Shown here piece after piece: positions 1 through 64,000 of a stretch of DNA of 64,000 nucleotides. The stretch is from Amoebophrya sp. A120. Its lineage: Eukaryota; Protista; Dinoflagellata. The position numbers and the translations under genes are program-made. The DNA lies in contig CAJINV010000002.1 of assembly GCA_905178155.1 (NCBI GenBank), positions 5,327,709-5,391,708 on the forward strand. The letters are read 5' to 3'. How positions within the stretch are numbered: position 1 is the stretch's first letter; each line of letters begins with the position of its first letter. The notes beneath the pieces were generated by a model that was not told the DNA's origin, made no database searches, and saw only the letters and a list, made by a program, of their open reading frames with translations.

Positions 1-58
1 TGAGAACCTGTCGTGCCTGATATGGAAGATGAAAACACCTCTTAAAACTGCTTACCAG

Positions 59-2475
59 GTTTTCTCTTGGGGTAGTAATTCCAACGGGCAGCTCGGCCAA
101 GGGAAAAGGACGCCGGACCAGCCCGTGCCCGGCGGAGTCGACGAGGCGAAGGACAAGCAAGCCTACCACGATTTCAAGACACTGAAAAAAAAGTACCTGT
201 TCCCAAACAAGATGCACTTGCCGCCCGGAAACGAGGGCGTCAGCAGGATAGGCAGCGGCAACGAAGGCACCTATATCAAAAGGAAAAATCCCCCCTCCCC
301 ATATCAAAACGAAGTTTCTCATGCAGGATTTGCGTACACAAATAAGATTTGTCTTGCTGGAGAGGAATGCAGCCCGATACTAAGCCTAAGTAGAGAGGCT
401 CTGGCCTAGGCGTCTAGCATGAGAGACGTCCGTGCTGTAGGCCCATCAGCATCACAAACCGCCCCCACAATGCTGCGGAGCTTGTGGAGTTGCCTTCTTG
501 CAAGACAGACGTGATTTGAGGTCGCAAATCAGCAGCGCAAATTTTCGGAAACATACCTTTTCGATATGGGGAGGGGGGATTTTTCCTCTTAATAACCTAC
601 ATTGTCACCAAGGGGGCGAAGTCCTACGCCTGCGGGTTGAACGGAGACAACCAACTCGGTATCATACATTGATCTGGAAAAGCATAAACTTCCTTTGCAT
701 CCATGTAAACCGTACGTTTATTTGATGCTCTGCTCAACACTTTTAGTACTGCATCCGCAAATGCAACTGAAGCAGGCCTGCTATCGCTAAGAGTGGTCGA
801 GTTGAAATACATATGTTCATTTCCTTGGTAACTCCAACCTCCCACAGGTCTTGGTAAGCAGCAACCGAACATCATCGAGACCCTGACCGAGCTGGTGGAA
901 CTGCGCGGCAAGCAGATTTCGTACATTGGGGGCGGGCAGCAACACGGGTGTGCCTGGGACAAAAACGACAACCAGGTGTACACGTGGGGCCGGAAGCCTT
1001 TTACCGGCATGAACGTACCGGAGACGAACGCTGACCGCGAGTTTGCGTCCCCGGTGAAAATCCCAAAGGAGGCCTTCGCGGGAAACCGCATCACGGACTT
1101 CAACAGCTCCAGCTACACCAACTTCGCGCTGACGGATATGCAAGAAGAAAAGATCGATCGTGCAGTTGTAGAGTTTTGGTTTTCAGTGATCTTCATGCGC
1201 AGCATGCCAAATGCCGGTCTCTTTCAACATGATGTTGGCCGTGCATTGTAGTGCCCGTGAAGAAAGCGCGTTTTTGCATGTTGCTATCTTCTGGTGCGCA
1301 TCATGACAGGGGTTGCTGTTATGCCATAAAGAATTTGTATATGCTTTTTCTCCGAGACGAAAAAACACTCTCGAACTTTTTCTCTCGGATAACGGAAAAC
1401 GGAGACGTGTTTGCGTGGGGTAGTGGGGAAATGTACCAGTTAGGCAACGTGCCGAAGGACGTCGACAACTACACGAAGGAAGAGAAAGATTTGATCGAGG
1501 GAAAGTCGGAACTCGCGCCCGCACTCATGCACGCGGAAAAGTTGAAGGACAAGTACGATTTTTTTGCGATAATTTCGTTGAAGGTCATTAAGTAGTACTT
1601 CACCATAAAGAACGCAATGGCGTCGAGCCCTATATGATCTTGGTTTTGACGTACACAAAAAAACTCAGGCACTGTGCATGGAGTTTTTTTTCTTCGTGAA
1701 GACGCTGGCTCTACTTCTCATTGATTTCTGCTTTTTTTCTCGGTTTAGGTTTAGGTAGGCCGCCACCGCTGCCGGCACGGGATGGCTGTCGTCGCGACCG
1801 TCTCACCTTCGATCTACGCCTTCTCCTGCTGCACAAGTTCGATCCGGAAAGGGTTTAGTTTAGGTTTCAGGGTTTAGGATATCCACTTTAAATCGACCTA
1901 GGTCGTTCTGCAAAAGTTGTGATTCCATCTATCCCACGAAAAAATAAACAGATACATTCTTTCCGTCGCTGGCGGTAGTCAGCACACGGTGATCCTGGCC
2001 TGGAACCCGATATGAACTGCAAAAGTATCGTACTCGTATAAATGCATGACAAATTTTCTCAGCATGAGAAATAAAATTTGTCATGCTGATTTACCTTACG
2101 AAAAATATTTGTAATGCAAGACCTGCATTTATACGAGTACGATACTTTTGCACAGGATACCCGAATCTTCCGGACAATTTCAAGCGTTCGCAGGCGGTGC
2201 TGGAAATCGAGCAGCAGGAGGATGTCTTGTCCTCGACTGCGCTCCTGAACGAGGAGTCCAACAAGCCGTCGCGGCTCGATTCGCCCTCCAAAATTGACCT
2301 GGAAACACGGTCAGAGATGAACATTTCGCCGCGGGCGAAGCGGCCAAAGCTCTGCTTCAGCCGGGACGTGGTGGAGAGGTGTCTGCAGGAGGTGAAAAAG
2401 CTGGAGAAAACAGTGTGGAACACCGGGCTGAACCGGGACAAGGCCATCGAAAATCTACCCTCGCTGTGTGATTGA
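59..2475 (+). CDS. RCC1/BLIP-II repeat protein, 3' part (multi-exon; probably starts upstream of the window)
   Basis: Spliced exons (~59-273, 600-658, 848-1136, 1397-1552, 1952-2010, 2165-2475) give RCC1 repeat motifs VFSWGSNSNGQLGQG, SYACGLNGDNQLG, GGGQQHG..VYTWG, LTENGDVFAWGSGEMYQLG and VAGGSQHT. Two GT-AG introns (659-847, 1553-1951) and three TIR introns. Confidence 0.85.
274..594. mobile_element. TIR introner, family B (poly-C TIR)
   Basis: TATCAAAAGGAAAAATCCCCCCTCCCCATATC ... GATATGGGGAGGGGGGATTTTTCCTCTTAATA, flanked by DR ACCTA; removal gives GTYIVTKGAKSY. Confidence 0.9.
1137..1391. mobile_element. TIR introner (diverged TIR)
   Basis: TATGCAAGAAGAAAAGATCGA ... TCGAACTTTTTCTCTCGGATA, DR ACGGA; removal restores LTENGDVFAWG. 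Confidence 0.8.
2011..2159. mobile_element. TIR introner, family C
   Basis: TATGAACTGCAAAAGTATCGTACTCGTATAAATGC ... GCATTTATACGAGTACGATACTTTTGCACAGGATA, DR CCCGA; in-frame on removal. Confidence 0.9.
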
Positions 2476-2528
2476 TGGACAAGAACTGTGAATCTCGCTG
2501 TGTAATTGATGGACAAGAACTGTGAATC
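2461..2528 (+). repeat. 34-bp tandem duplication spanning the RCC1 stop codon
   Basis: TCGCTGTGT(G/A)ATTGATGGACAAGAACTGTGAATC x2 with one mismatch. Confidence 0.85.
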
Positions 2529-3285
2529 ATGGTGGCCATTCACTTTTGGGAAATGGTGGCTGTGAAAATGAGAAGGCAAGAACACAAGGGCGGTTCTTTT
2601 CTTGCAAGAGCAGAGCCTTGTTCTTTTAACCTCAGGAAGAGCTACTGCACTACGACGCGAATTATTTGTTCCAAAGTACCTTGTGCACCACGACAAAATG
2701 CGATTGCGACCGCATTAGCATTTCATATATCCGCCTCGTTTTCGTTGAAAAGGCGAGGAGCGACGGGGAATGAAAGGGAGCTCTTTCATCATCGTCAGTT
2801 TTGCTCACTGCTGTACTGTTCGAAGTTTCAAAATCACCCAAACCCCTTCCCGGATGTCAGCGCTCCTTCGGTCTATGGTCCGTTTCCGCGCTTCGTAAGT
2901 GGTACAATTGGAAGTGGTGGTGGACGAGAAAGAAGACGCACCAGGACATGTGTACTTTAGAAATAATGGCGCGCAGCTGTCGATATTGTCTCGTCCTCGT
3001 GCCTCCAGAAGTGTCGTGGTCGTGATAAGCACGCTTCCGTTTCGCGTTCTTGTTTTATTCAAGCTTCTGTTCTTCGTAATTTTCGTGCCATGACAGCACG
3101 ACCGCGCGAGTCAATGTCGATGATATGAGTTGAATAGTACGTACCAGTACGCATCAATACCAATAGAGGTCAGGTGCGCATCAGCTGTGGAAGAAGATGC
3201 CAGCCCATTACTAGCCCGCGATGGCTGCAGTCGCGACTGCCCACCGGCGCAAGAGCAGCTGCTGCAGCAAACTATAACACGAAGA

Positions 3286-5803
3286 ATGAAGGTTCGACCT
3301 TTACCGCTTGCTCATCTTCCCGCCCGCCGCGGAAGATGGCCGCCACTTGTCGCGGTCACGACGTCGTTCTTGATCTTCCTGCTCGCTACAACTGCGTCAG
3401 CAGCAGCCTCGGCTTCTGCGGTGCACGAAGTCCATGTGGCGCAACAAGGTTATCAAGGACAACAAGCTCCCGCCGACGACTCCTCTAGTTTGGAATCTGG
3501 CAACGCGGAAAAACTGTTAGAGGATAACGAGCTGCTGAAGCAGCTGGCCGAGCAGGATGAGAAAGCGGTGCAGCAGCGGAAGGAGAATTTCCAAGCGGAA
3601 TCACACGTGCAGGAGGAGCTGATCGGGTTTTACGCGAAGTTATCAAATGTAAAAATGTCTGGGTCTGGAAGAATGCAACTTGTCATGCTAAATCTGAAGC
3701 ATGCAAAAATCTGTGTTGCATGATTACCAAAAGTCGTCCAGTTTTGACCAAGTCTGGAGGGAGTTTCTCATGCAGGATAGGCATGAGAGAGATCGCACAG
3801 AATCTGTCATGCTAGGTCCTGCATTCCAGACCTCATGGGTCATGGAAAAGCTGCATGACAAATCGCTCATTCTTCCAGACTCAGGCATTTTTACATCTGA
3901 TAGAAGTCTCTGCAGGCACAAAGACTCGCGCTGGACCAGCTGCAGTCCTCTTCCAAGCAAAACGCGGAAGAAGCCGTATCAAATGCAAAAATGTCTGGGT
4001 CTGGAAGATTTTGAGATTTGTCATGCTTGTCTGGCATGACCAAAAAGTTTGTGATGCGTGTCCGAGAAGAGACCCTTTTGCCTGTCATGCAAAAACGCAG
4101 TTTGTCATGCGAAAGCCGCAACACAGAGAACTTCTTTGAAAGAAGCGCAGATACTTCTCATGTTTGCCTGTGCATTACAGAGCATTCACTATTCCCAACG
4201 CAGCATTACAAGTTTCCAGACCCAGACATTTTTACATTTGATAAGCCGTGGAGATCAACAAGGAACTGAAGAAAACGCTGGACAACTTGAAGAAGAGCGA
4301 GGCGGGGTTGGTGGCTGCCGCGAAGGAGAAGGCCAAGGAAGCCGTCGTGCAGAAGTTCCGGGAAGAAAATTTTTTGTTGAAGAATTGGGACAAAGTGACC
4401 TTTGGAACGGAAAACTCAAAGGTGGCGGAAAGGAAAACGGAACAGTACGTGGCGCATGTGAGTATTGATAGCGTTTTTACTTTTATATACTCAACGCACT
4501 TGATTCCATTTTGTTGCTTGATTTAGGTCCGCATGACATATTCATCTTCGGCGATGGAGTGCTGCGCGACGCTTTTCGTATTTATTCTAGGCAGTTGTGG
4601 TGCGCAGCAGTGGGAGGTACCATTACAATAAATGAAAAATCGCAACATATAAAAACCTCTGTTGACATCTGCAGCGTAATTTTTTACCTTCCAACCACCC
4701 CTCCACGACAGATGACCTCTACACCCGCGCTTTGCAGAACGAGCGGCAAGCCGCGGGACTGGAGACCGAGGCCAACAGCCTTGCAGCGTCTTCCCAGGCA
4801 CTGTCCGACGGTGCCGACGACAAGGAGGATATGGAGTTCTCAAATGCTACATTCTCAACTGTATACGTGAATTTGTAATGCAAGAATGATAAAAGTGAAA
4901 CTGAAAGGGGGAAGATTGTGCCTTTTGCATTACAACTACTTCGGCGCAGATTCTGATGCTATCTAGCACGTGAAGAACTTATCATGCGCGGCAGCTCAAT
5001 CATGTAGATAATGATGGCAGTTTTGCGCGCCCAATCGCGTAACAGTTGAGAATGTAACGCTTGAGAATCCCATAGAGAAGGCCGGCGAGGCCCTGGCCGC
5101 CCAACTGGACCGGTCGGAGGCCGCGCAGTTGAAATTGCAGGCGGGCGAGAAGTATGCATCGCAAAAGTTGTGGTACCGTGCTGCTCGTGCTACAACATGC
5201 CATCACGCATGACAAATCCGCTTCCTCTGCTTGCATCTGCATCAGGGAAAATGAAATTTGCCGTGCAAGAGAAATTTTAAGTAGTATCAGTATGATGCTT
5301 TTGCCCTGCATACGAAGCGGGCCTACGCGGACGCGCTGATGGCGGAAGCCAAGCAGTGGACGGGAAAGCGGAAGGATTTGAGTCCGGGGACGGACGGGGA
5401 CGTGGATGAGTTGGTGAGAAAACCCTACGCGGATATCAAAAGCAAAAATCCCCCCTCCCCATATCAAAACCAAATTTCTGATGCTGGATTTGGATACACA
5501 AATCAGATTTGTGTTGCAGAAAGGCATTGCGGCCAGATCCCCAGGCTAGCTGCAGCCGTTTGGGTCTAGTTGCTCAGCACGGCAAACGGCTCACTTTTAG
5601 GCCCAAAAGCATGACAAATCGCTTCCATAATGGGGCGGAAGCTTCTGCCCTTGTCTTCTTGCAAGACAAATGTGACTTGTGACCTCAAATCAGCAACACA
5701 AATTTTAATTTTCGGAAACATGCCTTTTCGATATGGGGAGGGGGGATTTTTCCTCACAATAACGGACGTGCACTCCTCACTGGACTTCTTGGCCCGGCGG
5801 TGA
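3286..5803 (+). CDS. Hypothetical protein with N-terminal hydrophobic (signal/anchor) segment and coiled-coil body
   Basis: LVAVTTSFLIFLLATTASA followed by E/K/Q/A-rich helical exons joined in frame by removing five TIR introns; stop TGA at 5801-5803. Splicing around 4458-4710 is unresolved. Confidence 0.6.
3641..3902. mobile_element. TIR introner, family A
   Basis: TATCAAATGTAAAAATGTCTGGGTCTGGAAG ... CTTCCAGACTCAGGCATTTTTACATCTGATA, DR GAAGT. Confidence 0.92.
3977..4243. mobile_element. TIR introner, family A
   Basis: ~30-bp family A TIRs, DR AGCCG; removal gives NAEEAVEINKELKK. Confidence 0.92.
4830..5074. mobile_element. TIR introner, family D
   Basis: TATGGAGTTCTCAAATGCTACATTCTCAACTG ... 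CAGTTGAGAATGTAACGCTTGAGAATCCCATA, DR GAGGA/GAGAA. Confidence 0.88.
5153..5312. mobile_element. TIR introner, family C-like
   Basis: TATGCATCGCAAAAG ... CTTTTGCCCTGCATA, DR AGAAG/CGAAG; in-frame on removal. Confidence 0.78.
5434..5761. mobile_element. TIR introner, family B
   Basis: Poly-C/poly-G TIRs as at 274-594, DR GCGGA/ACGGA. Confidence 0.9.
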
Positions 5804-6607
5804 GCAGGGAAGGGAGGCAATCAAACAGTGATGTTTTTCTTTTTACGCTGTGGCTGTGGGCAGCTTTCTGGTCGTCCTCTCGACTTCGACAAGGCAGTAC
5901 CGTAGAGCATGGCTCAGATGAAAGGCTTCTGCTTTACGCCGTTTTGAAGATGATGCTTGTGTCTACAAGCAGAATAGAGAAAATTTTCTTTTCCCCACGT
6001 CGAGTCCTCGACGGATGCGTCCATACTGAGAACAGTTACTGGGTGTGTAAGTTTCAAAAGAAAATTCGCTAACACGACGACGCACATTTCCTGGAAGTAC
6101 TCCTCGTGCAATTTCTACAATTTTTCTACATCTTTACGGAAAAGTGATTGTCTCCCGAGTGTTCGTTTTTTTTTGTCTCTACGATGAATGCTGAGGTGTC
6201 TCTACCTCGTCTCGCTTTAGTACTACTAGACAAAGATCATGATCAACATGTTGAACATATTAGTTGGATAAAACGCGTCGAGAAACAGAAATCATACATA
6301 ACGCTGTGAAGTAGATGCTGCAGTTGGATCATCTACATCTTCTCTGGTCGACGTTGCGTCTTTTGTTGGTGGTTTTTTTTCTGTCACCGCACTCTTCCAG
6401 CACGTAAGCGCTAGTCCTAGTTCGTTGTGCCATGGAGTTGTACTCTTCGCAAGTTGTACGACTAACAAGAACGGCGGCTCCTCGTTGTTGGTGAAGACTT
6501 GTGCCAAGTAGTTGATCTGAATGAATAGAATCTCCTTAAATTAAAACGAGAAACTCCTGCCACTCCTGCTACATACTTTGTAAAGGAAATTGCTAACCGC
6601 GTCGAAA

Positions 6608-9600
6608 ATGTTTTCCGGAGTTGCCGGCATGCTGCCACTTCCTCCCACTGGGAGCGGTGGTTCGTCCTCTGCTGCCGGTGCCCAGGGCAGCACGAGTAGA
6701 GGCACAAATAGCGACCAGCAGCAACTCGTGCACTTCTGCGAATCGGTCGGAATTCGCTCGCTCGCGAGGAATGGCAAGTACCTGGCGCACTACAAGATGA
6801 CGATGACCACCACTTCCGGAGGGTTATACTATGGCACAGCAGGCGGGTCTGCTGGGAGTTCTTCGTTTGCGGGAACTAGTACAACGGCGAGCAGCACTGG
6901 TGTGAAAAATTCCGTTGAAATTGCGGGCGTCCACCCCTTTCCGCGCACCGACGGCACGTCCGCGCCCAGTGAATGGTCCGTGCATCGGTTTGCGCCCGAG
7001 AAGCGGTTTACCAATTTGCAGATCGGAGGCAGTTCTGCGTCTTCCTCCGCCACGGGTAGTAATGTCCGTGCCGCCGCCGGGGGACTACACCACAGTCTAG
7101 GTGGGCCGCCGTCGAGCTCCTTTCTAGATGAGGCCACGTTGCGATGCGGAGACTCTGTATTGCTGCGGTGTATGCGTTCTTGCCTTGCTGGCTGTGACCA
7201 TGTGCTACGATAGCATGGATAATTTAGTATAGTAGTACCAGCTCCTCGAGTCAACAGAGATCCGTCTCGTCGACGAGATCGATCGAAAGTAAGCTGCGAC
7301 GAGTAGTTGTTGTGTCATGTTGCAAGAATGAATGACCCGGCCAGGACGACAGGAACAGGTGTAGACCAGCACGTTGAATGTACTTGAAAAACCAAAACAC
7401 CAAGAAAGCGAATATCTAAACAGGTTTGCTTCGTTCGTAACCGCGACCCGGTGAAGAACACTTGCGAGTACCTCACCTCCCTCGGCCGGGAGCAGATTAG
7501 CGTCGAGCGAGATTCTTGCGATGCGACCAGGCCGGGGTACAATATGGCGTTCTCAACTGTTACATTCTCAACTGTTGCATGAATTTGTCATGCAGAACTA
7601 CCATCAAGATCCACACGAGAAAGCTGCGTCGCATGACAAATTTGCGAAGAGCTTAACAGCACCTAAATCTGTGCAGAACTTGTAATGCTAGAGGTGCAAC
7701 CTCCCCCCTTTCACTTTTGCAATTCTTGCATCACAGTTGAGAATGTAACAATTGAGAACGCCATATACAAATGGCTGATCGTGAACGCCGACGACCCGCG
7801 GAGCCAGGCGAAACTGCAAGAGACAGACGCGGTCTACTTGAAGGATCCGTTCCACAACTTCCTCTCCGTAAATCCGAGTTTCGGCCAGGGTGCTGGCGGG
7901 GGGCCCTCCGCGCCGGCAAAGTCCTCCACGCCAATCTGCGTTGCGGAGACCCTACGCCACGAGCGTTGCGTCAGGTATTGGGTACTTTGCATTTTTGCAA
8001 TAGTTTTCTTTCAGTATCAATTCATTAAAGGGAAGATCGGACAGAATGAATATAGAATTTTGCACTGCAGGCATTGCCACCTCGACAAACTTAAACGTCA
8101 CTTGAGCTTCTGGACGGTGTGTTTGTTGGCGCTGTCCTTCTTGTCACGACTGTCACTTCTTGCTATTTTTTCTCTTTCAGCACAAGTGGATGCAAAGGGA
8201 AAAGAATCCAACACAAATACGACGATCTTGATCTCTCACCTCATTTAGGTGGCAGCTCCTGCGCGCAAAGTCTGTGCCCATGTGGGAGGTCTTTGAGCCC
8301 CCTCCGGACAACACTACCGAAACAATAGCAAATTCAGCCGCCGCGGGTGGCTTTAACCCGAATCTGTCTTCGCTGGACATGTCGGTTCTCTCCGCGGCAA
8401 CGCAAAACCGGAACAATCCGACCAACAATCTCTATCACTTGCTCCAGCAGCGACAGGCGGAGACGACGCTCCCGGTTTTCAACCACGCTACGGACAACCT
8501 GTTTGACGCGCCCCATTTTATGCGCGAAAACAACGTTTTCCAACTCTTCTCCTCGTCTACCGAGGACCCGCCGACCGCTCTGGAGCAGGAGAAAGCGCTG
8601 GTGGAGGACATTTTGTTCTGCTTGCTCGGGGTTCGGGATGGCCAGTTCATTAAGTGTAAGAAGATACGAACAGGAGGATCTACAACTGGAACGACAACAT
8701 CATCTGCCGGCAGCAGTGGGGTAAATAATAACCCGCCTGTCGCGTTCAAATACGAGATTCCTTCTGCTGGTGCAACCACTGGTGGGGGCTCAGCTAGTAC
8801 CGGGACGACGAACCCGGCCTCTGCAACCGACAGCGCTGCGAACAATGCGGAAAGCTCGGGAAGCGCCGGGAACTCACGGGCAAGAGCGAGAAGTGGGTCC
8901 TCGTTGCAAGGCGGCGGCGTTCCGATACCTTGGAAGGTACAGGGAGTTTTCATCATTTTCTGTTGTTCCAGACTGTTGGCAAGCAGGTGCAAGTGATATA
9001 TTTCGTGCACTTTTGATCATTCCTCGTGCCCGCTATAAATCCTGTGCACGAATTTTTAGGCGAGATGTTGAAATAAATCTTCTCAAGAAATAAAACTCCG
9101 AAGGTCGCCCTGATCCATTTGACAAGGCAGATCCTGCCCCTGTGCGAATGGCACGCCACTGTCACCGACTACGTGGACTACCACTCGACACTAGACAAGG
9201 GAAAGATTCAGCACGCCCTGTGCGCCGCGGTAGACAATCTCGTGCAGGAATACAGATTGAAAATCGGCCAACTGGAGAGTCTCCATCGCGAAGATCATCA
9301 TAGCACCGGCGCAGGCAACAGCGCCGGCGGGGGTGCAACATCCAATTCAGCAAACAACTTCACGCTGCATCGCCTCTGGTACCTCCTGCAGCCGTCCTTC
9401 GAGACGATGTCGCAACTAGCGGCGATCTGCACCGCCGTGTACGGAAAAAGCGGGGGCAGCTTGCTTCGGGCATTAGAAGCGGTGATGCAGGGGGGACGAT
9501 TTGGGAACTCGGTCGTGCGGAAAAAATTGGCGGAGCATTGTATTGATAGAAAAACGTCGATCTTCCTAGCCTGATGTCAACCAACATATGTGAGTTTGGA

Positions 9601-12600
9601 TTCGCTTTATAGTTGCATAGGGAAATTCAAATTCTTCACCCGTGCGTGGATAGGATTTCTCATTCTCTTGCAATGTCGCATTCTTACAACTGAAGTATCC
9701 CTTCGTTTTTCTTGTGCTTCTGGTTCTTCCGCATCTACACCCACTCGTGACATTTTTTTTTGCGACAACCTCTCAGGTCTCGCGGCCGCCACGGTTCCTT
9801 TTTTCGACATGCTCGCGGATTGGCTCGAGGAGGGAAAACTCACCGAGGACGTGTACGACGAGTTTTTCGTAAAGAAGAACCCGCAGGTTTCGGAGAGCAA
9901 ATTTGGCCCCTTCTTCTGGCACAACCGTTACTACGTGGAGCCCTCGCTCATCCCCGGGTTTTTACTCTCCCTGAAAGACCGAATTTTGAAGGCGGGGAAG
10001 TATAAAAAGGTGCTAAACGACTGCATCCGGATCAAAAACGAGGAAAACGCGGGACGAACACATGTTGAACAAGATGCAGGACGAATGCATTTTTCCCAAC
10101 GGGGCTCGTCGTCCAGGGCGGTCACGACCTTCTCGAGTAGAAAAAACGAAAAGGACGACAACGACCACTACACGGGAATAAATAGTATTAAAATCGCCAC
10201 CAGCTTGATGACGAGTGTTTCGTCGGATCACCACGACCACCCGACGAGCAAGTCGAAAAGTAGAACTTTCTACTACACCAAGTCGGACTCCTTCTACATT
10301 CAGAAGGTCACGAAGTTCTACCAGCAGAGCTCGAAGCAACTGCTGCAGTACTTTCTGCACGATCTGAAGCTGAAGACGCGGCTCCGGGTCTTCCGCGCGC
10401 TGTTTTTCCTGGAGAAGGCAGACTGGGTCTCCATCCTGTTTTTGAACGCGCGCAACGAGTTGGAGCAGCCGATGAACTTGGTGAATGCGCAACGCTTGGA
10501 GTCCGTGCTGGACTTGTCGTTTCGCAGTTCCTCGCTGCACGTGCTGTATAACAACACTCTGGAGCAAAAACAACCGATTTTTGTCAACGCCCAGACCGCG
10601 TTGAAGGAAAGCTTGGACTTCGCGCGAGTAAACAGCAGCAGCACAGTATGAAATGCAAAAGCATCGTACTAGTAATAGTATAAATCGCATGACAAATTTA
10701 CCTTAAGAAAAAACTACTACGAGTGCGATACTTTTGCACAGGATACACAGATGAACAACTACATCTGGATAATGAAGCCGAAGACGCCGGGCGGGGTGTT
10801 AAAAGTGCCGGAGCAGCCACGGGACGAGGACGCAGACGAGGGCAAGATCAAGATGACGCGAGACCAGACACAGTAGATGAAGATCAGGAACAAGTAGACG
10901 AAGGCGGTAATGTGATTGAAGACCAAATTGCAGCAGACGAACGCCCTGCGTACACGACGTACTTCCCGAAGACACCCTTCGCTCAGTTTTCCCGGTTGCC
11001 GACGACTGACAAGGACGTCACGGAAAAGATTCTGTCGCAGATAAAGCCCGCATTTCACACCTTCCGAATCGAAGACAAATGCAGGATGTTGCTGCAATCT
11101 TCGAGTTATCAACTGCAAAAATGTCTGGGTCTGGAAGGATGCCAGATTTATCATGCAGGTTTTCTATGACCCACGAGGTCTGGAGTGCAGCACCTAGCAT
11201 GAAAAATTTGGTTAGATCTCTATCATGCCTATCCTGCATGGGAAATTCCCTCTCGACTTGGTGAAAACTGGAGGACTTTTAGTAATCATGCAACACAGAT
11301 TTTTGCATGCTTCAGATTTAGCATGAGGAGTTGCATTCTTCCAGACCCAGACACTTTTGCATTTGATACGAGTAACCTGGGAGGCTCTAGTACCTCAAGC
11401 GGCGGAATGGCAGCAGGTGGTATTTTCAGCAATAGTGGAGGGGGCGACTACAATCAGGAGGTGCCATTCGAGGATTTGATTGTCATGAACCCCAGCACGT
11501 CCGCCGCGATGAAAAACGTGCAGCAACCCGGAATCAAATTCTTCACGCTGCAATACACGACCGAAGCAGGAGGTGGTTCTTCGAGCTCTTCTTCTGCAGC
11601 CGCCGGGTCATCATACCAGTACCACCAGCCTCAGCCGCACGAGCAGATGAACAATTACGATACGACTGCGGCAGCTTCGTCGTCCTCCTCTCAGACGACG
11701 CAAAATCCGGAATGGCTTTTGTTCCACGGGAGTAACTTGCTGAAGTACCAGTGCATCTTCCGACACTTGATCTACCTGAAATACGTCGAGAAGCGGCTGG
11801 CGGACGTGTGGATCATGGAGCAAAAGATGGCGTTCGCGAACGGATCCGCACAGCACTACAAAATGCTGAACAGCAAATTTTCGACCGTCCAGAGCCTGCG
11901 GGAGTCCTACAGCCTCCGGCAGCAGATGTACCACTTCGTCCACTCCTTGCTCCACCTCTCGCAAGCCAGCTCGCTGGAGCCGAACTTTTTTAGCCTGATC
12001 AAGCAGCTAGACGAGATTGACTCTGTCGACGAGCTGCTGGAAGTGCACGATCTCTTTCTCTACAAGTGCTTCACCGAAACGCTGCTTTTGTTCGAGTGCA
12101 GCGGCGGGGGCGGGACGAGTGCAGCGTCGTCGCCGAACCAACAGCTGCCAGGAGAGCAAAACAGCTCGAATCTAAATCTCTCCTTCAACACGACAGCGAG
12201 TAGCACGACTACCATGTACCACACGCTGTTTATCACAAGAAGAAAATGTAAAGATACACAGTTTACAGTAATAAATTTCAGCAACACAAATTTTCATCTC
12301 TGCACGACAACGAAATAAGATTGCAATGTAGAGATCAACATAAGGGGAAGCACGCAGTACGAAATTGCGCTCTTCATATGCATAAGCATATCTGGCGTGA
12401 CAGGGCTTGTTTCTCTTGCTTGTTCCCCAAGAACTACCTAATGTGTAACTGTACCACTTTTTTCTTTGCATACTGTTGAAGCTTCTGTCCACCTGCGTTT
12501 TGTTTGCCACGGCCGTGGAGGACTTCATTCAGCGGTTCGGCACCACAACCAACATGAATAACACCGTCCCCGGATCCGGGCTGGTCTCCACGACGAATTC

Positions 12601-14281
12601 CGCCACCGCGGCGACCGCCAACACGTCGATTTCCAGCCGCTTCACGCAGGCGATCCAGGAAAATAACCGTATCAAATGTAAAAATGTCTTATGGCGCGCC
12701 TAAAGTAGCTTTTTTAAAAGTACTAGAATTTTTTTTTTGCAAGCGCTTCAGTGCCAGAACCTAGCTAATAAAACTAGCTAACTCTGAATATGCATGAGAA
12801 ATTTATTGCGAATAAGTGCAAAAGCACGTCGGCGTCGAGAGGTAAGTAGGCTGGTACCCTTCGAGGCTCTGGTCTACGGATCTGTCCAGAGCGGTCCCGT
12901 CGCCAAGCCTTGCTGAGGGTCCTCTACTCGGAGCTCTGGCTAGGTGTACGGTCCCGAAACGACGAAAACCGCGCGGAATTTACCAACCTCCGATACTCGG
13001 TTCCGAACATCCAGCCAGATCTTGACATTGGCGCACGATGGCGCTACCTACACTGCGACGGCGCATTAGCTGTCGAACATGGGAAAAAAAACCTCTGCGA
13101 ATCTATTGGGAAACTTCGCCCGAGTTTGTCCCCCTCCGCAGATGCCAACTGATCGGCCTCTTCGGGAGGGGTAGCTACATCGGGATTGGCGATTTTTTTG
13201 GGGGGTGTTTCGTAGGCCATTTTGCCGGCCACTTCGCGGGCCCTTTGGGGGCCCTGTGTTGGGGCAGGCCTGCGTGCCCGTTACTCTTTTCGCTGCGGTC
13301 CGCAGCAGGTGGCCTCCGCACTTGCGTATTGCGAACTCGTTCGCAAATTCGCAGTAGACACCGAACGTCATGAGATGGCCCACCTACTGTTTCAACCGGA
13401 GTAGATGACTTTGCGCACAACCAGAAACATGTCCGAGCTCGCCACGACGTACCGATAGCGCTCCGGACAGATCCGTGGGCCAGCCCTTCGTGGAAGACGA
13501 GCAAGCTACTACCTCTGAGTTAGACAACTGGTTACGCATGCAAAATTCCACCTAGTTTGATTAGCTAACTCTATCTAGTTTGGTATAGCTAGTTGCCGAC
13601 GTGCCGCACAAACATCAAAAAAAAAATTCTAGTACTTTTGAAAAAGCTACTTTAGGCGCGCCATATGTCTTGGCCTGGAAACTTGTAATGCTGCGTTGGG
13701 AATAGTGAATGCCCTGTAATGCACAGACAAGCATGAGAAATGTCTGCGCTTCTTTGTGTTGCGTTTTTCGCATGACAAGCTGCGTTTTTGCATGACAGGC
13801 AGAAGGGCCTCTTCTTGGACACGCATCATAAACTTTTTGATCATGCCAGACAACCATGACAAATCTCGCAATCTTCCAGACCCAGACATTTTTACAGTTG
13901 ATAAACCGGTTGGCGCTGCAATCGGTGCTCGAAAACGAGCACTACAAGAAGATGATTCGGAAGTTCCAGACGATCTTCAACAATCAGCTGCAAACCCTGC
14001 TGAACCAGGCGAAGCAAATTGTGGCGCAATTCGGCTTATCCTGTGCAAAAGTATCGTATTCGTATAAATGCAAGTCTTGCAGCATTACAAATTTTCTTCT
14101 CCAGGTAAATCCGCATTGCAAATTTTAATTCTCATGCTGAGGGAATTTGTCATGCATTTATACGAATCGAATATACTTTTGCAGTTCATATGGCTCGGAC
14201 CACTACCTTCACCAACTGCTGCTAAAATTGGACTTTAACGATCACTACTTGAACGCAAGCGTTGTGGTTCTGGGGGGCTAG
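6608..14281 (+). CDS. TUBGCP2: Gamma-tubulin complex component 2 (GCP2/Spc97) with low-complexity insertions; multi-exon, start approximate
   Basis: GRIP-domain motifs QEKALVEDILFCLLG, ILPLCEWH..GKIQHALCAA, PFFDMLADWLEEG..DVYDEFFV, FWHNRY..IPGFL..ILKAGKY, KYQCIFRHLIYLKYVEKRL, LRQQMYHFV and terminal LLLKLDFNDHY; TAG at 14279-14281. Confidence 0.85.
7543..7765. mobile_element. TIR introner, family D (opposite orientation to 4830 and 21260)
   Basis: TATGGCGTTCTCAACTGTTACATTCTCAACTG ... CAGTTGAGAATGTAACAATTGAGAACGCCATA, DR TACAA. Confidence 0.9.
10647..10745. mobile_element. TIR introner, family C (99 bp, shortest copy)
   Basis: TATGAAATGCAAAAGCATCGTACT ... GAGTGCGATACTTTTGCACAGGATA, DR CACAG. 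Confidence 0.85.
11107..11368. mobile_element. TIR introner, family A (reverse complement of the 3641-3902 type)
   Basis: Family A TIRs, DR CGAGT; interior is the reverse complement of the 3641 copy. Confidence 0.92.
12231..12472. mobile_element. TIR introner (diverged)
   Basis: TATCACAAGAAGAAAA ... TTTTTTCTTTGCATA, DR CTGTT; removal gives HTLLKLLSTCVLF. Confidence 0.78.
12670..13903. mobile_element. Composite family A introner (reverse complement of the 3977 type) carrying a nested element
   Basis: DR AACCG; left TIR is split at TGTCT by a 976-bp insertion; removing the whole unit gives ENNRLALQSVLE. Confidence 0.9.
12690..13665. mobile_element. 976-bp non-autonomous TIR element nested in an introner TIR
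   Basis: ~50-bp TIR TATGGCGCGCCTAAAGTAGCTTTTT..AAGTACTAGAATTTTTT and its reverse complement ending GGCGCGCCATA; DR TGTCT (12685-12689 and 13666-13670). Confidence 0.92.
14037..14190. mobile_element. TIR introner, family C (reverse complement of 2011-2159)
   Basis: TATCCTGTGCAAAAGTATCG ... TACTTTTGCAGTTCATA, DR CGGCT/TGGCT; removal gives FGSDHYLHQLLLKLDFN. Confidence 0.9.
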
Positions 14282-15430
14282 CGGTCGTGTGAGTATGTAC
14301 TTACAAACATAGCTGCTGCATTGTTTTGGTTTTTCTCATTTTACCGTCTCTCTTTGTGATTCTTGTGAAGATGGCCAAGCCCTCACACCGTTTAGCTGAA
14401 CTACAGTGCCCTCACTAAACTATCTGGCTCTGGGCCTCGAGCTTTTATCACGCTGTCGCACAAAGACAAAAGCAAATCTCAAACTCATTATTGTACTTGT
14501 TGCCGGCGGCGGCGGCGCGCAAAAACAAGTCTAGCATTCCTAGTAGTGCCAGAGTGTGTAGTTGAGCATCTGCAGCATGATTCGTAACGGTCGTGTATTT
14601 TCTAAGTTGGCCTGTGGTCCTGATGAAATATCAGAAGTCTGTTGTATCTACTATAGAACGAGGCTTAATAAGTGCGGGAGTGGTCATTGGCTTTTATGTC
14701 TGTTCCGATGTTAATTGATCTGTTCCGGTGCGGCGTACCTAAAGTTCTCAGAAAGTAAGCCGCGTAACTAATTGATTGAGTTGTGAGGCGATGGCAGGAT
14801 ATTTTTATATCGTGAGTAGTGTTGCCCGCGCAGCAAGTGCTGTTACCAGGTACTAACCACAATTGTGCGGCGCTGATGATTCCTTTTGCCACAGAACTTA
14901 CCGAGTAGAAGAAGTGAGCGCAGGAGCTGCTCCCGTTGTGGTCTACTGCTCTTATTTCAATTTCACTAACTTCCTGGATGAGCAAGAGCAAGTCACGCCG
15001 ACAGAGACAACTAGAGAAAAAGAAGAATTGAACGGAGACCACGACGGTGTGAATGCACAAACACGAAGATGCTATTTGCAGAACTGTTTCACTTGAGCAT
15101 TCGTCGCTCCTCGTGTCAAAGTAGTCGTGTTGTGTTCCGTTACTAGTGGTGCTAGTGCTAGATAAGACTGATTATAGTGCTGGCGTAGTTGAAGCGGGAG
15201 GACAAGCTGCATCAAGACGAGATCAAGATCTCCCCTCTCAGAATGTTTTTAACAGCACACTACGATATTGAAAATTTTTTTAAAAGCGCCGGAACAACAA
15301 GGACGAGCACGAGCAGCCCCTGCTTCATCCCTGTTCGATCGCGAGCACCACCAGCAATCCGAGTTTTTTGAGGAGCGGTTGGACAACTGTTGTTGCACAA
15401 GTAGAACAACTTCCAGGCCACCGTGAGCAA

Positions 15431-15743
15431 ATGCAACCGCCCGGTCCCGGGGATGCAACAAGTGGCCGCCCGCCCGGGGGTGGATCATCCGCAGCAGGAG
15501 GGGGCACCACGAGGACCGGCGTCGGCGGCAGTAGTTCGTCGGGAAGCGGGAACAAAATCAAGAATCCCCACCCGATTATGTCAACCATATCTTTTCCGCA
15601 GCAGATGAAACAGCCACCATTGCTCCTCCCCATCCCGTCAGCGCACGAGACGGCGTTGCGGCAAAACCCAAACCCAAATTACCAGCACGGCGGAGCGACA
15701 AGTTCCACAGCGGTGTTTCATCAGCGGACGTCGCAACGGGCGG
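15431..15743 (+). CDS. Possible coding exon (Gly/Pro/Gln-rich), perhaps the first exon of the downstream low-complexity gene
   Basis: MQPPGPGDATSGRPPGGGSS... with composition like neighbouring exons, ending at a GTATAG donor-like site. No homology recognised. Confidence 0.3.
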
Positions 15744-18700
15744 GTATAGTTTTAGAATTCGACTCGATATGATTTGTGATTAATTCTTTCTCGTGATTTA
15801 GTTTTGGTGGAAAAGAGATGAATGCTGCTTCTACTCACTTGCAATAGCGATGCAGATACTGCTAGCTAGAAAAGAAGTACCTCAAAAAACGAGGTGGACC
15901 ACCAGCAGCAACAGGTGTTTCTTTTTTTGCATCCGATATAACTAAAGATTTACTGTAGTACTAGAGCAGTCGTGCTCGTGGTTCGTTTCTCACTTGGTTT
16001 TGCATCCCGAGAATGCTCGGGAGAGTCGTTGTATTTCTCGAGATTTCTCGAGATTTCCAGCCTAGTAGAGGAAATTATCACTGATGTTAAATAGATGACA
16101 CAGGAGAGGAAGATCTTGATCTCTGTCTTCAACAGACTCCATGCTCTGATTCGCAGCGCCGAGCATGCACCGCATCACGCAGATGGATCCTTGTACTAGC
16201 AAGTTGCATTATGAATATACTTCCGAACTTTTTTTTATTCACTTTTTTGGAGTGAGGGTGGTTATACATATACATGCCTCTGATGAGAAGCTTCAAGTTA
16301 TTATACGAGATCTACAACTACTACTACAGCTACACCGACCTGAAAAGAGATCCAGCCAAGCGATTTGCAGCAGGAGCTTCTGCTACTTCGAAAAAAAGAC
16401 CGGTTGAGAACTATGTTGATTTTCGACCACACATAGAGAACCTTAGCAGCGAAGTAGAGTTCGTTTTTGCTAGCAGTCTGGAAGATGCTGAACAAGTTGA
16501 TCATGATCCGTTTTTTTTCGCGCACAAGAACTTTGCATGAAGTTGCACTACTTGAACTTGTAATCCCAGTCTTACGAAGAGGAGCAGAGCACTGCAGTAC
16601 TAGTTCGAAGCGATCTCAACAAGCGACCACGCACGGGCGTGTTGACCGCTGCCAACTGAAAAAAATTCTCCACAAAAACACAAAGCAGTCAGAGGAGTAG
16701 ATTTCTTGTAAGGATTTTCTAGAGAGACACTAGCACAGACAGATACTACAACTGCTATACGACGATAAAACTAGACCAGTACTTCTATAGGAAGATCAAT
16801 AAAGATTTAAGATTTAGTATCTAGAGAAGTTGGTAAGAATTTGAACTTCTACTGTACTTCAAGTTTACCGACTACTCTAATTGAGCACAAAATCATCTAG
16901 GACCTCCTCTATTACGGTAGTCAGTAGCAAAGCCCTCTAACGCTTTTTGAAAACGAACAAGAGCCGTACTATCACGACGCCAAACTACTACTACATCATC
17001 AAGTAGAAGAAGGCGCGTGGTCCGATTAGTGCGCCGCAAGAAGAGGTACTAGTACAGGAAATACAACCAGAGGTAGTATTTGTATTGTCTGACTCAATTT
17101 GAATTTGTATGATGAACTCCATTGAAAAATTTCCGAAGCAGAAACAGTGGCTCTCTACTCTCTAACTGTTTTCCTGTCCGCTTTCTATCGGAATAAATTA
17201 CCTCCAGGCGGGGGCGGTCGTAAAAAATAAATTGAACTTCTGAAGTATTGCTTCTTGCACGTTGTAAGAACAGTAGATCTTACTATTAGTGCCACACCCA
17301 CACAAGAAGTACTAGTTTTATCAGACATGATTGTGGTCCTCAAGCTGCTAGAAAATCCGAGCACGTAAACCTCTTGGTTGCTAAGGCTGACACCCTCCTC
17401 TACTTTTTTCGGCGACAGTTTTTTTTACGCACTGTCTAAATTCTAACTCCGACATCAAATAATGTTTTTGACCATATTTTGATGCCCATGAAACACCAAA
17501 ATTAGTTGCCGCATTGACAAAAAGGAGAAGACTTGTCCCCCTGCTAGAACTGTTGATCGCGATTTCATCTAGATTTCTTTCACCACGCTAGGAGCTATTA
17601 TTGTAGTTGATTTTATATTTACTGACAAGCCGCACCCTTGGGCTTGATTTATTACTTCTCACTTTTTATTTCCGTATTTTGAAGAATTTGAATATCAGAC
17701 ACATCAACCAAAAGCATCGAGACTCTCAAATCGAGCTCGTGTGCCGTAACAATAACTACCTTCGGCGCAAAGGTGGGAATAAGTAGTCTATTTCAAGACG
17801 TACTACCACGGCACTATCACTTTTGTGTACAGAAGCAGCCTGTTGTAGTGCCCCTTTGCGCTGGGTGGATCGTTTCTTCGCAAACGAGCCGCTCAAGCTC
17901 TTGGCTCCTTTCATTCTTATTTTCGCTTTCTTGTTCCCGCAGAATATTAATATTTCGGGTGTTAAGTGATAAAAGATAGATATCATTCTCATATCGATAG
18001 GGTACTAGGAGTGGTTCTGGTTGATTGTGGAACGAATTTGTACAAATCCACAAGCACAATTTTCCCTTGTTATTGTAAGCGCACCTTGTGCGTTCACAAC
18101 CGACTTCGACGTAGTCCGAAGGTAGGTTGAGGGTTCATGAGATCGCGTTTTCTCTTCAGAAACCTATTTTTATGCCGGAGATAAAATACGTATACGGCGC
18201 TTGCGCTTGTCGCAGCGTTTCCACATTTCTATTTGACGGCTTATTTGCACCACAAACACGCTCACAGTCGTGGGCTTTGCTTATTTTTTCTTTTTGTTGT
18301 TGACACTACGATACTCGGCTTTCGTTTCTTGATTTTCTATATCTTCCGTAAATCAAAATCATTGATACACATGCACCTACCAGCGAGTCATTGATAACGA
18401 TGTTTTAAAACTAGACAAGCAACTGGCGTTTCGAAACTATACAAGCAACTGGCGAGATATTTTTATTACAGAGCATTCATTCCAATTTTTTGTCATTGTG
18501 TATTTATTCCGGTACTTTTCATTTCATTTTTTTTTTTCGTCTTAGATGAACAGGTCGCGGCTGACGAGTATGAATATTGTTGTTTGTGACTAGCAGCCTG
18601 GCCTCGTCCCGATTTATTTCCTGCTACTACCACTAGCACTACCTACTTTTAATAAATATTTGTACACGACGTTCTTTCTACATACATGTCGACAAGAGCT

Positions 18701-19200
18701 GCATCACAGATGACCACCTCCTTCTTCGTCGGCGGAAGTCGTGCGACCTTTTTGGCCAGGAAGTAGACGTTCTGATTTTCAACAAGCGGAGGTACAACTA
18801 CAAGCTGCAAAACATCTTCTTCACCTCCCTCGACTTCAATCAGCTTGAGTATCAAACGGCGTGCTTCTTTCTTTTCATACACGTCAAACCAGGACTGCTG
18901 GCTGCGGTGAGGTTCCTCCATCAGCACTAGTTAGTAGAAGTAATAGACGCTGCACAAGCAGTAGACCTCCACCGATATCACACTTTGTCGAAAACCAAGC
19001 CCGAAGACGACCGTGGACAATCAAGAAGAGGCTTCTGAGAATATCATCCGGCCGAGGAAAACATCCAATAACTTTCTTCGAAGTTTTGTGTTGTATTGAA
19101 TTCTACGATTCGGGCGGCAGCGACGAGTAAAGAAACATCGTCTGGAGAACTACTGTGTCAACAGCAAATCTTTTCAACCAACTGCACAAAAATTCTGATC

Positions 19201-22200
19201 ATGCCTGCACCAACGAAAGTGTCATCTCTTGTTCCTCCGGGACAGCAGCTCCTGCGCGAGGAAGGAGTTCCTTTTTCATCAGAAGTCGGTGCGGAGATGT
19301 TGTTGACCAACTGCGACGAGGCAAACAAAGAAGAGTCCTATGAGAAGTGCTGTCCGGTTCAAGTACTAGAAAATAATTCGGCTGATGCACTTGCACAACA
19401 AGTATCAGAAGGAAGTGATCCTCGCGGCGACGAAGATGAGGGCATGAACTTGCGGCAGAGCGATGTGATTCACCCAAGAGCGGGCGTTGTACCAGGACAG
19501 AAGATCGAGCAGCAGATCTTGTTTCGGGCGAGCAGTTGTACCGCGGCTACACCTCCGATGGAGCAGACGACGCCGAATTTTGAGCGTCCTCGCACTACGG
19601 ACGATATCGTCACGGATCCGAACAACGTCGCGGCAGGTAGTGGTAGAAGAACCTCGGGGCGGCGGTCGCCCTCGTGGTCTAGTCGTACCCCGACGGCAGC
19701 GATGAATATTGCGCCAGATTTGTTGGTTGATGCCAGGTTTGTTGGTACTAGCTTATCGACTCCAAGAGCTCCACCGAGTTGTGCAGGGAAAAAGGTGGTG
19801 GAGCTGCTGAACCAGGAAATGAAGAAGAAGAAGGACACGAAGGGGGACGACGACCACGTCCATGATAAAAATCCCAGAGTACTAGCTGTCGAACAATCTT
19901 CCACGGTCGCGGCCGACCAGGCAGCAGGAGGTGGTGGCGCGGCGGCCATGCGGCAACCTGCATTTGGACCACAGAGAGGTGGTCGTGGACCTGGAACTGA
20001 AGCTGCTTTCTTTTCGCCCAAAACCGGCCGTGCAGGTTGTATGATTATGATGAACAACTACAACACGCAGGTCGTTGATGAAGAGCAACTGATGATGACT
20101 CCGACGAGCACCAACATGCACGGACAGGAACAACAACATCTGCAAGACAGCACGCTGCAGCATTATTCCTTCCCGAATCTGCAGCCCTCGCTGTCTCTGT
20201 CCCGCGATTGCTCGGCGGAGACCATGACCATGCAATGGACGACAACAAATGGAGGTGTTCTTGTCGGCGGTGGTCGCGGTGGTCACCAGCAACCGCAGCA
20301 TCAGCATCATCGTCGTCACTACTCCCTTATCAAGTGTAAAGATGTCTGGGTCTGAAAGAATGCGCGATTTGTCATGCCGCTTTTCCATGACCCATGAGGT
20401 CTCAAATGCCGCCGGAGCTAGCATGACAGATTCTGCAAGAACTTTCTAATGCCTATCCTGCATGAGAAACTACCTCCCGACTTGGTCAAAATTGGGCGAC
20501 TTTTGGTAATCATGCAACACAGATTTTTGCATGCTGCAGTTGCAGATTTAGCATGACAAGTTGCAATCTTCCAGACCCAGACATTTTTACATTTGATATC
20601 CCTCGACAGTACAGCCAGCACGGGGTTGCAACTGCTCAGCAGCTCCTATGGGCCGCACCAGACGCCTCCCAACCCACACTACCACAACTACACTCCCATG
20701 GCAAGAGACCGCTCCCACACGACACCTCGCTTTCACATCCCCGCCGGCTCCCCGCAGGCCTCCGAGGATGCCAGCACGCCGAGAGTCATGCAATTTCCGC
20801 CCATCGACACGCCTAAAGGTTATAGTTCTGAAGATCATCAGGGGCAGGTGGGATCAGGTAGTTCTCCTGGTGGCGGGGATGAACTACATCAAGAACGAGA
20901 GGGCAAAAACGCGGGTACTAGGGCGACGTCAGCACCATCGGCTGCCGTACAAATCGCTCCCCGAACCCTGTTTTCCATGTCGAACTCAGCTCAAGATAGC
21001 AACGGGGGCTTGAACGGCAAGTCGCTGCCAAATCTGGGACCCCTGCTCCTCCGCGGCGAGTCCAACCAGAGTTCTTTGGACGGTCAGTTTTGTGCTGGTG
21101 TGGGACGAGGGGAAGAAATATACGTTCTAGATAACGCCGGGACACCAGCATCAAAGGAGCTGCACCAACCTGGGATGGTGATGAGGATGCGACAGGGAAG
21201 GTTCCAACACCGCCAACAACCCTCGATCGAGGAGGAGAGTCCATCCAACATCCCCGCGTTATGGTGTTCTCAAACGTTACATTCTCAACTGTTACATGGA
21301 TTTGCATTTGTGATGCTAAAATGGGAAAAATGAAAGGGGGGGGCATTGCGCGTCTTGCATGACAGATTTGGCACAGATTGTCAGCCTGTTTGGCCCTTCC
21401 AGACTTTGTCATGCAGAACAGCTTGATCGTGTAGATGATAATGGTAGTTTTGCATGACAAATCATGTAACCACTGAGAATGTAACACTTGAGAACTCCAT
21501 ACGCGTCACGGTGCGCCGCGCACGGTGACAGCATGGTCGAGACCGCGATCCAGAATATCAAGCTGTCGCCCGCCGGCGTTCATCATGGCAGTAGTGGAGC
21601 GGGGGGCTTCTTCCAGAAAAATACTGGTACGTGGTCCAGGGGACCGAGCACAACACCTCCAAGGGGGCTACTTCTACAAAATAACCGTCAGGAGTTCTCA
21701 TCTCCTCGTTGCGGACGACCGGGCGATGCGGGGACTCCTGATACGGCAAGTGATGTTGGTCCAGGAGAAGATACACCACGACCAGCAAACGGCGGGCACG
21801 ATTTTAGTAGTGCCAGCAAATCGTCGTCCTCGTCCCCGCTAGTAGTCGTGGCAGAGGGCGAGCAGACGGAAAGGGAAACACCATCATCTCCTGGAGAGAG
21901 CGATCCTGATCTGCTTCTGGATGAAGAAGCCTCTGGTGCTCGTGGTCCTCTCCATCGCAGCTCCTCCTACGTCGCCCGTGCGCAGCAGCTCCGGCGGGGC
22001 GGCAGTTCTGGCACAACGGGCAGCCGCACCAGTATGAGAGTGGTGCACAACTGCTCCCTCTTTCCTTCATTTGTATTGCATGCATGGCAAGAACAGAAGA
22101 ATGTTGGTTCCGCATCACAAATCTGCACACGAATTTTAGTACTGTCTGACAGGTTCCATGTCATGCGGACAGTGCTTAAAGACAGGAGGGGGATTCGGTA

Positions 22201-24720
22201 TTTTGATTTTGCATATACAAGTGCGAGGGAGAGGCGGGGGTCGAGTTGTGCACTACTTTCATAACCAGCTCTGGTTGTGGTCGTCGAGGAGTTCTTGCAG
22301 TTGGTTCTCTGGCCGTCGGAGGAGACGATCTTCTGGGAGGAGGGGCACCAGCTCACCACCTGCCGGAACCTCCGACGCCAAGGGTGCTAGAAATTTTGAA
22401 CGACACGGCTTCCTCCCCCGCTTCCGGCGCATCACCTACCTCTTTAATAAGGGCAGAAGTTGTAGACGTAGTAGAGCACCCACCTCCACCTCCTGCTCCT
22501 CCTGCTATAGCTGGTGAAGACGTTGTTGAAGAGGACGTTAAGCGATCACCTTTTCTGGGTCAACATCAGAGTAGAGACCACCACGACGACGACCTGGACC
22601 ACAAAACAAGGATCAACGCAGAGGAGGACATCGCGATCCGGACCGTTCCGGGGCAGTTCAACCGTCCGGCCGGGGAAGACGTTTTCGGGGAGTGCGGAGA
22701 CGACGAAGTTCCAGATGATGTTCGGCTCTCATCTATCCTCCGTGAAACTGTTGAAATAAACGTCGTCCCACGACCCGAGATGTGTCAAAAATGTGCATGA
22801 ATCAAACCAAAATGAAATTTCTCTTGCGCAGCCACATGAGAAGCGGTTTTGAATGCTCGTCGTTTCTGGGAGTTTGCAAAAAAAAAGGTTAAGGTTTGTC
22901 AACATACTAGACCTAGAGGCAGGACGACGGCGAGGCGATTGATTTGTGATGCCGCGCCCGCAGCTAGTACACTCGCTAGTATTAGAACGATTACATTACG
23001 AGCCCAAGTTTGATGTCATGCGCGAAAACCACAGGGTGTTCTGTTGCGTTGATGGTTTGTGTAGCAAAATTAAATACGTACTCATCTCCGTGGCGGGGAA
23101 GTTTTTGCGCAGGATATCATCGTCCGCTTTGGTGTTTCATCCACGACAAGTTGGGGAGAACGAAGCAGCGGGCACTCTTCACGTCACACAGAAACAAGGG
23201 GATCCAGACCCATCCCTTCCAGCTCGCAGCTCTTGCCCAGAGGAAGAGTTACCACAACCTACGTCGACGAGGACCCTTCTAGAAGAGCCAGCTGTTGGCG
23301 TGTTGAAGGAAGAGCATCACAGGCTAGAAAAAGGTGAACAGGTAGTGGAAAATGATGCAAAAGCACGACGTGCTGACGCTTGTGAAGAGGACCAAAAAGC
23401 GATCGTGCGCGGCGATGAAGGACCACAGCAAATTGACACGCAGCAAGTGCAGCAGCGACAGGAGATGCTGAGCCAGGACAAAATTAGTCTTCAGCAAGCG
23501 ATGTTTATGCAAGAAAAAAACTGTCGTGCAAGTACTCAAGTTTCACTTTGTGTTGCGGTTGCGGACGATGCAAGATGTTGACAGGAGTCACACCTGTGGT
23601 CATTGTTCTGGATGTGCATGATCTCCATAGGCTCGCTGCTTCATGCGTCGTGTAGTTCTTTTGATTTACTAGCTGCGCATGAAAAATATGAAAATTCTAA
23701 TTCAAAACAAATTGGTGATGCTGTTTAGTTTACCTTACATACATTACAAAAGTGACGCTTGCAGCATGCTTTTTTTCGTGGATAACGTTACTGAGCGAAA
23801 CAAAAACGACGACCACCACCTGGACGATAGGTGAGACCGCGCGGACGAAAATGTCATCTAAAGGGGGCACAACATCCTGCGGGGCAGGCCGCGCTGTTGT
23901 ATCTACGTCTAAAACCACCACAAAAAAGTCGATTGAGATTCAGTACCACGACGGTAACTACAATCGTCACCACCACCGCGACCACGAGCTGCAGCAGCAG
24001 GAGGGTGACAACAAGATGCCCGCCATCGTGCAGCACGAAGATGAGTTGCAGCGAGATGGTGCATCGAATAACAATTTTTATCCAGCACCCGCCAGCAAAT
24101 ATAGTTCTAGTTCTTCTACTCCAGCGGGCAAAAATCGCCCGAGGCAGAACTACATCAACCTCGGCAAGACGAGAAGCATCTCCCACACAGCTTCACCAAC
24201 CAGTGGGGCCTCGTCCGCGGTCCCTAGCGCACCTGGTTCTTATGTGACACGGCAGATTTCTGGAGGGCGTACTATGAACAAGACCACGGCCGCTCCTGTC
24301 GCAAATTATGGCTACAAGAAAAGTGCTGGAACGGAACAGCAGCAACAGCAATACTCTCAAAAAATTGATGTGTATCCCCTACCTCAGCAAGAGCACCAGC
24401 GTTTATTTGAAGAGTATCCGACATCATTCCCGAAGATCCCGGCGGGGGAACCAAATTGGAAGGGACCATCTTCAAAGGGAGCGGTTTTTCCAGCGGGACG
24501 CGACGTGGTGCACCAGTATTACGTAAATCACAACCAGTGTAGCAGTAGTGGAACTGGTTTCAACAGTACTAGCAACCACTTCTACAACAAAGGGGCTTCT
24601 GGTGGACGTCGAGGAGGAGGTGGAGCTCCTGCAGCTGATGTTGCCAGCAGCTACGGCTACCACTCCACGTCCACCGAACACACGACAGCAGGCGACAATT
24701 TTTACCCAAATTACTCCAGT
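19201..24720 (+). CDS. Large low-complexity (Ser/Gln/Gly/His-rich) hypothetical protein; multi-exon; possibly the N-terminal part of the PKG-like gene
   Basis: Long ORFs 19096-20355, 20593-21333, 21488-22264 and 22246-22800 join in frame on removal of three introners. ORFs 22946-23581 and 23752-24777 continue in the same style. No domain recognised. Confidence 0.55.
20328..20598. mobile_element. TIR introner, family A
   Basis: Family A TIRs, DR TCCCT; in-frame on removal (HYSLDSTAS). Confidence 0.92.
21260..21501. mobile_element. TIR introner, family D
   Basis: TATGGTGTTCTCAAACGTTACATTCTCA ... TGAGAATGTAACACTTGAGAACTCCATA, DR CGCGT. Confidence 0.9.
22033..22263. mobile_element. TIR introner, distinct family
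   Basis: TATGAGAGTGGTGCACAACT ... AGTTGTGCACTACTTTCATA, DR ACCAG. Confidence 0.88.
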
Positions 24721-27069
24721 AACGGGCCCCCAAAACAGGAGAAGAAGAAACTTGAAAAAAACCTTAAAAAAACTTGAGCATTTTTGATTTATGGCATTGC
24801 AAAAAGCAGAAATCAAGAGGGGCGACCGGAGGACAAAAAAAAGGCACGGAACGGACGCGATTTCCGGTTTCTAAAAATAACAATCGCGGCGGCGATTTTG
24901 AAAAACTAAGTTAGGTGAAGGGCGGGCGCAAATTAAAAATCCAAGGACTCGATCGGGAGGCTTTTTTTTCATTTTATAGCGCGCCAAAATCCAAATTTGT
25001 GCCGCAGGAATAGTCGTGCATAATTTTCACGCGAAGGCGCGCCATTTTCAAAACTTTATGCGTTCGACTAGGGGCAGATATTTTCCGCAGAAATGGGGCA
25101 GCATTTCGCACGAACTAGACGGTCGTGGGGCGCGGCTCTTCTTCATTTAGGTGGGGGCCGCCTCGATGCATTGGTTGCGCCGCTCGCGGGGATGTTCAAA
25201 ATCCCTGCTTCGCACGGGTTCCGGCTGCCTGGGTGCCCGCGCTTGGCGGGCTGGTGGGGTTCTGGCTCTCGCGAGGCCTTTTTGTAGTGCCGAAGCGGCC
25301 CCACTCGGAGGGCTTGCCGGCACAGGCGGCGCAGCGGGCCGTCCTTCCCGGGTCCCCCCGGATGCCCTTTTATAATACGCAAAGCCCCGCGGCCCGCGCG
25401 ACTCTGCGCAAGCAGCATCTGGGCCCCTAGGCTTGTATGCATAGGGGTGCCCACGCGTGTGGGCAGGCGGCCCGTGCTTGCGCGCCGTGTTTGCACGGGT
25501 TCCTTCGATCCGGTCTCGAAAATGAAGAAAATCAAAAGTGTCACACCATCGGCCGGAGGGTGTGATACTTTTTGCCGCGGTGCTGTCATGGATGCAAAAA
25601 AACACGCAAAACCGGCGTCGACCATACCATTGGCTCTAGGGTGTGATACTTTTTGCCAGGATGAGTCCACGGAGGCCGAAAATGGCGAAAGCGGCGCCGA
25701 CCATGCCGTGGGCTCTAGGTTGTGATACTTTTTGCCAGGCTGCTACGGCGTTCAAACTTGCAACCCGGGGAAAGTGTTGGCGAAAATGCGCCACCTCCGC
25801 CGAAGCATCTCGGCAGCAGGCGAAAAAAACTTGGATCTGGCGACGTTTTTGGGCCAAAATCTGAAGGGCCCCGTCCACCATACCACCGGGGCTAGCTTGC
25901 GACGGCTTCCAAGCACGCGACCCGGCTTGCAAGTTTATTCCAAGTTTATTTCAAGTTTTTGTTGCGATTCCGGCCGCCCGCGGGCGTGCCCAGTTTTGGG
26001 CCATTTCCTGAGGCCTGTCCACGAGCTGACGGAGCCGATTCGCGAGTCGCAAAAGCGGCGGCGCCTTCCGAAGGCGCCGGCCGAACTTGGGAAGGGGGGT
26101 AAATTCCTGATTTTTGGTGGTTTTCTTCGCCCATGGTGCCGCCGTGGTAAAAAGTATCACACCCTGGCGCCGATGGTACTGCTAACGCAGGTTGCCGCGA
26201 TGGCGAAAGCGAAAAGCCTCGCCCGCGTGCCCGCCCTGCCAAAAAGTATCACGCCCCAGCGCCCATGGTATGGCCGGCCGCGCTTCCCGCCTGGCCGCCC
26301 GGCTGCTTGCTAAGCACGCCGCGCCCGCTGGCGCCGCCGGCCTGGGCGCGGCCGGCCCCCTCGCCCGCCCCGGCGGCCCACGGCGTTGGTTCGTGATTTC
26401 TACCGGCGCGCCGCGGCCGCACGCTCCAGGCCCATCGGTTGCGCCGGCCACCCGCCAGGGGGGGCTCCGACGAGCTGTGCGCGCGGGCGCCTTGGGCTAT
26501 TCCGGACAAAGGAAAGGGCGAACCAGCGCGCCACCCCTAGCGCCCAACGCCGCCCGCCCGGGCTGGCCGGCGCGCCCCCTCCGACCGTACGGCCTGCCGG
26601 CCTTTTTGGGGTATCAGGCTCGGCGGCCTTTTCGGCATTGGCCGCCGCTGCGCGAAGCGGTCGGGCGGGCTGATTAGCGGCGGGCGCGTTTTTTTTTCTG
26701 GGTATCTATAACGAAAAAGCAGCGAAGGCGGCACCCAAAACAACCTACGCCCGGTCTGAATCTCGACAATAGGCAGCTTTGGTTGGAGCGGCCAATTGTC
26801 CGGATTCGGGTCGTGTTTTGATTTCAAAGCAAACGGGCATTGGTTCCTGGCACTAAACGTGAGAAACAGTATGAAAATGCACAAAAAGCGTCGCACCGTT
26901 CCGCAGCTTGTCCTCCTGTTGTTGGTTTCAAAGTTGGGCGCGTCACACTCACAGGCGCGCTCACAGAGCAGCTTACGTTGAAGCTGTCGCGACCCTCGCG
27001 AATATGGGTCGCGCAAGTCTTTGGCAACTTAGTTGCAAGTTTCGATCTCCATAAAATTGGGGGTCCGTT
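24721..27069. mobile_element. ~2.35-kb TIR-bounded insertion with internal repeat arrays (putative non-autonomous DNA transposon)
   Basis: Left AACGGGCCCCCAAAAC..GAAACTTG versus right CAAGTTTC..TTGGGGGTCCGTT; CCAGT on both flanks; GC-rich interior with repeated TGTGATACTTTTTGCC. No transposase ORF recognised. Confidence 0.65.
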
Positions 27070-27079
27070 CCACCAGTAA

Positions 27080-30000
27080 CCAAACGCAGCTTCTGGTGTG
27101 GTCGGAAAAAATAAAGGTTGCGTCATCAAGGGGTCGTCTCTTCCATCTACTCCGCACGAACAGCAGCTAGTGCGCGGCAAGTCCGGCACGTCCTGCTCGT
27201 CTCCCTACCAAAACCAGAACATGCTCCCGTCTTTATCGTGTACAGCTGAACGAGGTGCAAATACCCCGACGCCAACGCACGCGTACGGTATGAAGTCGAA
27301 GGCCGCAAATAAGGGCGGTGGTCGACGTGGCGGGAGCGGTGGTTCATCTCAACACCATCATGCTGGGCACTATCATCAACATCATGGGGGAAATTCATGC
27401 TCACCTGGGACTACTATCCCCACAACACCAGGAAGTGGCCAACATCGCATGAATAGCAAAGGCAACAACAAGAACAATTTTGAGCACCATGATTATTACA
27501 ACAAGCGCAGTCCAACCATTCCACCACTGACAGAGGAGTATTTGCGCAGTGCCCGGCAAAAATCGAGGGAGTTTCACTTGGAAAATAATTCCACTGGTAG
27601 TATTACTACTAGCCACAGGAATTGGAGTCATGATCATCCTCGTGTGCAGCAGGAGCAGACGGATTATGAGTATCATTCTCAAGAACATTTCCCGGTTACT
27701 AATATTAGTCGGCAGTGGTCCAACGAGCAGCAACATCTTCACGTAGAGAAAAAACAGCCTACTTCTGGTTTTTATCCTTCAGACCTGCACCAGCACGAGC
27801 GCACGCGCAACCAGGCGCAGGCCAACGACCAACACAGCACCTACGCGGCGGGGGCCACGCTCTGCTCGACAACACAGCAGCAGGGGGGGATGTCCAACAT
27901 GTCGATGTCCCCGTACACAAATACAACTTCTCAAGCAACTTCTCATGTTCTTCACGATGGAACATCTTCAAACTACGATTGCAATGGTGCGCAGTTTATT
28001 AGCCGTGCTGGGGTTCAGCCTATGCAGGAGAATTTTTATCACAACCAGTACCACGAAACGACGACCAACAACGCGCTAGGTGGAGGTCCTGGCTCTTGTG
28101 GTCCAACTGCCGCCGGCTACAACAAGAACACGGCCACTGCGATGATCGTCCCTGCTCAGGACGAGCAACAACACCAACAACAACAACAAGGTTTGATGTC
28201 TGTAGAAGATTATGTCGGAGGAAAGGGTGGGCCCACGGCACGTGGAGGAGGAGGTTCTATTGCACCACCAGCAGGACAACAATTATACTATCATGCCGCA
28301 ACAACACCAGGAGCAACTGCTGTTACTTCTGCCAAAAGTGGCCGCCACGATTGCTCAACTGCGCCAGGCAGCCACAGGAACGATGTTAACCCTTGTTCTT
28401 CTTACGGAACTACCACACCAGGCTATGATCATAGTACCAGCAAGGACTGCCAGCCCGTGTTCGCGACCGTGCCTGCGCAGAATGTAATTCCTGGCGAAGG
28501 TGGTTGTGCCACGACCACTCAACACCACTACGAGCCTGATCGCCCGCACCACAACGTTGTACGTCTCGCGCACCACCCCGAGTTGGCTGCGATGGAAACT
28601 TCATCGCTTCCGCCGGAAAGTTGCGCTGCGGAGGAAGGAACAAAAGTTGATGGTACGACCACCGCCCGTGCTGGAGAGGCATGCAAACAGAAGCAGATGA
28701 ATCGCAAAGACGATGCGAACAACATCCAAACAGCATTGGTAACTAGGAACGACCGGCTGTTGCATGCTCGCGACGTCGTGCGGAAGGTTGAAGAGCAGGC
28801 TGCGGCTTTGACAAAAAAGAAACCGGACGACGAACAACGTGAAGACAATGCTGGCCCGCTGAAACTTATGCACGTTTGCAAATATCGATCTGGGTCGTGT
28901 ACTGGAAGTAGATTTTTCCATTGATGGTATTTTTTTGTGATGTTGTGGAGAAGTTATTTTCCGGAGCACATAAAAATCTGTCTTGCAAAGAAGTCAGCAA
29001 AAAGCGTGCTGCGGTTTTGTGTCTCCCGAAGTAGAGGGCATGAAGACTTCTCATGCAGGCACCCAGGCATGCAAAAGCAAAAGCAAAAGCCTTCTCGGAT
29101 CTTGTCATGCTCCGTGCCTTCGAGTGAACCTGACGCTGACCTTCCTGCAGATCCAGAAAATGCATGCCAAGTGTCAGTCTGCGATCGTCCACTGAGACCC
29201 CGATCTTCGATATTTGCAATTTATAAAACTCCGCACGGACGAAGCGCGAAGCGGACCCGCTGCGCAGCGTCAGCGGAGCGGGGAAAAAGGCAAATCTCGT
29301 CGCATGGGTAGGCGAGGTTTCTACTAGATAACCTACATTCAGATATTTTTACTGCAGGCTCCTTTTGCTTTGTACCGGGATCATGTGCAGATCCAGTGAA
29401 GTTGTACAACTTTCACTTTCGGGCACCACGCTTTAATATGATTGCTGCCAGCACAATGAGCTGAGGATTTGTTTTCGTATTAAGAATTGTCACCTCGATC
29501 GGTAGTTACTTAGATGTTTCCGCTCTGATAATTCCTGCGGCAACGAAATCAAATATAGCTACGACCTTCTCCCGGCTGCACAATCTATCTGGTTGAACAA
29601 TCGTAAGCGAAAATTGAAAGTCTGAGCCCTCCTGTTGCTGCTGGATCATTACATCAAGGCATAGAGAACATATTCATGTAAATAGAGTGACGGGTTCAAA
29701 GAAGAATCCGCCGCCCTGGTGAGTCGGATTTTATCTATCTTTTACGTCCCATCAAAAAAAGGTTCTTCTCCACATCAAGACCCCACCGCCGCCGGCAACG
29801 CACCAGCGCAGCAGCAGGCGCCGGAGTTCTTTTTCCCCTTCGGAACCACCCCACAGCAGCAGCACGCGCAATTTCTGGGGGGCCAGCCGCAGGTGCCTCC
29901 GCTCTTCGGACAGGCGACGTCGCCGGACATTGAGCAGGCCGTGCGCCTCGGGTTTAGCACCCCTAGCCCGCGAACGGACTCTGCCGCTCTCCTGGTGCCC

Positions 30001-33000
30001 GAAAATACAAATACCGCTTCCTCGCTGCAGGTGTCCATGCCGAAAATTTCGCAATTTAGCATTGGACCTGGTGGGCCGCCAGCGCAAACGACATCTTCTT
30101 CGCCTTCTAGTAACAAGCTGGAAACTGGCGAATTAGTACAACAAGCGACTAGTACAACCGCAGGGCCGGCTGCACACACGACATCACTGGCCCTTGACGG
30201 CGATACAACTTCTGCGACGAATAAATTTTCAAGAACTGGCGTGGGTCCTCTTGCTCTTTCGCAAGAACAAGACGAAGACGAGGCTAGTAGTGCCAAGAAT
30301 ATGAAGCTTCGGTCGGGCAGTACGGCCAGTTCTACTGTTTTTGACTCGACCACCCAGCAATACTATCCCAGATTTTCCGTTATCGAAATTCCATTGGTCG
30401 AGAAGCAACGGGCCCTTTCCCGTAATTTCTTTCGCTCGCAGCTAGAGAATCCGGTGACCGCAGTAAATAACAATATCGATGATGCAGCCGAGCAACGGCG
30501 AGCAGGAGGAGATCGAGATCCTCCGCCGGAGGACCAGGACCAAATCCAAAACAATGGCGCGGTTGTTCCCCGGTCCCTTCGCCAGAACTTTGGTTTTATG
30601 CGGAACTTCCCTTTACTGCGCCACTTGGAACGGCCACAGCTGGAGAAGGCGGCGAAGTCCATGGCGGGCCGAATGTACGGGAAGGGGCTCACCTATGGAA
30701 GTGTCAGGATCGAAATCGTCAGAGTTGAAATGACTTGTGATGCATAAAACGGATACCAGTTGGCGCCTAGTTATCAAGTGGCGCATGACAAATTTGGGTA
30801 GAACTGAAACCCAGTTTGTAATGCTGTTTGGGTCAGGAAGACGCCTTTTGTCATGCTACTTTAGCAGCTCAATTTGTACCCCTCAACAGGCTCACAATCT
30901 GCATCCCTTGCGCCCTCTGCAATAGAGGCAGTTTCTGCGTTGCATTTTATGCACCACAAACTATTTCAACTTTGACGATTTCGATCCTGACGCTTCCATA
31001 TCACCGTCTACCGCCAAGGGGAACCAGGGGACCGGATGTTCCTGATCCTCTCCGGGTTGGCCCACGTCGTGGTGCGGGACGAGAAGTTACTGCACGTCGG
31101 TGACTATGCATTGCAAATAAGTTGTAAAAAATCGTCTTAGTTGTAGTAGAAATCGCAATTACCATATACAAATCTTTGTTGTCAGAAGGAAAACAAGAAG
31201 TGGAATCTCCTGTCGTGCAGATAAAAAATCCCCAGATATTAGCAAAACACATGTCATAGTTACATGAATGCAAAAATTTTTACTACGAGTACGATCTTCA
31301 ACTACGTTTGCAGACGATAGCTCTACCGTCCAAATTCGGAAAGCGGTGCACTTCTCCGGGAAGCGGTTTCTGCCCGGGACCTTGGCGCGGATCGACAAGT
31401 ACGACGGGGCGCGGGAGTTCCCGTTCACCATCACAGTCTTGGAAGACCAAGACTTGACCGGGAAAGTGGAGGTGATGCACGATAGTCAAAACACGACACA
31501 AGACTCCTCTTCCCAGCAACCGCCGAGGAAGCAGCGGGGACGGGTTTGGGGAAACGGTATAAATATATACATACAACGAAGAACTTCGACCCTAATTGAC
31601 AACCAAGATAGATGGACGATCATACCGTTATTTGTTGCTCCTTTGTTCGCTCGATCGAACAAGAATTGTCGACACGAAGATAAAAGTCATTCTCATTAAG
31701 CTGCTCTGTAATACGACCTCTATCTGCGCAGCTATTCCTACTGTGCGAAATTATATATATAAGAGCGCTACAACTACAAGTAAAACACGCTATACATCAT
31801 TGAAGAGCAAAATGATCAACATCAGAAATCGAGCCTGCCCACGACCCTGTAGTCGAGCGTTACATCACCACACTGGTCCCCGGCGATTACTTTGGGGAGC
31901 AGCAAATGTTTGGCACGAAAGAGCGGGGGGAGACCGTGGTGGTCGGGAAGAAAGCCGATCTCGCGGTAATGACGATGTCGAAGAACACCTACCGCTCGCT
32001 GGGCCTACCGTACAAGCTCCCGCTAGGTCCGCGACGCGCCGTCTACCTGCAAAACTCGTATGCATTGAAAATATGTCTGGGTCTGGAAGGATGCGAATTT
32101 GTGATGCGCATTTCACAAGAACACTGACAAATCTCTCATGCATGGGCAGCAAAAGGTGCCCATTTCCTGTCACCAATAAAGTGGGGTATTTGTCATGCGG
32201 ATTACGCAATGCGGATGCTTCTCGAGTTCTGTGATGCGAGGGCTTCCATGACAGACATTTTGTGTCATGCAAAAACAGCATGACAAAAATCTGCATTCTT
32301 CCAGACCCAAACATTTTTGCATTTGATAACTCGGCCCAGCGGACCATCACCGGCTTGTCGACCCCCCGCGGCGTCGGCGCCGCCGTGATATTGAGAGGAA
32401 AAATCCCCCCTCCCCATATTGAAACGGTATGTTTCCAAAAATTTGTGTTGCGAATTTGAGGTCACAAATCACATCTGTTGTGCAAGAAGACAAGGTCAGA
32501 AGCTTCCGCCCCATTGTGGAAGCGATTTGTCATGCTGTTGGGCCTAAAGGGGGGCCGTTTGCCATGCTGAACTACTAGACCCATACGCCCCTACCTAGCC
32601 TGGGGATCTGGCCGCAGCGCCTCTCTGCAATACAAAGCTGATTTGTGGTCGCAAATCGGCATCACAAGTTTCCGTTTTGATATGGGGAGGGGGGATTTTT
32701 CATTTTGATACGTGACGCTTGACGAGCAACAGGCGGCGAGCAGTAGTAGTGCAACTACCTCTTTTACCCCAAAGAACAAAAACGATGCCGGAACAACATC
32801 TACTACCGGTCCGGCCCTGTCCGCGCCGCAGACGCCGGCGGGCCAGGGAACCTCCGAGTCCATCACGTATCAAATGCAAAAATGTCTGGGTCTGGACGGA
32901 TGCGAACTTGTGATGCGTGTTGCGGATCATACAAAAATCTGTGTTGCATGATTTGCAAGAGTAAGAGGTTCCCATTTCTGGCCATTCTGAGAGGGCATTT

Positions 33001-36000
33001 TTCATGCAGAATAGGCATCACCAAGTGGCTGCAGAACCTGTGAGGCCAGGCCCTGCAACATTCCAGACTTGGCGGAGCTTAGAAAAACTACATGACAAGT
33101 CTCGGAATCTTCCAGACCCAGACATCATATTTGCATTTGATATCACTCCACGGACGGCGATTTTTACGGAAAAGGACGAGACGGCGCCCCTTAAATACGC
33201 CCCGATCAGCCGGTTTCTGAACATCCACGAGAAAACGGTGGAAGAGAAACGAAAACTGATCAAGATGCTGCGGAAGTCGCAGGCACTGCGGCAGCTACTG
33301 GCCGACGTTTTGACGGAAGAAAGACTGGAGCAACTGGCGGACGTTGCCTTCCTGCAGAAGTTCACGAAGAACGAGGTGATTGTGAAGGCGAACGATCTGG
33401 AGCATGACAAAATGCTGCTGGTCAAGTCCGGGGAATTTTTGGTCTTCACGCCGAAAGAGCTGCTGGTGGACGGCGGTGGAGTTGTTTCACCGCGGGAGCA
33501 GGATGCTGAGGATTATACCGAGGTCGTCGCCGCGCCAGGTGAACAAGAGCTCGAGTACTACAACACCGCGGTCTCCTCGTCCTCGGCTGTGATGTCGAGG
33601 ACGAAGAACGAGGACAGGAAGCCGCGAAAATCCACCGCGAAATTTTTCCCCAACCCGCGGTTCAGCCAGGGTATGCTCAGTCTCGCGGAGTGCGAGCAGC
33701 AATCCCGACATTTGAAGGAGAACCAAGAGGGGGGCATTTTTGGGGAGTACACGGTGCTGTACGGAATTCCGCCCGCGTTTTCGGTGAAGTGCGAAACGGA
33801 CGAGGGCTTTTGCTGGGTGATACCGCAGCTCTATGCATTGCAAAAGCATCGTACTAGTATAAATTGCATCACAAATCTTGGCAAGAAGAAAAATGGAATT
33901 TGTAATGCTGTTTTACCGTAGGAAGGAGATTTGTCATGCATACTTGCAATTAGTACGAGTGCGATACTTTTGCAGAGCATAAGCTCGCGTTCAAGACGAT
34001 TCTGCTGTCCTCGCAGAAAACCAACATGCGGAAGATTCTGGAAACGCTGACGGACATTCGGGAGCTGTCCGTGTTGAACCACCACGAGAAGCTGGAGCTC
34101 GCAGCCACGTCGAAAATCATTCATTTGGAAAAGGACCAGTCCATCAAGTTCGGGCAAAATTTCGAGGTCCAGATGAACCAAGCGTCACAGCAGGCCGTGA
34201 GCGGGGAGATGGGCTTGGGGCAACAGGAGGAGCACGCGCAGGCCGCGCGCCAGGCCGGGCCCAGCAGTACGCAAATCAGTCCTTCCGGCGTGGTCTCCAC
34301 GACGGGCGGGGTTCGCGGGTTCGGGCTCTCGCCCGGGGAGGTGAGCACGGACAGAAATATGATGTACACGGGGGCGTACTACAACTCCCATGGAACCCCA
34401 GCGCCGATGCAAAACCTGACCACCATGAGCACCAGTAATAACAACTTCTTCGCAGGAGCAGGGCGAGGCGGGCAACATCAGAACCGCCAAAATAATAGAT
34501 CCGGTCCTGCAGCTGCAGACGGTGGTGGCGCGACGGGCAGTAGTTCATCCCCTTCTAAGCTGAAGACCGATCCGCTGTATCACGCTGCCGACAATTTTTT
34601 TCGGTCGTACCAGGCCCACGTAACGGCGAACGGGCATAGCGCGCGAAACCGCAAGGAGGAGATGAATCTGGACTTTATCCACTCCATTCAGCAGGACAAC
34701 AGCTTGTATTTGTTGCTCAATGGGGAATATGCCTTGCAAATATCGATCTGAGTCTGGAAGGATCCAAACTTGTCATGCTAAATGTCTGAAACCTGCAGTG
34801 CACAAAAATATATAAATCTGCGTATGTTGCATGAACCGCATCAAAGGTAGTTCTTGTCTACTTCTTGCCACACAATAGAGAGCCGAGCGAACTTCTCTTC
34901 CCGAAAGGGCAGGAACAAGAAGAAGCTCTTGCGCAATCTGTGAAGATGCTTCTGGATGCGACATTCCAGGCCATCTTTGTCATCCACGAACTGCACGACC
35001 ATGAAAAACGTCGCCCTCTTGCAGACCCAGATCTTCGATATTTGCATTTGATAGGGAAGTGGAGATCCGAGGTCCGAACCTGAATCCCGAGAAAACCGTG
35101 GAGGGTAGCGGCAGCCGGAGCAACCACCCGCCGCAGCACAACGAGGTAAAAAACAACCCGCACATCGGTATTTCGTACCAAGAGGCGGAGCGGATCGGGT
35201 ACACGATGAGCGACCCCGTCGTGGTCTTGCGCGGCAACAGCAGCCGACTGGTTTCTATGTTCCAATACGAAGACCACGAGGTAGACGACCCCTACGAGGC
35301 CAAAGACTGGGACGAAATGCGGCGGGAGTTTATCAAGGGAAGAATCAAGCGACGGAAATCCACGAGCTTTGGCGCAAATAATCGGCTAACTACGCAGAAA
35401 GCAGGACGAGCAGGAGCCACAAGTAGAACTTCCAAGAACTCGGCGGAGATTGCGGAGGGCACGACCGTCGACGCGACGACAACTCGCTACGACACGGCGT
35501 ATGAGGGACGGGACACGCACACGACTGTGCCTCTTTCCAAAGAGGATGAGAGTCCAATAGGAGAGGATTACGATTTTGTTGAAGATTCTACTAATCTTGC
35601 TGCACCTCCAGAACCAGAGAATGCAGAGGAACTTGAGGTGGTCGAACCCCTGCCCCGGCAGCAGGAAGTGAATGAAAATAACGAGGATAACAATCCTGCG
35701 GTTCGCATCGAGCAGCTTCAGCACCTGCAGTATTTCGGCGAGCGAACGCTGCTTCGCCCCATGGACATAAGTGCCGGGAGTAGAAGCAAGGCGCTGCCGC
35801 AAGGAAGTAGAGCTTCCTCCTCCTCCAGGAGCCGCGCCGGCACCATGGGCGGTGGTCCGATGTACGCAAAGGCCACCGTGACCAGTCTACAGGGCGCGAC
35901 TATTCTGGTGGTCCCCCCGAGTACCTTCTACCGCGTGTTCCCGCCCTCGCTGGGCGAGAGCATGCTGCAGGCCGGCGTGGAGCGACGGTCGGAACCCCAG

Positions 36001-39000
36001 GAAAACACGGAGGAGCACGATATTCTCCAGGATGTGGATTTGTTTCTGGTATTTTTGATCTGGCCAGCATGTTAATACAAGTAGGAAGATCATCGGTAGT
36101 TGCCTGCCTGCCGCATCATGTTCATGGCACCAAGAACATGCCGTGATCATATTCATGAAAACTACATCAGGCTCTACGGGCCTTAGGTTGCTAAAGCAGC
36201 TGCTTATTTATTAGTTCATCTTGTTTATCATGCGAATCAAAGAAATGACACCAGCAGCAAGAAAGAAAGAAATTTATGTTTACAAAAAAAAAAAAACCAG
36301 AACTGGCGCCCTATCCCGTTGAATTCGCTGAAGGAACTGAACGTGCTTGGTTGCGTATCAAAATCAAAAGTGCCCCTTTCCCAGAAGTGGAGAATATTTC
36401 TCAGGCAAAGCTAAAGACAAGTTGCCTTTCCAAATGGATATGGAAATGAATTTGTCTTGCATGAAAGGACGACGCGGCTTCCCGATCGAGAGCTTAATAC
36501 AGGTGTTTGAAGCCGTTTCTACATGTTGACAAATTCTGCGACTGCTAGGACTTTTACTTTTTGCAACTTGTTTACAAAGCTTTGCTTTTCTGCATAGGTC
36601 GGCATACTTTGTGTTGCTGCATGAAGTTGTAATGGGGATTGTTTTCAATTTCATCGGGAGGTGATTCACCTTGACTTTGTTTCTGGGGTACTAGGGGCAG
36701 TTTTCATTTCCATAGTGTGGGGGCTTCGGTCGTGTGAGTCTGCGCGTGCACGTGGAATCCGGGAGCACGTTTGCGCTGAAGTCGATTTCCAAGGGATTTT
36801 TGCAGAGAAAACGGATGTATCAAATGCAAAAATGTCTGGGTCTGGAAGATTCCGAGACTTCTCATGCAGTTTTTCCAAGCTCCACTAAGTCTAGAATGCA
36901 GGACCTAGCATCACAGGATGTGCAGCCCTTCTGTGATGCCTGTTCTGCATGAGAAATGCCCCCTCAGCATGGCCAGAAATGGGCACCTTTTGCAAGTCAC
37001 GCAACACAGATTTTTGTATGATGCGCAACATGCATCACAAGTCCCAACCTTCCAGACCCAGACATTTTTGCATTTCATAGGATGGAGTCGGCTGTGTTCC
37101 GGGAGAAGGAAATTCTCTTCCTCTGCAAGTGCCGCTTCATCGTACGCACGTTTCAGACCTACCGCGACAACGCGTATAACCCGCTCAGGTGTTACAATCT
37201 CAAGCGTTACAATAGAATATGGAAATCTGTGATGCAAGAGTGCATGATCTAGCCTCTTCCCACAGGATTGCGCATGACAAGTTTCGGAGCTCCAAGCCGC
37301 ACTATAATCTGGCTAAATTTGTATTGCAAAAAGTGGAGCGCTCTGCAAGTCTGTCATGCTCATCATGCAACACAAATTCCAGATTCTATTGTAACGTTTG
37401 AGATTGTAACACCTGAGCAGGTTATAACGCGTACGTGCACTTTCTGATGGAGGTGTGCCTGGGCGGGGAACTTTTCTACCAGTACCACCGATTCAAATAC
37501 CACGGAAGTATTACCAAGGCCAAATTCTACTCGGCAACGGTGATCACCTATCCTGCAGAAAAAAGCTAGTAGCATCTTATATTCGTTGTACTAAATAACT
37601 CCAGACGATATAAGTGGTGCATGACAAGAAATGTCGTGCTCCCAGTGGAGGTCTCGCCCATCAAGGTAAATAAGTAAAAACCAGCACGCCCACTAGTAAA
37701 ACTCCACTTTTCATCATGCCGAGAGCGTAATTTTACTTTTACGCATGCTATGGTATGCTATGGGCTTTTTCAGTGTGATATCGCTGCCTTTGCGTACCTC
37801 CACGCGCGCGGCGTGCTTTACCGCGACCTGAAGCCCGAAAACCTCCTACTGGACCACCGCGGCTGTTGCAAGTTGACGGACATGGGGCTGGCAAAGATCA
37901 TCGGCACGAATGGGAACGTGAAAACGTACACGACCTGCGGCACGCCGGACTACTTTGCGCCGGAAATCGTAAAGCACGAGGGGCAGACGCTGGCGGTGGA
38001 CTGGTGGTGCCTCGGCGTCTTGGTGTTCGAACTCATGACGGGCAACGCGCCCTTTGAAGCCTCGGACACGCAGCGAACCATGCAGCGCATTTATCAAAGT
38101 GAAAAAAGCCCCCACCCCATATCGGAAACGGAAGATGCGCGAATTTGTGATGCTGTATTTGAGTACACAAATCAACTTGTATTGCTAGAAGGCCAAGAGA
38201 CGAAGCTGCGGCCTAAGTTGCAGGCTATCTGTCATGCTGTTTCCCACTTCCAGTTGCCTTTTGTCATCCTGGAGCTGCAAGGCTTTCCCACGCCGGACAG
38301 CACTACAGTCCGCATCTTTTGCCTTCTAGCATCACAAAGCTGATTTGTGACCACAAATCTGCATCACAGATTTCCGTTTTGATATGGGGAGGGGGCATTT
38401 TTCATTGTAATAGCATTGTGCGAGGTAAAAATAAGTGGATTTCCTTGTCACTCCTGATGCGGTTGCGGAAGCGCGGCCATACTAGCTCGAATATAATTAT
38501 TGCACTCTCGTCTATTTCTACTTCTGAAGTTCTAGAAACTGCACATGAAGTAGATGTTGTAAGGCTGCAAATCGTGTTTAAAAATAACCTCAGGTGTGTC
38601 GCGCGTGAACTTTGACGGCTTCCAGCGTCGTGCGCCGGATATCATATTGAAAAGCGCCCCACGGCCCCCACGCCCACCCCCACCCCCAGAAGTAGTAGAA
38701 AATCAAAATATTCATATTGATTAATATGATTTCTGATGCAGAACAAGACTTTAATTCATGCATAGAGATTCTTTTTCTTTCTGCGATTCAGATTCCAAAC
38801 CATCTACTACAAACATGCCAAGCCCCAGCGCTGTTATGTTAGGTCCTTATTTTAGCAATTGCAACGCAAATGCTTTTTCCAAGTGCTGAAGAGCAGCCCT
38901 GGGGTAAGTAAGTACTATGTCGAGGGGTATCGAATGTAAAAGTGTCTGGGTCTGGAAGATTGCCAGATTTGTCATGCAGGTTTTCCATGACCCATGAGGT

Positions 39001-40367
39001 CTGGTATGTAGGACATAGCATGACAGATTCTGCGGGACATTTCTAATGCCTATCCTGCATGAGAAACTGCCTCTCGATTAGGTCAAAAGTGCACATCTTT
39101 TGGCAATCATGCAACACAGTTTTTTGCCTGATTCAGATTTAGCATGACAGGTCGACACTCCTCCAGACCCAGACATTTTTACATTTGATAAGGGGCACTT
39201 TTTACTGTGACACCGGATTGCGTCGATCTAGTGGTGGGTTTGCTGCAGGGTGACGCGGCGCGTCGGCTGCCGATGCGCAAGGGCGGACCACTATCCTATG
39301 TCAAAACGTACCCACCCCATACTTAGTCAAGATGGGGAATCGGCTAGACATATCCACAAGCTTTGGCTGTTTCGCATGACAAATTTGGACGCGTAGTGTA
39401 GTGCTGTTTGAGCTAGTTCAGCAGCATTACAGATCTAGTGTCTCATGCTGATTGGAGCATGACAAATTTCAAAACACCATTAGAAAATGCTCCTCATGGG
39501 GCTCCGCATGCGAAACATTTTAAGCATGCAGATTTGCATGACAACTATGGTGTGGGGACGTTTTTACACAGGATAACCGCTGAAGAACCTGCGCGAACAC
39601 CCGTGGTACAAACACTTCCCGTGGTACCCAAGAAAAATCAAACACCATCGTGATCACTTGAATATTTGCGCTTTTCTTTCTGACATTTTTTCCGACGGAC
39701 TTCATCTGTGGTCATGCGGAAATGTAAATGCATTTTCTTCACACCTTTATCCCTCGTTCTGTCCTGTTGTTTTTCTGCAATGTGTGATGTGAAACTTTAT
39801 TGCCATGCCAGACAAAGTTCATGTGAGGCAGCAGAGCCTGCTCCTGCAAACAAATTGTGATATTGTGCAAGAAAATGAAAAGAGCTGCCTGTATCAAATA
39901 GTTGTGATTTTGAGGGTGTTTTTTTTTGTTTTATATCGGGCGGGAAATGTGGCAGGGCACGGTGGAAGCCCCCTTCATTCCCCGGGTGCAAACCAACCAG
40001 GACTGCGGAAACTTCCGGCCCAAGAACAAACCGCCACCGGTATGAAATGCAAATATGTCTGGGTCTGGAAGTGAGTGCAAACTTGTGATGCGCATTATTT
40101 CACAACGCGGAAAAATCTCTCATGCATAGGCAGCAAAGGCTGCCCGCTTTCTGTCACCATCACCAAAGTGGGGCATTTCTCATTCTGATTCGGCATTGCG
40201 GAAGCTTCTTGAAGCCTGTGATGCTATAGCTTCCATGCCAGACCTTCTGTGTCATGCAAAAGCAGAGCGTCTCTTCCAGACCCAGACAGGTTTGCAATCC
40301 ATAACCGGCGCAGGATTACAATCCCCACGCACCTGGTCACGATCCAGACTGGGATAGGGATTTCTGA
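27080..40367 (+). CDS. PKG: cGMP-dependent protein kinase-like (AGC family): long disordered N-terminus, three divergent cNMP-binding domains, kinase domain; start uncertain
   Basis: Spliced motifs VYRQGEPGDRMFLILSG, PGDYFGE, GGIFGEY, QYFGERTLL, LGCGGFGRV, FALKSISK, FLMEVCLGGELF, YRDLKPENLLLD, DMGLAK, TCGTPDYFAPE, VDWWCLGV, HPWYKHFPW, EAPFIP and C-terminal DWDRDF*, typical of PKG. Confidence 0.85.
28867..29225. mobile_element. TIR introner, family A-related
   Basis: TATGCACGTTTGCAAATATCGATCTGGGTC ... GATCTTCGATATTTGCAATTTATA, DR AAACT. Confidence 0.8.
30694..31000. mobile_element. TIR introner, distinct family
   Basis: TATGGAAGTGTCAGGATCGAAATCGTCAGAGTTGAAAT ... ATTTCAACTTTGACGATTTCGATCCTGACGCTTCCATA, DR TCACC; removal restores the cNMP motif GLTVYRQGEPGD. 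Confidence 0.93.
31105..31319. mobile_element. Decayed TIR introner
   Basis: TATGCATTGCAAA ... TTTGCAGACGATA; DR decayed (GTGAC/GCTCT), but removing element plus 5 nt keeps frame (VGDTVQIRK). Confidence 0.65.
32059..32328. mobile_element. TIR introner, family A
   Basis: Family A TIRs, DR ACTCG. Confidence 0.9.
32389..32710. mobile_element. TIR introner, family B (reverse complement of 5434-5761)
   Basis: TATTGAGAGGAAAAATCCCCCCTCCCCATAT ... GGGGAGGGGGGATTTTTCATTTTGATA, DR CGTGA. Confidence 0.92.
32868..33142. mobile_element. TIR introner, family A
   Basis: Family A TIRs, DR TCACG/TCACT. Confidence 0.9.
33832..33981. mobile_element. TIR introner, family C
   Basis: TATGCATTGCAAAAGCATCGTACT ... 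GTGCGATACTTTTGCAGAGCATA, DR AGCTC; removal gives WVIPQLAFKTIL. Confidence 0.88.
34728..35053. mobile_element. TIR introner, family A-related
   Basis: TATGCCTTGCAAATATCGATCTG ... CAGATCTTCGATATTTGCATTTGATA, DR GGGAA; removal gives LLLNGEVEI. Confidence 0.88.
36356..36714. mobile_element. TIR introner inside the kinase glycine-rich loop
   Basis: TATCAAAATCAAAAGTGCCCC ... GGGGCAGTTTTCATTTCCATA, DR TTGCG/GTGTG; removal restores LGCGGFGRV. Confidence 0.85.
36818..37079. mobile_element. TIR introner, family A (reverse of the 32868 type)
   Basis: Family A TIRs, DR GGATG; removal gives KRMESAVFREKEIL. Confidence 0.92.
37175..37426. mobile_element. TIR introner, distinct family with ~45-bp TIR
   Basis: TATAACCCGCTCAGGTGTTACAATCTCAAGCGTTACAATAGAAT ... 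ATTCTATTGTAACGTTTGAGATTGTAACACCTGAGCAGGTTATA, DR ACGCG. Confidence 0.93.
37549..37780. mobile_element. Diverged TIR introner
   Basis: TATCCTGCAGAAAAAAGC ... GCTTTTTCAGTGTGATA, DR TCACC/TCGCT; removal gives ATVITAFAYLH. Confidence 0.75.
38092..38412. mobile_element. TIR introner, family B
   Basis: TATCAAAGTGAAAAAAGCCCCCACCCCATATC ... GATATGGGGAGGGGGCATTTTTCATTGTAATA, DR GCATT. Confidence 0.9.
38640..39212. mobile_element. Composite introner carrying a nested family A copy in its right TIR
   Basis: TATCATATTGAAAAGCGCCCC ... GGGGCACTTTTTACTGTGACA, DR CCGGA; removal gives APDCVDLVVGLL. Confidence 0.82.
38928..39190. mobile_element. Nested family A element
   Basis: Family A TIRs, DR AGGGG (38923-38927 and 39191-39195). 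Confidence 0.92.
39292..39575. mobile_element. TIR introner, distinct family
   Basis: TATCCTATGTCAAAACGTACCCAC ... GTGGGGACGTTTTTACACAGGATA, DR ACCAC/ACCGC; removal gives GGPLKNLREHPW. Confidence 0.85.
39625..39935. mobile_element. Decayed TIR introner
   Basis: TACCCAAGAAAAATCAAACACC ... GGTGTTTTTTTTTGTTTTATA; removing element plus 5 nt gives HPWYKHFPWREMWQGTVEAPF. Confidence 0.7.
40041..40303. mobile_element. TIR introner, family A
   Basis: Family A TIRs, DR ACCGG; removal gives PPPAQDY...DWDRDF*. Confidence 0.9.
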
Positions 40368-40614
40368 CGAGAATAATCGAGAAAAATGTAGATGTTATTG
40401 TGCTTTTACTTAGCGACAAATAACCATTCAGCGACGGCCTATGGCTCCTGCCGCATCTCTCGTTTCACCAGCATTTGCAGCAAATTTACCGGACAGCGTC
40501 CACCTCCACAGCTTGGTGAGCCCAAAAGGTTGTTGCGCCGTAGTTGTCCTCGAGGGGATAAGCAGTTGACGACACTCCGGAACAAGGAGCCGGAATTTTA
40601 TTGAAGAAACCACT

Positions 40615-40766
40615 TATGCAGTGCAAAAGTTGTATCGCAGTGGTATGGATTGCATCACATTCACAACTTTAAGTATCTCATATTATTTTGCTAAGAGATG
40701 GCGATGAGACACTTGTCTCGACGCAAGCCTGCAATTCATACGAGTGCGATGCTTTTGCACTGGATA
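40615..40766. mobile_element. Family C element in non-coding DNA downstream of the PKG stop
   Basis: TATGCAGTGCAAAAG ... CTTTTGCACTGGATA; DR decayed. Confidence 0.7.
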
Positions 40767-42387
40767 CTCTCAATTTAGTCCATTGATATTCTTGAAGCGT
40801 AGTCTCATTTTTTCACACACAGCGCAGCATCTCAATTCTTGTGGGTGTCACTTCCCACTTTTTGCCTCCCACTTGTTGCCTTAACAAAGAAGAACAAATA
40901 ACAATATACCTTTTAGCGAATCTAGCGACAATTAGAATTATACTTTTTAGTTTACGTTATTCTCACCACTGTAGCTGCTTGCGGGTGGGTCTGCGTGCTC
41001 CTGCTGGTGCAGATACTTATCTGCCACTGCATCTTCAAGCAGCCGCGGCCCCAGTATTTTTTACAGAGACTGTTCCTCGACGATAAGAATGCAGGAACCC
41101 CTTGCAGTTCTCTCCTATGATCTCTAGGAGCAGGCATCGCAACGGACTTCAATCAGACAGCAGCTGACAATGTAAAAATGAAAATCCAAATCAACAAGAT
41201 ATATACTTGTGTTTTTGTATGATTTGATTTTGACGCAACATCAAATTTAAATTTTGGAGAACACCCCCACGGGGTGGTAGTACAACCAAGCAAAGGATAC
41301 TATGGAACTTGTACTTCTCACGGAGAGTCCGAGTAGTGGTCAAGTAGAAGTACACTCGTCACAACATCAGCTTTATCGAACAAAAATCGACCTACGATTG
41401 TATGCACAGTAGATCACCTCTTCCGGCGGGCGAAAAAAAGTATGACGTTAGGATGGAAATGGGTGGGATTATCGCAACAAGGGAATTAAGTATGATTAAC
41501 GAATGTGCCTCCCTGTTTGAAAAAAAAAGTGTTACCGCTGTAGCGCTATCTGTGCAGCAGACGTGAATGGCAGAAATAGTGGTATCACGGTAGGGCACTG
41601 GAACAAGAAAAGGCCGCGGTGAAGAAGTTGAGGTGAGGAATCCAGCAGGGCTTCTAAAGAACATCGAGGTAGACCAAATTCTTATATCCAGGTATCACGA
41701 CTAAGTACGCGTATGAAGAAGCTGTGCTGAAGGTTAGTGCTTCATTCTAAAAGATCGGGATATAATTAAATACAAGTGTCATCGGAGTCGGACAGTAACG
41801 GTATGTTAATGTTGTTTACGCAGTACTGTTTTGTCTCGCCCTCGTCGCCTGCAGTTTTGCAAGTAGCCGGGGGCAGATGAGATGATCGCAGATGCTAGTA
41901 TGAAGAGCGACAGCATTATAATATTTGTTCCGAGCTGGAGCTGCACTTCTAGGTCGCCTAGCGGACTATCAACGAATATAATTACGAGCAACATTCCAAG
42001 GGCTAGGACCGGCCGCACGCATTATAATCGATGCGATTCATTTTTCGATAAGGCTAAGAGCACGACGGGAAATGATCCTTTGAGTATTACGAAGGTTGTA
42101 ACTACTAGGCTTTCTGTTTCGCGGCGTTTCGAATTACAGAATAATTTTCATTTCGCCAGTTGCTTGTATGATGCGATGCCAGTCGTGCCGTTTGTTACTA
42201 GGACGCAGAATAGCAAATAACAACTTAGACGGCCATGAAAGAGGACCAAAGTTATAGTGTACTAGTGTAGACCTGAGATGAAGGGAAAAGTCTTTTGGTG
42301 CCCACAAAATCGAGGAAATAACTACGCCGGAGCAAGATGATCATGATAGGTTGATATTTTGAGGAACGTCTTTTCGTGCGAGCATGA

Positions 42388-42668
42388 TATCAAAATGAAA
42401 AGTTTCCCCTCCCCACATTCAAAACGAAATTTGTGATGTTGGATTTGTGTACACAAAAGTAGTGACTGCTCCCTTGGCCTGGTTGTTTAGCATGCCAGCA
42501 ACTTGCCCTGTAGTCCCGAGAGCATCAGAAATCGCCCACTCAAGGTGGCGGAGACCTCTGGGTTGCCACCTTCCGGGAGGGACAGTTGATTTGTTTGTGT
42601 ACACAATTCAGCAACACTAATGCAATCCGCTTTGAATATGGGCACGGGCGATATTTTTCGTCACAATA
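42388..42668. mobile_element. Family B element in apparently intergenic DNA
   Basis: TATCAAAATGAAAAGTTTCCCCTCCCC ... ATATTTTTCGTCACAATA, DR CATGA. Confidence 0.8.
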
Positions 42669-43784
42669 CATGAATTTGAGCCACGATCACGATGTTGGAT
42701 ATGCTCAGTTATAGAAAAACTTGTTGGGGTGGTTGAGTAATAAGTAAAAAAGAAAAATATATTGCGTCTGTAAAAAATCAGAGCAAAAATGTGCTTTGTG
42801 CTGCAAGTGCAAGTGCAATTCCAATTTAACAAACTAGAACGACAGAAGTACTTTATGTGTGGTAATCAATTTGATATCATAAAACGACTGATGGTCACTA
42901 CTAGCGAGCAGCTCTTGCCACATATTTTTCAGAAGCACTACCCTTTTTTTTCGGTATGGCAAACGCACCCACATGCAAACGCGACCTCGTCCCCGTGACC
43001 ATGCGTTGTAGTTGTGATTGTCTATTTTTACCCCTTTGTGTTTTCTCTCAGTCAGCATTTTTTATTGTGAAGGTTGATAGTGTAGCGATGATCAGCATTT
43101 TGCAGAAGGAGAAACGGTGATCATCCGACATGATCATCAACCGAAGAAAAATCGCAGCATACCCTCGCGATTCGGCTTTTTTTTTACGGACCGCAGAAAT
43201 GATTACAGCTTGAGCACTTGTTAGCGGCCGCGTATAACAACACCCTGCCGCCTGCGGACGGGGCGCATGCGAATGCAAGCGGCGCGGTAATTAGATTTGT
43301 GAAGGTCGCAGCTGCATCATCAACACCACAACGACTACGACCGCCCTAATCGCGCCGCGGCCTTGGACATATAGTATAGATTTGACCGCGCGGAAGTAAA
43401 AAGTACTTACCCCAGCACGAGGCTGCGCAATCGGGTAGTAGTACGGGACAACTTGCGACTTCTGTGTACCACCAGACGAGCACGCCAGAGCACGAACCTT
43501 GTTGCGACGAATTCAGATCTACGTACGGAAAAAATAATGCACCCTCCACCTCCTGATAAAACTAAAAGACAACAAAACAGATTTGGTCATAATGATTTTG
43601 TATGAGAATCATCCAAAGACCTCTAGGACGAAAGTACTTACTGCGTTTGTTGCAAGAGCTTTATCTTCCTCTACGAACGACATCACTTAGTATCAGACAT
43701 CATCAAGTGAAGGCGTTTATATGTTGATGAACCTGAGTAGGATTTTAGAGGGCGATTTTCCATTCTTCGAAACAAGGGCACTAC

Positions 43785-45507
43785 TGACCCGCGCGAAATG
43801 CGCGCGCAAGACCCGACGGAACTTGCGGCGCTCCGGCCTGACTGCCCGTACACAACGGCGGTCACCTCCTGGACACATTGGGTGGCCCTGCCTCCCGCGC
43901 AAGCTTCAACTGCACAAAGCCTCAGTGCTGACCAGCAGCCGGCCCGCCGGGTGTATCATACCTACGCCCCTGAGCTGGAATCGGATCAGGGAGCCGACCG
44001 ACAATTTGCGCCACCGGCTGCGCAGTGTCCCCCCTGGGCTATGGAAGCGGTCAAGACCCTAGAGAGTGCAGGCTGGAGCCGGCACCAGGTGCAGCGCCTC
44101 CAAACCTACCGCCCCCAGGTGGGGCGGCTAGAGAACTTGCGGGTGCACACGCATGAGCTCGCCGGAACCAGAGATGAACTAGTGGCGCGCTACAAGTTCA
44201 CCGGGGCGTGCGACGGGGCACACCTTGCAGCAACAGGGCGCGGGGCCTCGGCTGCCTACCTTCACAGCAGCCGCGAAGCGAGGGTGCTTACAGGAGCTTG
44301 GGGCGGGAACAAAAGCTCCTACCGCCCGGAGTTCACGGCCCTCATGGATCTGCTCGGCCTCGCCATCCAGGCCGCCGCCGAAGAAGATACGGCCGCTCAA
44401 GAATTACTTCTTTTGTCCGACGCACAGGCAGTCCTCGCCCGCATTAAAACGCTTGCGCAGTGCGGCGGGCTGGCTACGGATGCAGAGTGCGAGATGCTGG
44501 CCCGCCTGGAGCGGGTCAGTCGGCTCTACAAATGCATCAGGATCCAGCATGTGTACGGCCACACCGAGGTCACCCACAACGAAGTCTCGGACGCCTTGGC
44601 TGACCACGCCGCCGCCCTCGGTCCCGCGCCAGCTGAGTGGCCACAGGCACCGACCCTGGACGACGTGAAAGGATTAGTCAAGGCGGAACTAGACAGGCAA
44701 GAAGTGGACGCCATGCAGTCGCTGAAGCGGGCGGCCCCGTCCGTCAGTGGCAGCCTCTGCAGTGTCTTCCTCCCGGACCGCCCGGCCTGCAAGAAACTGC
44801 ACAAAGAACTAAGCGCGCAGGGCGAAAGTCGCGAGGTTCAAGTAACTGCGGCAAGCCTACTAGGCGCCACCCGCTTCAAGCAACTCACCCCGGCCGGGCT
44901 TCTCGGCCGTATTTGTCCCAAGTGCGACGCCGTTGCGGACACGCCGGCCCACTTCCTAGAGTGTTACGAAGTCGGGGACCTTGGCGGGCTATCGGACCCG
45001 CAGCGCCTGGCGCGCCTGTTCTCCTACGTCACATACGGAACGCGCGCACACCAAGACGGGCGGCGCCGTGCCGCCGGCGGCGGCGACGCAGCCGGGCCAC
45101 CGCCGCCCCAGCACAGGGGCAATTTTTGAGCACGTAGGGCATTTTGCCACCATGAACGTACAGCCGTCACTCCTTCTGGCCTGGTGCCAGTCGCACGTGG
45201 TGCCGCTCAGGCAGCGTCTCCCTACACACCGTAGTATAGTCATTCTGTGCTGCGCACCAGGAGTGCGCCCTCTGATTGATGAAACTATAAGGAACCAGCG
45301 CAAGAGCCGGCCCGCCATGGTCACACCCTCCAGCGCGATGCTCTCCTCCAGCCTCACGTCTAGATGTCGCGTTGCGTAGGTGGGTTTCGTTTCACTGTGC
45401 TTCCACAACCTCGTTGTTCAGTGGGTCGCTGCCAGAACAGCAGGATCAAAGAGCGAGCACCGCGTCTGTTTGAAACAAGAGTGGATCAAATAAATAAAAA
45501 AATAAAA
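43785..45507 (+). mobile_element. 5'-truncated non-LTR retrotransposon with A-rich 3' tail and 30-bp target-site duplication
   Basis: Flanks ATTTTCCATTCTTCGAAAC(A/C)AGGGCACTAC at 43755-43784 and 45508-45537; 3' end AAATAAATAAAAAAATAAAA; RNase H plus Cys/His knuckle ORF. Confidence 0.85.
43798..45129 (+). CDS. Retrotransposon ORF C-terminus: RNase H domain plus Cys/His zinc knuckle (RT domain absent)
   Basis: RNase HI catalytic pattern FTGACDGA..SSYRPEFTAL..LLSDAQAVL..QHVYGHTEVTHNEVSDALA, then CPKC..DTPAHFLEC; intronless and GC-rich. Confidence 0.82.
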   Translation: MRAQDPTELAALRPDCPYTTAVTSWTHWVALPPAQASTAQSLSADQQPARRVYHTYAPELESDQGADRQFAPPAAQCPPWAMEAVKTLESAGWSRHQVQRLQTYRPQVGRLENLRVHTHELAGTRDELVARYKFTGACDGAHLAATGRGASAAYLHSSREARVLTGAWGGNKSSYRPEFTALMDLLGLAIQAAAEEDTAAQELLLLSDAQAVLARIKTLAQCGGLATDAECEMLARLERVSRLYKCIRIQHVYGHTEVTHNEVSDALADHAAALGPAPAEWPQAPTLDDVKGLVKAELDRQEVDAMQSLKRAAPSVSGSLCSVFLPDRPACKKLHKELSAQGESREVQVTAASLLGATRFKQLTPAGLLGRICPKCDAVADTPAHFLECYEVGDLGGLSDPQRLARLFSYVTYGTRAHQDGRRRAAGGGDAAGPPPPQHRGNF

Positions 45508-45951
45508 ATTTTCCATTCTTCGAAACCAGGGCACTACAGCTAGTATGAAGAGGAGGACGAGTTTGGTGCTATTGTATTATTGGGCAAACCGCTAATAGTA
45601 CTAATATCGGAACCAAGCCGATGACAAAAATGACACGACTTCTTTGTTGTGACTTTGTTCTTTGACACAAATAAACATTCGCACGAGAACAGTACTGGCA
45701 AGAATGATCGCAGAAGTAGTCTACTTCGCGTCGTCGAAGATGAAAAGCAAAAATGTGGTCACGACTGACGGGCCGGCCACGTGATTTATTGCAACCGCGA
45801 TCGGTTTCTCTACTTCGATCACAAGTAGCGCTTCGCTGCGACTTTGGTAAAAGTGGTTGTGGTTCTTGTGTATTAGAGGCCCCATTTTCTTCTACTTTTT
45901 TTTCAGCTACTGGCTTCATCTATCTTGTCGGCACCATCATGAGAGTCAGTA

Positions 45952-47282
45952 TACCTCACTCGCGCCGCCGTGGAGGCACAACGGCGCGGGAATTTACGCA
46001 TACAAATAGAACAACAGGGCTCAAGGCGGTGTGTATAACTGGGCAAAAGAAACGCACGAGGGCGATAACTGGGCTACAGAAAATAGGAGGGGCAGGCAAC
46101 GCGGACGAAGAAAAGTGCTGCGCTATAAGCCTGTTTGGCCGAAAAAGCAAAAAGCGCAACACCTGAAAAGGCCGGGAGGCAACAAGCCACGCCGCTGCCG
46201 CCGCAAAATGGCAGGAAGGGGCAGGCCTTTCCTTTGTTGATTGCGCTTTTTGGCTTTCTACTTCGCCCCGCTGGCGGCAAGTCGGTTCAGTGAACCAGCG
46301 GGCGCAGTTCTCGTCCCGGCTCTTTCTTTTCCGGCTGGTTACCTCGGAACGTCGCCAGCCGCTTCAGCTTCTTTCGGCTACCCTTATCATATGACTGGCC
46401 GAAAAGAAACAAGGGCCAGGGCGCCCGTGGTCGCTGTGTGCGATAGTTCTAGCTGGTCCTGCCAGGTGAAAGCAAGCAGAACAGATTTCGCTCAGGGGAT
46501 AGGAAGGGAAAGTGATGGAGTGGATTGCAATTCCGGCTCCCGTCTTGCCTGGCCCAAAGAAAGACCGCGCGCAGTTTTTCAAAAACCAAGGGGGCCGCGG
46601 CTTGTTTCGCTTGTTCACGCCTGAGGCTGCCGCGAGCAGCAGGTGAAGAGCAAGCGATTTGGAGAACAGCCCAGAGAATGTTGCAGCCGCTTTCTTTGTG
46701 TTTTTCCTTGTTTACGTATTTCCATTGGACATGGCATGGGGCACTTATTTTTGGAAATGCTCGAGAAAAGGCCAGCGCTGGCCGGTGGGGCGCATGGCTT
46801 TCCTACTTTCTTGCGGATCCGGAAAGCTGCGCTTTTGGAGTATTTCGGTTCTGGCTTGAGCAACAAGCAATAACAGGCTTCCTCTCTCGAAGTTTGAAAG
46901 CGGCGCCCTTGCTTGGCTTGGTCAGAATCTGCCCGCCTTTGGAAAAGCAGACACTCGGGCCTTTTCTGTAAGACAGAGGAGGCAGCTTTCACTGCTATCG
47001 GGCTGGGGTTCCTCTGGCAAAAGAGCGAAAGAAAAGGGAAAGCAGCTACGCTTTAAGGACAAAGCGGCCTGTCTACTTACAAGGAAAAAGCGGCCCTTGC
47101 TGCTTCTTCCGACCGGGTTCTGCCCCGCAGCTGATTTATGAAAATACTAAGCCGCCTGGGTGCAAGCAGAGCGCGCCCCTCTTGTCTTTTCCGACAAGCC
47201 TGGCCAGTCTGCAAACCTCCGAAAAGCTTTTGGCTTTGCGCCGAAGGAAAAACATGGCATGTAATCTATCTTGTTGGCACCA
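45952..47282. mobile_element. ~1.3-kb insertion of unknown type between 36-bp direct repeats
   Basis: TCATCTATCTTGTCGGCACCATCATGAGAGTCAGTA at 45916-45951 and 47283-47318, plus a partial extra copy at ~47264-47284. Confidence 0.6.
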
Positions 47283-49546
47283 TCATCTATCTTGTCGGCA
47301 CCATCATGAGAGTCAGTACTAGGAGTAGAAGTTCCATAGCTCCTCATCAAGCACAAGCTCTCATCTGCACACCAGTCCCCACGAGCAGGAGCGTTTTTGT
47401 GTCGTGACCGGACGAGGTGGTCGAGATGTAGAAATTGAAATGCTGATCGAGAAGCACGCTCCTGCAAGAAAGAGGCCACGTAGCAAGATTTTTTGAGTAG
47501 ACTGGGTGTAGTTATTCTGTCATATTTGTAAGCTCGTCTGTCAGTGTCGGTCGTGCTTGTGCTTCACCCCGCCCCAGGAACAAGAAAGAAGTCGAGCACC
47601 TTCTAGATTCTCTCTTCTGAACGATGTAGCGAAAGCAACCGTACAAACAAGGTGAAGGTGTTGCAAAAAGCAACCTCATCTGATCGATGTGGACACCTGT
47701 GGCAAAGCACAACAATCTTCCCTGCGATCGAAGGATCAAGAGCCGAGGCGCAATAACACAAGAGACCTAGGGCACAACAATCTCAATCTATTCCCCCCCG
47801 CCACTTAAGTAATCGATGTAAAAACTTAGGGTGCAGCAACAACAGTACTGTAAAAGTCGAAGGGCGTGCAACCGCAAGGTCAACCGCTGCATTGGAACAG
47901 CAAGAATTCTTTCACGTTTTTTTTATTTACGTCTTCATTATTTAAGACTGAACGACATAAATCTTTTTTCATAGCAGGAGTGTGACATTTGGACAGTTTC
48001 TCCGCACAGTTCTTAACTACTTAGTGCTCCCGCACCAAGAACATTGGCGATCATTGATCAGTCCATCATCTTGTTGTACTGATTGTCTGATGCCCATTTT
48101 CTTGGAGGTGCTGCCTGGTAAAAATACTATGCTAGTACTAGTAGTCCAGACTCGTCACAACTCAGTCTGCCGAAGATTTTCTTTGCTCCACCTCACCTTT
48201 TGAAATACACATGCATAACCATTATATTGATTTGTTTAAATTGTAGCAGACTCAGAATCGATGACGCTGGTCGTGCCGAGGAGTGCTCGCGCTCGCCGCA
48301 GTTTGACAGTCAAATGAAATACCGATGAGGACTTCGAAGACTAAAAGAATTCTATTACCGATCGCGATCGACATCTTGGTCATCTATAGTATTTCGAACA
48401 AGAATCGAGATCGACAGCGCTATACTTCTAGACGAGTCAACATCTTTCCGCGTAAAACTTAGTAAAACTGACCTCTGGACGAAGAGGTAACTAAGAAAGA
48501 TCCGTCGAAGAAGCGTTAATTTTCACCAGTAAGACGAAAACGAGTACGCGCTCCCCTTCGCTTGAAGAACTTTGCCGTAGTTTTCGTTTGAAAGTACAAG
48601 TAGTAACAATAAATGATCGATTCTGTAGAATGCTGTAGCGTTTCGTTGGTACTAGATAAGATGACACGAGATGTAGGATGATTCGAAGTTGTAGTTACAG
48701 GTCGGACGTGCACCAAGGCGATATGGTTCGAAAAAACAAGCGACAGAGCCTGCGACAAGTTATGCAAATTGAGGTGTGTCAGGAAATCGCACAAAAATTT
48801 GAACTTCTTCTTTCTGTACAGTCGATGAAAGTCCTTCCCCTAGGATCATTATCTCTTTGTCGTCGTAGAGAGCAGGTGCAGGTCAACGCTTCTACTGTCC
48901 ACCAGTTGGTCCTACAACTACAGCCTCAAAGTAGCGGTGCGCCTTTTTTGGACGTGGTGTTCACGACTCGCAGCAAATAAGATAACGGTGGTCAAGGTCA
49001 TGCACACAGCAATATGTATATTAGCTGGTGGAACAGGTGCAGCGAAGGATCCTCCTCCCTCTATGTAACATTTGATAAAACCTGATTGTTCAATATCAGA
49101 CCAAGATCCTAGCGCTCACGACGAAAATAAAACGAGGACGCGGGTGGAGACAAATCACTATACTTTTTTGGATTTTTGTTGGCCCGCGACCCTACGCCTG
49201 ATTCGTGTGCTTATGCCTGTGATATCAATTTATTATGTTTTAACCTCGACGTTCGTCGCACTTCACATGTATTTTAAGATTTGAGTGAATTATTTCACAT
49301 TCACAACGACATTCACGTATAGCAAGCCAAAAGCTTCCTCCGTGATTTTCATTCTCGCAGCGACACCTAGTTAGGTACACAAAAAGAAGAAAATGTCCGA
49401 ACGTTTCGACCGTGTAGACAAAACAGTACAAGATAGAACAAGTTGGTCTTTAGTTTAATGTTCACCGTTTGTGTTCGATTTATTGTTATTCGAATAAGTA
49501 GTACTAACTTTTACGTTCAACGAACTAGCAGGTCAAGAAGTGCAAG

Positions 49547-52500
49547 ATGGCCGAGAAACAAGTGAAACCCGGCGCCGGCGCGGACAGCACTAAAAAGAAT
49601 GCAGGCGCCCCCAAGCCTTCCCCGAGAGCGACCCCAGCAACCGTTGTCGACCCAGCCAAGGTGAGAATCGTCGCCGCCGGCGCGGCAACTGCACCGCCGG
49701 CGGCTGCAGGAGGACCGACAGGTAGCAAGAACTCGAGTGCTGGTGCAACAGCAACAGCTACAGCGGCCGCACCCGCCGTCGCATCCGCCGGTGGCAGTAC
49801 AACAACTGCAGGCGGTACTAGAACTGCAGCTGTTGCAGCGGCCGCGGGTAGTACAACTGCGCAAGGCAACAAGAACACTACAAATTCTAAGCCCACGGGT
49901 ACCCCCAAAGCCTCTCCAAAGGCGTCCCCGAAAGCAGGGGCAGCTGCTGGTGCCGGACCCGGACCACTTTCGCAGGCGGGGAGCGGAAGTGTCGTCGTGA
50001 TAAAAGCAGTGGACGCAGCAGCAGATTCAAATAAAGGGATGAGTACTAGTAAACCATCTCCGAAAGTAGTAGATTCCAGCAGTACAACTATCGTTGCCGG
50101 TGGAGCTGCAGCAAAGTCGTCTGGTGACATCACTGCCGCCAAGGTTCCCATCAAAACAGGGAACAACAATGCTGGCGCTTCTAAACCCACTCCGAGAGGG
50201 GGTGCAGCTGGCGCTTCTGCGGTCGCAGAGCAGACAGGCAGCACCAAGCCCCCCACGACCGCTGGTGGATCCGCCGCGCAGCCAACAACTTCTAGTACAA
50301 CCGCAGGGTCTAGTAGTACTACTTTGCCACCGAAAGCGAAGCAGTCGGCCCCGAAACCTAAGCAGGAGAAGAAACTGCAGCCACTGAAGTACACGGAGGA
50401 GCGTATTCAACTGAATGACGCGGAGATCTTATCGAGGAAAAAAACTGATGTGTAAAAAGGCTGCCTTTGATGTGCATGTGTAGTTGCAGAAGATGCATAA
50501 GTAGAGGTCAGCACAATGCTCGTCGACATGCATCGTTGTAGCCTAGTTCTTTATTCATATGTGTGCTGTTCACATTCACATACTATGATCTGTGCATGAC
50601 TTATGCGCAACATCAACATCATATTTCTTGTCACGCTGTGTTCCTCGTGCAAAAGCAAAAGCAAAAAGAGCTGCGCCGACTTCTACAACACAGTTGTTGT
50701 TTTCTTGGATAGATCTCGAAGTTCGTGGGGCTGAACATGGTGCGGCAGCCCGAGCCTGTGGTGAAGATTCAGACCATGTTCACGAACCTGTTCCGCACCA
50801 CGGTCCGCATCTTCGGTGCGGAAGATCAGGGCGAACAAGGGATGTTGAACAACGAGGATGAAAGAGCGTCGAGAATAAAACAACTACGGCCGGAACACGA
50901 GCTGAAGCAGCAGACTGCGAAGCAACAAGTTTTGCAGGCCCTGGAAGCGTATGAGCAGGTACTGGACGGGCTGCAGTTGGAGCAGCGCAGTTACATTCAC
51001 CAGTTGAAAGCTTTGCGTGAAGAGGAAAAGAAGGTCAAGGTGGTCCTTGGGCAACGATCCGTCGACACGGGGGAGCTGCTACTCGTGGACGACACTGGTA
51101 GTAAAAATGCGGTTGGAGGTGAAAAAAAGGACACGACGAAGGCTACTTTATCTACGGCAGGAGGTACAACTACCAAGGTACTATCAAACAACAAGAGTGG
51201 CGTGAAGAAGATGAACATCGATGGTACGAGCAGCACGACAAGTGAGGATGAAGATGACCACTCCTCTCGCACAACATCAGCTGCCAAAACGGCGACAACC
51301 AAGAAGCTTTTTGGAAAGACGCTCAACGACGTGGTGGACTCCAAGCAATTCGATCTGGAAGGTCTTTATCAAAGGGAAATTTCGATCTGGGGTTGGAAGG
51401 TTGCAAGTTAATTTATCAACAGGCGTGTCCGGCATTTGAGCATGACTTGACAAGTCGGCGCTGCTGCTGTCTTGCATGTTGCTCACGAAATAGTACTCCA
51501 GGATGAATCTGTCACCCAAATTATAAAACCCAGCTCATTGTTCTGCGAAATACCAATACGCGAGAAGAACAGGTAATATGAATGAGCCACGCAAAATAAA
51601 CCTGTGGTCATGCTTAGCTGTGCATCGCTACGCGCTTTTTTTGTTTTTTCTGACAATTAGTTTTTGTCTAAGAAGCTTCATTGGCACGATTCCATCGACG
51701 CCATCACAACTTTCCAGAGGACCCAGACGTATTTACGTTGCATAGACTGCTCGGGCACGAACAGGCGATTGAGGAGTTGAAGGTAAGGCGGTACTAGCAG
51801 ATTGAGCTTTCATCGTCCTACCAGATCTTGATATAATTGGTCTTGCTCTTGACCTCTTGCCCATGCAGACGAGGGGCGACCCCCGTTGTTCATCGTGTGC
51901 CGGTGCCCATCGTCCCTGCATCGGGAAGATATGATCTACTTCATGGGAGACCGAGACTTTATGATTATGTTCACTACCTCTACTGTGCAAAAAAAAAAAC
52001 AGGAAGTAGCAGGGAGCTTGGAATTCATCGCTGAAGAGGCGGTTGGGGAAGATTTAGTAAGCGACAAGAAAAAGAACGCGTTGGAGCAAGCTGGTGGGGA
52101 AGTCGATGCGGGGGCCGCAGGTGAAGAAGTGTCCTCTGATGACGAGTATCCACTGCAAAAGTGCTATGATCCACCGATGCTCCTAGTTGTAAATGTAATT
52201 GATGCGAGCAAGCGCGACAAATCTGCTTGTTTTCGACTTGAGTCTGTCTAAATGACAGACAAACGAAACGGAAACTTCGATTTTCTTCTTCTATGAACAA
52301 AATATGAATTTGTCATGCGATTTACAGCTAGTAGCGCGAAGATCTTCATGTTTTTGCAGTGCATAGCGGGGACGAAAACACTGACGAGCCGATCGGAGAA
52401 ACGACGTCTTTACTGGAACTGGCCCACAAAACCAAGATCAACATGCTGCAGGAGGAGGTACTTACTCATTCAAGCTGACTCGTTACAAATTAAGTTTGGC

Positions 52501-53971
52501 GTCCCAAAAATACACGAAGTGTCTGATCCAATGCAGCTAAAAACGCGGCCATTGTTCATCTTGTACTCTCTTCCTTCCAACAAGGACGAGATTTTTGTGA
52601 AGATGGGAAAAATCCCGTTGAGCTCATTCTGAAGTTCGCGATTTCGGAGGCCGAAATAAATTTTCATGTAGCCCCCGATCATGTTGCAGCAAGCAGCTCT
52701 CTTGCTTCGGTACCTCCTGTGCTGGTCCACGTCCATTACTATAATCATGGTACAACGCTTTCATCTTGACCTTGTAACTCCACTTTCTTTTACTTCAGGT
52801 CCAGACGATGTTTGAGCAGAAGCGGGAGCGAGAGGAGGAAGAAACGTATCGGCGGCAGCTGCTCACGACCAAGATGCCCCGGCATGAAGCGAAGGAGCAG
52901 ATTCAGCAGGTGGAATCCGAGATCGAGAACACGAAGAAACTGCGGGAGAAGCACGCCCTCGAAGAGGAGATGACCTACAAGAAGCTCGAGCAGATCAGCA
53001 GCGAGCTGTCCACGGTGTACACGGAAATTCGGAATTTTGAGTGCAAGAAGGAAACTTCGAAAGAACGACGGGAACGGAAAAGCAAGGAGCTCGCTGGGGG
53101 GGCAGCAGGTGCAACTAATGATCTTCATAGTTTGAAACCGACCTCCAGTTTTGATTTGAAGAACAGCGGTGGAGCTGCAGGTGGGAGTAACAATAATTCG
53201 GGTAGTACAGCCTCTACCGGAGCCGGTGGAACTACAATGGAACATTTCCAACATGGGGGAAAAAGCAGAAAGATGGTCAGCTTCGAAGACGCGGCAGGGG
53301 CCCAGATGTTGAACTACAACCAGCACGGAACTACAACCGCAGGTGGCAAGATTGGCAGTCGGGGCGGCGGCCCGCATCGGGGGCCGCAGAACATGATGAA
53401 TCAGCCACTGTCAAAAGCCTACCCGCCAACAGGTGGCCCAAACACGACCCTCGCCCAGCACGGGCTCGTCCAACAAACCTTCCGCGCGGGAGGACCAGCA
53501 CAACAGCAGCCCTTCCAGGCGGTTGCGCGCGGCCCGGGAGGTGGTCCTGGTCAGCCTCCGATTGTGCCGCCGCAGCAGCAAACTTCGAAAGGGGGCACGC
53601 AGCGGTGGATCAGCCCGAACAAACTGGCCGCCCAGCAGCATAACTACCAGCACGTACCCCCGCCCCCCGGGCCGCCGGGCATGAACCCCTACCACTACGC
53701 ACAGGCGGGTGCGAACCCCTACAACGCCCCTCCGGGCGGGGGCGGCGGGTATAACAACCCCTACCAACGACTGAACCAGGGCGGTGGACCGCCACCCCCC
53801 GGCGCCGGACCCCCGAGCACGCAAACGTTCCGGGCACCGAACGTCGGTGGCGGGGGCGGGCCCATCATCGGGAAGTCCGCCTTTCAACCCTTCCAGCGAC
53901 CGGTGGGGGGACCGTATGGAAAGGGAGGGCCGCCACAGGGTGGACCACAGCAAGGTGGCGGAAAGTTTTGA
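49547..53971 (+). CDS. Hypothetical protein: Ala/Thr/Lys/Pro-rich N-terminus, coiled-coil middle, Pro/Gly/Gln-rich C-terminus
   Basis: ORFs 49547-50455, 50725-51411 and 52808-53971 plus short exons; frames join after removing introners at 50430, 51367 and 52147 and GT-AG introns. Confidence 0.65.
50430..50711. mobile_element. Diverged TIR introner
   Basis: TATCGAGGAAAAAAACTG ... CAGTTGTTGTTTTCTTGGATA, DR GATCT; removal gives AEISKFVGLNMV. Confidence 0.8.
51367..51744. mobile_element. Decayed family A-related introner
   Basis: TATCAAAGGGAAATTTCGATCTGGGGTTGGAAG ... ACCCAGACGTATTTACGTTGCATA, DR GTCTT/GACTG; removal gives LEGLLGHEQAIEELK. Confidence 0.7.
52147..52365. mobile_element. Family C-like introner
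   Basis: TATCCACTGCAAAA ... TTTTGCAGTGCATA, DR ACGAG/GCGGG; removal gives SDDEDENTDE. Confidence 0.75.
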
Positions 53972-56275
53972 TCCAAATCTTGCGGGAACTAAGTACTTAT
54001 TGTGATGAAGCACCTCCAAGAACCTGCGTCCTTAGTCCTTCACAACAAGCTCCTGCTTATGTGAAAATGCGAGGAGGTCGAGGAGCGTCTGAAAAAAAAT
54101 TGTCAGAATCTGTTTATTGAAGACATCAAAGCCGAGTAGTAGAGGAACTGATCACCTGCTCAGTGGTCATTCCCAAGAATTTCTTCCAGCAAACTACATC
54201 AAATTAGCCCCCCGTACTGTGATTTGTCAAAAGCAGTAGAATGAATAGTGTTACTCGTCTCACACCAGAGGACCTCAAGGAAATACGTCCAGCAGCGTGG
54301 TCCGCCCAGATGTAGACCGCCTGCGAAGGTCAGTTTGTGTTCGCTGAAATTTCAACAGGAACAAACCTTGTAGACTTCATTTTTCTGGAATTACTAGAAG
54401 TACCCCGGAAAACAGAGCGAGCTGCACAGACGAGATCGCATGAAGATGGTCGTAGCGCCGCTAAAGCACAGAGCATTGGTGGTCATGCCTGCTGGTAAGT
54501 GGAACTTACCACATCCTGTATGTGTGTATTGACCAGCGCTGTTTCAGATTGTATGTTTACCGTCAAAGCTACATTTTTATATCCAGATCTTGTTCTTTAC
54601 CTCATAGACGACCGAGTTGCTGCTCTGAGCTATAATATGCACTTCCGCGACTATCTACTTTGAGACCTCTGCTCAGCCGGCAACGCAATGCACTTCGCTA
54701 TTGAGAGCAACCACTTTTTTTCCGGAGATGATTGAGCTATCGAGGAACAAGGACGGTGGACTCTGTCCTTCTATAAGTACTTGAATCATATTCAGACCAC
54801 AGGCGACCCTACTAATGAGAAGCGACATAATATATTTGTACGTAGTGCCTGAGAAAGACTAAGACATAAGGCGAGAAAGAAAGCACGATAATTTTTTCTC
54901 ATACGCAAATGTAGTTGCTTAACCTGATAGATGTCTAGTCGCATCAATTTTTATACGCATCAGAACAAGGCAGTGAAGTTAGATAGGGTGCGACGCTACT
55001 GAAATCTTTGAAGGTTTTTTTTTGGTACTACTAGTACTTGCTAGTAGCTTCTCGCATTTTTATCACAGCAAATTAGAACAATGCTCTGCGGCTCGGGAGG
55101 AGCACGTTCTTCAGAAGCGAAGGTAGCGTCAACTTCCTGTTGCGGTTCGTATTCCGAACCGACGGCTTCTAGTACTCGTAGCTTAACGAAGGAAACTGTC
55201 ATCCGGTGGAGTAGCGTGGAGTAGCAGGTTCGCCCGTAGTAGCCGACGTGCTGAGCAACAGCCGGTTTCAAGTTTGTTCTCCACAAGAACTTCCATTCCT
55301 TCGACTCCAGCTGCGTGACAGGTACGACTTCAAACCGAATTTGTACCTGCTTCCCTCGTCCGTACTTCTGGAAGAAGTACAGGAGCTCCTTCTTTCATCT
55401 TTGTTTCGACGCAGCGCCACGCTGTTGCGTGACAGTTGTTGACGTCGAGCCCTGCGTTCTATTGTTCCACCGAGCTGCTCTAGGGACGACGACGGGAAAT
55501 AAGTAGAGCGCCAAATAAGGGAATAAAACCCAAGACGATCATTCTCGGACGAGGGTACTAGAACCTCCGGACAAGTTCTTCAAGTCGAAGTTTCGATTGT
55601 TATTTGACCCGGGAGGTCTGCAATCCCCGTCATCGGACTACAGCAGTAGATCGAGACAAGGAATTCTACTTGTACAAACAGCGAGCAGGACTTCTTACTC
55701 TCCACAGCGAAACAGAATTGTGCGACATAGCGACAAGCTCGGTCCGCAGCTGAAAGTCGACATCAACACATCAGCCGGAAGCAAATTTGGACGCACAGTG
55801 AAACAACGGCAACAGGCACCGCAAGTACAACTGGTTGTCAAAAGGAATATATTCATCACCGCGCGGCGGCCGCACCTCTTCTTGCTCAACTCTTCTTGCT
55901 CAACGCACCGCGGTGCAGATTTTGCCGGGTGAAGTCCCAGTTCTTGGGGCCGCAAACAATTCGAGGATCAAGATCTCGACGTCTCTTCGATCACCACTGC
56001 AACGCGTAGGAGCAACTTCTTCAAGAACTTCTATAGTTTCTGAGCAGAACCAGAAGTTTTCCAGAAGCCGAGCGACAGCAGCAGGAGCAGGAGCAGCTGG
56101 AGTTGGGAAGAAACTCTCAAGGAGCTGTCACTGGTTCACTTGAAGGTCCCACAGTGAGAAGATTTTTGGCCGCAGCAAGAACACGACGACTCTGTACAAC
56201 TACTAGTCGAACTTCCTTACGACCCCTCCACGGCCGTCGACCTAGTATAGATACTATCAGTCGCATCACAAGAAG

Positions 56276-59083
<2,808 letters not shown>

Positions 59084-61070
59084 TGAGGTCATGGATGCCA
59101 CCACTCTCGGCGGCGGCAGGGGCAATTTTTAACTACCGCGAGTCCACAAAGGATTTCCAGTCTTCTTCTTTTTTACAAAAGCATACAGAGTCAAAAACAG
59201 TCTTCTTTCGATTATGATTTACGTAGCAAATAAAGGACGCTTCAGTTTTATTAAACAGTCTTATAGCAGTCACGCCGCTCTTTTTAGTCTTCAGTCTTAG
59301 TCTTCTAGTTCTAAAGCAAGAAGTTGGGTAATAAAGGAAGGGAATTTTAGCGGAATGGAGGTACTGGGTAGCACGTCGCGCAGGCGCCGCAAAGATTCGG
59401 CGGCTCGGCCTGATTCTCCTGCCTTTGTTGACCATGGAAAGCACAAAGTGAAACAGGAAACGGAAGTAGTTACCAACCGAAAGGAAGGACGTCGGCAGAC
59501 GCAGATAAAGTGCTGATACATAAAAACGAGGAGTTGGCGCAAAAAACAAGAACTATACTCACACTCGGCGAACTACTCAACACCACGCGACATCAAAGGC
59601 AAACGCACCCGTTGATGTACCAACCCCCACATGACGCGGTCGCGGAGCAGCATAAGTACACAAATTCTTCCAAACCGCCCAACCCCAAGGAACAAATAGG
59701 TATCTGATGTAGTGCTCCTCGTGGTGATGTAGTCCTCGCTTTCCCCCCGTTTTCATCCCCGAAGTCTTCACGACCCCGCTAGTATCAACCCCCTCCTCGC
59801 AGCTCCCTTTCAAATAGATATTAGTCACCGAGTAAGTACAAAAATTAGTCTAGCAGCCCCGCCGAAATGTGTCTTCCCGTCATTTCCCGCACCATTGTAG
59901 TTACCAAAACGGCGCATCACGATGATCACTACGAGCGGCCCTTCGTTGTTCCCGTAGTTCCCCGCAGACCCAGCGATGGCGACAAACGCGGCGATCAGCT
60001 TGTGAAAATATAACTGGAAGCACAGCTTCTATTTTCTTTGATACCTATGTATACTGTTGTACTGTATGACTCTCTTGACTACATCAAAACGTCGACCAAG
60101 AACCAAAACGCAGTCCGCCTCTTGTAAAATTATCAACCAGGTTTCAACACCACGCGCTCAGAAGAGCCTTGTTTCTGTAGTCGTTCTTTGGTGCAGCACA
60201 TGATAAAGGAGAGCTACCATGCTGTGCTGGCACCACTTCAATTTAAGTTCGCATGTGTTCATTTTTGATCATGCAACGAACAACGATGTGGATGTGCTTC
60301 GAGATTAAGAATCCAGCAGAGTGGCCAAGTAAGTGGTAGAGTTGCTGCATAAGTAACTACAAAAGCACCGAAGAACGCGTCGGAGTATCGCTTCTTTGTA
60401 GAACAAAAAAAGTAAACGTGCGTTTTATTCATGCGAACACTTGTGAATTTCTAATTCCATCGGTTCCGGTAACCGTGCCAACGGAAAGTGGTCGCAGCAT
60501 ATGAGCAGCTGCGCCAAAAGTTTCGGTTTCAAAAATCTGCAACATTAGTTGCACCAGCTAGTACATCATTCGTGCGCACTACACCTTTCGTGCAACTACA
60601 TGAATGAAAGAACCAAGTTCGGTGACGGATCGTTTTTTCCGAAGATAAATATCATTGCGTCAACATCGTGCAAACTATACATACGTGCAAGAGGTGGAAG
60701 TAGTTTCTAGTTCCGTCGTCTTTTTCTACTTGAGCGAGGATTATTTTCTACCTCGATGAATGGAACTCACTGTAGTTTGGCTTTCGTCCAGATGGAATGA
60801 AAAGTGGCACAATTTTACTAGGAAAGAAAAGAACAATCTTCTGACCACACAAAGCTATGATTCGCAGGTCTCGCTCTTGCCAACCTATTCATCTCCTAGG
60901 TCTTTCCAAATTGTATTGATTGTTCTGAGCTACCCGCCTGTTTTCCAGCCAGTTTGCAGTGCTCTTTGCCCGTCATCTATGTCTATCCATTGCGCATATT
61001 CATTTTACTAGACATAAGGAACTAGGGACTTTTGTCCGGTACTAAAAATCTTCCTTCCAGCTCAAGAAAG

Positions 61071-61814
61071 ATGACTGAGGAAAAGAAGAAGGAGGACAAA
61101 AAGCCGCGGGAGATACAGGTGATGGACACGGAGCAGTTTCTTCCCATGTTCAACACCTACCTCGAAAAGGACTTTAGCGAGGCCCTCCACTCCTACGCGG
61201 ATGAGTACGCGGTGGAGTTCCGGCGACTCATCAACGAGCAGGTGGCAAGCCAGAACTTCGAGACGCACAAGCACCGATACCACGACCTGTTCGGGGTGTT
61301 CCACCGAGCCATCGAGAAGTCCCTGGTCGACTTCTGCCACTCCAGAAGGTTCCCCCACGAAGACTTCGAGGCGACGATTGATCAGTACCTAGACGTGAAA
61401 AGCGACGAAGAGGACGAAGCAAAGAGTATCTTGCTTTATCTGTTGTTTTCAGTGGTGTTTCAGTTGAAGTTTTTTCAAGTGTAGTTTTTACGGGTACAAG
61501 TACTAAGTGCAGTTGTGTACGTAGAAGGAGCGCAGCAGTCTGGAGAGGAGATGTTTCGGCTACTCGTTTTTGTACGTGTGGGCTTTATGATCTAAAGATG
61601 AAATAGAAATCCACACTCGTTGTACAATTTTTCAACATGCAAAAAACGCACCTCAAATTTAAATAAAAAATCAGAATCCAAGGGCATCGATTTGGAGTGC
61701 AAGAGGCTACTGAAAGCCTTCATCGCCAGCACGGAGTACCAGGCGTTTATGGAGTTTATGGTGGAATATGTCGGAGAAATGGAGGAGTCAGACTTCGAGG
61801 AGATTTTGTGCTAG
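61071..61814 (+). CDS. BART-domain protein (ARL2BP/CFAP36-like), two exons
   Basis: Small acidic helical protein with F...ETHKHRYHDLFGVFHRAIEKSLVDFC and EYQAFMEFMV, resembling BART domains; GT-AG intron ~61426-61674. Confidence 0.6.
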
Positions 61815-63072
61815 ACAGCATCTTCTACTTCACGGGCCAGGTCCAGCACCTGCTCACGTCGATGTTGTTGTTGAATCTTGTTGTACAATAAAACGCGCCA
61901 CGTGGCAGCTGCTGCACGTGAAATGAATTATTTACGTTTCCTATACCCCGTTTCTTTGTTCGAGAAAGCACTCAGATTGAAAGAATGAACACCACTCTCC
62001 GGATTCGAAGGACGCTTGTCGCTTTAGAATTGGAAAAGAAATAGTGTTTTATGGAAACAAAACAACTCTGTAGCTGCACGCTTCGCCGACTGTCGTGCTT
62101 GTGAAGGGGTGTTCGTGCACCTGTCGGTCCTGCACCACCGGATCTTGTCAAGAGCCTTCATGAGGTGTGCGTGACTGTTCTTGTTTTCTCGCGCTTTTGG
62201 TACTAGTTCTGAGTTTAAGTAGGCCTTATTGGCGCCTACGTCTAGTACCTCCGGAGTGGTCGGCGTTGCAAATTTTGGCAGAGCTCCATGAATATGATTG
62301 ATGAGGACCACTCTACTTCCAGAATCACATTGAGTTAGAGTGCCGGATCCATCGTGGTATTTAATGAGCGAAAAAAATGAGGGATGAACCAAGGGGTCCT
62401 CACGACGGGCTGGTGGTGCCTATCGTAGTGCGGCCAAAAAAAGGTGAAAAATGGATTTGTTGTAATTTCTCGCTTGAAGCGCGACAATCAACTACATTGT
62501 GATATCAGCCACATGGTACTAGAACTAGTAGCACCACCAAATTCATCCCGCGTCGTTTTCGGTTTGTTGAGTGATTTTACGAGTTTTGATATACTTACAT
62601 TCAATCGCAGTGTTGAGAGAGAGATTTTTTTGTTGCCACATCCACTTCTCCGACGAGGCTGCAATTGCTATACGTTTGTCTTGTGAGCGAAGACGTGTGC
62701 TGAAAAAGAATTCTTCGAAGGAGATAGATTTTGACTCGAACGACCTGGTGAAAAACATGCAAACATAAAGTTTATGCAACCAGCACCTGTAAATGTAAAT
62801 GCACTTGTTGTTTGTGTCGATCGCGTTTTCGTTCTTGTCTTGAATTAGAATCGAACCTCAAAAGATGCAGCACTCCTCTCCCGGACCGCGCTGATTGTCA
62901 ACTGATAATATTGAAATAAGCGGTTCTTTGGCGGGGCCCAGCACGACACGAGCGCCAGCACGAAGACGCACTACTTGTTCCGATAACGTCGACAACTGCT
63001 GACGGTTACGCCCAAGAACATTGAAAGCCCTCGTCTTGCTCCTCCCTGTTTGTTCGTGCCGACGTGGTCACC

Positions 63073-63928
63073 ATGGAATCTGCCAGTTTCCACGACTTTC
63101 GGATCGTGCAGGAGCTCGGCCGCGGGTCCTTCGGCACGGTGTATAAGGCAAAATGGAACCAAAACCAGCACCCGGGATCCTCCTCCTCGCGCCCGACCAG
63201 CACGCGACCGGGGCCGCCTGGTGGAGACCCCGACGCGCAACCCTTTTTAGTGTTGAAGCGAATTGACTTCAAGCCCTGGCACCAGGAGAAACACCGGCTG
63301 GCGGCGAAAAAAGAGGTGCAGAAGATAGCTGGTTGATGTGCATGTGGATAGGTGGTTTTTTGTTTTCGAAATGAAACTTCGTCTCCTTTTTTCCACATGC
63401 GAGGTAGATTCCAACATTTGTCACGGTCGGGTCGTATCTATCAACAAGACAATGAAATTTCTATTCAGGTCCAGATGCTCGCGAAGGTGCGGCACCCGAA
63501 CATTATTCGGTACTACGGCAGCTTCACGTATAAGGGCGCCCTGTTTATCTGCATGGAGTATGCAAGCTGCGGAGACCTGCACCAGTTCATTCAGAAGCGG
63601 CAGAGGAGGCAGGCGCAGTTGACAGAGGATATCAAATGTAAAAATGTCTGGGTCTGGAAATTTGTAATGCTAAAAGTGAATGGGAGTTCCACCGCAATAC
63701 GGAGCCAAGCATGACAAATTTTTGGGCTCCTATGTGTTGCGTGTTCCGCATGGCAAACTGCGTTTTTGCATGACAGGTAAGAGGACAGCTTTGTGCCCAT
63801 GCATCACAGATTCTTGAGCCATGTCAGACATCCATGACAAACATAGCAATCTTCCAGACCCAGACATTTTTACATTTGACAGAGGACCTGCTTTGGAAAT
63901 TCGGGGACCAGCTCGTCGCTGCGATTGC
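63073..63928 (+). CDS. NEK: NIMA-related (NEK) protein kinase, 5' part (continues beyond the window)
   Basis: FRIVQELGRGSFGTVY..VLKRI..AKKEVQMLAKVRHPNIIRYYGSF..LFICMEYASCGDL..LTEDLLWKF..QLVAAI. Confidence 0.85.
63630..63881. mobile_element. TIR introner, family A
   Basis: Family A TIRs (right end ACA), DR GAGGA; removal gives LTEDLLWKF. Confidence 0.9.
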
Positions 63929-63942
63929 GTACTAACTACTGA

Positions 63943-64000
63943 TATCAAATGTAAAAATGTCTGGGTCTGGAAGAATGCATGTTTGTCATGCTTGTCTGGC
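63943..64000. mobile_element. Left end of a family A element (cut off by the window edge), apparently inside a GT intron starting at 63929
   Basis: TATCAAATGTAAAAATGTCTGGGTCTGGAAG. Confidence 0.8.

Follow-up and report, generated by a model that had tools for sequence, protein, structure and literature searches.

The 64,000-nt stretch of the Amoebophrya sp. A120 genome analysed here (the window) raises the question of how genes that are repeatedly interrupted by transposon-like elements without GT-AG boundaries can give rise to continuous mRNAs. The elements are very probably RNA-level introns of transposon origin, removed in a fixed register.

Element catalogue and anatomy

In the window, 45 inverted-end elements were catalogued, close to the approximately 44 of the original prediction, along with the start of a further family 1 element truncated by the window end (63943..64000, from the sequence). 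Coordinates are on the + strand; the two nested elements carry no strand assignment. The elements range from 99 to 1234 nt (median 263 nt); 41 interrupt modelled coding exons (about 39 had been predicted), two lie in a 3' UTR and two are nested inside other elements. The predicted TAT...ATA termini and 5-bp direct repeats describe most elements, but neither is invariant: the termini are exact in 42 of 45, and the repeat is perfect in 31, matches at 4/5 positions in seven and at three or fewer in another seven.

A scan for TAT...ATA segments with direct repeats matching at 4/5 or better yielded 40 candidates, 34 with terminal inverted repeat (TIR) scores of at least 11; the control, five dinucleotide shuffles, gave 2-5 matches each, none scoring above 10. 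A motif-free scan found 31 inverted-repeat segments flanked by exact 5-mers, 27 of which begin with TAT (26 TAT/TAT and one TAT/TGT), and four and three pairs when the flanking repeats were lengthened to 6-mers and 7-mers. Two candidates have TIR scores within the shuffle range: 22734..23116 (score 8), where a GT-AG intron fits the frame equally, and 28867..29225 (score 9), a degenerate family 1-like element near a gene end; both come from the scan.

Grouping by blastn gives four multi-copy families and 18-22 singletons (22-26 sequence groups). The expectation of at least eight TIR families is borne out in that several families exist, but they are not unrelated, as a TAT-N7-AAAA type end is common to all of them and an internal TTTGTnATGC-type motif occurs in 32/45 elements (75 matches in 12.5 kb of elements versus six in the remaining 51.5 kb). 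Among the 90 ends, positions 1-3 are T in 90, A in 88 and T in 89, and A occupies positions 11-14 in 72, 74, 86 and 70. Family 1 copies are present in both orientations. No transposase was detected among the 28 window frames scanned, and the longest stop-free frame of the longest nested element (976 nt) has 115 codons. In X5, a DNA-like run, element bins reach a depth of 1e5, compared with approximately 45 on unique sequence. As non-coding copies of transposons bounded by inverted ends, the elements share target duplication and absent coding capacity with MITEs and other non-autonomous TIR elements.

Elements identified by the scan and a frame model occur in an RCC1-like gene at 274..594 (family 2, repeat ACCTA), 1137..1391 (singleton) and 2011..2159 (family 3), and elsewhere at 4830..5074 (family 4, repeat 4/5), 5153..5312 (singleton, repeat 4/5), 22033..22263 (singleton) and 23506..23784 (singleton, repeat 4/5). 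The predicted interruption of a gamma-tubulin complex protein gene is evident at the level of the Pfam assignment (GCP), with elements from the same evidence at 7543..7765 (family 4), 10647..10745 (family 3, the shortest, 99 nt), 11107..11368 (family 1), 12231..12472 (singleton) and 12670..13903 (family 1). The last bears the 976-nt nested element (12690..13665, scan) at position 16-20 of its TIR. Two further elements found by the scan are near gene ends, at 5434..5761 (family 2, repeat 4/5), where the frame test is weak, and 14037..14190 (family 3, repeat 4/5). Two of the three conserved sites singled out in advance are indeed interrupted or closely approached: 36356..36714 falls within GCGGFG of a kinase glycine loop, and 58512..58763 (family 1, scan and gene model) is just upstream of SAPNY in a PP2A-like phosphatase model. 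A family 1 element with TAT...ACA ends (63630..63881, motif-free scan and gene model) interrupts a protein-kinase gene.

Comparison of the scan with a related strain shows that insertion sites are polymorphic. Two window elements are missing there, 3641..3902 (family 1) and 21260..21501 (family 4), and two extra elements are present; each difference amounts to the element plus 5 nt. The empty sites in the related strain carry one 5-mer (GAAGT and CGCGT, respectively), and the 5-bp repeat is thus a target-site duplication. Two other family 1 elements are shared, 3977..4243 (262/270 identical) and 20328..20598, for which a diverged copy (206/284) occupies the same site.

Absence from spliced transcripts

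RNA contigs cover 21 of the elements, and in every case the spliced sequence lacks the element plus 5 nt (16 seen as joints, five by coordinate arithmetic). These contigs are from a single sample, classed as RNA by a tool's guess, and rare forms would be hidden in them; two raw-read runs, X9 and X10, contributed one read and none, respectively. Across four runs, each element shows a single joint. At these elements the contigs have the predicted junctions, rather than retention or nearby GT-AG sites. Moreover, as had been claimed for the cases tried originally, sliding the boundary yields no GT-AG reading in 45/45 elements; two permit GA-AG and one AT-AC. The reading of the elements as precisely removed introns without GT-AG is supported.

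Most of the covered elements belong to one host transcript (29761..44390, + strand, RNA contigs), a 9309-nt contig with 18 element introns, three GT-AG introns and a stop-free frame of 1704 codons ending at 40367; coordinate checks agree in 15/15 cases. In its cNMP-binding kinase (PKG-like) gene, arithmetic on RNA contig coordinates places the removal of 30694..31000, 32059..32328 (family 1) and 32389..32710 (family 2). For the old element 31105..31319 (repeat 1/5; intron 31104-31323) the restart at 31324 is seen and the left end comes from arithmetic. An RNA contig across 32868..33142 (family 1, repeat 4/5) keeps downstream base 5 in the mRNA, and adjacent contig pieces skip 155 nt at 33832..33981 (family 3). 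At 34728..35053, 331 nt are skipped in RNA, and a DNA-like contig (33953-35053) crosses the element unbroken. RNA joints skip 364 nt at the glycine-loop element (repeat 3/5), 267 nt at 36818..37079 (family 1), 257 nt at 37175..37426 and 237 nt at 37549..37780 (old, repeat 3/5). At 38092..38412 (family 2), an RNA contig has GTGCG between the two sides, and an 8-nt microexon (38417-38424) and a GT-AG intron follow. The outer element 38640..39212 (TAT...ACA), with a family 1 element (38928..39190, scan) nested at position 18-22 of its 3' TIR, is skipped as a whole (578 nt). Further joints skip 289 nt at 39292..39575 (repeat 4/5), 316 nt at 39625..39935 (old, TAC...ATA, repeat 3/5), where the intron starts with GTAC and ends without AG, and 268 nt at 40041..40303 (family 1). 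Both 3' UTR elements are removed as well, 40615..40766 (repeat 1/5) as the unambiguous intron 40614-40770 and 42388..42668 as a 286-nt skip. Outside this transcript, joints skip 287 nt at 50430..50711 (singleton), 383 nt at 51367..51744 and 224 nt at 52147..52365 (both old, repeat 3/5).

A hairpin with a direct repeat is the usual setting of template-switch artefacts, and the joints could in principle reflect reverse transcriptase jumping across hairpins at short direct repeats. This origin is extremely unlikely: the 40613-40771 joint has neither slide nor microhomology, retaining single elements shortens long frames (from 1502 to 964 codons and from 995 to 531 in two examples), and cutting the element plus 3, 4, 6 or 7 nt in the kinase gene leaves 382-623 of the 1704 codons.

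A fixed cut register

Each of the 15 element joints that were read directly omits the element plus 5 nt, and 1 is the sole offset common to them. Where the two repeat copies differ (21 mismatched positions in nine introns), the mRNA has the upstream base at positions 1-4 in 16/16 cases, three of them resting on arithmetic, and the downstream base at position 5 in 5/5. Since the repeat copies of old elements have diverged, the cut position can be seen to be fixed; if cuts fell at random within the repeat, the chance of one shared register would be 0.006 for the seven listed joints and 0.0009 for nine. The intron is N·TAT...ATA·NNNN: the upstream copy loses one base to it and the downstream copy four. 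The length originally proposed for the excised segment, element plus one repeat copy, is correct, but the five bases are drawn from both copies.

Two elements with 1/5 matching repeat bases are cut in the same register, which identifies the direct repeat as an insertion scar and not a splicing signal. An intact repeat is dispensable for removal, as are G at +1 and a terminal AG. In addition, 1 + 4 = 5, so whatever the site and orientation of a fresh insertion, the mRNA would regain its earlier sequence, and the elements would thereby be able to spread through exons.

The register also bears on excision from DNA in an expressing life stage, similar to that of ciliate internal eliminated sequences. 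These are mobile DNA elements at polymorphic sites, and the DNA-like coverage is from one run only; that run (X5) nevertheless retains the elements: its depth on unique sequence is even, at close to 45, and its contigs enter or cross them. If DNA were cut symmetrically, repeat positions 2-4 could be retained from either copy; the upstream copy is kept in 8/8 informative introns, and family 1 copies occur in both orientations. Even allowing that the tested genes all lie on the + strand and that contigs drop rare variants, excision at the DNA level is very unlikely.

TAT occupies +2 to +4 of the element introns, the same register as the GTA(T/C) donors of the genome, and part of the spliceosomal donor may thus be read. 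T+2 and A+3 are present in 45/45 element donors and T+4 in 44/45; modelled GT-AG donors have A+3 in 18/20 and T or C at +4 in 16/20. Element introns accordingly share T+2, A+3 and Y+4 with GT-AG donors, but not the GT start (14/45 in the window; 23/88 oriented elements in the related strain) or AG end (3/45; 9/88) of U2-type introns. In the related strain, G+1 (26%) compares with 31% at other duplication positions, and the nine AG ends with 8.9 expected. Thirteen of the 16 first/last base combinations are present, and a purine starts the following exon in 26/45. Three window variants had hinted that only +4 and -6 vary; this was not borne out, as nine variant ends among 175 related-strain elements, whose orientation is uncertain and which are known from sequence only, also fall at +2, -5 and -7.

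Possible removal machineries

In the seven elements with decayed repeats (16/35 identical), TIR positions 1-3 remain paired in 20/21 cases and 8-14 in 42/49, and pairing at 15-25 is eroded (26/77). Pairing above 0.5 is predicted at TIR 12-13 in 35/43 elements. Structured RNA with conserved ends might suggest ribozyme self-splicing, which is highly unlikely given lengths of 99-1234 nt, 22-26 sequence groups with no common core beyond short motifs, and no Rfam match within the window.

It may well be, at about even chances, that a modified major spliceosome lacking U1, a putative machinery guided by the paired ends, removes the elements from RNA. Pairing at TIR 8-14 would hold the ends next to each other in place of U1/U2AF, U6 and Prp8 would read U+2, A+3 and U+4 as a donor like those of the GTA(T/C) introns, and a ruler, perhaps starting from a branch A at -7 or -5, might place the 3' cut 4 nt beyond AUA. 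In A120, U2, U4, U5 and U6 snRNAs were found, and U1 and snRNP27 were not (Farhat 2021, PMC7789003); in yeasts, SNRNP27K loss accompanies +4 U donors (PMC10581693). The top nine A120 non-canonical pairs in Table S4 of Farhat 2021 are all NT-NN and the nine A25 pairs all TT-NN, with inverted repeats starting TTA (PMC7789003); these pairs are aligner-dependent, and again point to T+2 and A+3. A branch A at -6 has been proposed for Stentor introns (PMC9505925), and tunicates with 95% non-GT-AG introns spliced retain the spliceosome core (PMC13326754). Against a spliceosome, neither the window nor the related strain shows any sign of selection for G+1 or AG, bases that a spliceosome ordinarily requires; the prior probability that the register would match GTAT is about 1 in 6, and the donor and putative branch site are predicted to be paired together in 28/43 elements. 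Splicing is also said to depend on a non-Watson-Crick first/last intron base pair (PMC13326754), a rule under which the variety of end combinations counts against spliceosomal reading.

A dedicated, spliceosome-independent system is a serious but lesser possibility; it would read the paired ends and UAU/AUA, cut with an endonuclease 1 nt ahead of the stem and 4 nt beyond it, and rejoin the exons with a ligase of the RtcB type. It would account for the full indifference to +1, -2 and -1 and the preserved TIR 8-14 pairing in old elements. SOS splicing offers a precedent, being ITR-triggered, RTCB-dependent and active in 3' UTRs too (compare 40615 and 42388), as does the Euglena code N3CDG...CH'GN5-6|R, in which the 3' spacer is 2-3 nt longer than the 5' (here 1 and 4). 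However, SOS splicing is imprecise, and here there is one joint per element in all four runs, although contigs hide rare forms. The register also coincides with the GTA(T/C) donor. Measured from the stem, the text of Farhat would put the cut at 0 nt in A25 and at 1 nt in A120, but measured from TA the two positions are identical; recognition of sequence is thereby favoured over a ruler based on the stem. Such a putative second splicing system might be akin to SOS splicing but of high fidelity, reading the paired TAT-N7-AAAA end and handling a large share of introns without the spliceosome; any 5-bp-duplicating insertion would then be erased from mRNA by it. The originally suggested dedicated machinery reading the element ends is right in that the ends matter and G+1 and AG do not; its dedication and its disregard of spliceosomal signals are not supported, given TAT at +2 to +4.

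Comparison with known systems

Among introners of other eukaryotes (Gozashti 2022, PMC9860276; 2025, PMC12130899), TIR elements with target-site duplications similarly leave spliced mRNA length unchanged, but GY/AG sites are carried or co-opted from the duplication, and neither is needed here. Introns of Fritillaria borealis (PMC13326754) are likewise MITE-derived and without GT-AG in a genome retaining the spliceosome core. That genome also has U1 and a duplicated U2AF, and approximately half of the termini remain isosteric to G-G, whereas here all four terminal bases are free except T+2.

Nonconventional introns of Euglena (Nomura et al. 2025, PMC12501133) and hemistasiid diplonemids (PMC12621601) resemble the elements in their paired end triplets, fixed spacers with a longer 3' spacer, suspected MITE origin and unknown machinery. 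The Euglena signature N3CDG...CH'GN5-6|R, with CDG/CH'G, spacers of 3 and 5-6 nt and a purine exon start, differs from N1-TAT...ATA-N4|N, with UAU/AUA, spacers of 1 and 4 nt and no purine rule. SOS splicing (Zhao et al. 2025, PMC12779559), which depends on AKAP17A, CAAP1 and RTCB, also takes unrelated families of ITR DNA transposons out of mRNA, including 3' UTRs, without GT-AG. It is imprecise and leaves indels, in contrast to the single register and seamless product found here; Amoebophrya is unmentioned in that report.

By sequence, the elements match the A120 introner elements of Farhat et al. 2021 (PMC7789003), and the phenomenon is thus already known; the original prediction was in agreement with that work in citing invasive non-canonical introns whose removal mechanism was left open. 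Shared features are inverted repeats of TAT, seven variable bases and an A run, direct repeats (3-5 nt there), many families and singletons of approximately 240 nt, and RNA-supported non-GT-AG junctions interspersed with GT-AG introns; in the window, the RNA support is from one sample. In that study, the splice site is described as variable relative to the hairpin with an unknown border (Fig. 3 legend), or as 1-5 nt (Fig. S23 legend). A fixed register read through diverged repeats was not encountered in the literature searched, the elements themselves having been described. Beyond Farhat 2021, the window shows a cut that, wherever it can be placed, falls 1 nt before the element and 4 nt after it, a repeat that removal can do without, and a 5-bp duplication established from empty sites. 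The fixed cut provides a handle for testing an altered spliceosome against a separate cut-and-join system.

Catalogue and anatomy of the elements

The elements in the window are small transposon copies with terminal inverted repeats (TIRs), each flanked by a 5-bp direct repeat and named by its start coordinate. A window scan for TAT...ATA segments whose flanking 5-nt repeats match at 4/5 positions or more gives 40 candidates, 34 of which have an anchored TIR score of at least 11; five block-wise dinucleotide shuffles yield 2-5 such matches apiece, with a best score of 10. When no end motif is assumed, 31 inverted-repeat segments are found between exact 5-mer repeats (26 TAT/TAT and one TAT/TGT), and the same scan gives 4 segments with 6-mers and 3 with 7-mers. 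The curated list, built from the strict scans, a relaxed scan and RNA joints, holds 45 elements, close to the roughly 44 of the original prediction. They occupy about one fifth of the window, and a 46th is truncated by the window end. Exact TAT...ATA ends are present in 42 of the 45 and a perfect repeat in 31, and, as had been noted for the cases first examined, sliding the boundary within the repeat creates a GT-AG pair in none of them.

Grouping with blastn gives four multi-copy families and 18-22 singletons. The 90 element ends have in common TAT at positions 1-3, counted from the element end, and an A run at 11-14. Positions 4-7 are loose, paired in 21-28 of the 45 elements, and positions 8-13 form a paired block (35-43 of 45). 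An internal TTTGTnATGC-type motif occurs in 32 of the 45, with 75 matches in the 12.5 kb of elements versus 6 in the 51.5 kb elsewhere in the window. Since the elements share their ends and most carry the internal motif, the earlier description of the TIR families as unrelated is too strong. An Rfam search of the window gave no matches.

The nested insertions in 12670-13903 and 38640-39212 both sit at host TIR positions 16-22, just inside the A run, and this shared position may reflect either a hotspot or survival bias. A GC-rich 2.3-kb stretch (24790-27053) between two long open frames has TAT/ATA-like ends, flanks that match at 3/5 and internal direct and inverted repeats of 50-70 nt; its borders could not be set, and it is left out of the element count.

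Removal from transcripts

The RNA evidence consists of contigs from four runs of one sample (X1-X4), whose RNA status is the tool's guess; they are taken as RNA because GT-AG introns are skipped in them. In 29600-41000, one 9309-nt X1 contig aligns as exon pieces. The DNA-like run X5 has a flat depth of about 45 on unique DNA here and up to 1e5 on elements, and an X5 contig runs unbroken across element 34728. In 36250-53200, X1-X4 agree on 15 joints among those listed (18 in all), comprising 13 elements, one GT-AG intron and one combination of element, 8-nt microexon and GT-AG intron. Every listed non-GT-AG joint coincides with an element, including the variant-ended 38640 and 39625 that the strict scans missed, and the element plus 5 nt is skipped at all 15 directly read element joints. 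The prediction that TAT...ATA elements with 5-bp repeats serve as precise non-GT-AG introns is correct: these are genuine introns, derived from transposons.

A model with 18 elements and three GT-AG introns matches the contig coordinates at 15/15 checks, and its 1704-codon frame encodes cNMP-binding and kinase domains. RNA supports 21 elements, 16 as joints and five by coordinate arithmetic, and two of these lie in a 3' UTR, where the product is under no frame selection. The microexon (38417-38424), preceded by an element intron and followed by a GT-AG one, is included in all four runs: the two kinds of intron are processed 8 nt apart. RNA contigs cover 29600-53200; the 22 further exonic elements (1-29599 and 53201-64000) are placed by frame models that check length modulo 3 only, so that element+2 and element+8 stay in frame too. 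These models are weak for elements 5434, 14037, 28867 and 63630, near gene ends, where retention barely alters the frame, and for element 22734.

At 36816-37381 and 39080-39645, element-bearing RNA contigs of other loci reach a summed depth greater than the host gene's; the excess could represent unspliced copies or stable excised elements.

The cut register

A perfect repeat lets the joint slide over six positions, and the cut has been hidden until now because the direct repeats mask it. Diverged repeats remove this ambiguity, so that the cut can be read. The two copies differ in nine RNA-covered elements, at 21 positions in total. In the mRNA, repeat positions 1-4 derive from the upstream copy in 16/16 cases, three of which (element 31105) rest on length arithmetic, and position 5 derives from the downstream copy in 5/5. 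The joint at 40613-40771 has zero slide. Were the cut free to fall at any point of the repeat, the chance of a single register would be 0.006 for the seven listed joints and 0.0009 for all nine. The intron is N-TAT...ATA-NNNN, cut 1 nt before and 4 nt after the element. Excision of the elements from DNA and template switching as the source of the joints both fit poorly with this register, read from diverged repeats, and with the X5 run, which retains the elements.

Repeat identity is not read, since two elements with only 1/5 repeat bases matching obey the cut rule. In seven elements with decayed repeats (16/35 identical), six of them listed RNA joints, TIR positions 1-3 are complementary at 20/21, a choice of ends having favoured TAT, positions 8-14 at 42/49 and positions 15-25 at only 26/77. 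Both nested insertions spare the outer 15-17 TIR bases, and one such composite (38640) is skipped whole. Together, these observations suggest that the signal comprises about 15 terminal bases per side.

Mobility and target-site duplication

Two metagenome loci from a related strain are orthologous to the window, with 90-95% identity. Elements 3641 and 21260 are missing in this relative, where a single 5-mer remains at each empty site; conversely, the relative carries two elements absent from the window, and each difference equals element plus 5 nt. The direct repeat is a target-site duplication. TRT ends combined with a 5-bp duplication are reminiscent of integrase-type transposases (Tn7, Mu, Ginger2). 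Because the 1 + 4 nt of the cut add up to the 5 bp duplicated on insertion, a newly inserted copy leaves the mRNA unchanged at any site, which explains the invasion by these elements.

A pattern scan of metagenome contigs gives at least 139 loci, and the 80 among the matches listed all come from one assembly. A perfect repeat is present in 160 of 185 TAT/TAT pairs from such loci, overlaps left in, although loci retrieved with a TAT-bearing pattern are not an unbiased sample. The site of element 20328-20598 holds a family-1 element in the relative as well, but only 206/284 positions are identical, versus 262/270 for the shared element 3977; replacement, conversion or independent insertion may be responsible. 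Gozashti 2025 (PMC12130899) describes A120 TIR elements with LTR-like ORFs, a lead toward the mobiliser.

Candidate machinery

An altered spliceosome has roughly even chances of being the machinery that removes the elements. The register places T, A and T at +2, +3 and +4. Among the 20 modelled GT-AG donors, +3 is A in 18 and +4 is T in 10 and C in 6, while G is not favoured at +5. Farhat 2021 (PMC7789003) reports U2, U4, U5, U6 and 83/89 proteins as found and U1 and snRNP27 as not found, and SNRNP27K loss is linked with +4 U donors in yeasts (PMC10581693). In Table S4 of Farhat 2021, the predominant pairs are only NT-NN in A120 and TT-NN in A25, a second Amoebophrya strain whose IRs start TTA. 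These pairs derive from HISAT2 junctions, and the table agrees without being independent, because HISAT2 placement inside the repeat may favour donor-like bases.

Against a spliceosome, G+1 occurs in 14/45 elements, AG in 3/45 and both together in 0/45. In the relative's 88 oriented elements, 26% have G+1, compared with 31% for G elsewhere in the duplication, and AG is found in 9 versus 8.9 expected; the orientation method, applied to 27 window elements, was right for 20, wrong for none and undecided for seven. A precise, non-spliceosomal endonuclease/RtcB system is a tentative second candidate. SOS splicing (PMC12779559) shows that a pathway of this kind exists, but it is imprecise. Folding predicts the terminal UAU/AUA to be paired in 28/43 elements and positions 12-13 in 35/43.

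The modelled GT-AG acceptors are CAG in 18/20; the sequence before them is A-rich and lacks a polypyrimidine tract. Three variant ends in the window leave +2, +3, -5 and -7 intact. An argument for a branch A from these ends was dropped, as nine variants among the relative's 175 elements do not spare those positions, and no branch A can therefore be named.

From the code N-TAT...ATA-NNNN follows the position that a branch point or free end would have to take, and the code permits a minimal reporter, so that the two live mechanisms can be distinguished. Specialists would be surprised in either case, whether by a spliceosome that dispenses with U1, G+1 and AG or by a precise cut-and-ligate pathway triggered by a hairpin.

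Other features of the window

The modelled genes all lie on the + strand (RCC1-like, GCP, PKG-like, PP2A-like, BART-like, a protein kinase and four unknown), an arrangement resembling the unidirectional clusters reported for Amoebophrya. The kinase transcript contig (29761-44390) continues about 4 kb beyond the stop at 40367, through a 3' UTR that holds two element introns, and enters a stretch (43741-45537) that is likely a 5'-truncated non-LTR retroelement. This stretch has a 462-codon RNase H ORF (PF00075) between two 30-nt direct repeat copies, the second preceded by an A-rich run. At 45916-47318 a non-coding stretch lies between two identical copies of a 36-nt direct repeat, spaced 1367 nt apart; it may be a further insertion that made a long duplication.

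Relation to known systems

No publication fixing the cut register for Amoebophrya was found among titles and abstract openings, with subscription journals mostly outside the scope. The elements match the published A120 introner elements, and the phenomenon is already known: Farhat 2021 (PMC7789003) gives A120 IRs as TAT, seven bases and an A run, with 3-5 nt repeats and families. It calls the intron border "unknown" and leaves the mechanism open, and a 2024 review also calls the removal of Amoebophrya's mostly non-GT-AG introns open. Added here, relative to the text and legends of Farhat 2021, whose figures may show more, are the exact cut, evidence against the direct repeat as a splicing signal, and empty sites. 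With a register that is fixed and independent of the repeat, that open question can be tested directly. Two further systems invite comparison. For Stentor a branch A at -6 has been proposed (PMC9505925), at most one base from the A at -7 or -5 here, and the Euglena intron code (PMC12501133) has a similar offset geometry, although its bases differ from those of the elements described here.

What the first reader, a model, noticed from the sequence alone, without database searches (positions are those of the whole stretch)
2044..63840. A shared internal motif GCAT(G/C/T)ACAAAT recurs in both orientations in unrelated introner families
Seen: families with different TIRs carry several copies of GCATGACAAAT / ATTTGTCATGC or the variants GCATCACAAA, GCATTACAA and ATTTGTAATGC. 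Examples lie near 2044, 2076, 2108 (C), 4017 (A), 5207, 5609 (B), 7582 and 7631 (D), 30783, 37252, 39374 and 63709. By eye the motif is rare in exons. Inference: it is a binding site for a common trans-acting factor (transposase or splicing/excision protein). Its presence on both strands would explain orientation independence and would unite the families in one system.
Basis: partly seen in the sequence, partly recalled or inferred. Interest (0 to 1): 0.8.

Follow-up and report, generated by a model that had tools for sequence, protein, structure and literature searches.

The report
Shared internal code of parasite introners
Dozens of otherwise unrelated transposon-like introns in this protist genome carry the same 11-base DNA word, in both directions and at preferred spacings, and it likely serves as the docking site for the still-unidentified machinery that copies them around the genome rather than as the signal that splices them out.

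Summary
Observation confirmed and extended. The window holds 45 complete TAT...ATA elements, 31 with an exact 5-bp duplication; they match the published anatomy of Amoebophrya A120-type introners. All 32 exact GCAT(G/C/T)ACAAAT copies lie inside elements (18.6% of the window). Shuffles give 0.06, and a motif-blind search returns the same word. With 106 more elements from related contigs, it occurs in 13 of 14 multi-copy families with different TIRs. Motif columns vary half as much as other interior columns. Copies favour 31-33 bp (same orientation) and 39-43 bp (opposite) spacing, replicated in new families, although a clean 10.4-bp period did not replicate. Element ends resemble TAT plus a degenerate motif copy. 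Transcript-like contigs show the elements removed; one geometry (1 nt before TAT, 4 nt after ATA) fits 12 of 12 joints. Two old spliced elements have no internal motif and there is no strand bias, so it is probably not a splice signal. Best reading (0.6): subterminal-repeat-like DNA sites for one shared mobilising complex. No binding protein was found. My searches found no report of the motif.

The parts
274..594 (.). TAT..ATA element, family B; motif copies (position of G, strand, mismatches) 324-2, 357-1, 449+2
   Evidence: TSD 5/5
1137..1391 (.). element, singleton; motif 1202+1
   Evidence: TSD 5/5
2011..2159 (.). element, family C; motif 2044+0, 2062+1, 2086-0, 2117-1
   Evidence: TSD 5/5
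3641..3902 (.). element, family A; motif 3688-1, 3773-2, 3812-1, 3853+0
   Evidence: TSD 5/5
3977..4243 (.). element, family A; motif 4026-0, 4034+2, 4057-2, 4110-1, 4203+2
   Evidence: TSD 5/5
4830..5074 (.). element, family D; motif 4881-1, 4927+2, 4987-2
   Evidence: TSD 4/5
5153..5312 (.). element, singleton; motif 5207+0, 5265+2, 5266-2
   Evidence: TSD 4/5
5434..5761 (.). element, family B; motif 5484-2, 5517-2, 5609+0, 5661+1, 5693+2
   Evidence: TSD 4/5
7543..7765 (.). element, family D; motif 7593-0, 7631+0, 7688-2
   Evidence: TSD 5/5
10647..10745 (.). short element with C-type ends; motif 10687+0
   Evidence: TSD 5/5
11107..11368 (.). element, family A; motif 11156-1, 11197+1, 11236+2
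   Evidence: TSD 5/5
12231..12472 (.). element, decayed; motif 12281+2
   Evidence: TSD 5/5, TIR 15/25
12670..13903 (.). family A element with a nested insert; motif 13691-2, 13731+1, 13770+2, 13854+1
   Evidence: TSD 5/5
12690..13665 (.). 976-bp TAT..ATA element nested in the TIR of the former; perfect TIR but only 2 motif copies (12792+1, 13536+2); no ORF over 115 aa inside
   Evidence: TSD 5/5
14037..14190 (.). element, family C; motif 14082+1, 14113+2, 14137-2, 14155-0
   Evidence: TSD 4/5
20328..20598 (.). element, family A; motif 20377-0, 20421+1, 20460+2, 20551+1
21260..21501 (.). element, family D; motif 21316-1, 21357+1, 21414-1, 21452+0
22033..22263 (.). element, singleton in window; motif 22079-2, 22112+1
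22734..23116 (.). element, decayed TIR; motif 22827-2, 22952-1
23506..23784 (.). element, singleton; motif 23677+1, 23721-2
30694..31000 (.). element (family F02); motif 30743-2, 30783+0, 30824-2, 30856-1; absent from transcript contigs
31105..31319 (.). old element, TSD 1/5; spliced as 31104-31323 with no ambiguity; no internal motif copy (one motif-like copy inside its left end, 31108+2)
32059..32328 (.). element, family A; motif 32107-1, 32141-2, 32198-0, 32270-2, 32278+1; spliced
33832..33981 (.). element, family C; motif 33866+1, 33908-1, 33939-0; spliced
34728..35053 (.). element, A-related ends; motif 34778-1, 34985-2 (antisense only); spliced
36356..36714 (.). old low-copy element; motif 36406-2, 36460-1 (antisense only); spliced
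36818..37079 (.). element, family A; motif 36867-2, 36947+1, 37032+2; spliced
37175..37426 (.). element (family F08); motif 37235-2, 37272+1, 37327-2, 37359-2, 37367+2; spliced
37549..37780 (.). old element, TSD 3/5; motif 37619+2; spliced
38092..38412 (.). element, family B; motif 38153-1, 38237-1, 38269-2, 38329+2, 38361+2; spliced, followed by a micro-exon and a GT-AG intron
38640..39212 (.). old element found from the RNA joint, holds the nested 38928 element; motif 38739-2; spliced
38928..39190 (.). nested family A element; motif 38977-0, 39018+1, 39049-2, 39057+2, 39142+2
39292..39575 (.). element (family F06); motif 39374+0, 39424+2, 39457+0, 39536+1 (sense only); spliced
39625..39935 (.). 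old element (TAC..ATA, TSD 2/5) found from the RNA joint; no motif copy; spliced
40041..40303 (.). element, family A; motif 40091-2, 40125-2, 40185-2, 40257-2 (antisense only); spliced
40615..40766 (.). old C-type element after the gene's stop codon; no motif copy within 2 mismatches
   Evidence: TSD 1/5
42388..42668 (.). family B element outside recognised coding sequence; motif 42439-2, 42522+2
50430..50711 (.). element, singleton; motif 50594+2
51367..51744 (.). old element; no motif copy within 2 mismatches
   Evidence: TSD 3/5
52147..52365 (.). element; motif 52212+2, 52318-0
   Evidence: TSD 3/5
58512..58763 (.). element, family A; motif 58630+1, 58715+2
63630..63881 (.). element, family A; motif 63670-1, 63709+0, 63748+2, 63768+2, 63801+2, 63832+2
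63943..64000 (.). family A element cut by the window end; motif 63991-1

Best explanation
GCAT(G/C/T)ACAAAT is a conserved, non-palindromic 11-bp word repeated two to six times inside most multi-copy TAT...ATA introner families, and it is likely a double-stranded DNA binding site, akin to transposon subterminal repeats, for one mobilising complex that these families share. Shown: confinement to the elements, presence across families with different TIRs, conservation equal to that of the TIRs, preferred spacings of 31-33 bp (same orientation) and 39-43 bp (opposite), an outward-pointing copy about 40 or 50 bp from the end in many families, and partial likeness of end positions 4-14 to the motif. 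Inferred: a protein (most simply an integrase-type DDE transposase, otherwise its host cofactor) binds the copies on one helix face, since 31-33, 41 and 53-54 bp are 3, 4 and 5 turns. It would bend the short element to bring the TAT ends together and cut and insert with a 5-bp stagger. The motif would be under selection only while a lineage is mobile and would decay after insertion. Removal from RNA is a separate step keyed to the ends: the cut fits 1 nt before TAT and 4 nt after ATA, which restores the exon.
For: Confinement and non-randomness. Exact 11-mer in 13 of 14 multi-copy families with visibly different TIRs and in 22 of 45 families overall; no cross-family interior alignment after masking, 0 of 91 pairs. 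Conservation, leave-one-out on 67 non-seed copies: motif 460/3355 mismatches (0.137), TIR 478/3587 (0.133), other interior 1886/7080 (0.266). Spacing windows chosen on the window replicate in 19 families absent from it: same-orientation 31-33 bp in 4.7 family-equivalents against 0.8 (0/1000); opposite 39-43 bp 2.3 against 0.6 (4/1000). Period 10.3-10.4 bp in the window (0/400) and pooled (0/500). No strand bias (57 against 62 on the + strand); only 44 of 119 copies pair with another copy in predicted folds and 88 of 454 have a mirror partner. Decay: density tracks TIR identity (rho 0.59, n 44; rho 0.35, n 127); median 2.37 sites/100 bp in families with 3 or more copies against 0.82 in singletons. 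Spliced without internal motif: 31105 and 39625. End positions 4-14 are the best-matching register (4.9 of 11; 26 ends in 11 families reach 8 of 11; non-AAA positions 2.59 against 2.00 shuffled, 0/2000; post hoc). This parallels Lemi1/Emigrant, where subterminal repeats copy part of the TIR (PMC1636448, passages).
Against: No transposase or other binder was identified: none in the Pfam scan of 28 long ORFs, and Farhat et al. found no transposase in A120 (PMC7789003 section 16). The continuous period did not replicate in the independent loci alone: best period 7.7 at 2 mismatches, 10.6 with 29/500 at 3 mismatches; 40/500 and 48/500 in new families. End distance replicated only weakly (73/1000 and 6/1000). 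The young 976-bp element at 12690 has a perfect TIR but only 2 copies. Family B shows little extra conservation (0.265 against 0.33). The test for neutral decay after insertion was inconclusive: slope 0.22, confounded by subfamilies. 15 of 17 spliced elements still carry at least one copy, so a helping role in splicing is not excluded. The splice data come from one sample's contigs.
Confidence: 0.6

Rival explanations
1. The motif is a splicing aid (an RNA enhancer, or a DNA mark read during transcription) that helps the unknown non-canonical splicing machinery find these introns; copies in both orientations would guarantee a usable one after insertion either way round.
For: Almost confined to sequence that is spliced; 4 weak copies in 2,911 bases of GT-AG introns against 0 in 13,080 intergenic bases. 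U1 was not detected in Amoebophrya (PMC7789003 passages), so other signals are needed. The core resembles the GCAUG word of Rbfox proteins (recalled, not tested).
Against: 2 of 17 spliced elements lack any internal copy, 5 lack a sense copy and 4 lack an antisense copy. The motif thins out in old elements while the ends persist. One end-defined geometry fits 12 of 12 joints. Turn-multiple spacings point to DNA.
Confidence: 0.13
2. A host DNA-binding or chromatin protein (for example an AP2-type factor or a packaging protein), not the transposase, reads the motif, and elements that carry it are tolerated, positioned or made accessible.
For: Spacings near whole helical turns. The CATG core recalls the apicomplexan AP2 word TGCATGCA (recalled; listing only shows that ApiAP2 papers hold the string). 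DVNP is reported in both strains.
Against: 0 copies in 13,080 intergenic bases, unlike a general host site. The element ends themselves resemble the motif, which suits the enzyme that acts at the ends.
Confidence: 0.15
3. The motif is a relic: all families descend from one ancestor rich in it, or it arises from fold-back symmetry or CpG decay, and has no current function.
For: Shared ends and duplication length do suggest common descent. Element interiors are mildly CpG-poor and CA/TG-rich (CG o/e 0.73, CA 1.40). Masked-interior BLAST has little power for short families.
Against: Motif columns vary half as much as neighbouring columns. Interiors are otherwise unalignable across families. Dinucleotide shuffles give 0.06 against 32. 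Only 88 of 454 copies are mirror partners.
Confidence: 0.1

Closest known systems
Introner elements of Amoebophrya A120 (Farhat et al. 2021, PMC7789003; Gozashti et al. 2025, PMC12130899)
   Same: Ends TAT + 7 nt + AAA, inverted repeats, 5-bp direct repeat (Fig. S19 legend), about 250 nt, many families, non-canonical splice sites. All 9 predominant A120 non-canonical sites in their Table S4 have T at position 2, as the 1-nt offset found here predicts.
   Different: Neither paper, in the passages, sections and supplements searched, describes an internal motif shared across families. Farhat's Fig. 3 legend leaves the border position relative to the hairpin as variable or unknown; here one geometry fits 12 of 12 joints.
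Subterminal repeats of TIR transposons and MITEs: Lemi1/Emigrant (PMC1636448), Hermes (PMC10368747); Sleeping Beauty, Tol2, CACTA as cited there
   Same: Short repeats inside the ends, in both orientations, asymmetrically arranged; in Emigrant they copy part of the TIR and are bound cooperatively by the transposase.
   Different: There the repeats go with one TIR type and one known transposase. Here one 11-mer spans at least 13 families with different TIRs, runs through the whole interior at preferred spacings, and the elements are also removed from RNA. Binding is shown there, only inferred here.
IS3EU/GingerRoot and IS481EU DNA transposons (PMC10045372, passages)
   Same: Termini TA..TA (IS3EU) and TNT..AYA (IS481EU) both fit TAT..ATA. 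An integrase-like mover would agree with the Copia/Gypsy-like ORF in TIR-flanked A120 family 38 (PMC12130899).
   Different: Duplication is 5 bp here; usually 6 bp for IS3EU and about 4, 15 or 25 bp for IS481EU. No transposase was available to place.
Euglena nonconventional introns (PMC12501133, abstract)
   Same: Splice sites set at a fixed offset from a paired triplet, with the longer overhang on the 3' side (N3 CDG ... CHG N5-6 there; N1 TAT ... ATA N4 here).
   Different: Different triplet and offsets; no internal repeated motif in the abstract; unrelated lineage.

Membership tests
Amoebophrya A120-type introner elements | Terminal inverted repeat starting TAT, 7 variable nt, then AAA | tested here: met
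   Of 90 window ends T/A/T at positions 1-3 in 89/87/88 (partly by ascertainment) and A at 11-13 in 72/74/85; families D, F02, F04 and F08 keep TAT but not the full AAA
Amoebophrya A120-type introner elements | 3-5 nt direct repeat at the borders | tested here: met
   Exact 5-bp duplication in 31 of 45 complete window elements, exact 4- or 6-bp in 0
Amoebophrya A120-type introner elements | Repeated in the genome as families | tested here: met
   Families by BLAST; DNA-run word depth 1e4-1e5 over young elements against about 45 for unique DNA
Amoebophrya A120-type introner elements | Removed from transcripts at non-GT-AG sites | tested here: met
   13 element joints among the 15 listed of 24 in contigs X1-X4 (one sample; RNA status is the tool's guess, but the contigs also lack GT-AG introns that DNA run X5 contains)
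Amoebophrya A120-type introner elements | Host organism is Amoebophrya | not tested
   Inferred from element anatomy only; no genome is held for the window
Transposase-bound subterminal repeats (hAT, pogo/MITE, CACTA type) | Multiple short conserved repeats inside a TIR element, both orientations | tested here: met
Transposase-bound subterminal repeats (hAT, pogo/MITE, CACTA type) | Repeat resembles part of the TIR (Emigrant, Sleeping Beauty) | tested here: inconclusive
   End positions 4-14 match 4.9 of 11 on average, above shuffle, but the test was post hoc and positions 7, 9 and 14 disagree
Transposase-bound subterminal repeats (hAT, pogo/MITE, CACTA type) | Bound by the transposase and needed for transposition | not testable with these tools
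   No transposase found; needs biochemistry
IS3EU/GingerRoot | TA..TA termini | tested here: met
IS3EU/GingerRoot | 6-bp target duplication | tested here: not met
   0 of 45 in the window; 0 of 82 in related loci, which were selected for a 5-bp duplication
IS481EU | TNT..AYA termini | tested here: met
   TAT..ATA fits
IS481EU | Duplication of about 4, 15 or 25 bp | tested here: not met
   5 bp; lengths 2-10 were tested, 15 and 25 were not tested separately
IS3EU / IS481EU / Ginger | Cognate DDE transposase | not testable with these tools
   No autonomous copy in the window or in 26 related loci
RNA splicing enhancer (Rbfox-type GCAUG, recalled) | Present on the sense strand of spliced introns | tested here: not met
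   No strand bias, 57 against 62; 5 of 17 spliced elements have no sense copy at 8 bits and 7 of 17 no sense GCATG

The most novel reading that the evidence does not exclude
One mobilising machine moves nearly all of the organism's roughly two thousand introner families by reading TAT ends plus an internal, helically spaced array of this 11-mer rather than family-specific TIRs. That would free the TIRs to diverge and to serve as the RNA hairpin for an end-measured (1 nt / 4 nt) non-spliceosomal-looking excision, and would explain the family diversity and the missing family-specific transposases at once.
Probability: 0.35. Interest if true: 0.82.

Novelty: new variant of a known kind. Interest (0 to 1): 0.62.

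Why it matters
How Amoebophrya introners move and how they are spliced are both stated as open in Farhat et al. (PMC7789003 section 16): no transposase in A120, no U1, about 1,954 families. A shared 11-bp word with defined spacing gives bait for pulling down the missing protein. It also gives a sequence filter for finding autonomous copies (long TAT...ATA elements with the array) and a way to rank families by mobility. The fixed cut geometry separates the splicing signal from the mobility signal, predicts the T at intron position 2 in the published splice-site table, and could correct annotation of many non-canonical introns of this type.

Tried and rejected
No whole genome is held for the window, so all genome-wide tests were replaced by the window plus 26 related loci. 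Raw RNA runs X7-X9 did not cover the exons (1, 34 and 34 reads, nearly all on a 36-nt piece of the 39292 element) and gave no splice data. Viral scans: one search used a gap that was too short and was uninformative (7 hits, no window match to that pattern); the family A TIR had 0 hits; the corrected pair had 2 hits without element anatomy. I dropped L018 and L025 as overlaps and did not analyse the 35 short loci L089-L123 beyond counts. Of 12 other loci inspected, 8 are one fold-back repeat whose motif pair comes from a perfect palindrome, and I treat them as unrelated. Search for an autonomous element: no long TAT...ATA element with a coding ORF, no transposase domain in 28 ORFs. A palindromic 18-bp site suggested by EM is an artefact: oriented sites show no second half. 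No target-site preference in 112 sites; family lengths are not phased (R 0.19). CpG decay, fold-back symmetry and a SINE-like internal promoter (both orientations, TIRs, constant duplication) were considered and rejected. The test of neutral decay after insertion was inconclusive. Literature: searches listed nothing on this motif; one search matched 2,806 papers, and the 30 listed had unrelated titles. The Current Biology version of Roy et al. and supplement figures could not be seen; 2 of 14 supplement files of PMC12130899 were not searched and only part 15 of file 8 was read. Earlier scan notes held nothing on the motif.

Full report
What was checked. The window is eukaryotic, with genes interrupted by short inverted-repeat elements. 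A finder that uses only TAT...ATA ends, terminal complementarity and a flanking duplication, not the motif, gave 41 elements; two more were added by eye from their ends and two from RNA joints. 31 of the 45 complete elements have an exact 5-bp duplication, none an exact 4- or 6-bp one. This anatomy matches the A120 introner description of Farhat et al. (PMC7789003; I read the abstract, sections 11, 12 and 16, passages and supplement text). The organism is inferred from this match and was not identified by sequence.

GCAT[GCT]ACAAAT occurs 32 times, all inside the 43 elements then defined, which cover 18.6% of the window; shuffled interiors give 0.06. An unbiased k-mer ranking on 25 representatives and a motif-blind EM recover the same word. 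With up to 2 mismatches the counts are 121 in 10,514 element bases, 4 in 2,911 bases of roughly delimited GT-AG introns, 2 in 10,764 exon bases and 0 in 13,080 intergenic bases. One reader coordinate (37252) is 20 bases off and one family label (5207) is wrong.

More material. A metagenome scan for a back-to-back motif pair returned 28 listed loci with one accession prefix that hold the same families at about 67-97% identity in best hits. In 26 of them (162,580 bases) the finder called 106 elements, against 2 on shuffled loci; 23 contain the seed pair and were excluded from spacing and leave-one-out tests. Outside the seed pairs, 80 exact copies lie in called elements and 32 outside; by eye most of the latter are in truncated or missed elements, which I did not verify one by one. 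The pooled set has 45 families; the exact 11-mer is in 13 of 14 multi-copy families and in 22 of 45 overall, and the TIRs differ plainly after TAT. With motif and ends masked, 0 of 91 family pairs align at E<1e-3, although masking also weakens within-family hits for short families.

Signs of function. In 67 non-seed copies compared with a leave-one-out family majority, motif columns differ at 0.137, TIR positions 4-30 at 0.133 and other interior columns at 0.266; family B is a weak case (0.265 against 0.33). Copies are not randomly placed. In the window, pair distances peak at 31-33, 39-43 and 53-54 bp with a best period of 10.3-10.4 bp (0/400), and 7 of 21 families have an outward-pointing copy 46-52 bp from an end (0/2000). 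In 19 families absent from the window the 31-33 bp same-orientation spacing (0/1000) and the 39-43 bp opposite spacing (4/1000 and 2/1000) replicate, and the end distance does so weakly (73/1000 and 6/1000). The continuous period does not replicate cleanly in the independent loci alone (best 7.7, or 10.6-10.7 with 29-48/500). The safe statement is therefore short-range preferred spacings equal to 3, 4 and 5 helical turns. The site is asymmetric, 11-13 bp, without a second half. A post hoc test shows that end positions 4-14 are the best inward register for the motif, including at non-AAA positions, so the published TAT-N7-AAA signature may be TAT plus a worn copy.

Splicing is separable. Contigs X1-X4 (one sample; RNA status guessed by the tool) skip both GT-AG introns and elements in the 29.7-40.3 kb gene, whereas DNA run X5 reads through several of the same elements. 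15 of 24 joints were listed: 2 GT-AG, 12 simple element joints and 1 with a micro-exon. Each of the 12 removes element plus 5 nt, and only one placement, 1 nt before TAT and 4 nt after ATA, fits all 12; element 31105 fixes it without ambiguity. This predicts T at intron position 2, as in all 9 predominant A120 sites of Farhat's Table S4. There is no strand bias, and most copies neither pair with each other in predicted folds nor sit at mirror positions. Motif density falls with TIR decay (in one search the end of 31105 was mis-set by one base) and is about three times lower in singletons than in families with 3 or more copies.

Mechanism. Shown: confinement, cross-family sharing, conservation, spacing, end-defined splicing. 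Inferred: a protein binds the copies on duplex DNA and helps synapse the TAT ends of a short element for cut-and-insert with a 5-bp stagger. The precedent is subterminal repeats bound by Lemi1 on Emigrant MITEs, which copy part of the TIR (PMC1636448, passages), and BED-bound repeats of Hermes (PMC10368747, passages). The ends fit the TA..TA and TNT..AYA signatures of IS3EU and IS481EU but not their duplication lengths (PMC10045372, passages). A TIR-flanked A120 family with Copia/Gypsy-like ORFs is on record (PMC12130899, passages and part of Dataset file 8) and is a candidate mover; whether it has TAT ends or the motif could not be seen. No transposase was found in the window or loci. The 976-bp element at 12690, young by its perfect TIR but with only two copies, counts against a strict requirement for a dense array.

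Novelty. The introners are known; subterminal repeats are known. A single word shared by TIR-divergent introner families, with spacing rules, did not appear in my searches, in the Farhat text or supplement ('GCATG' 0 hits) or in passages of the Roy preprint (10.1101/2020.10.14.339549). Supplement figures and subscription papers were not visible and may bear on this. Verdict: real; new variant of a known kind; mobility-site reading 0.6, host chromatin factor 0.15, splicing aid 0.13, relic 0.10; interest 0.62.

Noticed in passing
window 31104-40303 (12 element joints): One splice geometry, 1 nt before TAT and 4 nt after ATA, fits all 12 joints; it resembles the offset-triplet rule of Euglena nonconventional introns and predicts T at intron position 2.
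   Followed up: yes
window 12670-13903 and 38640-39212: Two nested insertions, each inner element with its own 5-bp duplication; the second nest is removed from transcripts as one 578-nt piece.
   Followed up: partly
window about 24720-27075: A GC-rich insert of about 2.3 kb in a coding region, with short inverted ends, CCAGTAAC at 24716 and 27073, and its own internal repeat (GTGTGATACTTTTT-like) at 25562, 25643, 25722 and reversed at 26149, 26241; a different element type with an analogous internal array. No long ORF.
   Followed up: partly
window 43741-45129: 462-aa ORF with an RNase H domain (Pfam PF00075, E 3e-7), lying between direct repeats at 43758 and 45511; likely a 5'-truncated non-LTR retroelement.
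   Followed up: partly
window 45917-47318: A 35-bp direct repeat at 45917 and 47284 flanks a 1.3-kb insert without a long ORF.
   Followed up: no
window 38413-38424: Micro-exon of about 8-12 nt between element 38092-38412 and a GT-AG intron, seen as extra letters in the transcript joint.
   Followed up: partly
window GT-AG introns (36232, 51845, 57231, 58847): Weak motif copies are somewhat commoner in GT-AG introns than in exons or intergenic DNA; some canonical introns may derive from old elements.
   Followed up: no
window 39324-39360: Raw RNA runs X8 and X9, which do not cover the exons, hold a 36-nt match to the 39292 element with a TIR-like loose end; a relative may share this family.
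   Followed up: no
loci L014, L023, L026, L030, L032, L036, L042, L053, L079: An abundant fold-back repeat in other metagenome contigs has ATTTGTCATGCTAG...CTAGCATGACAAAT as part of a long palindrome; treated as unrelated.
   Followed up: partly
element ends, families A, C and F06: The same 13-14-nt terminal variants recur in different families and left and right ends often differ at positions 4-8, hinting at exchange of end cassettes between families.
   Followed up: no

Follow-up and report, generated by a model that had tools for sequence, protein, structure and literature searches.

How can an intervening sequence still be cut exactly out of a transcript when one of its own terminal inverted repeats (TIRs) has been broken by a second element? 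The question is raised by a locus of Amoebophrya sp. A120, in the GCP2 gene, where an introner carries another, larger element 20 nt inside its left end. It bears on a wider problem, the removal of the tens of thousands of hairpin-ended, non-canonical introns of Amoebophrya without a detected U1 snRNA. We analysed the locus within a window of 64,000 nucleotides (the whole stretch of DNA considered here) and aligned public sequencing runs (X1 to X6 and X9, of 11 runs listed) to that window.

The gene carries the Pfam domains GCP_N and GCP_C, and its best PDB matches are to GCP2 (1e-18) vs. GCP3 (1e-7), so that the assignment to GCP2 made in the original prediction holds. TAT..ATA insertion sites lie at 7543, 10647, 11107, 12231, 12670 and 14037. 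The named ortholog is a protein of Amoebophrya sp. A25 (P0002, 45% identity), which shows no difference in the 14 residues spanning the exon join discussed below. The element at the last of these sites (14037-14190) has mismatched repeats that differ in the first base; the RNA retains the upstream first base, so the cut at this element does not coincide with the beginning of the repeat. The features of the gene and of the nest at 12670 are as follows.

7424-14281, + strand: modelled part of GCP2 (5' start not fixed), with canonical introns and six TAT..ATA sites
12478-12669, + strand: GCP2 exon upstream of the nest, ending in the left AACCG (12665-12669); from RNA-like contigs and reading frame
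12670-12689, no strand assigned: first 20 nt of the host left TIR; these contain TAT, AAA (positions 11-13) and, at 12685-12689, the target pentamer TGTCT
12690-13665, no strand assigned: inner TIR element of 976 bp with TAT..ATA ends, non-autonomous; a coding domain was not found
12690-12739, + strand: inner left TIR, 50 nt, 98% complementary to 13616-13665
12862-12893, + strand: inner subterminal inverted arm; partner 13459-13490, 81% over 32 nt
13616-13665, - strand: inner right TIR, 50 nt
13666-13670, + strand: second TGTCT, the duplication from the inner insertion; single in uninterrupted family ends
13671-13903, no strand assigned: rest of the host introner, with nt 21-30 of the left TIR at 13671-13680 and the right TIR at 13874-13903
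13904-13908, + strand: right AACCG, the host target-site duplication
13909-14032, + strand: GCP2 exon downstream of the nest; from the X4 and X5 letters after 12669 and the alignment to the A25 ortholog

The entire 1239 nt are absent from GCP2 mRNA. RNA-like contigs from X4 and X5 match the window up to 12669 and continue with the letters of 13909-13938, a 4729-nt contig from X6, listed up to that point, also departs from the window at 12669, and the X3 and X4 contigs have lengths that leave room for precisely 129 letters, those of 13904-14032. The RNA status of these runs is a guess, none being on record as RNA, and four runs are one sample from one study; X4 skips a GT..AG intron (9540-9776) and is on that account spliced RNA. 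Among the contigs listed, no RNA-like contig passes from an exon into the element. Removal of the 1239 nt restores the GCP2 frame, while four other removals give early stops; both the frame restoration and the splice point at AACCG that had been predicted are thus borne out, the RNA-like contigs being joined at the predicted place. The raw RNA reads of X9, which bear the same species label, match only repeat ends at 90-95% likeness and no exon, and are likely from another strain.

On the DNA side, X1 and X2 (DNA-like) each hold one exact, unbranched contig of single-copy depth that leads from the upstream exon as far as 12719. These contigs cross 12669|12670 with 50 letters beyond it and 12689|12690 with 30, one below our bridging rule, and stop where the sequence turns into pure insert TIR; among the contigs listed, none that is DNA-like covers the right junction or the nest from end to end. 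The assembly may itself derive from these DNA-like runs, and rare forms drop out of such contigs. Because a sizeable excised or empty allele would break the DNA-like contig, we conclude that in this material the unit is removed in RNA.

Deleting the insert and one TGTCT in a script rebuilds a host introner of 253 bp, in which the 976-bp element had interrupted the left TIR after nt 20. The host ends (12670-12689 and 13884-13903) pair at 19 of 20 positions and are bordered on both sides by AACCG (12665-12669 and 13904-13908). The TIR sequence of the host continues 3' of the insert, and the rebuilt TIR pairs at 27 of 30 positions. Aligned to an uninterrupted copy at 3977-4243 (reverse), the rebuilt host has 233/253 identities and 20 mismatches, with one 14-nt gap elsewhere and none at the insertion site. 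A further family copy at 63630-63879 is 79% alike, and many more copies of the TIR occur in the window. (The right end of the 63630-63879 copy is without the final TA and retains the 5-bp repeat; another copy begins at 63943.) Relative to its family the host end departs from the consensus at nt 21 and nt 24, within a stretch (nt 21-30) that is strongly conserved in the family TIR, and its body differs from many other family copies at several places. Both host ends fit the A120 introner pattern of TAT, seven looser bases and AAA; the host also has TIRs with a direct repeat in the 3-5 nt range, belongs to a repeated family and is removed from RNA non-canonically, as A120-type introners are. We assign it to the A120 class of introners.

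The inner element has more perfect ends, with 49/50 paired positions between its arms (12690-12739 and 13616-13665) and 20/20 in the terminal stem. It is flanked by TGTCT at 12685-12689 and 13666-13670. A pattern search for host-family ends found 21, and in all 20 others the pentamer is single (in one of them as TGTTT) and the TIR then continues. Because uninterrupted family copies have the pentamer once, the repeated TGTCT is a true target-site duplication. The inner junctions can locally also be parsed as a 6- or 7-bp duplication, and the length of 5 bp rests on the window-wide rule described below together with one sister copy that starts at 12690. Unlike the 47 of 66 element ends that have AAA at positions 11-13, the insert has no AAA there, its A run beginning at 13. 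No transposase was found in the insert: its stop-to-stop frames reach at most 115 aa, and a Pfam scan of five frames inside it gave one unrelated match below the cutoff. Rfam gave one match below threshold.

No second copy of the insert was found in the window. Within the insert, exactly matching X2 contigs reach depths of 97, 124.6 and 73.9 vs. 44.1, which suggests that near-identical copies number two or three. One sister is more distant: with 65 differences over about 800 nt, it has the same start base (12690) and another left flank (X4, X6). We considered site-specific targeting of the host TIR and found it unsupported, the one sister seen having a different left flank (n = 1). A scan of metagenomes for the first 20 nt of the insert gave a single match (L001), which falls in an unrelated reading frame, shows no further likeness and is attributed to chance. 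With TIRs, a target-site duplication relative to the empty site, dispersed copies with the same end and no transposase of its own, the insert has the properties of a non-autonomous TIR DNA transposon. Its arrival by DNA transposition is supported by the TIRs, by the duplication relative to the empty site, by the dispersed copies and by the absence of the target from mature mRNA. Of the two elements, the insert looks the younger. Several elements of the original prediction accordingly hold: the nesting of a 976-bp TIR element 20 bp into the host left TIR is confirmed by coordinates, TIRs and the rebuilt host; the nested element follows the proposed TAT/ATA plus 5-bp rule, with TGTCT as duplication and the alternative local parse just mentioned; and DNA-level transposition agrees with empty sites, target-site duplication and dispersed copies, an origin already published at the level of the class (PMC12130899).

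Scanning the window for TAT..ATA ends with a 5-bp repeat gave 34 rows, reduced to 33 elements after one cross-pairing of two elements was dropped. Three shuffled windows gave 0, 0 and 0, which argues that the elements are not due to chance; a looser scan gave 36 vs. 1-3 in shuffles. The scan misses some elements, e.g., those at 63630 and 36356. Duplications with mismatched copies occur in the elements at 4830, 5434, 23506, 32868 and 39292. Apart from the nest, element sizes range from 99 to 359 bp, and elements cover 13-14% of the window. The terminal pairing of the 33 elements has a median of 16/20. None of the 33, host and insert included, has a GT-AG or GC-AG register (chance expectation 2.6), and removal is for that reason not ordinary U2 splicing. 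One of 32 hosts in the window is nested (95% interval about 0.1-16%), a frequency at which the genome may hold many nests; a deficit of nests relative to random insertion is not significant (P 0.07-0.38).

At 24740-27050 a GC-rich block of ~2.3 kb breaks a long reading frame and contains internal inverted arrays (25545-25739 vs. 26111-26285); it has a TAT start at 24790 without a TSD-matched end and is possibly a longer or compound element. A stop-to-stop frame of 462 codons at 43741-45530 has an RNase H domain (Pfam 3.3e-07) and lies in a block flanked by direct-repeat copies at 43757 and 45510, likely a retroelement remnant; next to this block, another of ~1.37 kb (45918-47318) is delimited by the two copies, at 45918 and 47285, of a 34-nt direct repeat. 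An old TAT..ATA element lies in a protein-kinase gene at 36356-36714, where the 5-bp repeats agree at 2/5 positions in register and the same amino acids result from either repeat copy.

The reading that we consider likely, with a probability of roughly 0.68, is that the insert arrived by DNA transposition and that the 1239-nt unit is cut from RNA in a single step that needs the outer paired ends only. The 976-bp element would have landed after nt 20 of the 253-bp introner, moved by a transposase presumably acting in trans. In the pre-mRNA, the first 20 nt of the host are predicted to pair with the last 20, with the insert folding out as a side arm, such that the exon ends would meet without prior removal of the insert and the 1239 nt would be cut exactly. 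An optional removal of the insert first, in some transcripts, would be compatible with this scheme and would result in the same mRNA. The outer 20 nt are likely enough for removal because the host keeps 19/20 pairs and its AAA, elements with weaker ends are removed, and the outer stem is predicted to form. The three other removed elements in GCP2 have 18, 14 and 13 of 20 terminal pairs, vs. 19 in the host. Folding, which is an equilibrium prediction for 1.3 kb, gives a three-way junction in which the outer stem is formed and the insert is a side arm; the mean predicted probability of the outer stem is 0.91 in the nested state, 0.92 with the insert removed and 0.90-0.92 with the insert shuffled 5 times. 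The element at 12231-12472 is removed exactly from RNA despite ends that are predicted to be mostly unpaired (4.9 of 20), and pairing alone may for this reason not be the signal. The original prediction had left two routes, in which either the outer 20 bp suffice or the insert is removed first and the host TIR rebuilt; the evidence favours the former, and the latter, not needed to explain the data, may still occur.

The inner-first route in its obligatory form, in which the insert is cut first, the 30-nt host TIR is rebuilt and the host is then removed, is unlikely in our estimation. It would be favoured in time, because the insert has TAT..ATA ends, a perfect terminal stem and a target-site duplication and is completed in transcription 240 nt before the host 3' end; moreover, exact removal of the insert restores the 27/30 TIR, and the conservation of nt 21-30 in the family points the same way. 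That conservation, however, is explained equally well by transposase binding, and neither the removal of weaker-ended elements in GCP2 itself nor an outer stem predicted without removal of the insert fits a need for rebuilding. The insert also is without the AAA found in most element ends, and a near full-length sister (on 12690-13653) is unspliced in RNA-like contigs (X6 record 26, depth 13.1; X4 record 10, depth 4.35) in which its flanks are not shown; its depth in X6 is about that of GCP2 in the same run. No inner-only joint occurs among the contigs listed, an observation without power since pre-mRNA of the locus is likewise unseen among them. Stretches of the insert that lack RNA coverage carry no weight either way. 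A joint in X5 from 12689 to 13681, considered as a possible intermediate, belongs to a separate copy of the host family, whose flank and letters differ. The broader proposal of a TIR twintron, in which a non-GT-AG machinery that recognises any TAT..ATA hairpin with 5-nt repeats would cut the inner element in the course of its transcription and then the rebuilt host, we hold tentatively, as a possibility that is somewhat improbable.

Three further explanations dispense with splicing or with the nest. Direct repeats together with a long hairpin are a classic setting for template-switch artefacts, and the join could in principle be a reverse-transcriptase switch between the 5-nt direct repeats across the hairpin, given that both are present and that the join has no canonical dinucleotides. 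Against this, unremoved or partly removed forms would stop GCP2 early, the ortholog is continuous across the join, the weakly paired element at 12231 is skipped just as exactly, and no RNA-like contig listed runs from exon into element; we regard such a switch as highly unlikely. The TA-starting ends, the transposon anatomy, the exact restoration of the frame and the lack of a splice consensus would also agree with excision at the DNA level in the expressed stage, as for internal eliminated sequences of ciliates, but both DNA-like runs are unbranched through 12669|12670 and for 50 letters beyond, in contigs that drop rare variants, and we know of no nuclear dimorphism in this lineage; the chance of this reading is very slim. 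Finally, the nest could be an artefact of the assembly joining repeats, both parts being repeats and no contig listed covering the right junction or the whole unit, but the left junction is exact in two DNA-like runs, and beyond a matching 5-bp duplication the host continues in register, collinear with the sister copy; we find an artefact scarcely credible. Removal in one step through the outer ends is our preferred reading.

Comparison with published systems, here as described in the available portions of the papers, places the host among known elements. The introners of A120 were described as non-canonical, with TIRs, direct repeats of 3-5 nt, ends of TAT, seven looser bases and AAA, and a length of about 240 nt; their removal is backed by RNA-seq, with the mechanism unexplained and U1 snRNA undetected (PMC7789003). 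The host shares their ends, repeats and size, whereas the insert differs, being without AAA at positions 11-13. The same study (Farhat et al. 2021) argued against general mobilisation by transposases in A120 and kept only introns of 40-1000 bp, and the 1239-nt nest falls outside its analysis because introns above 1 kb were excluded; the word 'nested' has 0 occurrences in the available main and supplementary text. In a later survey (Gozashti et al. 2025, PMC12130899), 17 of 21 rows for A120 introner families, of 58 A120 rows, were classed as TIR DNA; TSD calls were of 2-5 bp, some families measured 800-1200 bp, and family 38 combined TIRs with LTR-element-like ORFs. The available text of that survey makes no mention of nesting, and neither the insert nor the host TIR motif had a match in the supplements searched, which leaves the family unmatched there.

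Outside Amoebophrya, stwintrons and twintrons (PMC8469720) are alike in that one intervening sequence lies inside an end element of another, and proliferating stwintrons have terminal inverted repeats of 45-55 nt. Stwintrons, however, consist of U2 introns, the inner of which disrupts an essential donor, branch point or acceptor, and have no TSDs, whereas here there is no GT-AG and TSDs are present; unlike in stwintrons, the broken part of the nested host TIR is likely dispensable. The nonconventional introns of euglenids (PMC12501133, PMC11282704) share non-canonical borders, pairing of the ends, TSD-like repeats and a MITE-like origin, and knock-ins showed that a short terminal signature suffices; they belong to another lineage and have CAG..CTG near their ends, vs. 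TAT..ATA here. Circular forms of the excised RNA are reported for Euglena. By analogy, the nest would work most like these euglenid introns. IS3EU/GingerRoot DNA transposons (PMC10045372) have TA..TA termini in common with the insert and a TSD that is usually 6 bp, whereas the insert combines TA..TA ends with 5 bp.

In the available portions of PMC7789003, PMC12130899, PMC11282704, PMC9860276 and PMC12501133, we found no introner nested in the TIR of another in Amoebophrya; Roy et al. (2023), possibly describing nests, lay outside this search. For A120, both this class of element and its TIR-DNA origin are already published, and the nesting in a TIR is what appears to be new, a modest addition. 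As a single case it is modest also in that transposons nest often and elements cover 13-14% of the window.

Its value is that the nested insertion amounts to natural mutagenesis of a splicing system that is otherwise unexplained: a core cytoskeletal gene tolerates an interruption of 981 nt behind nt 20 of the introner's left end, and the empty site proves that the 5-nt repeats are target-site duplications. To our knowledge, there are no genetic tools for Amoebophrya. The element at 12231-12472 is a useful test of the pairing model, and where nests lie within their hosts, genome-wide and in data that already exist, would set limits to the essential signal. If the TIR twintron were true, a transposon of this superfamily could be removed from any place in a transcript at which it had inserted, including the inside of another such element, and nests collected throughout the genome would serve to map the cis-signal of this splicing system.
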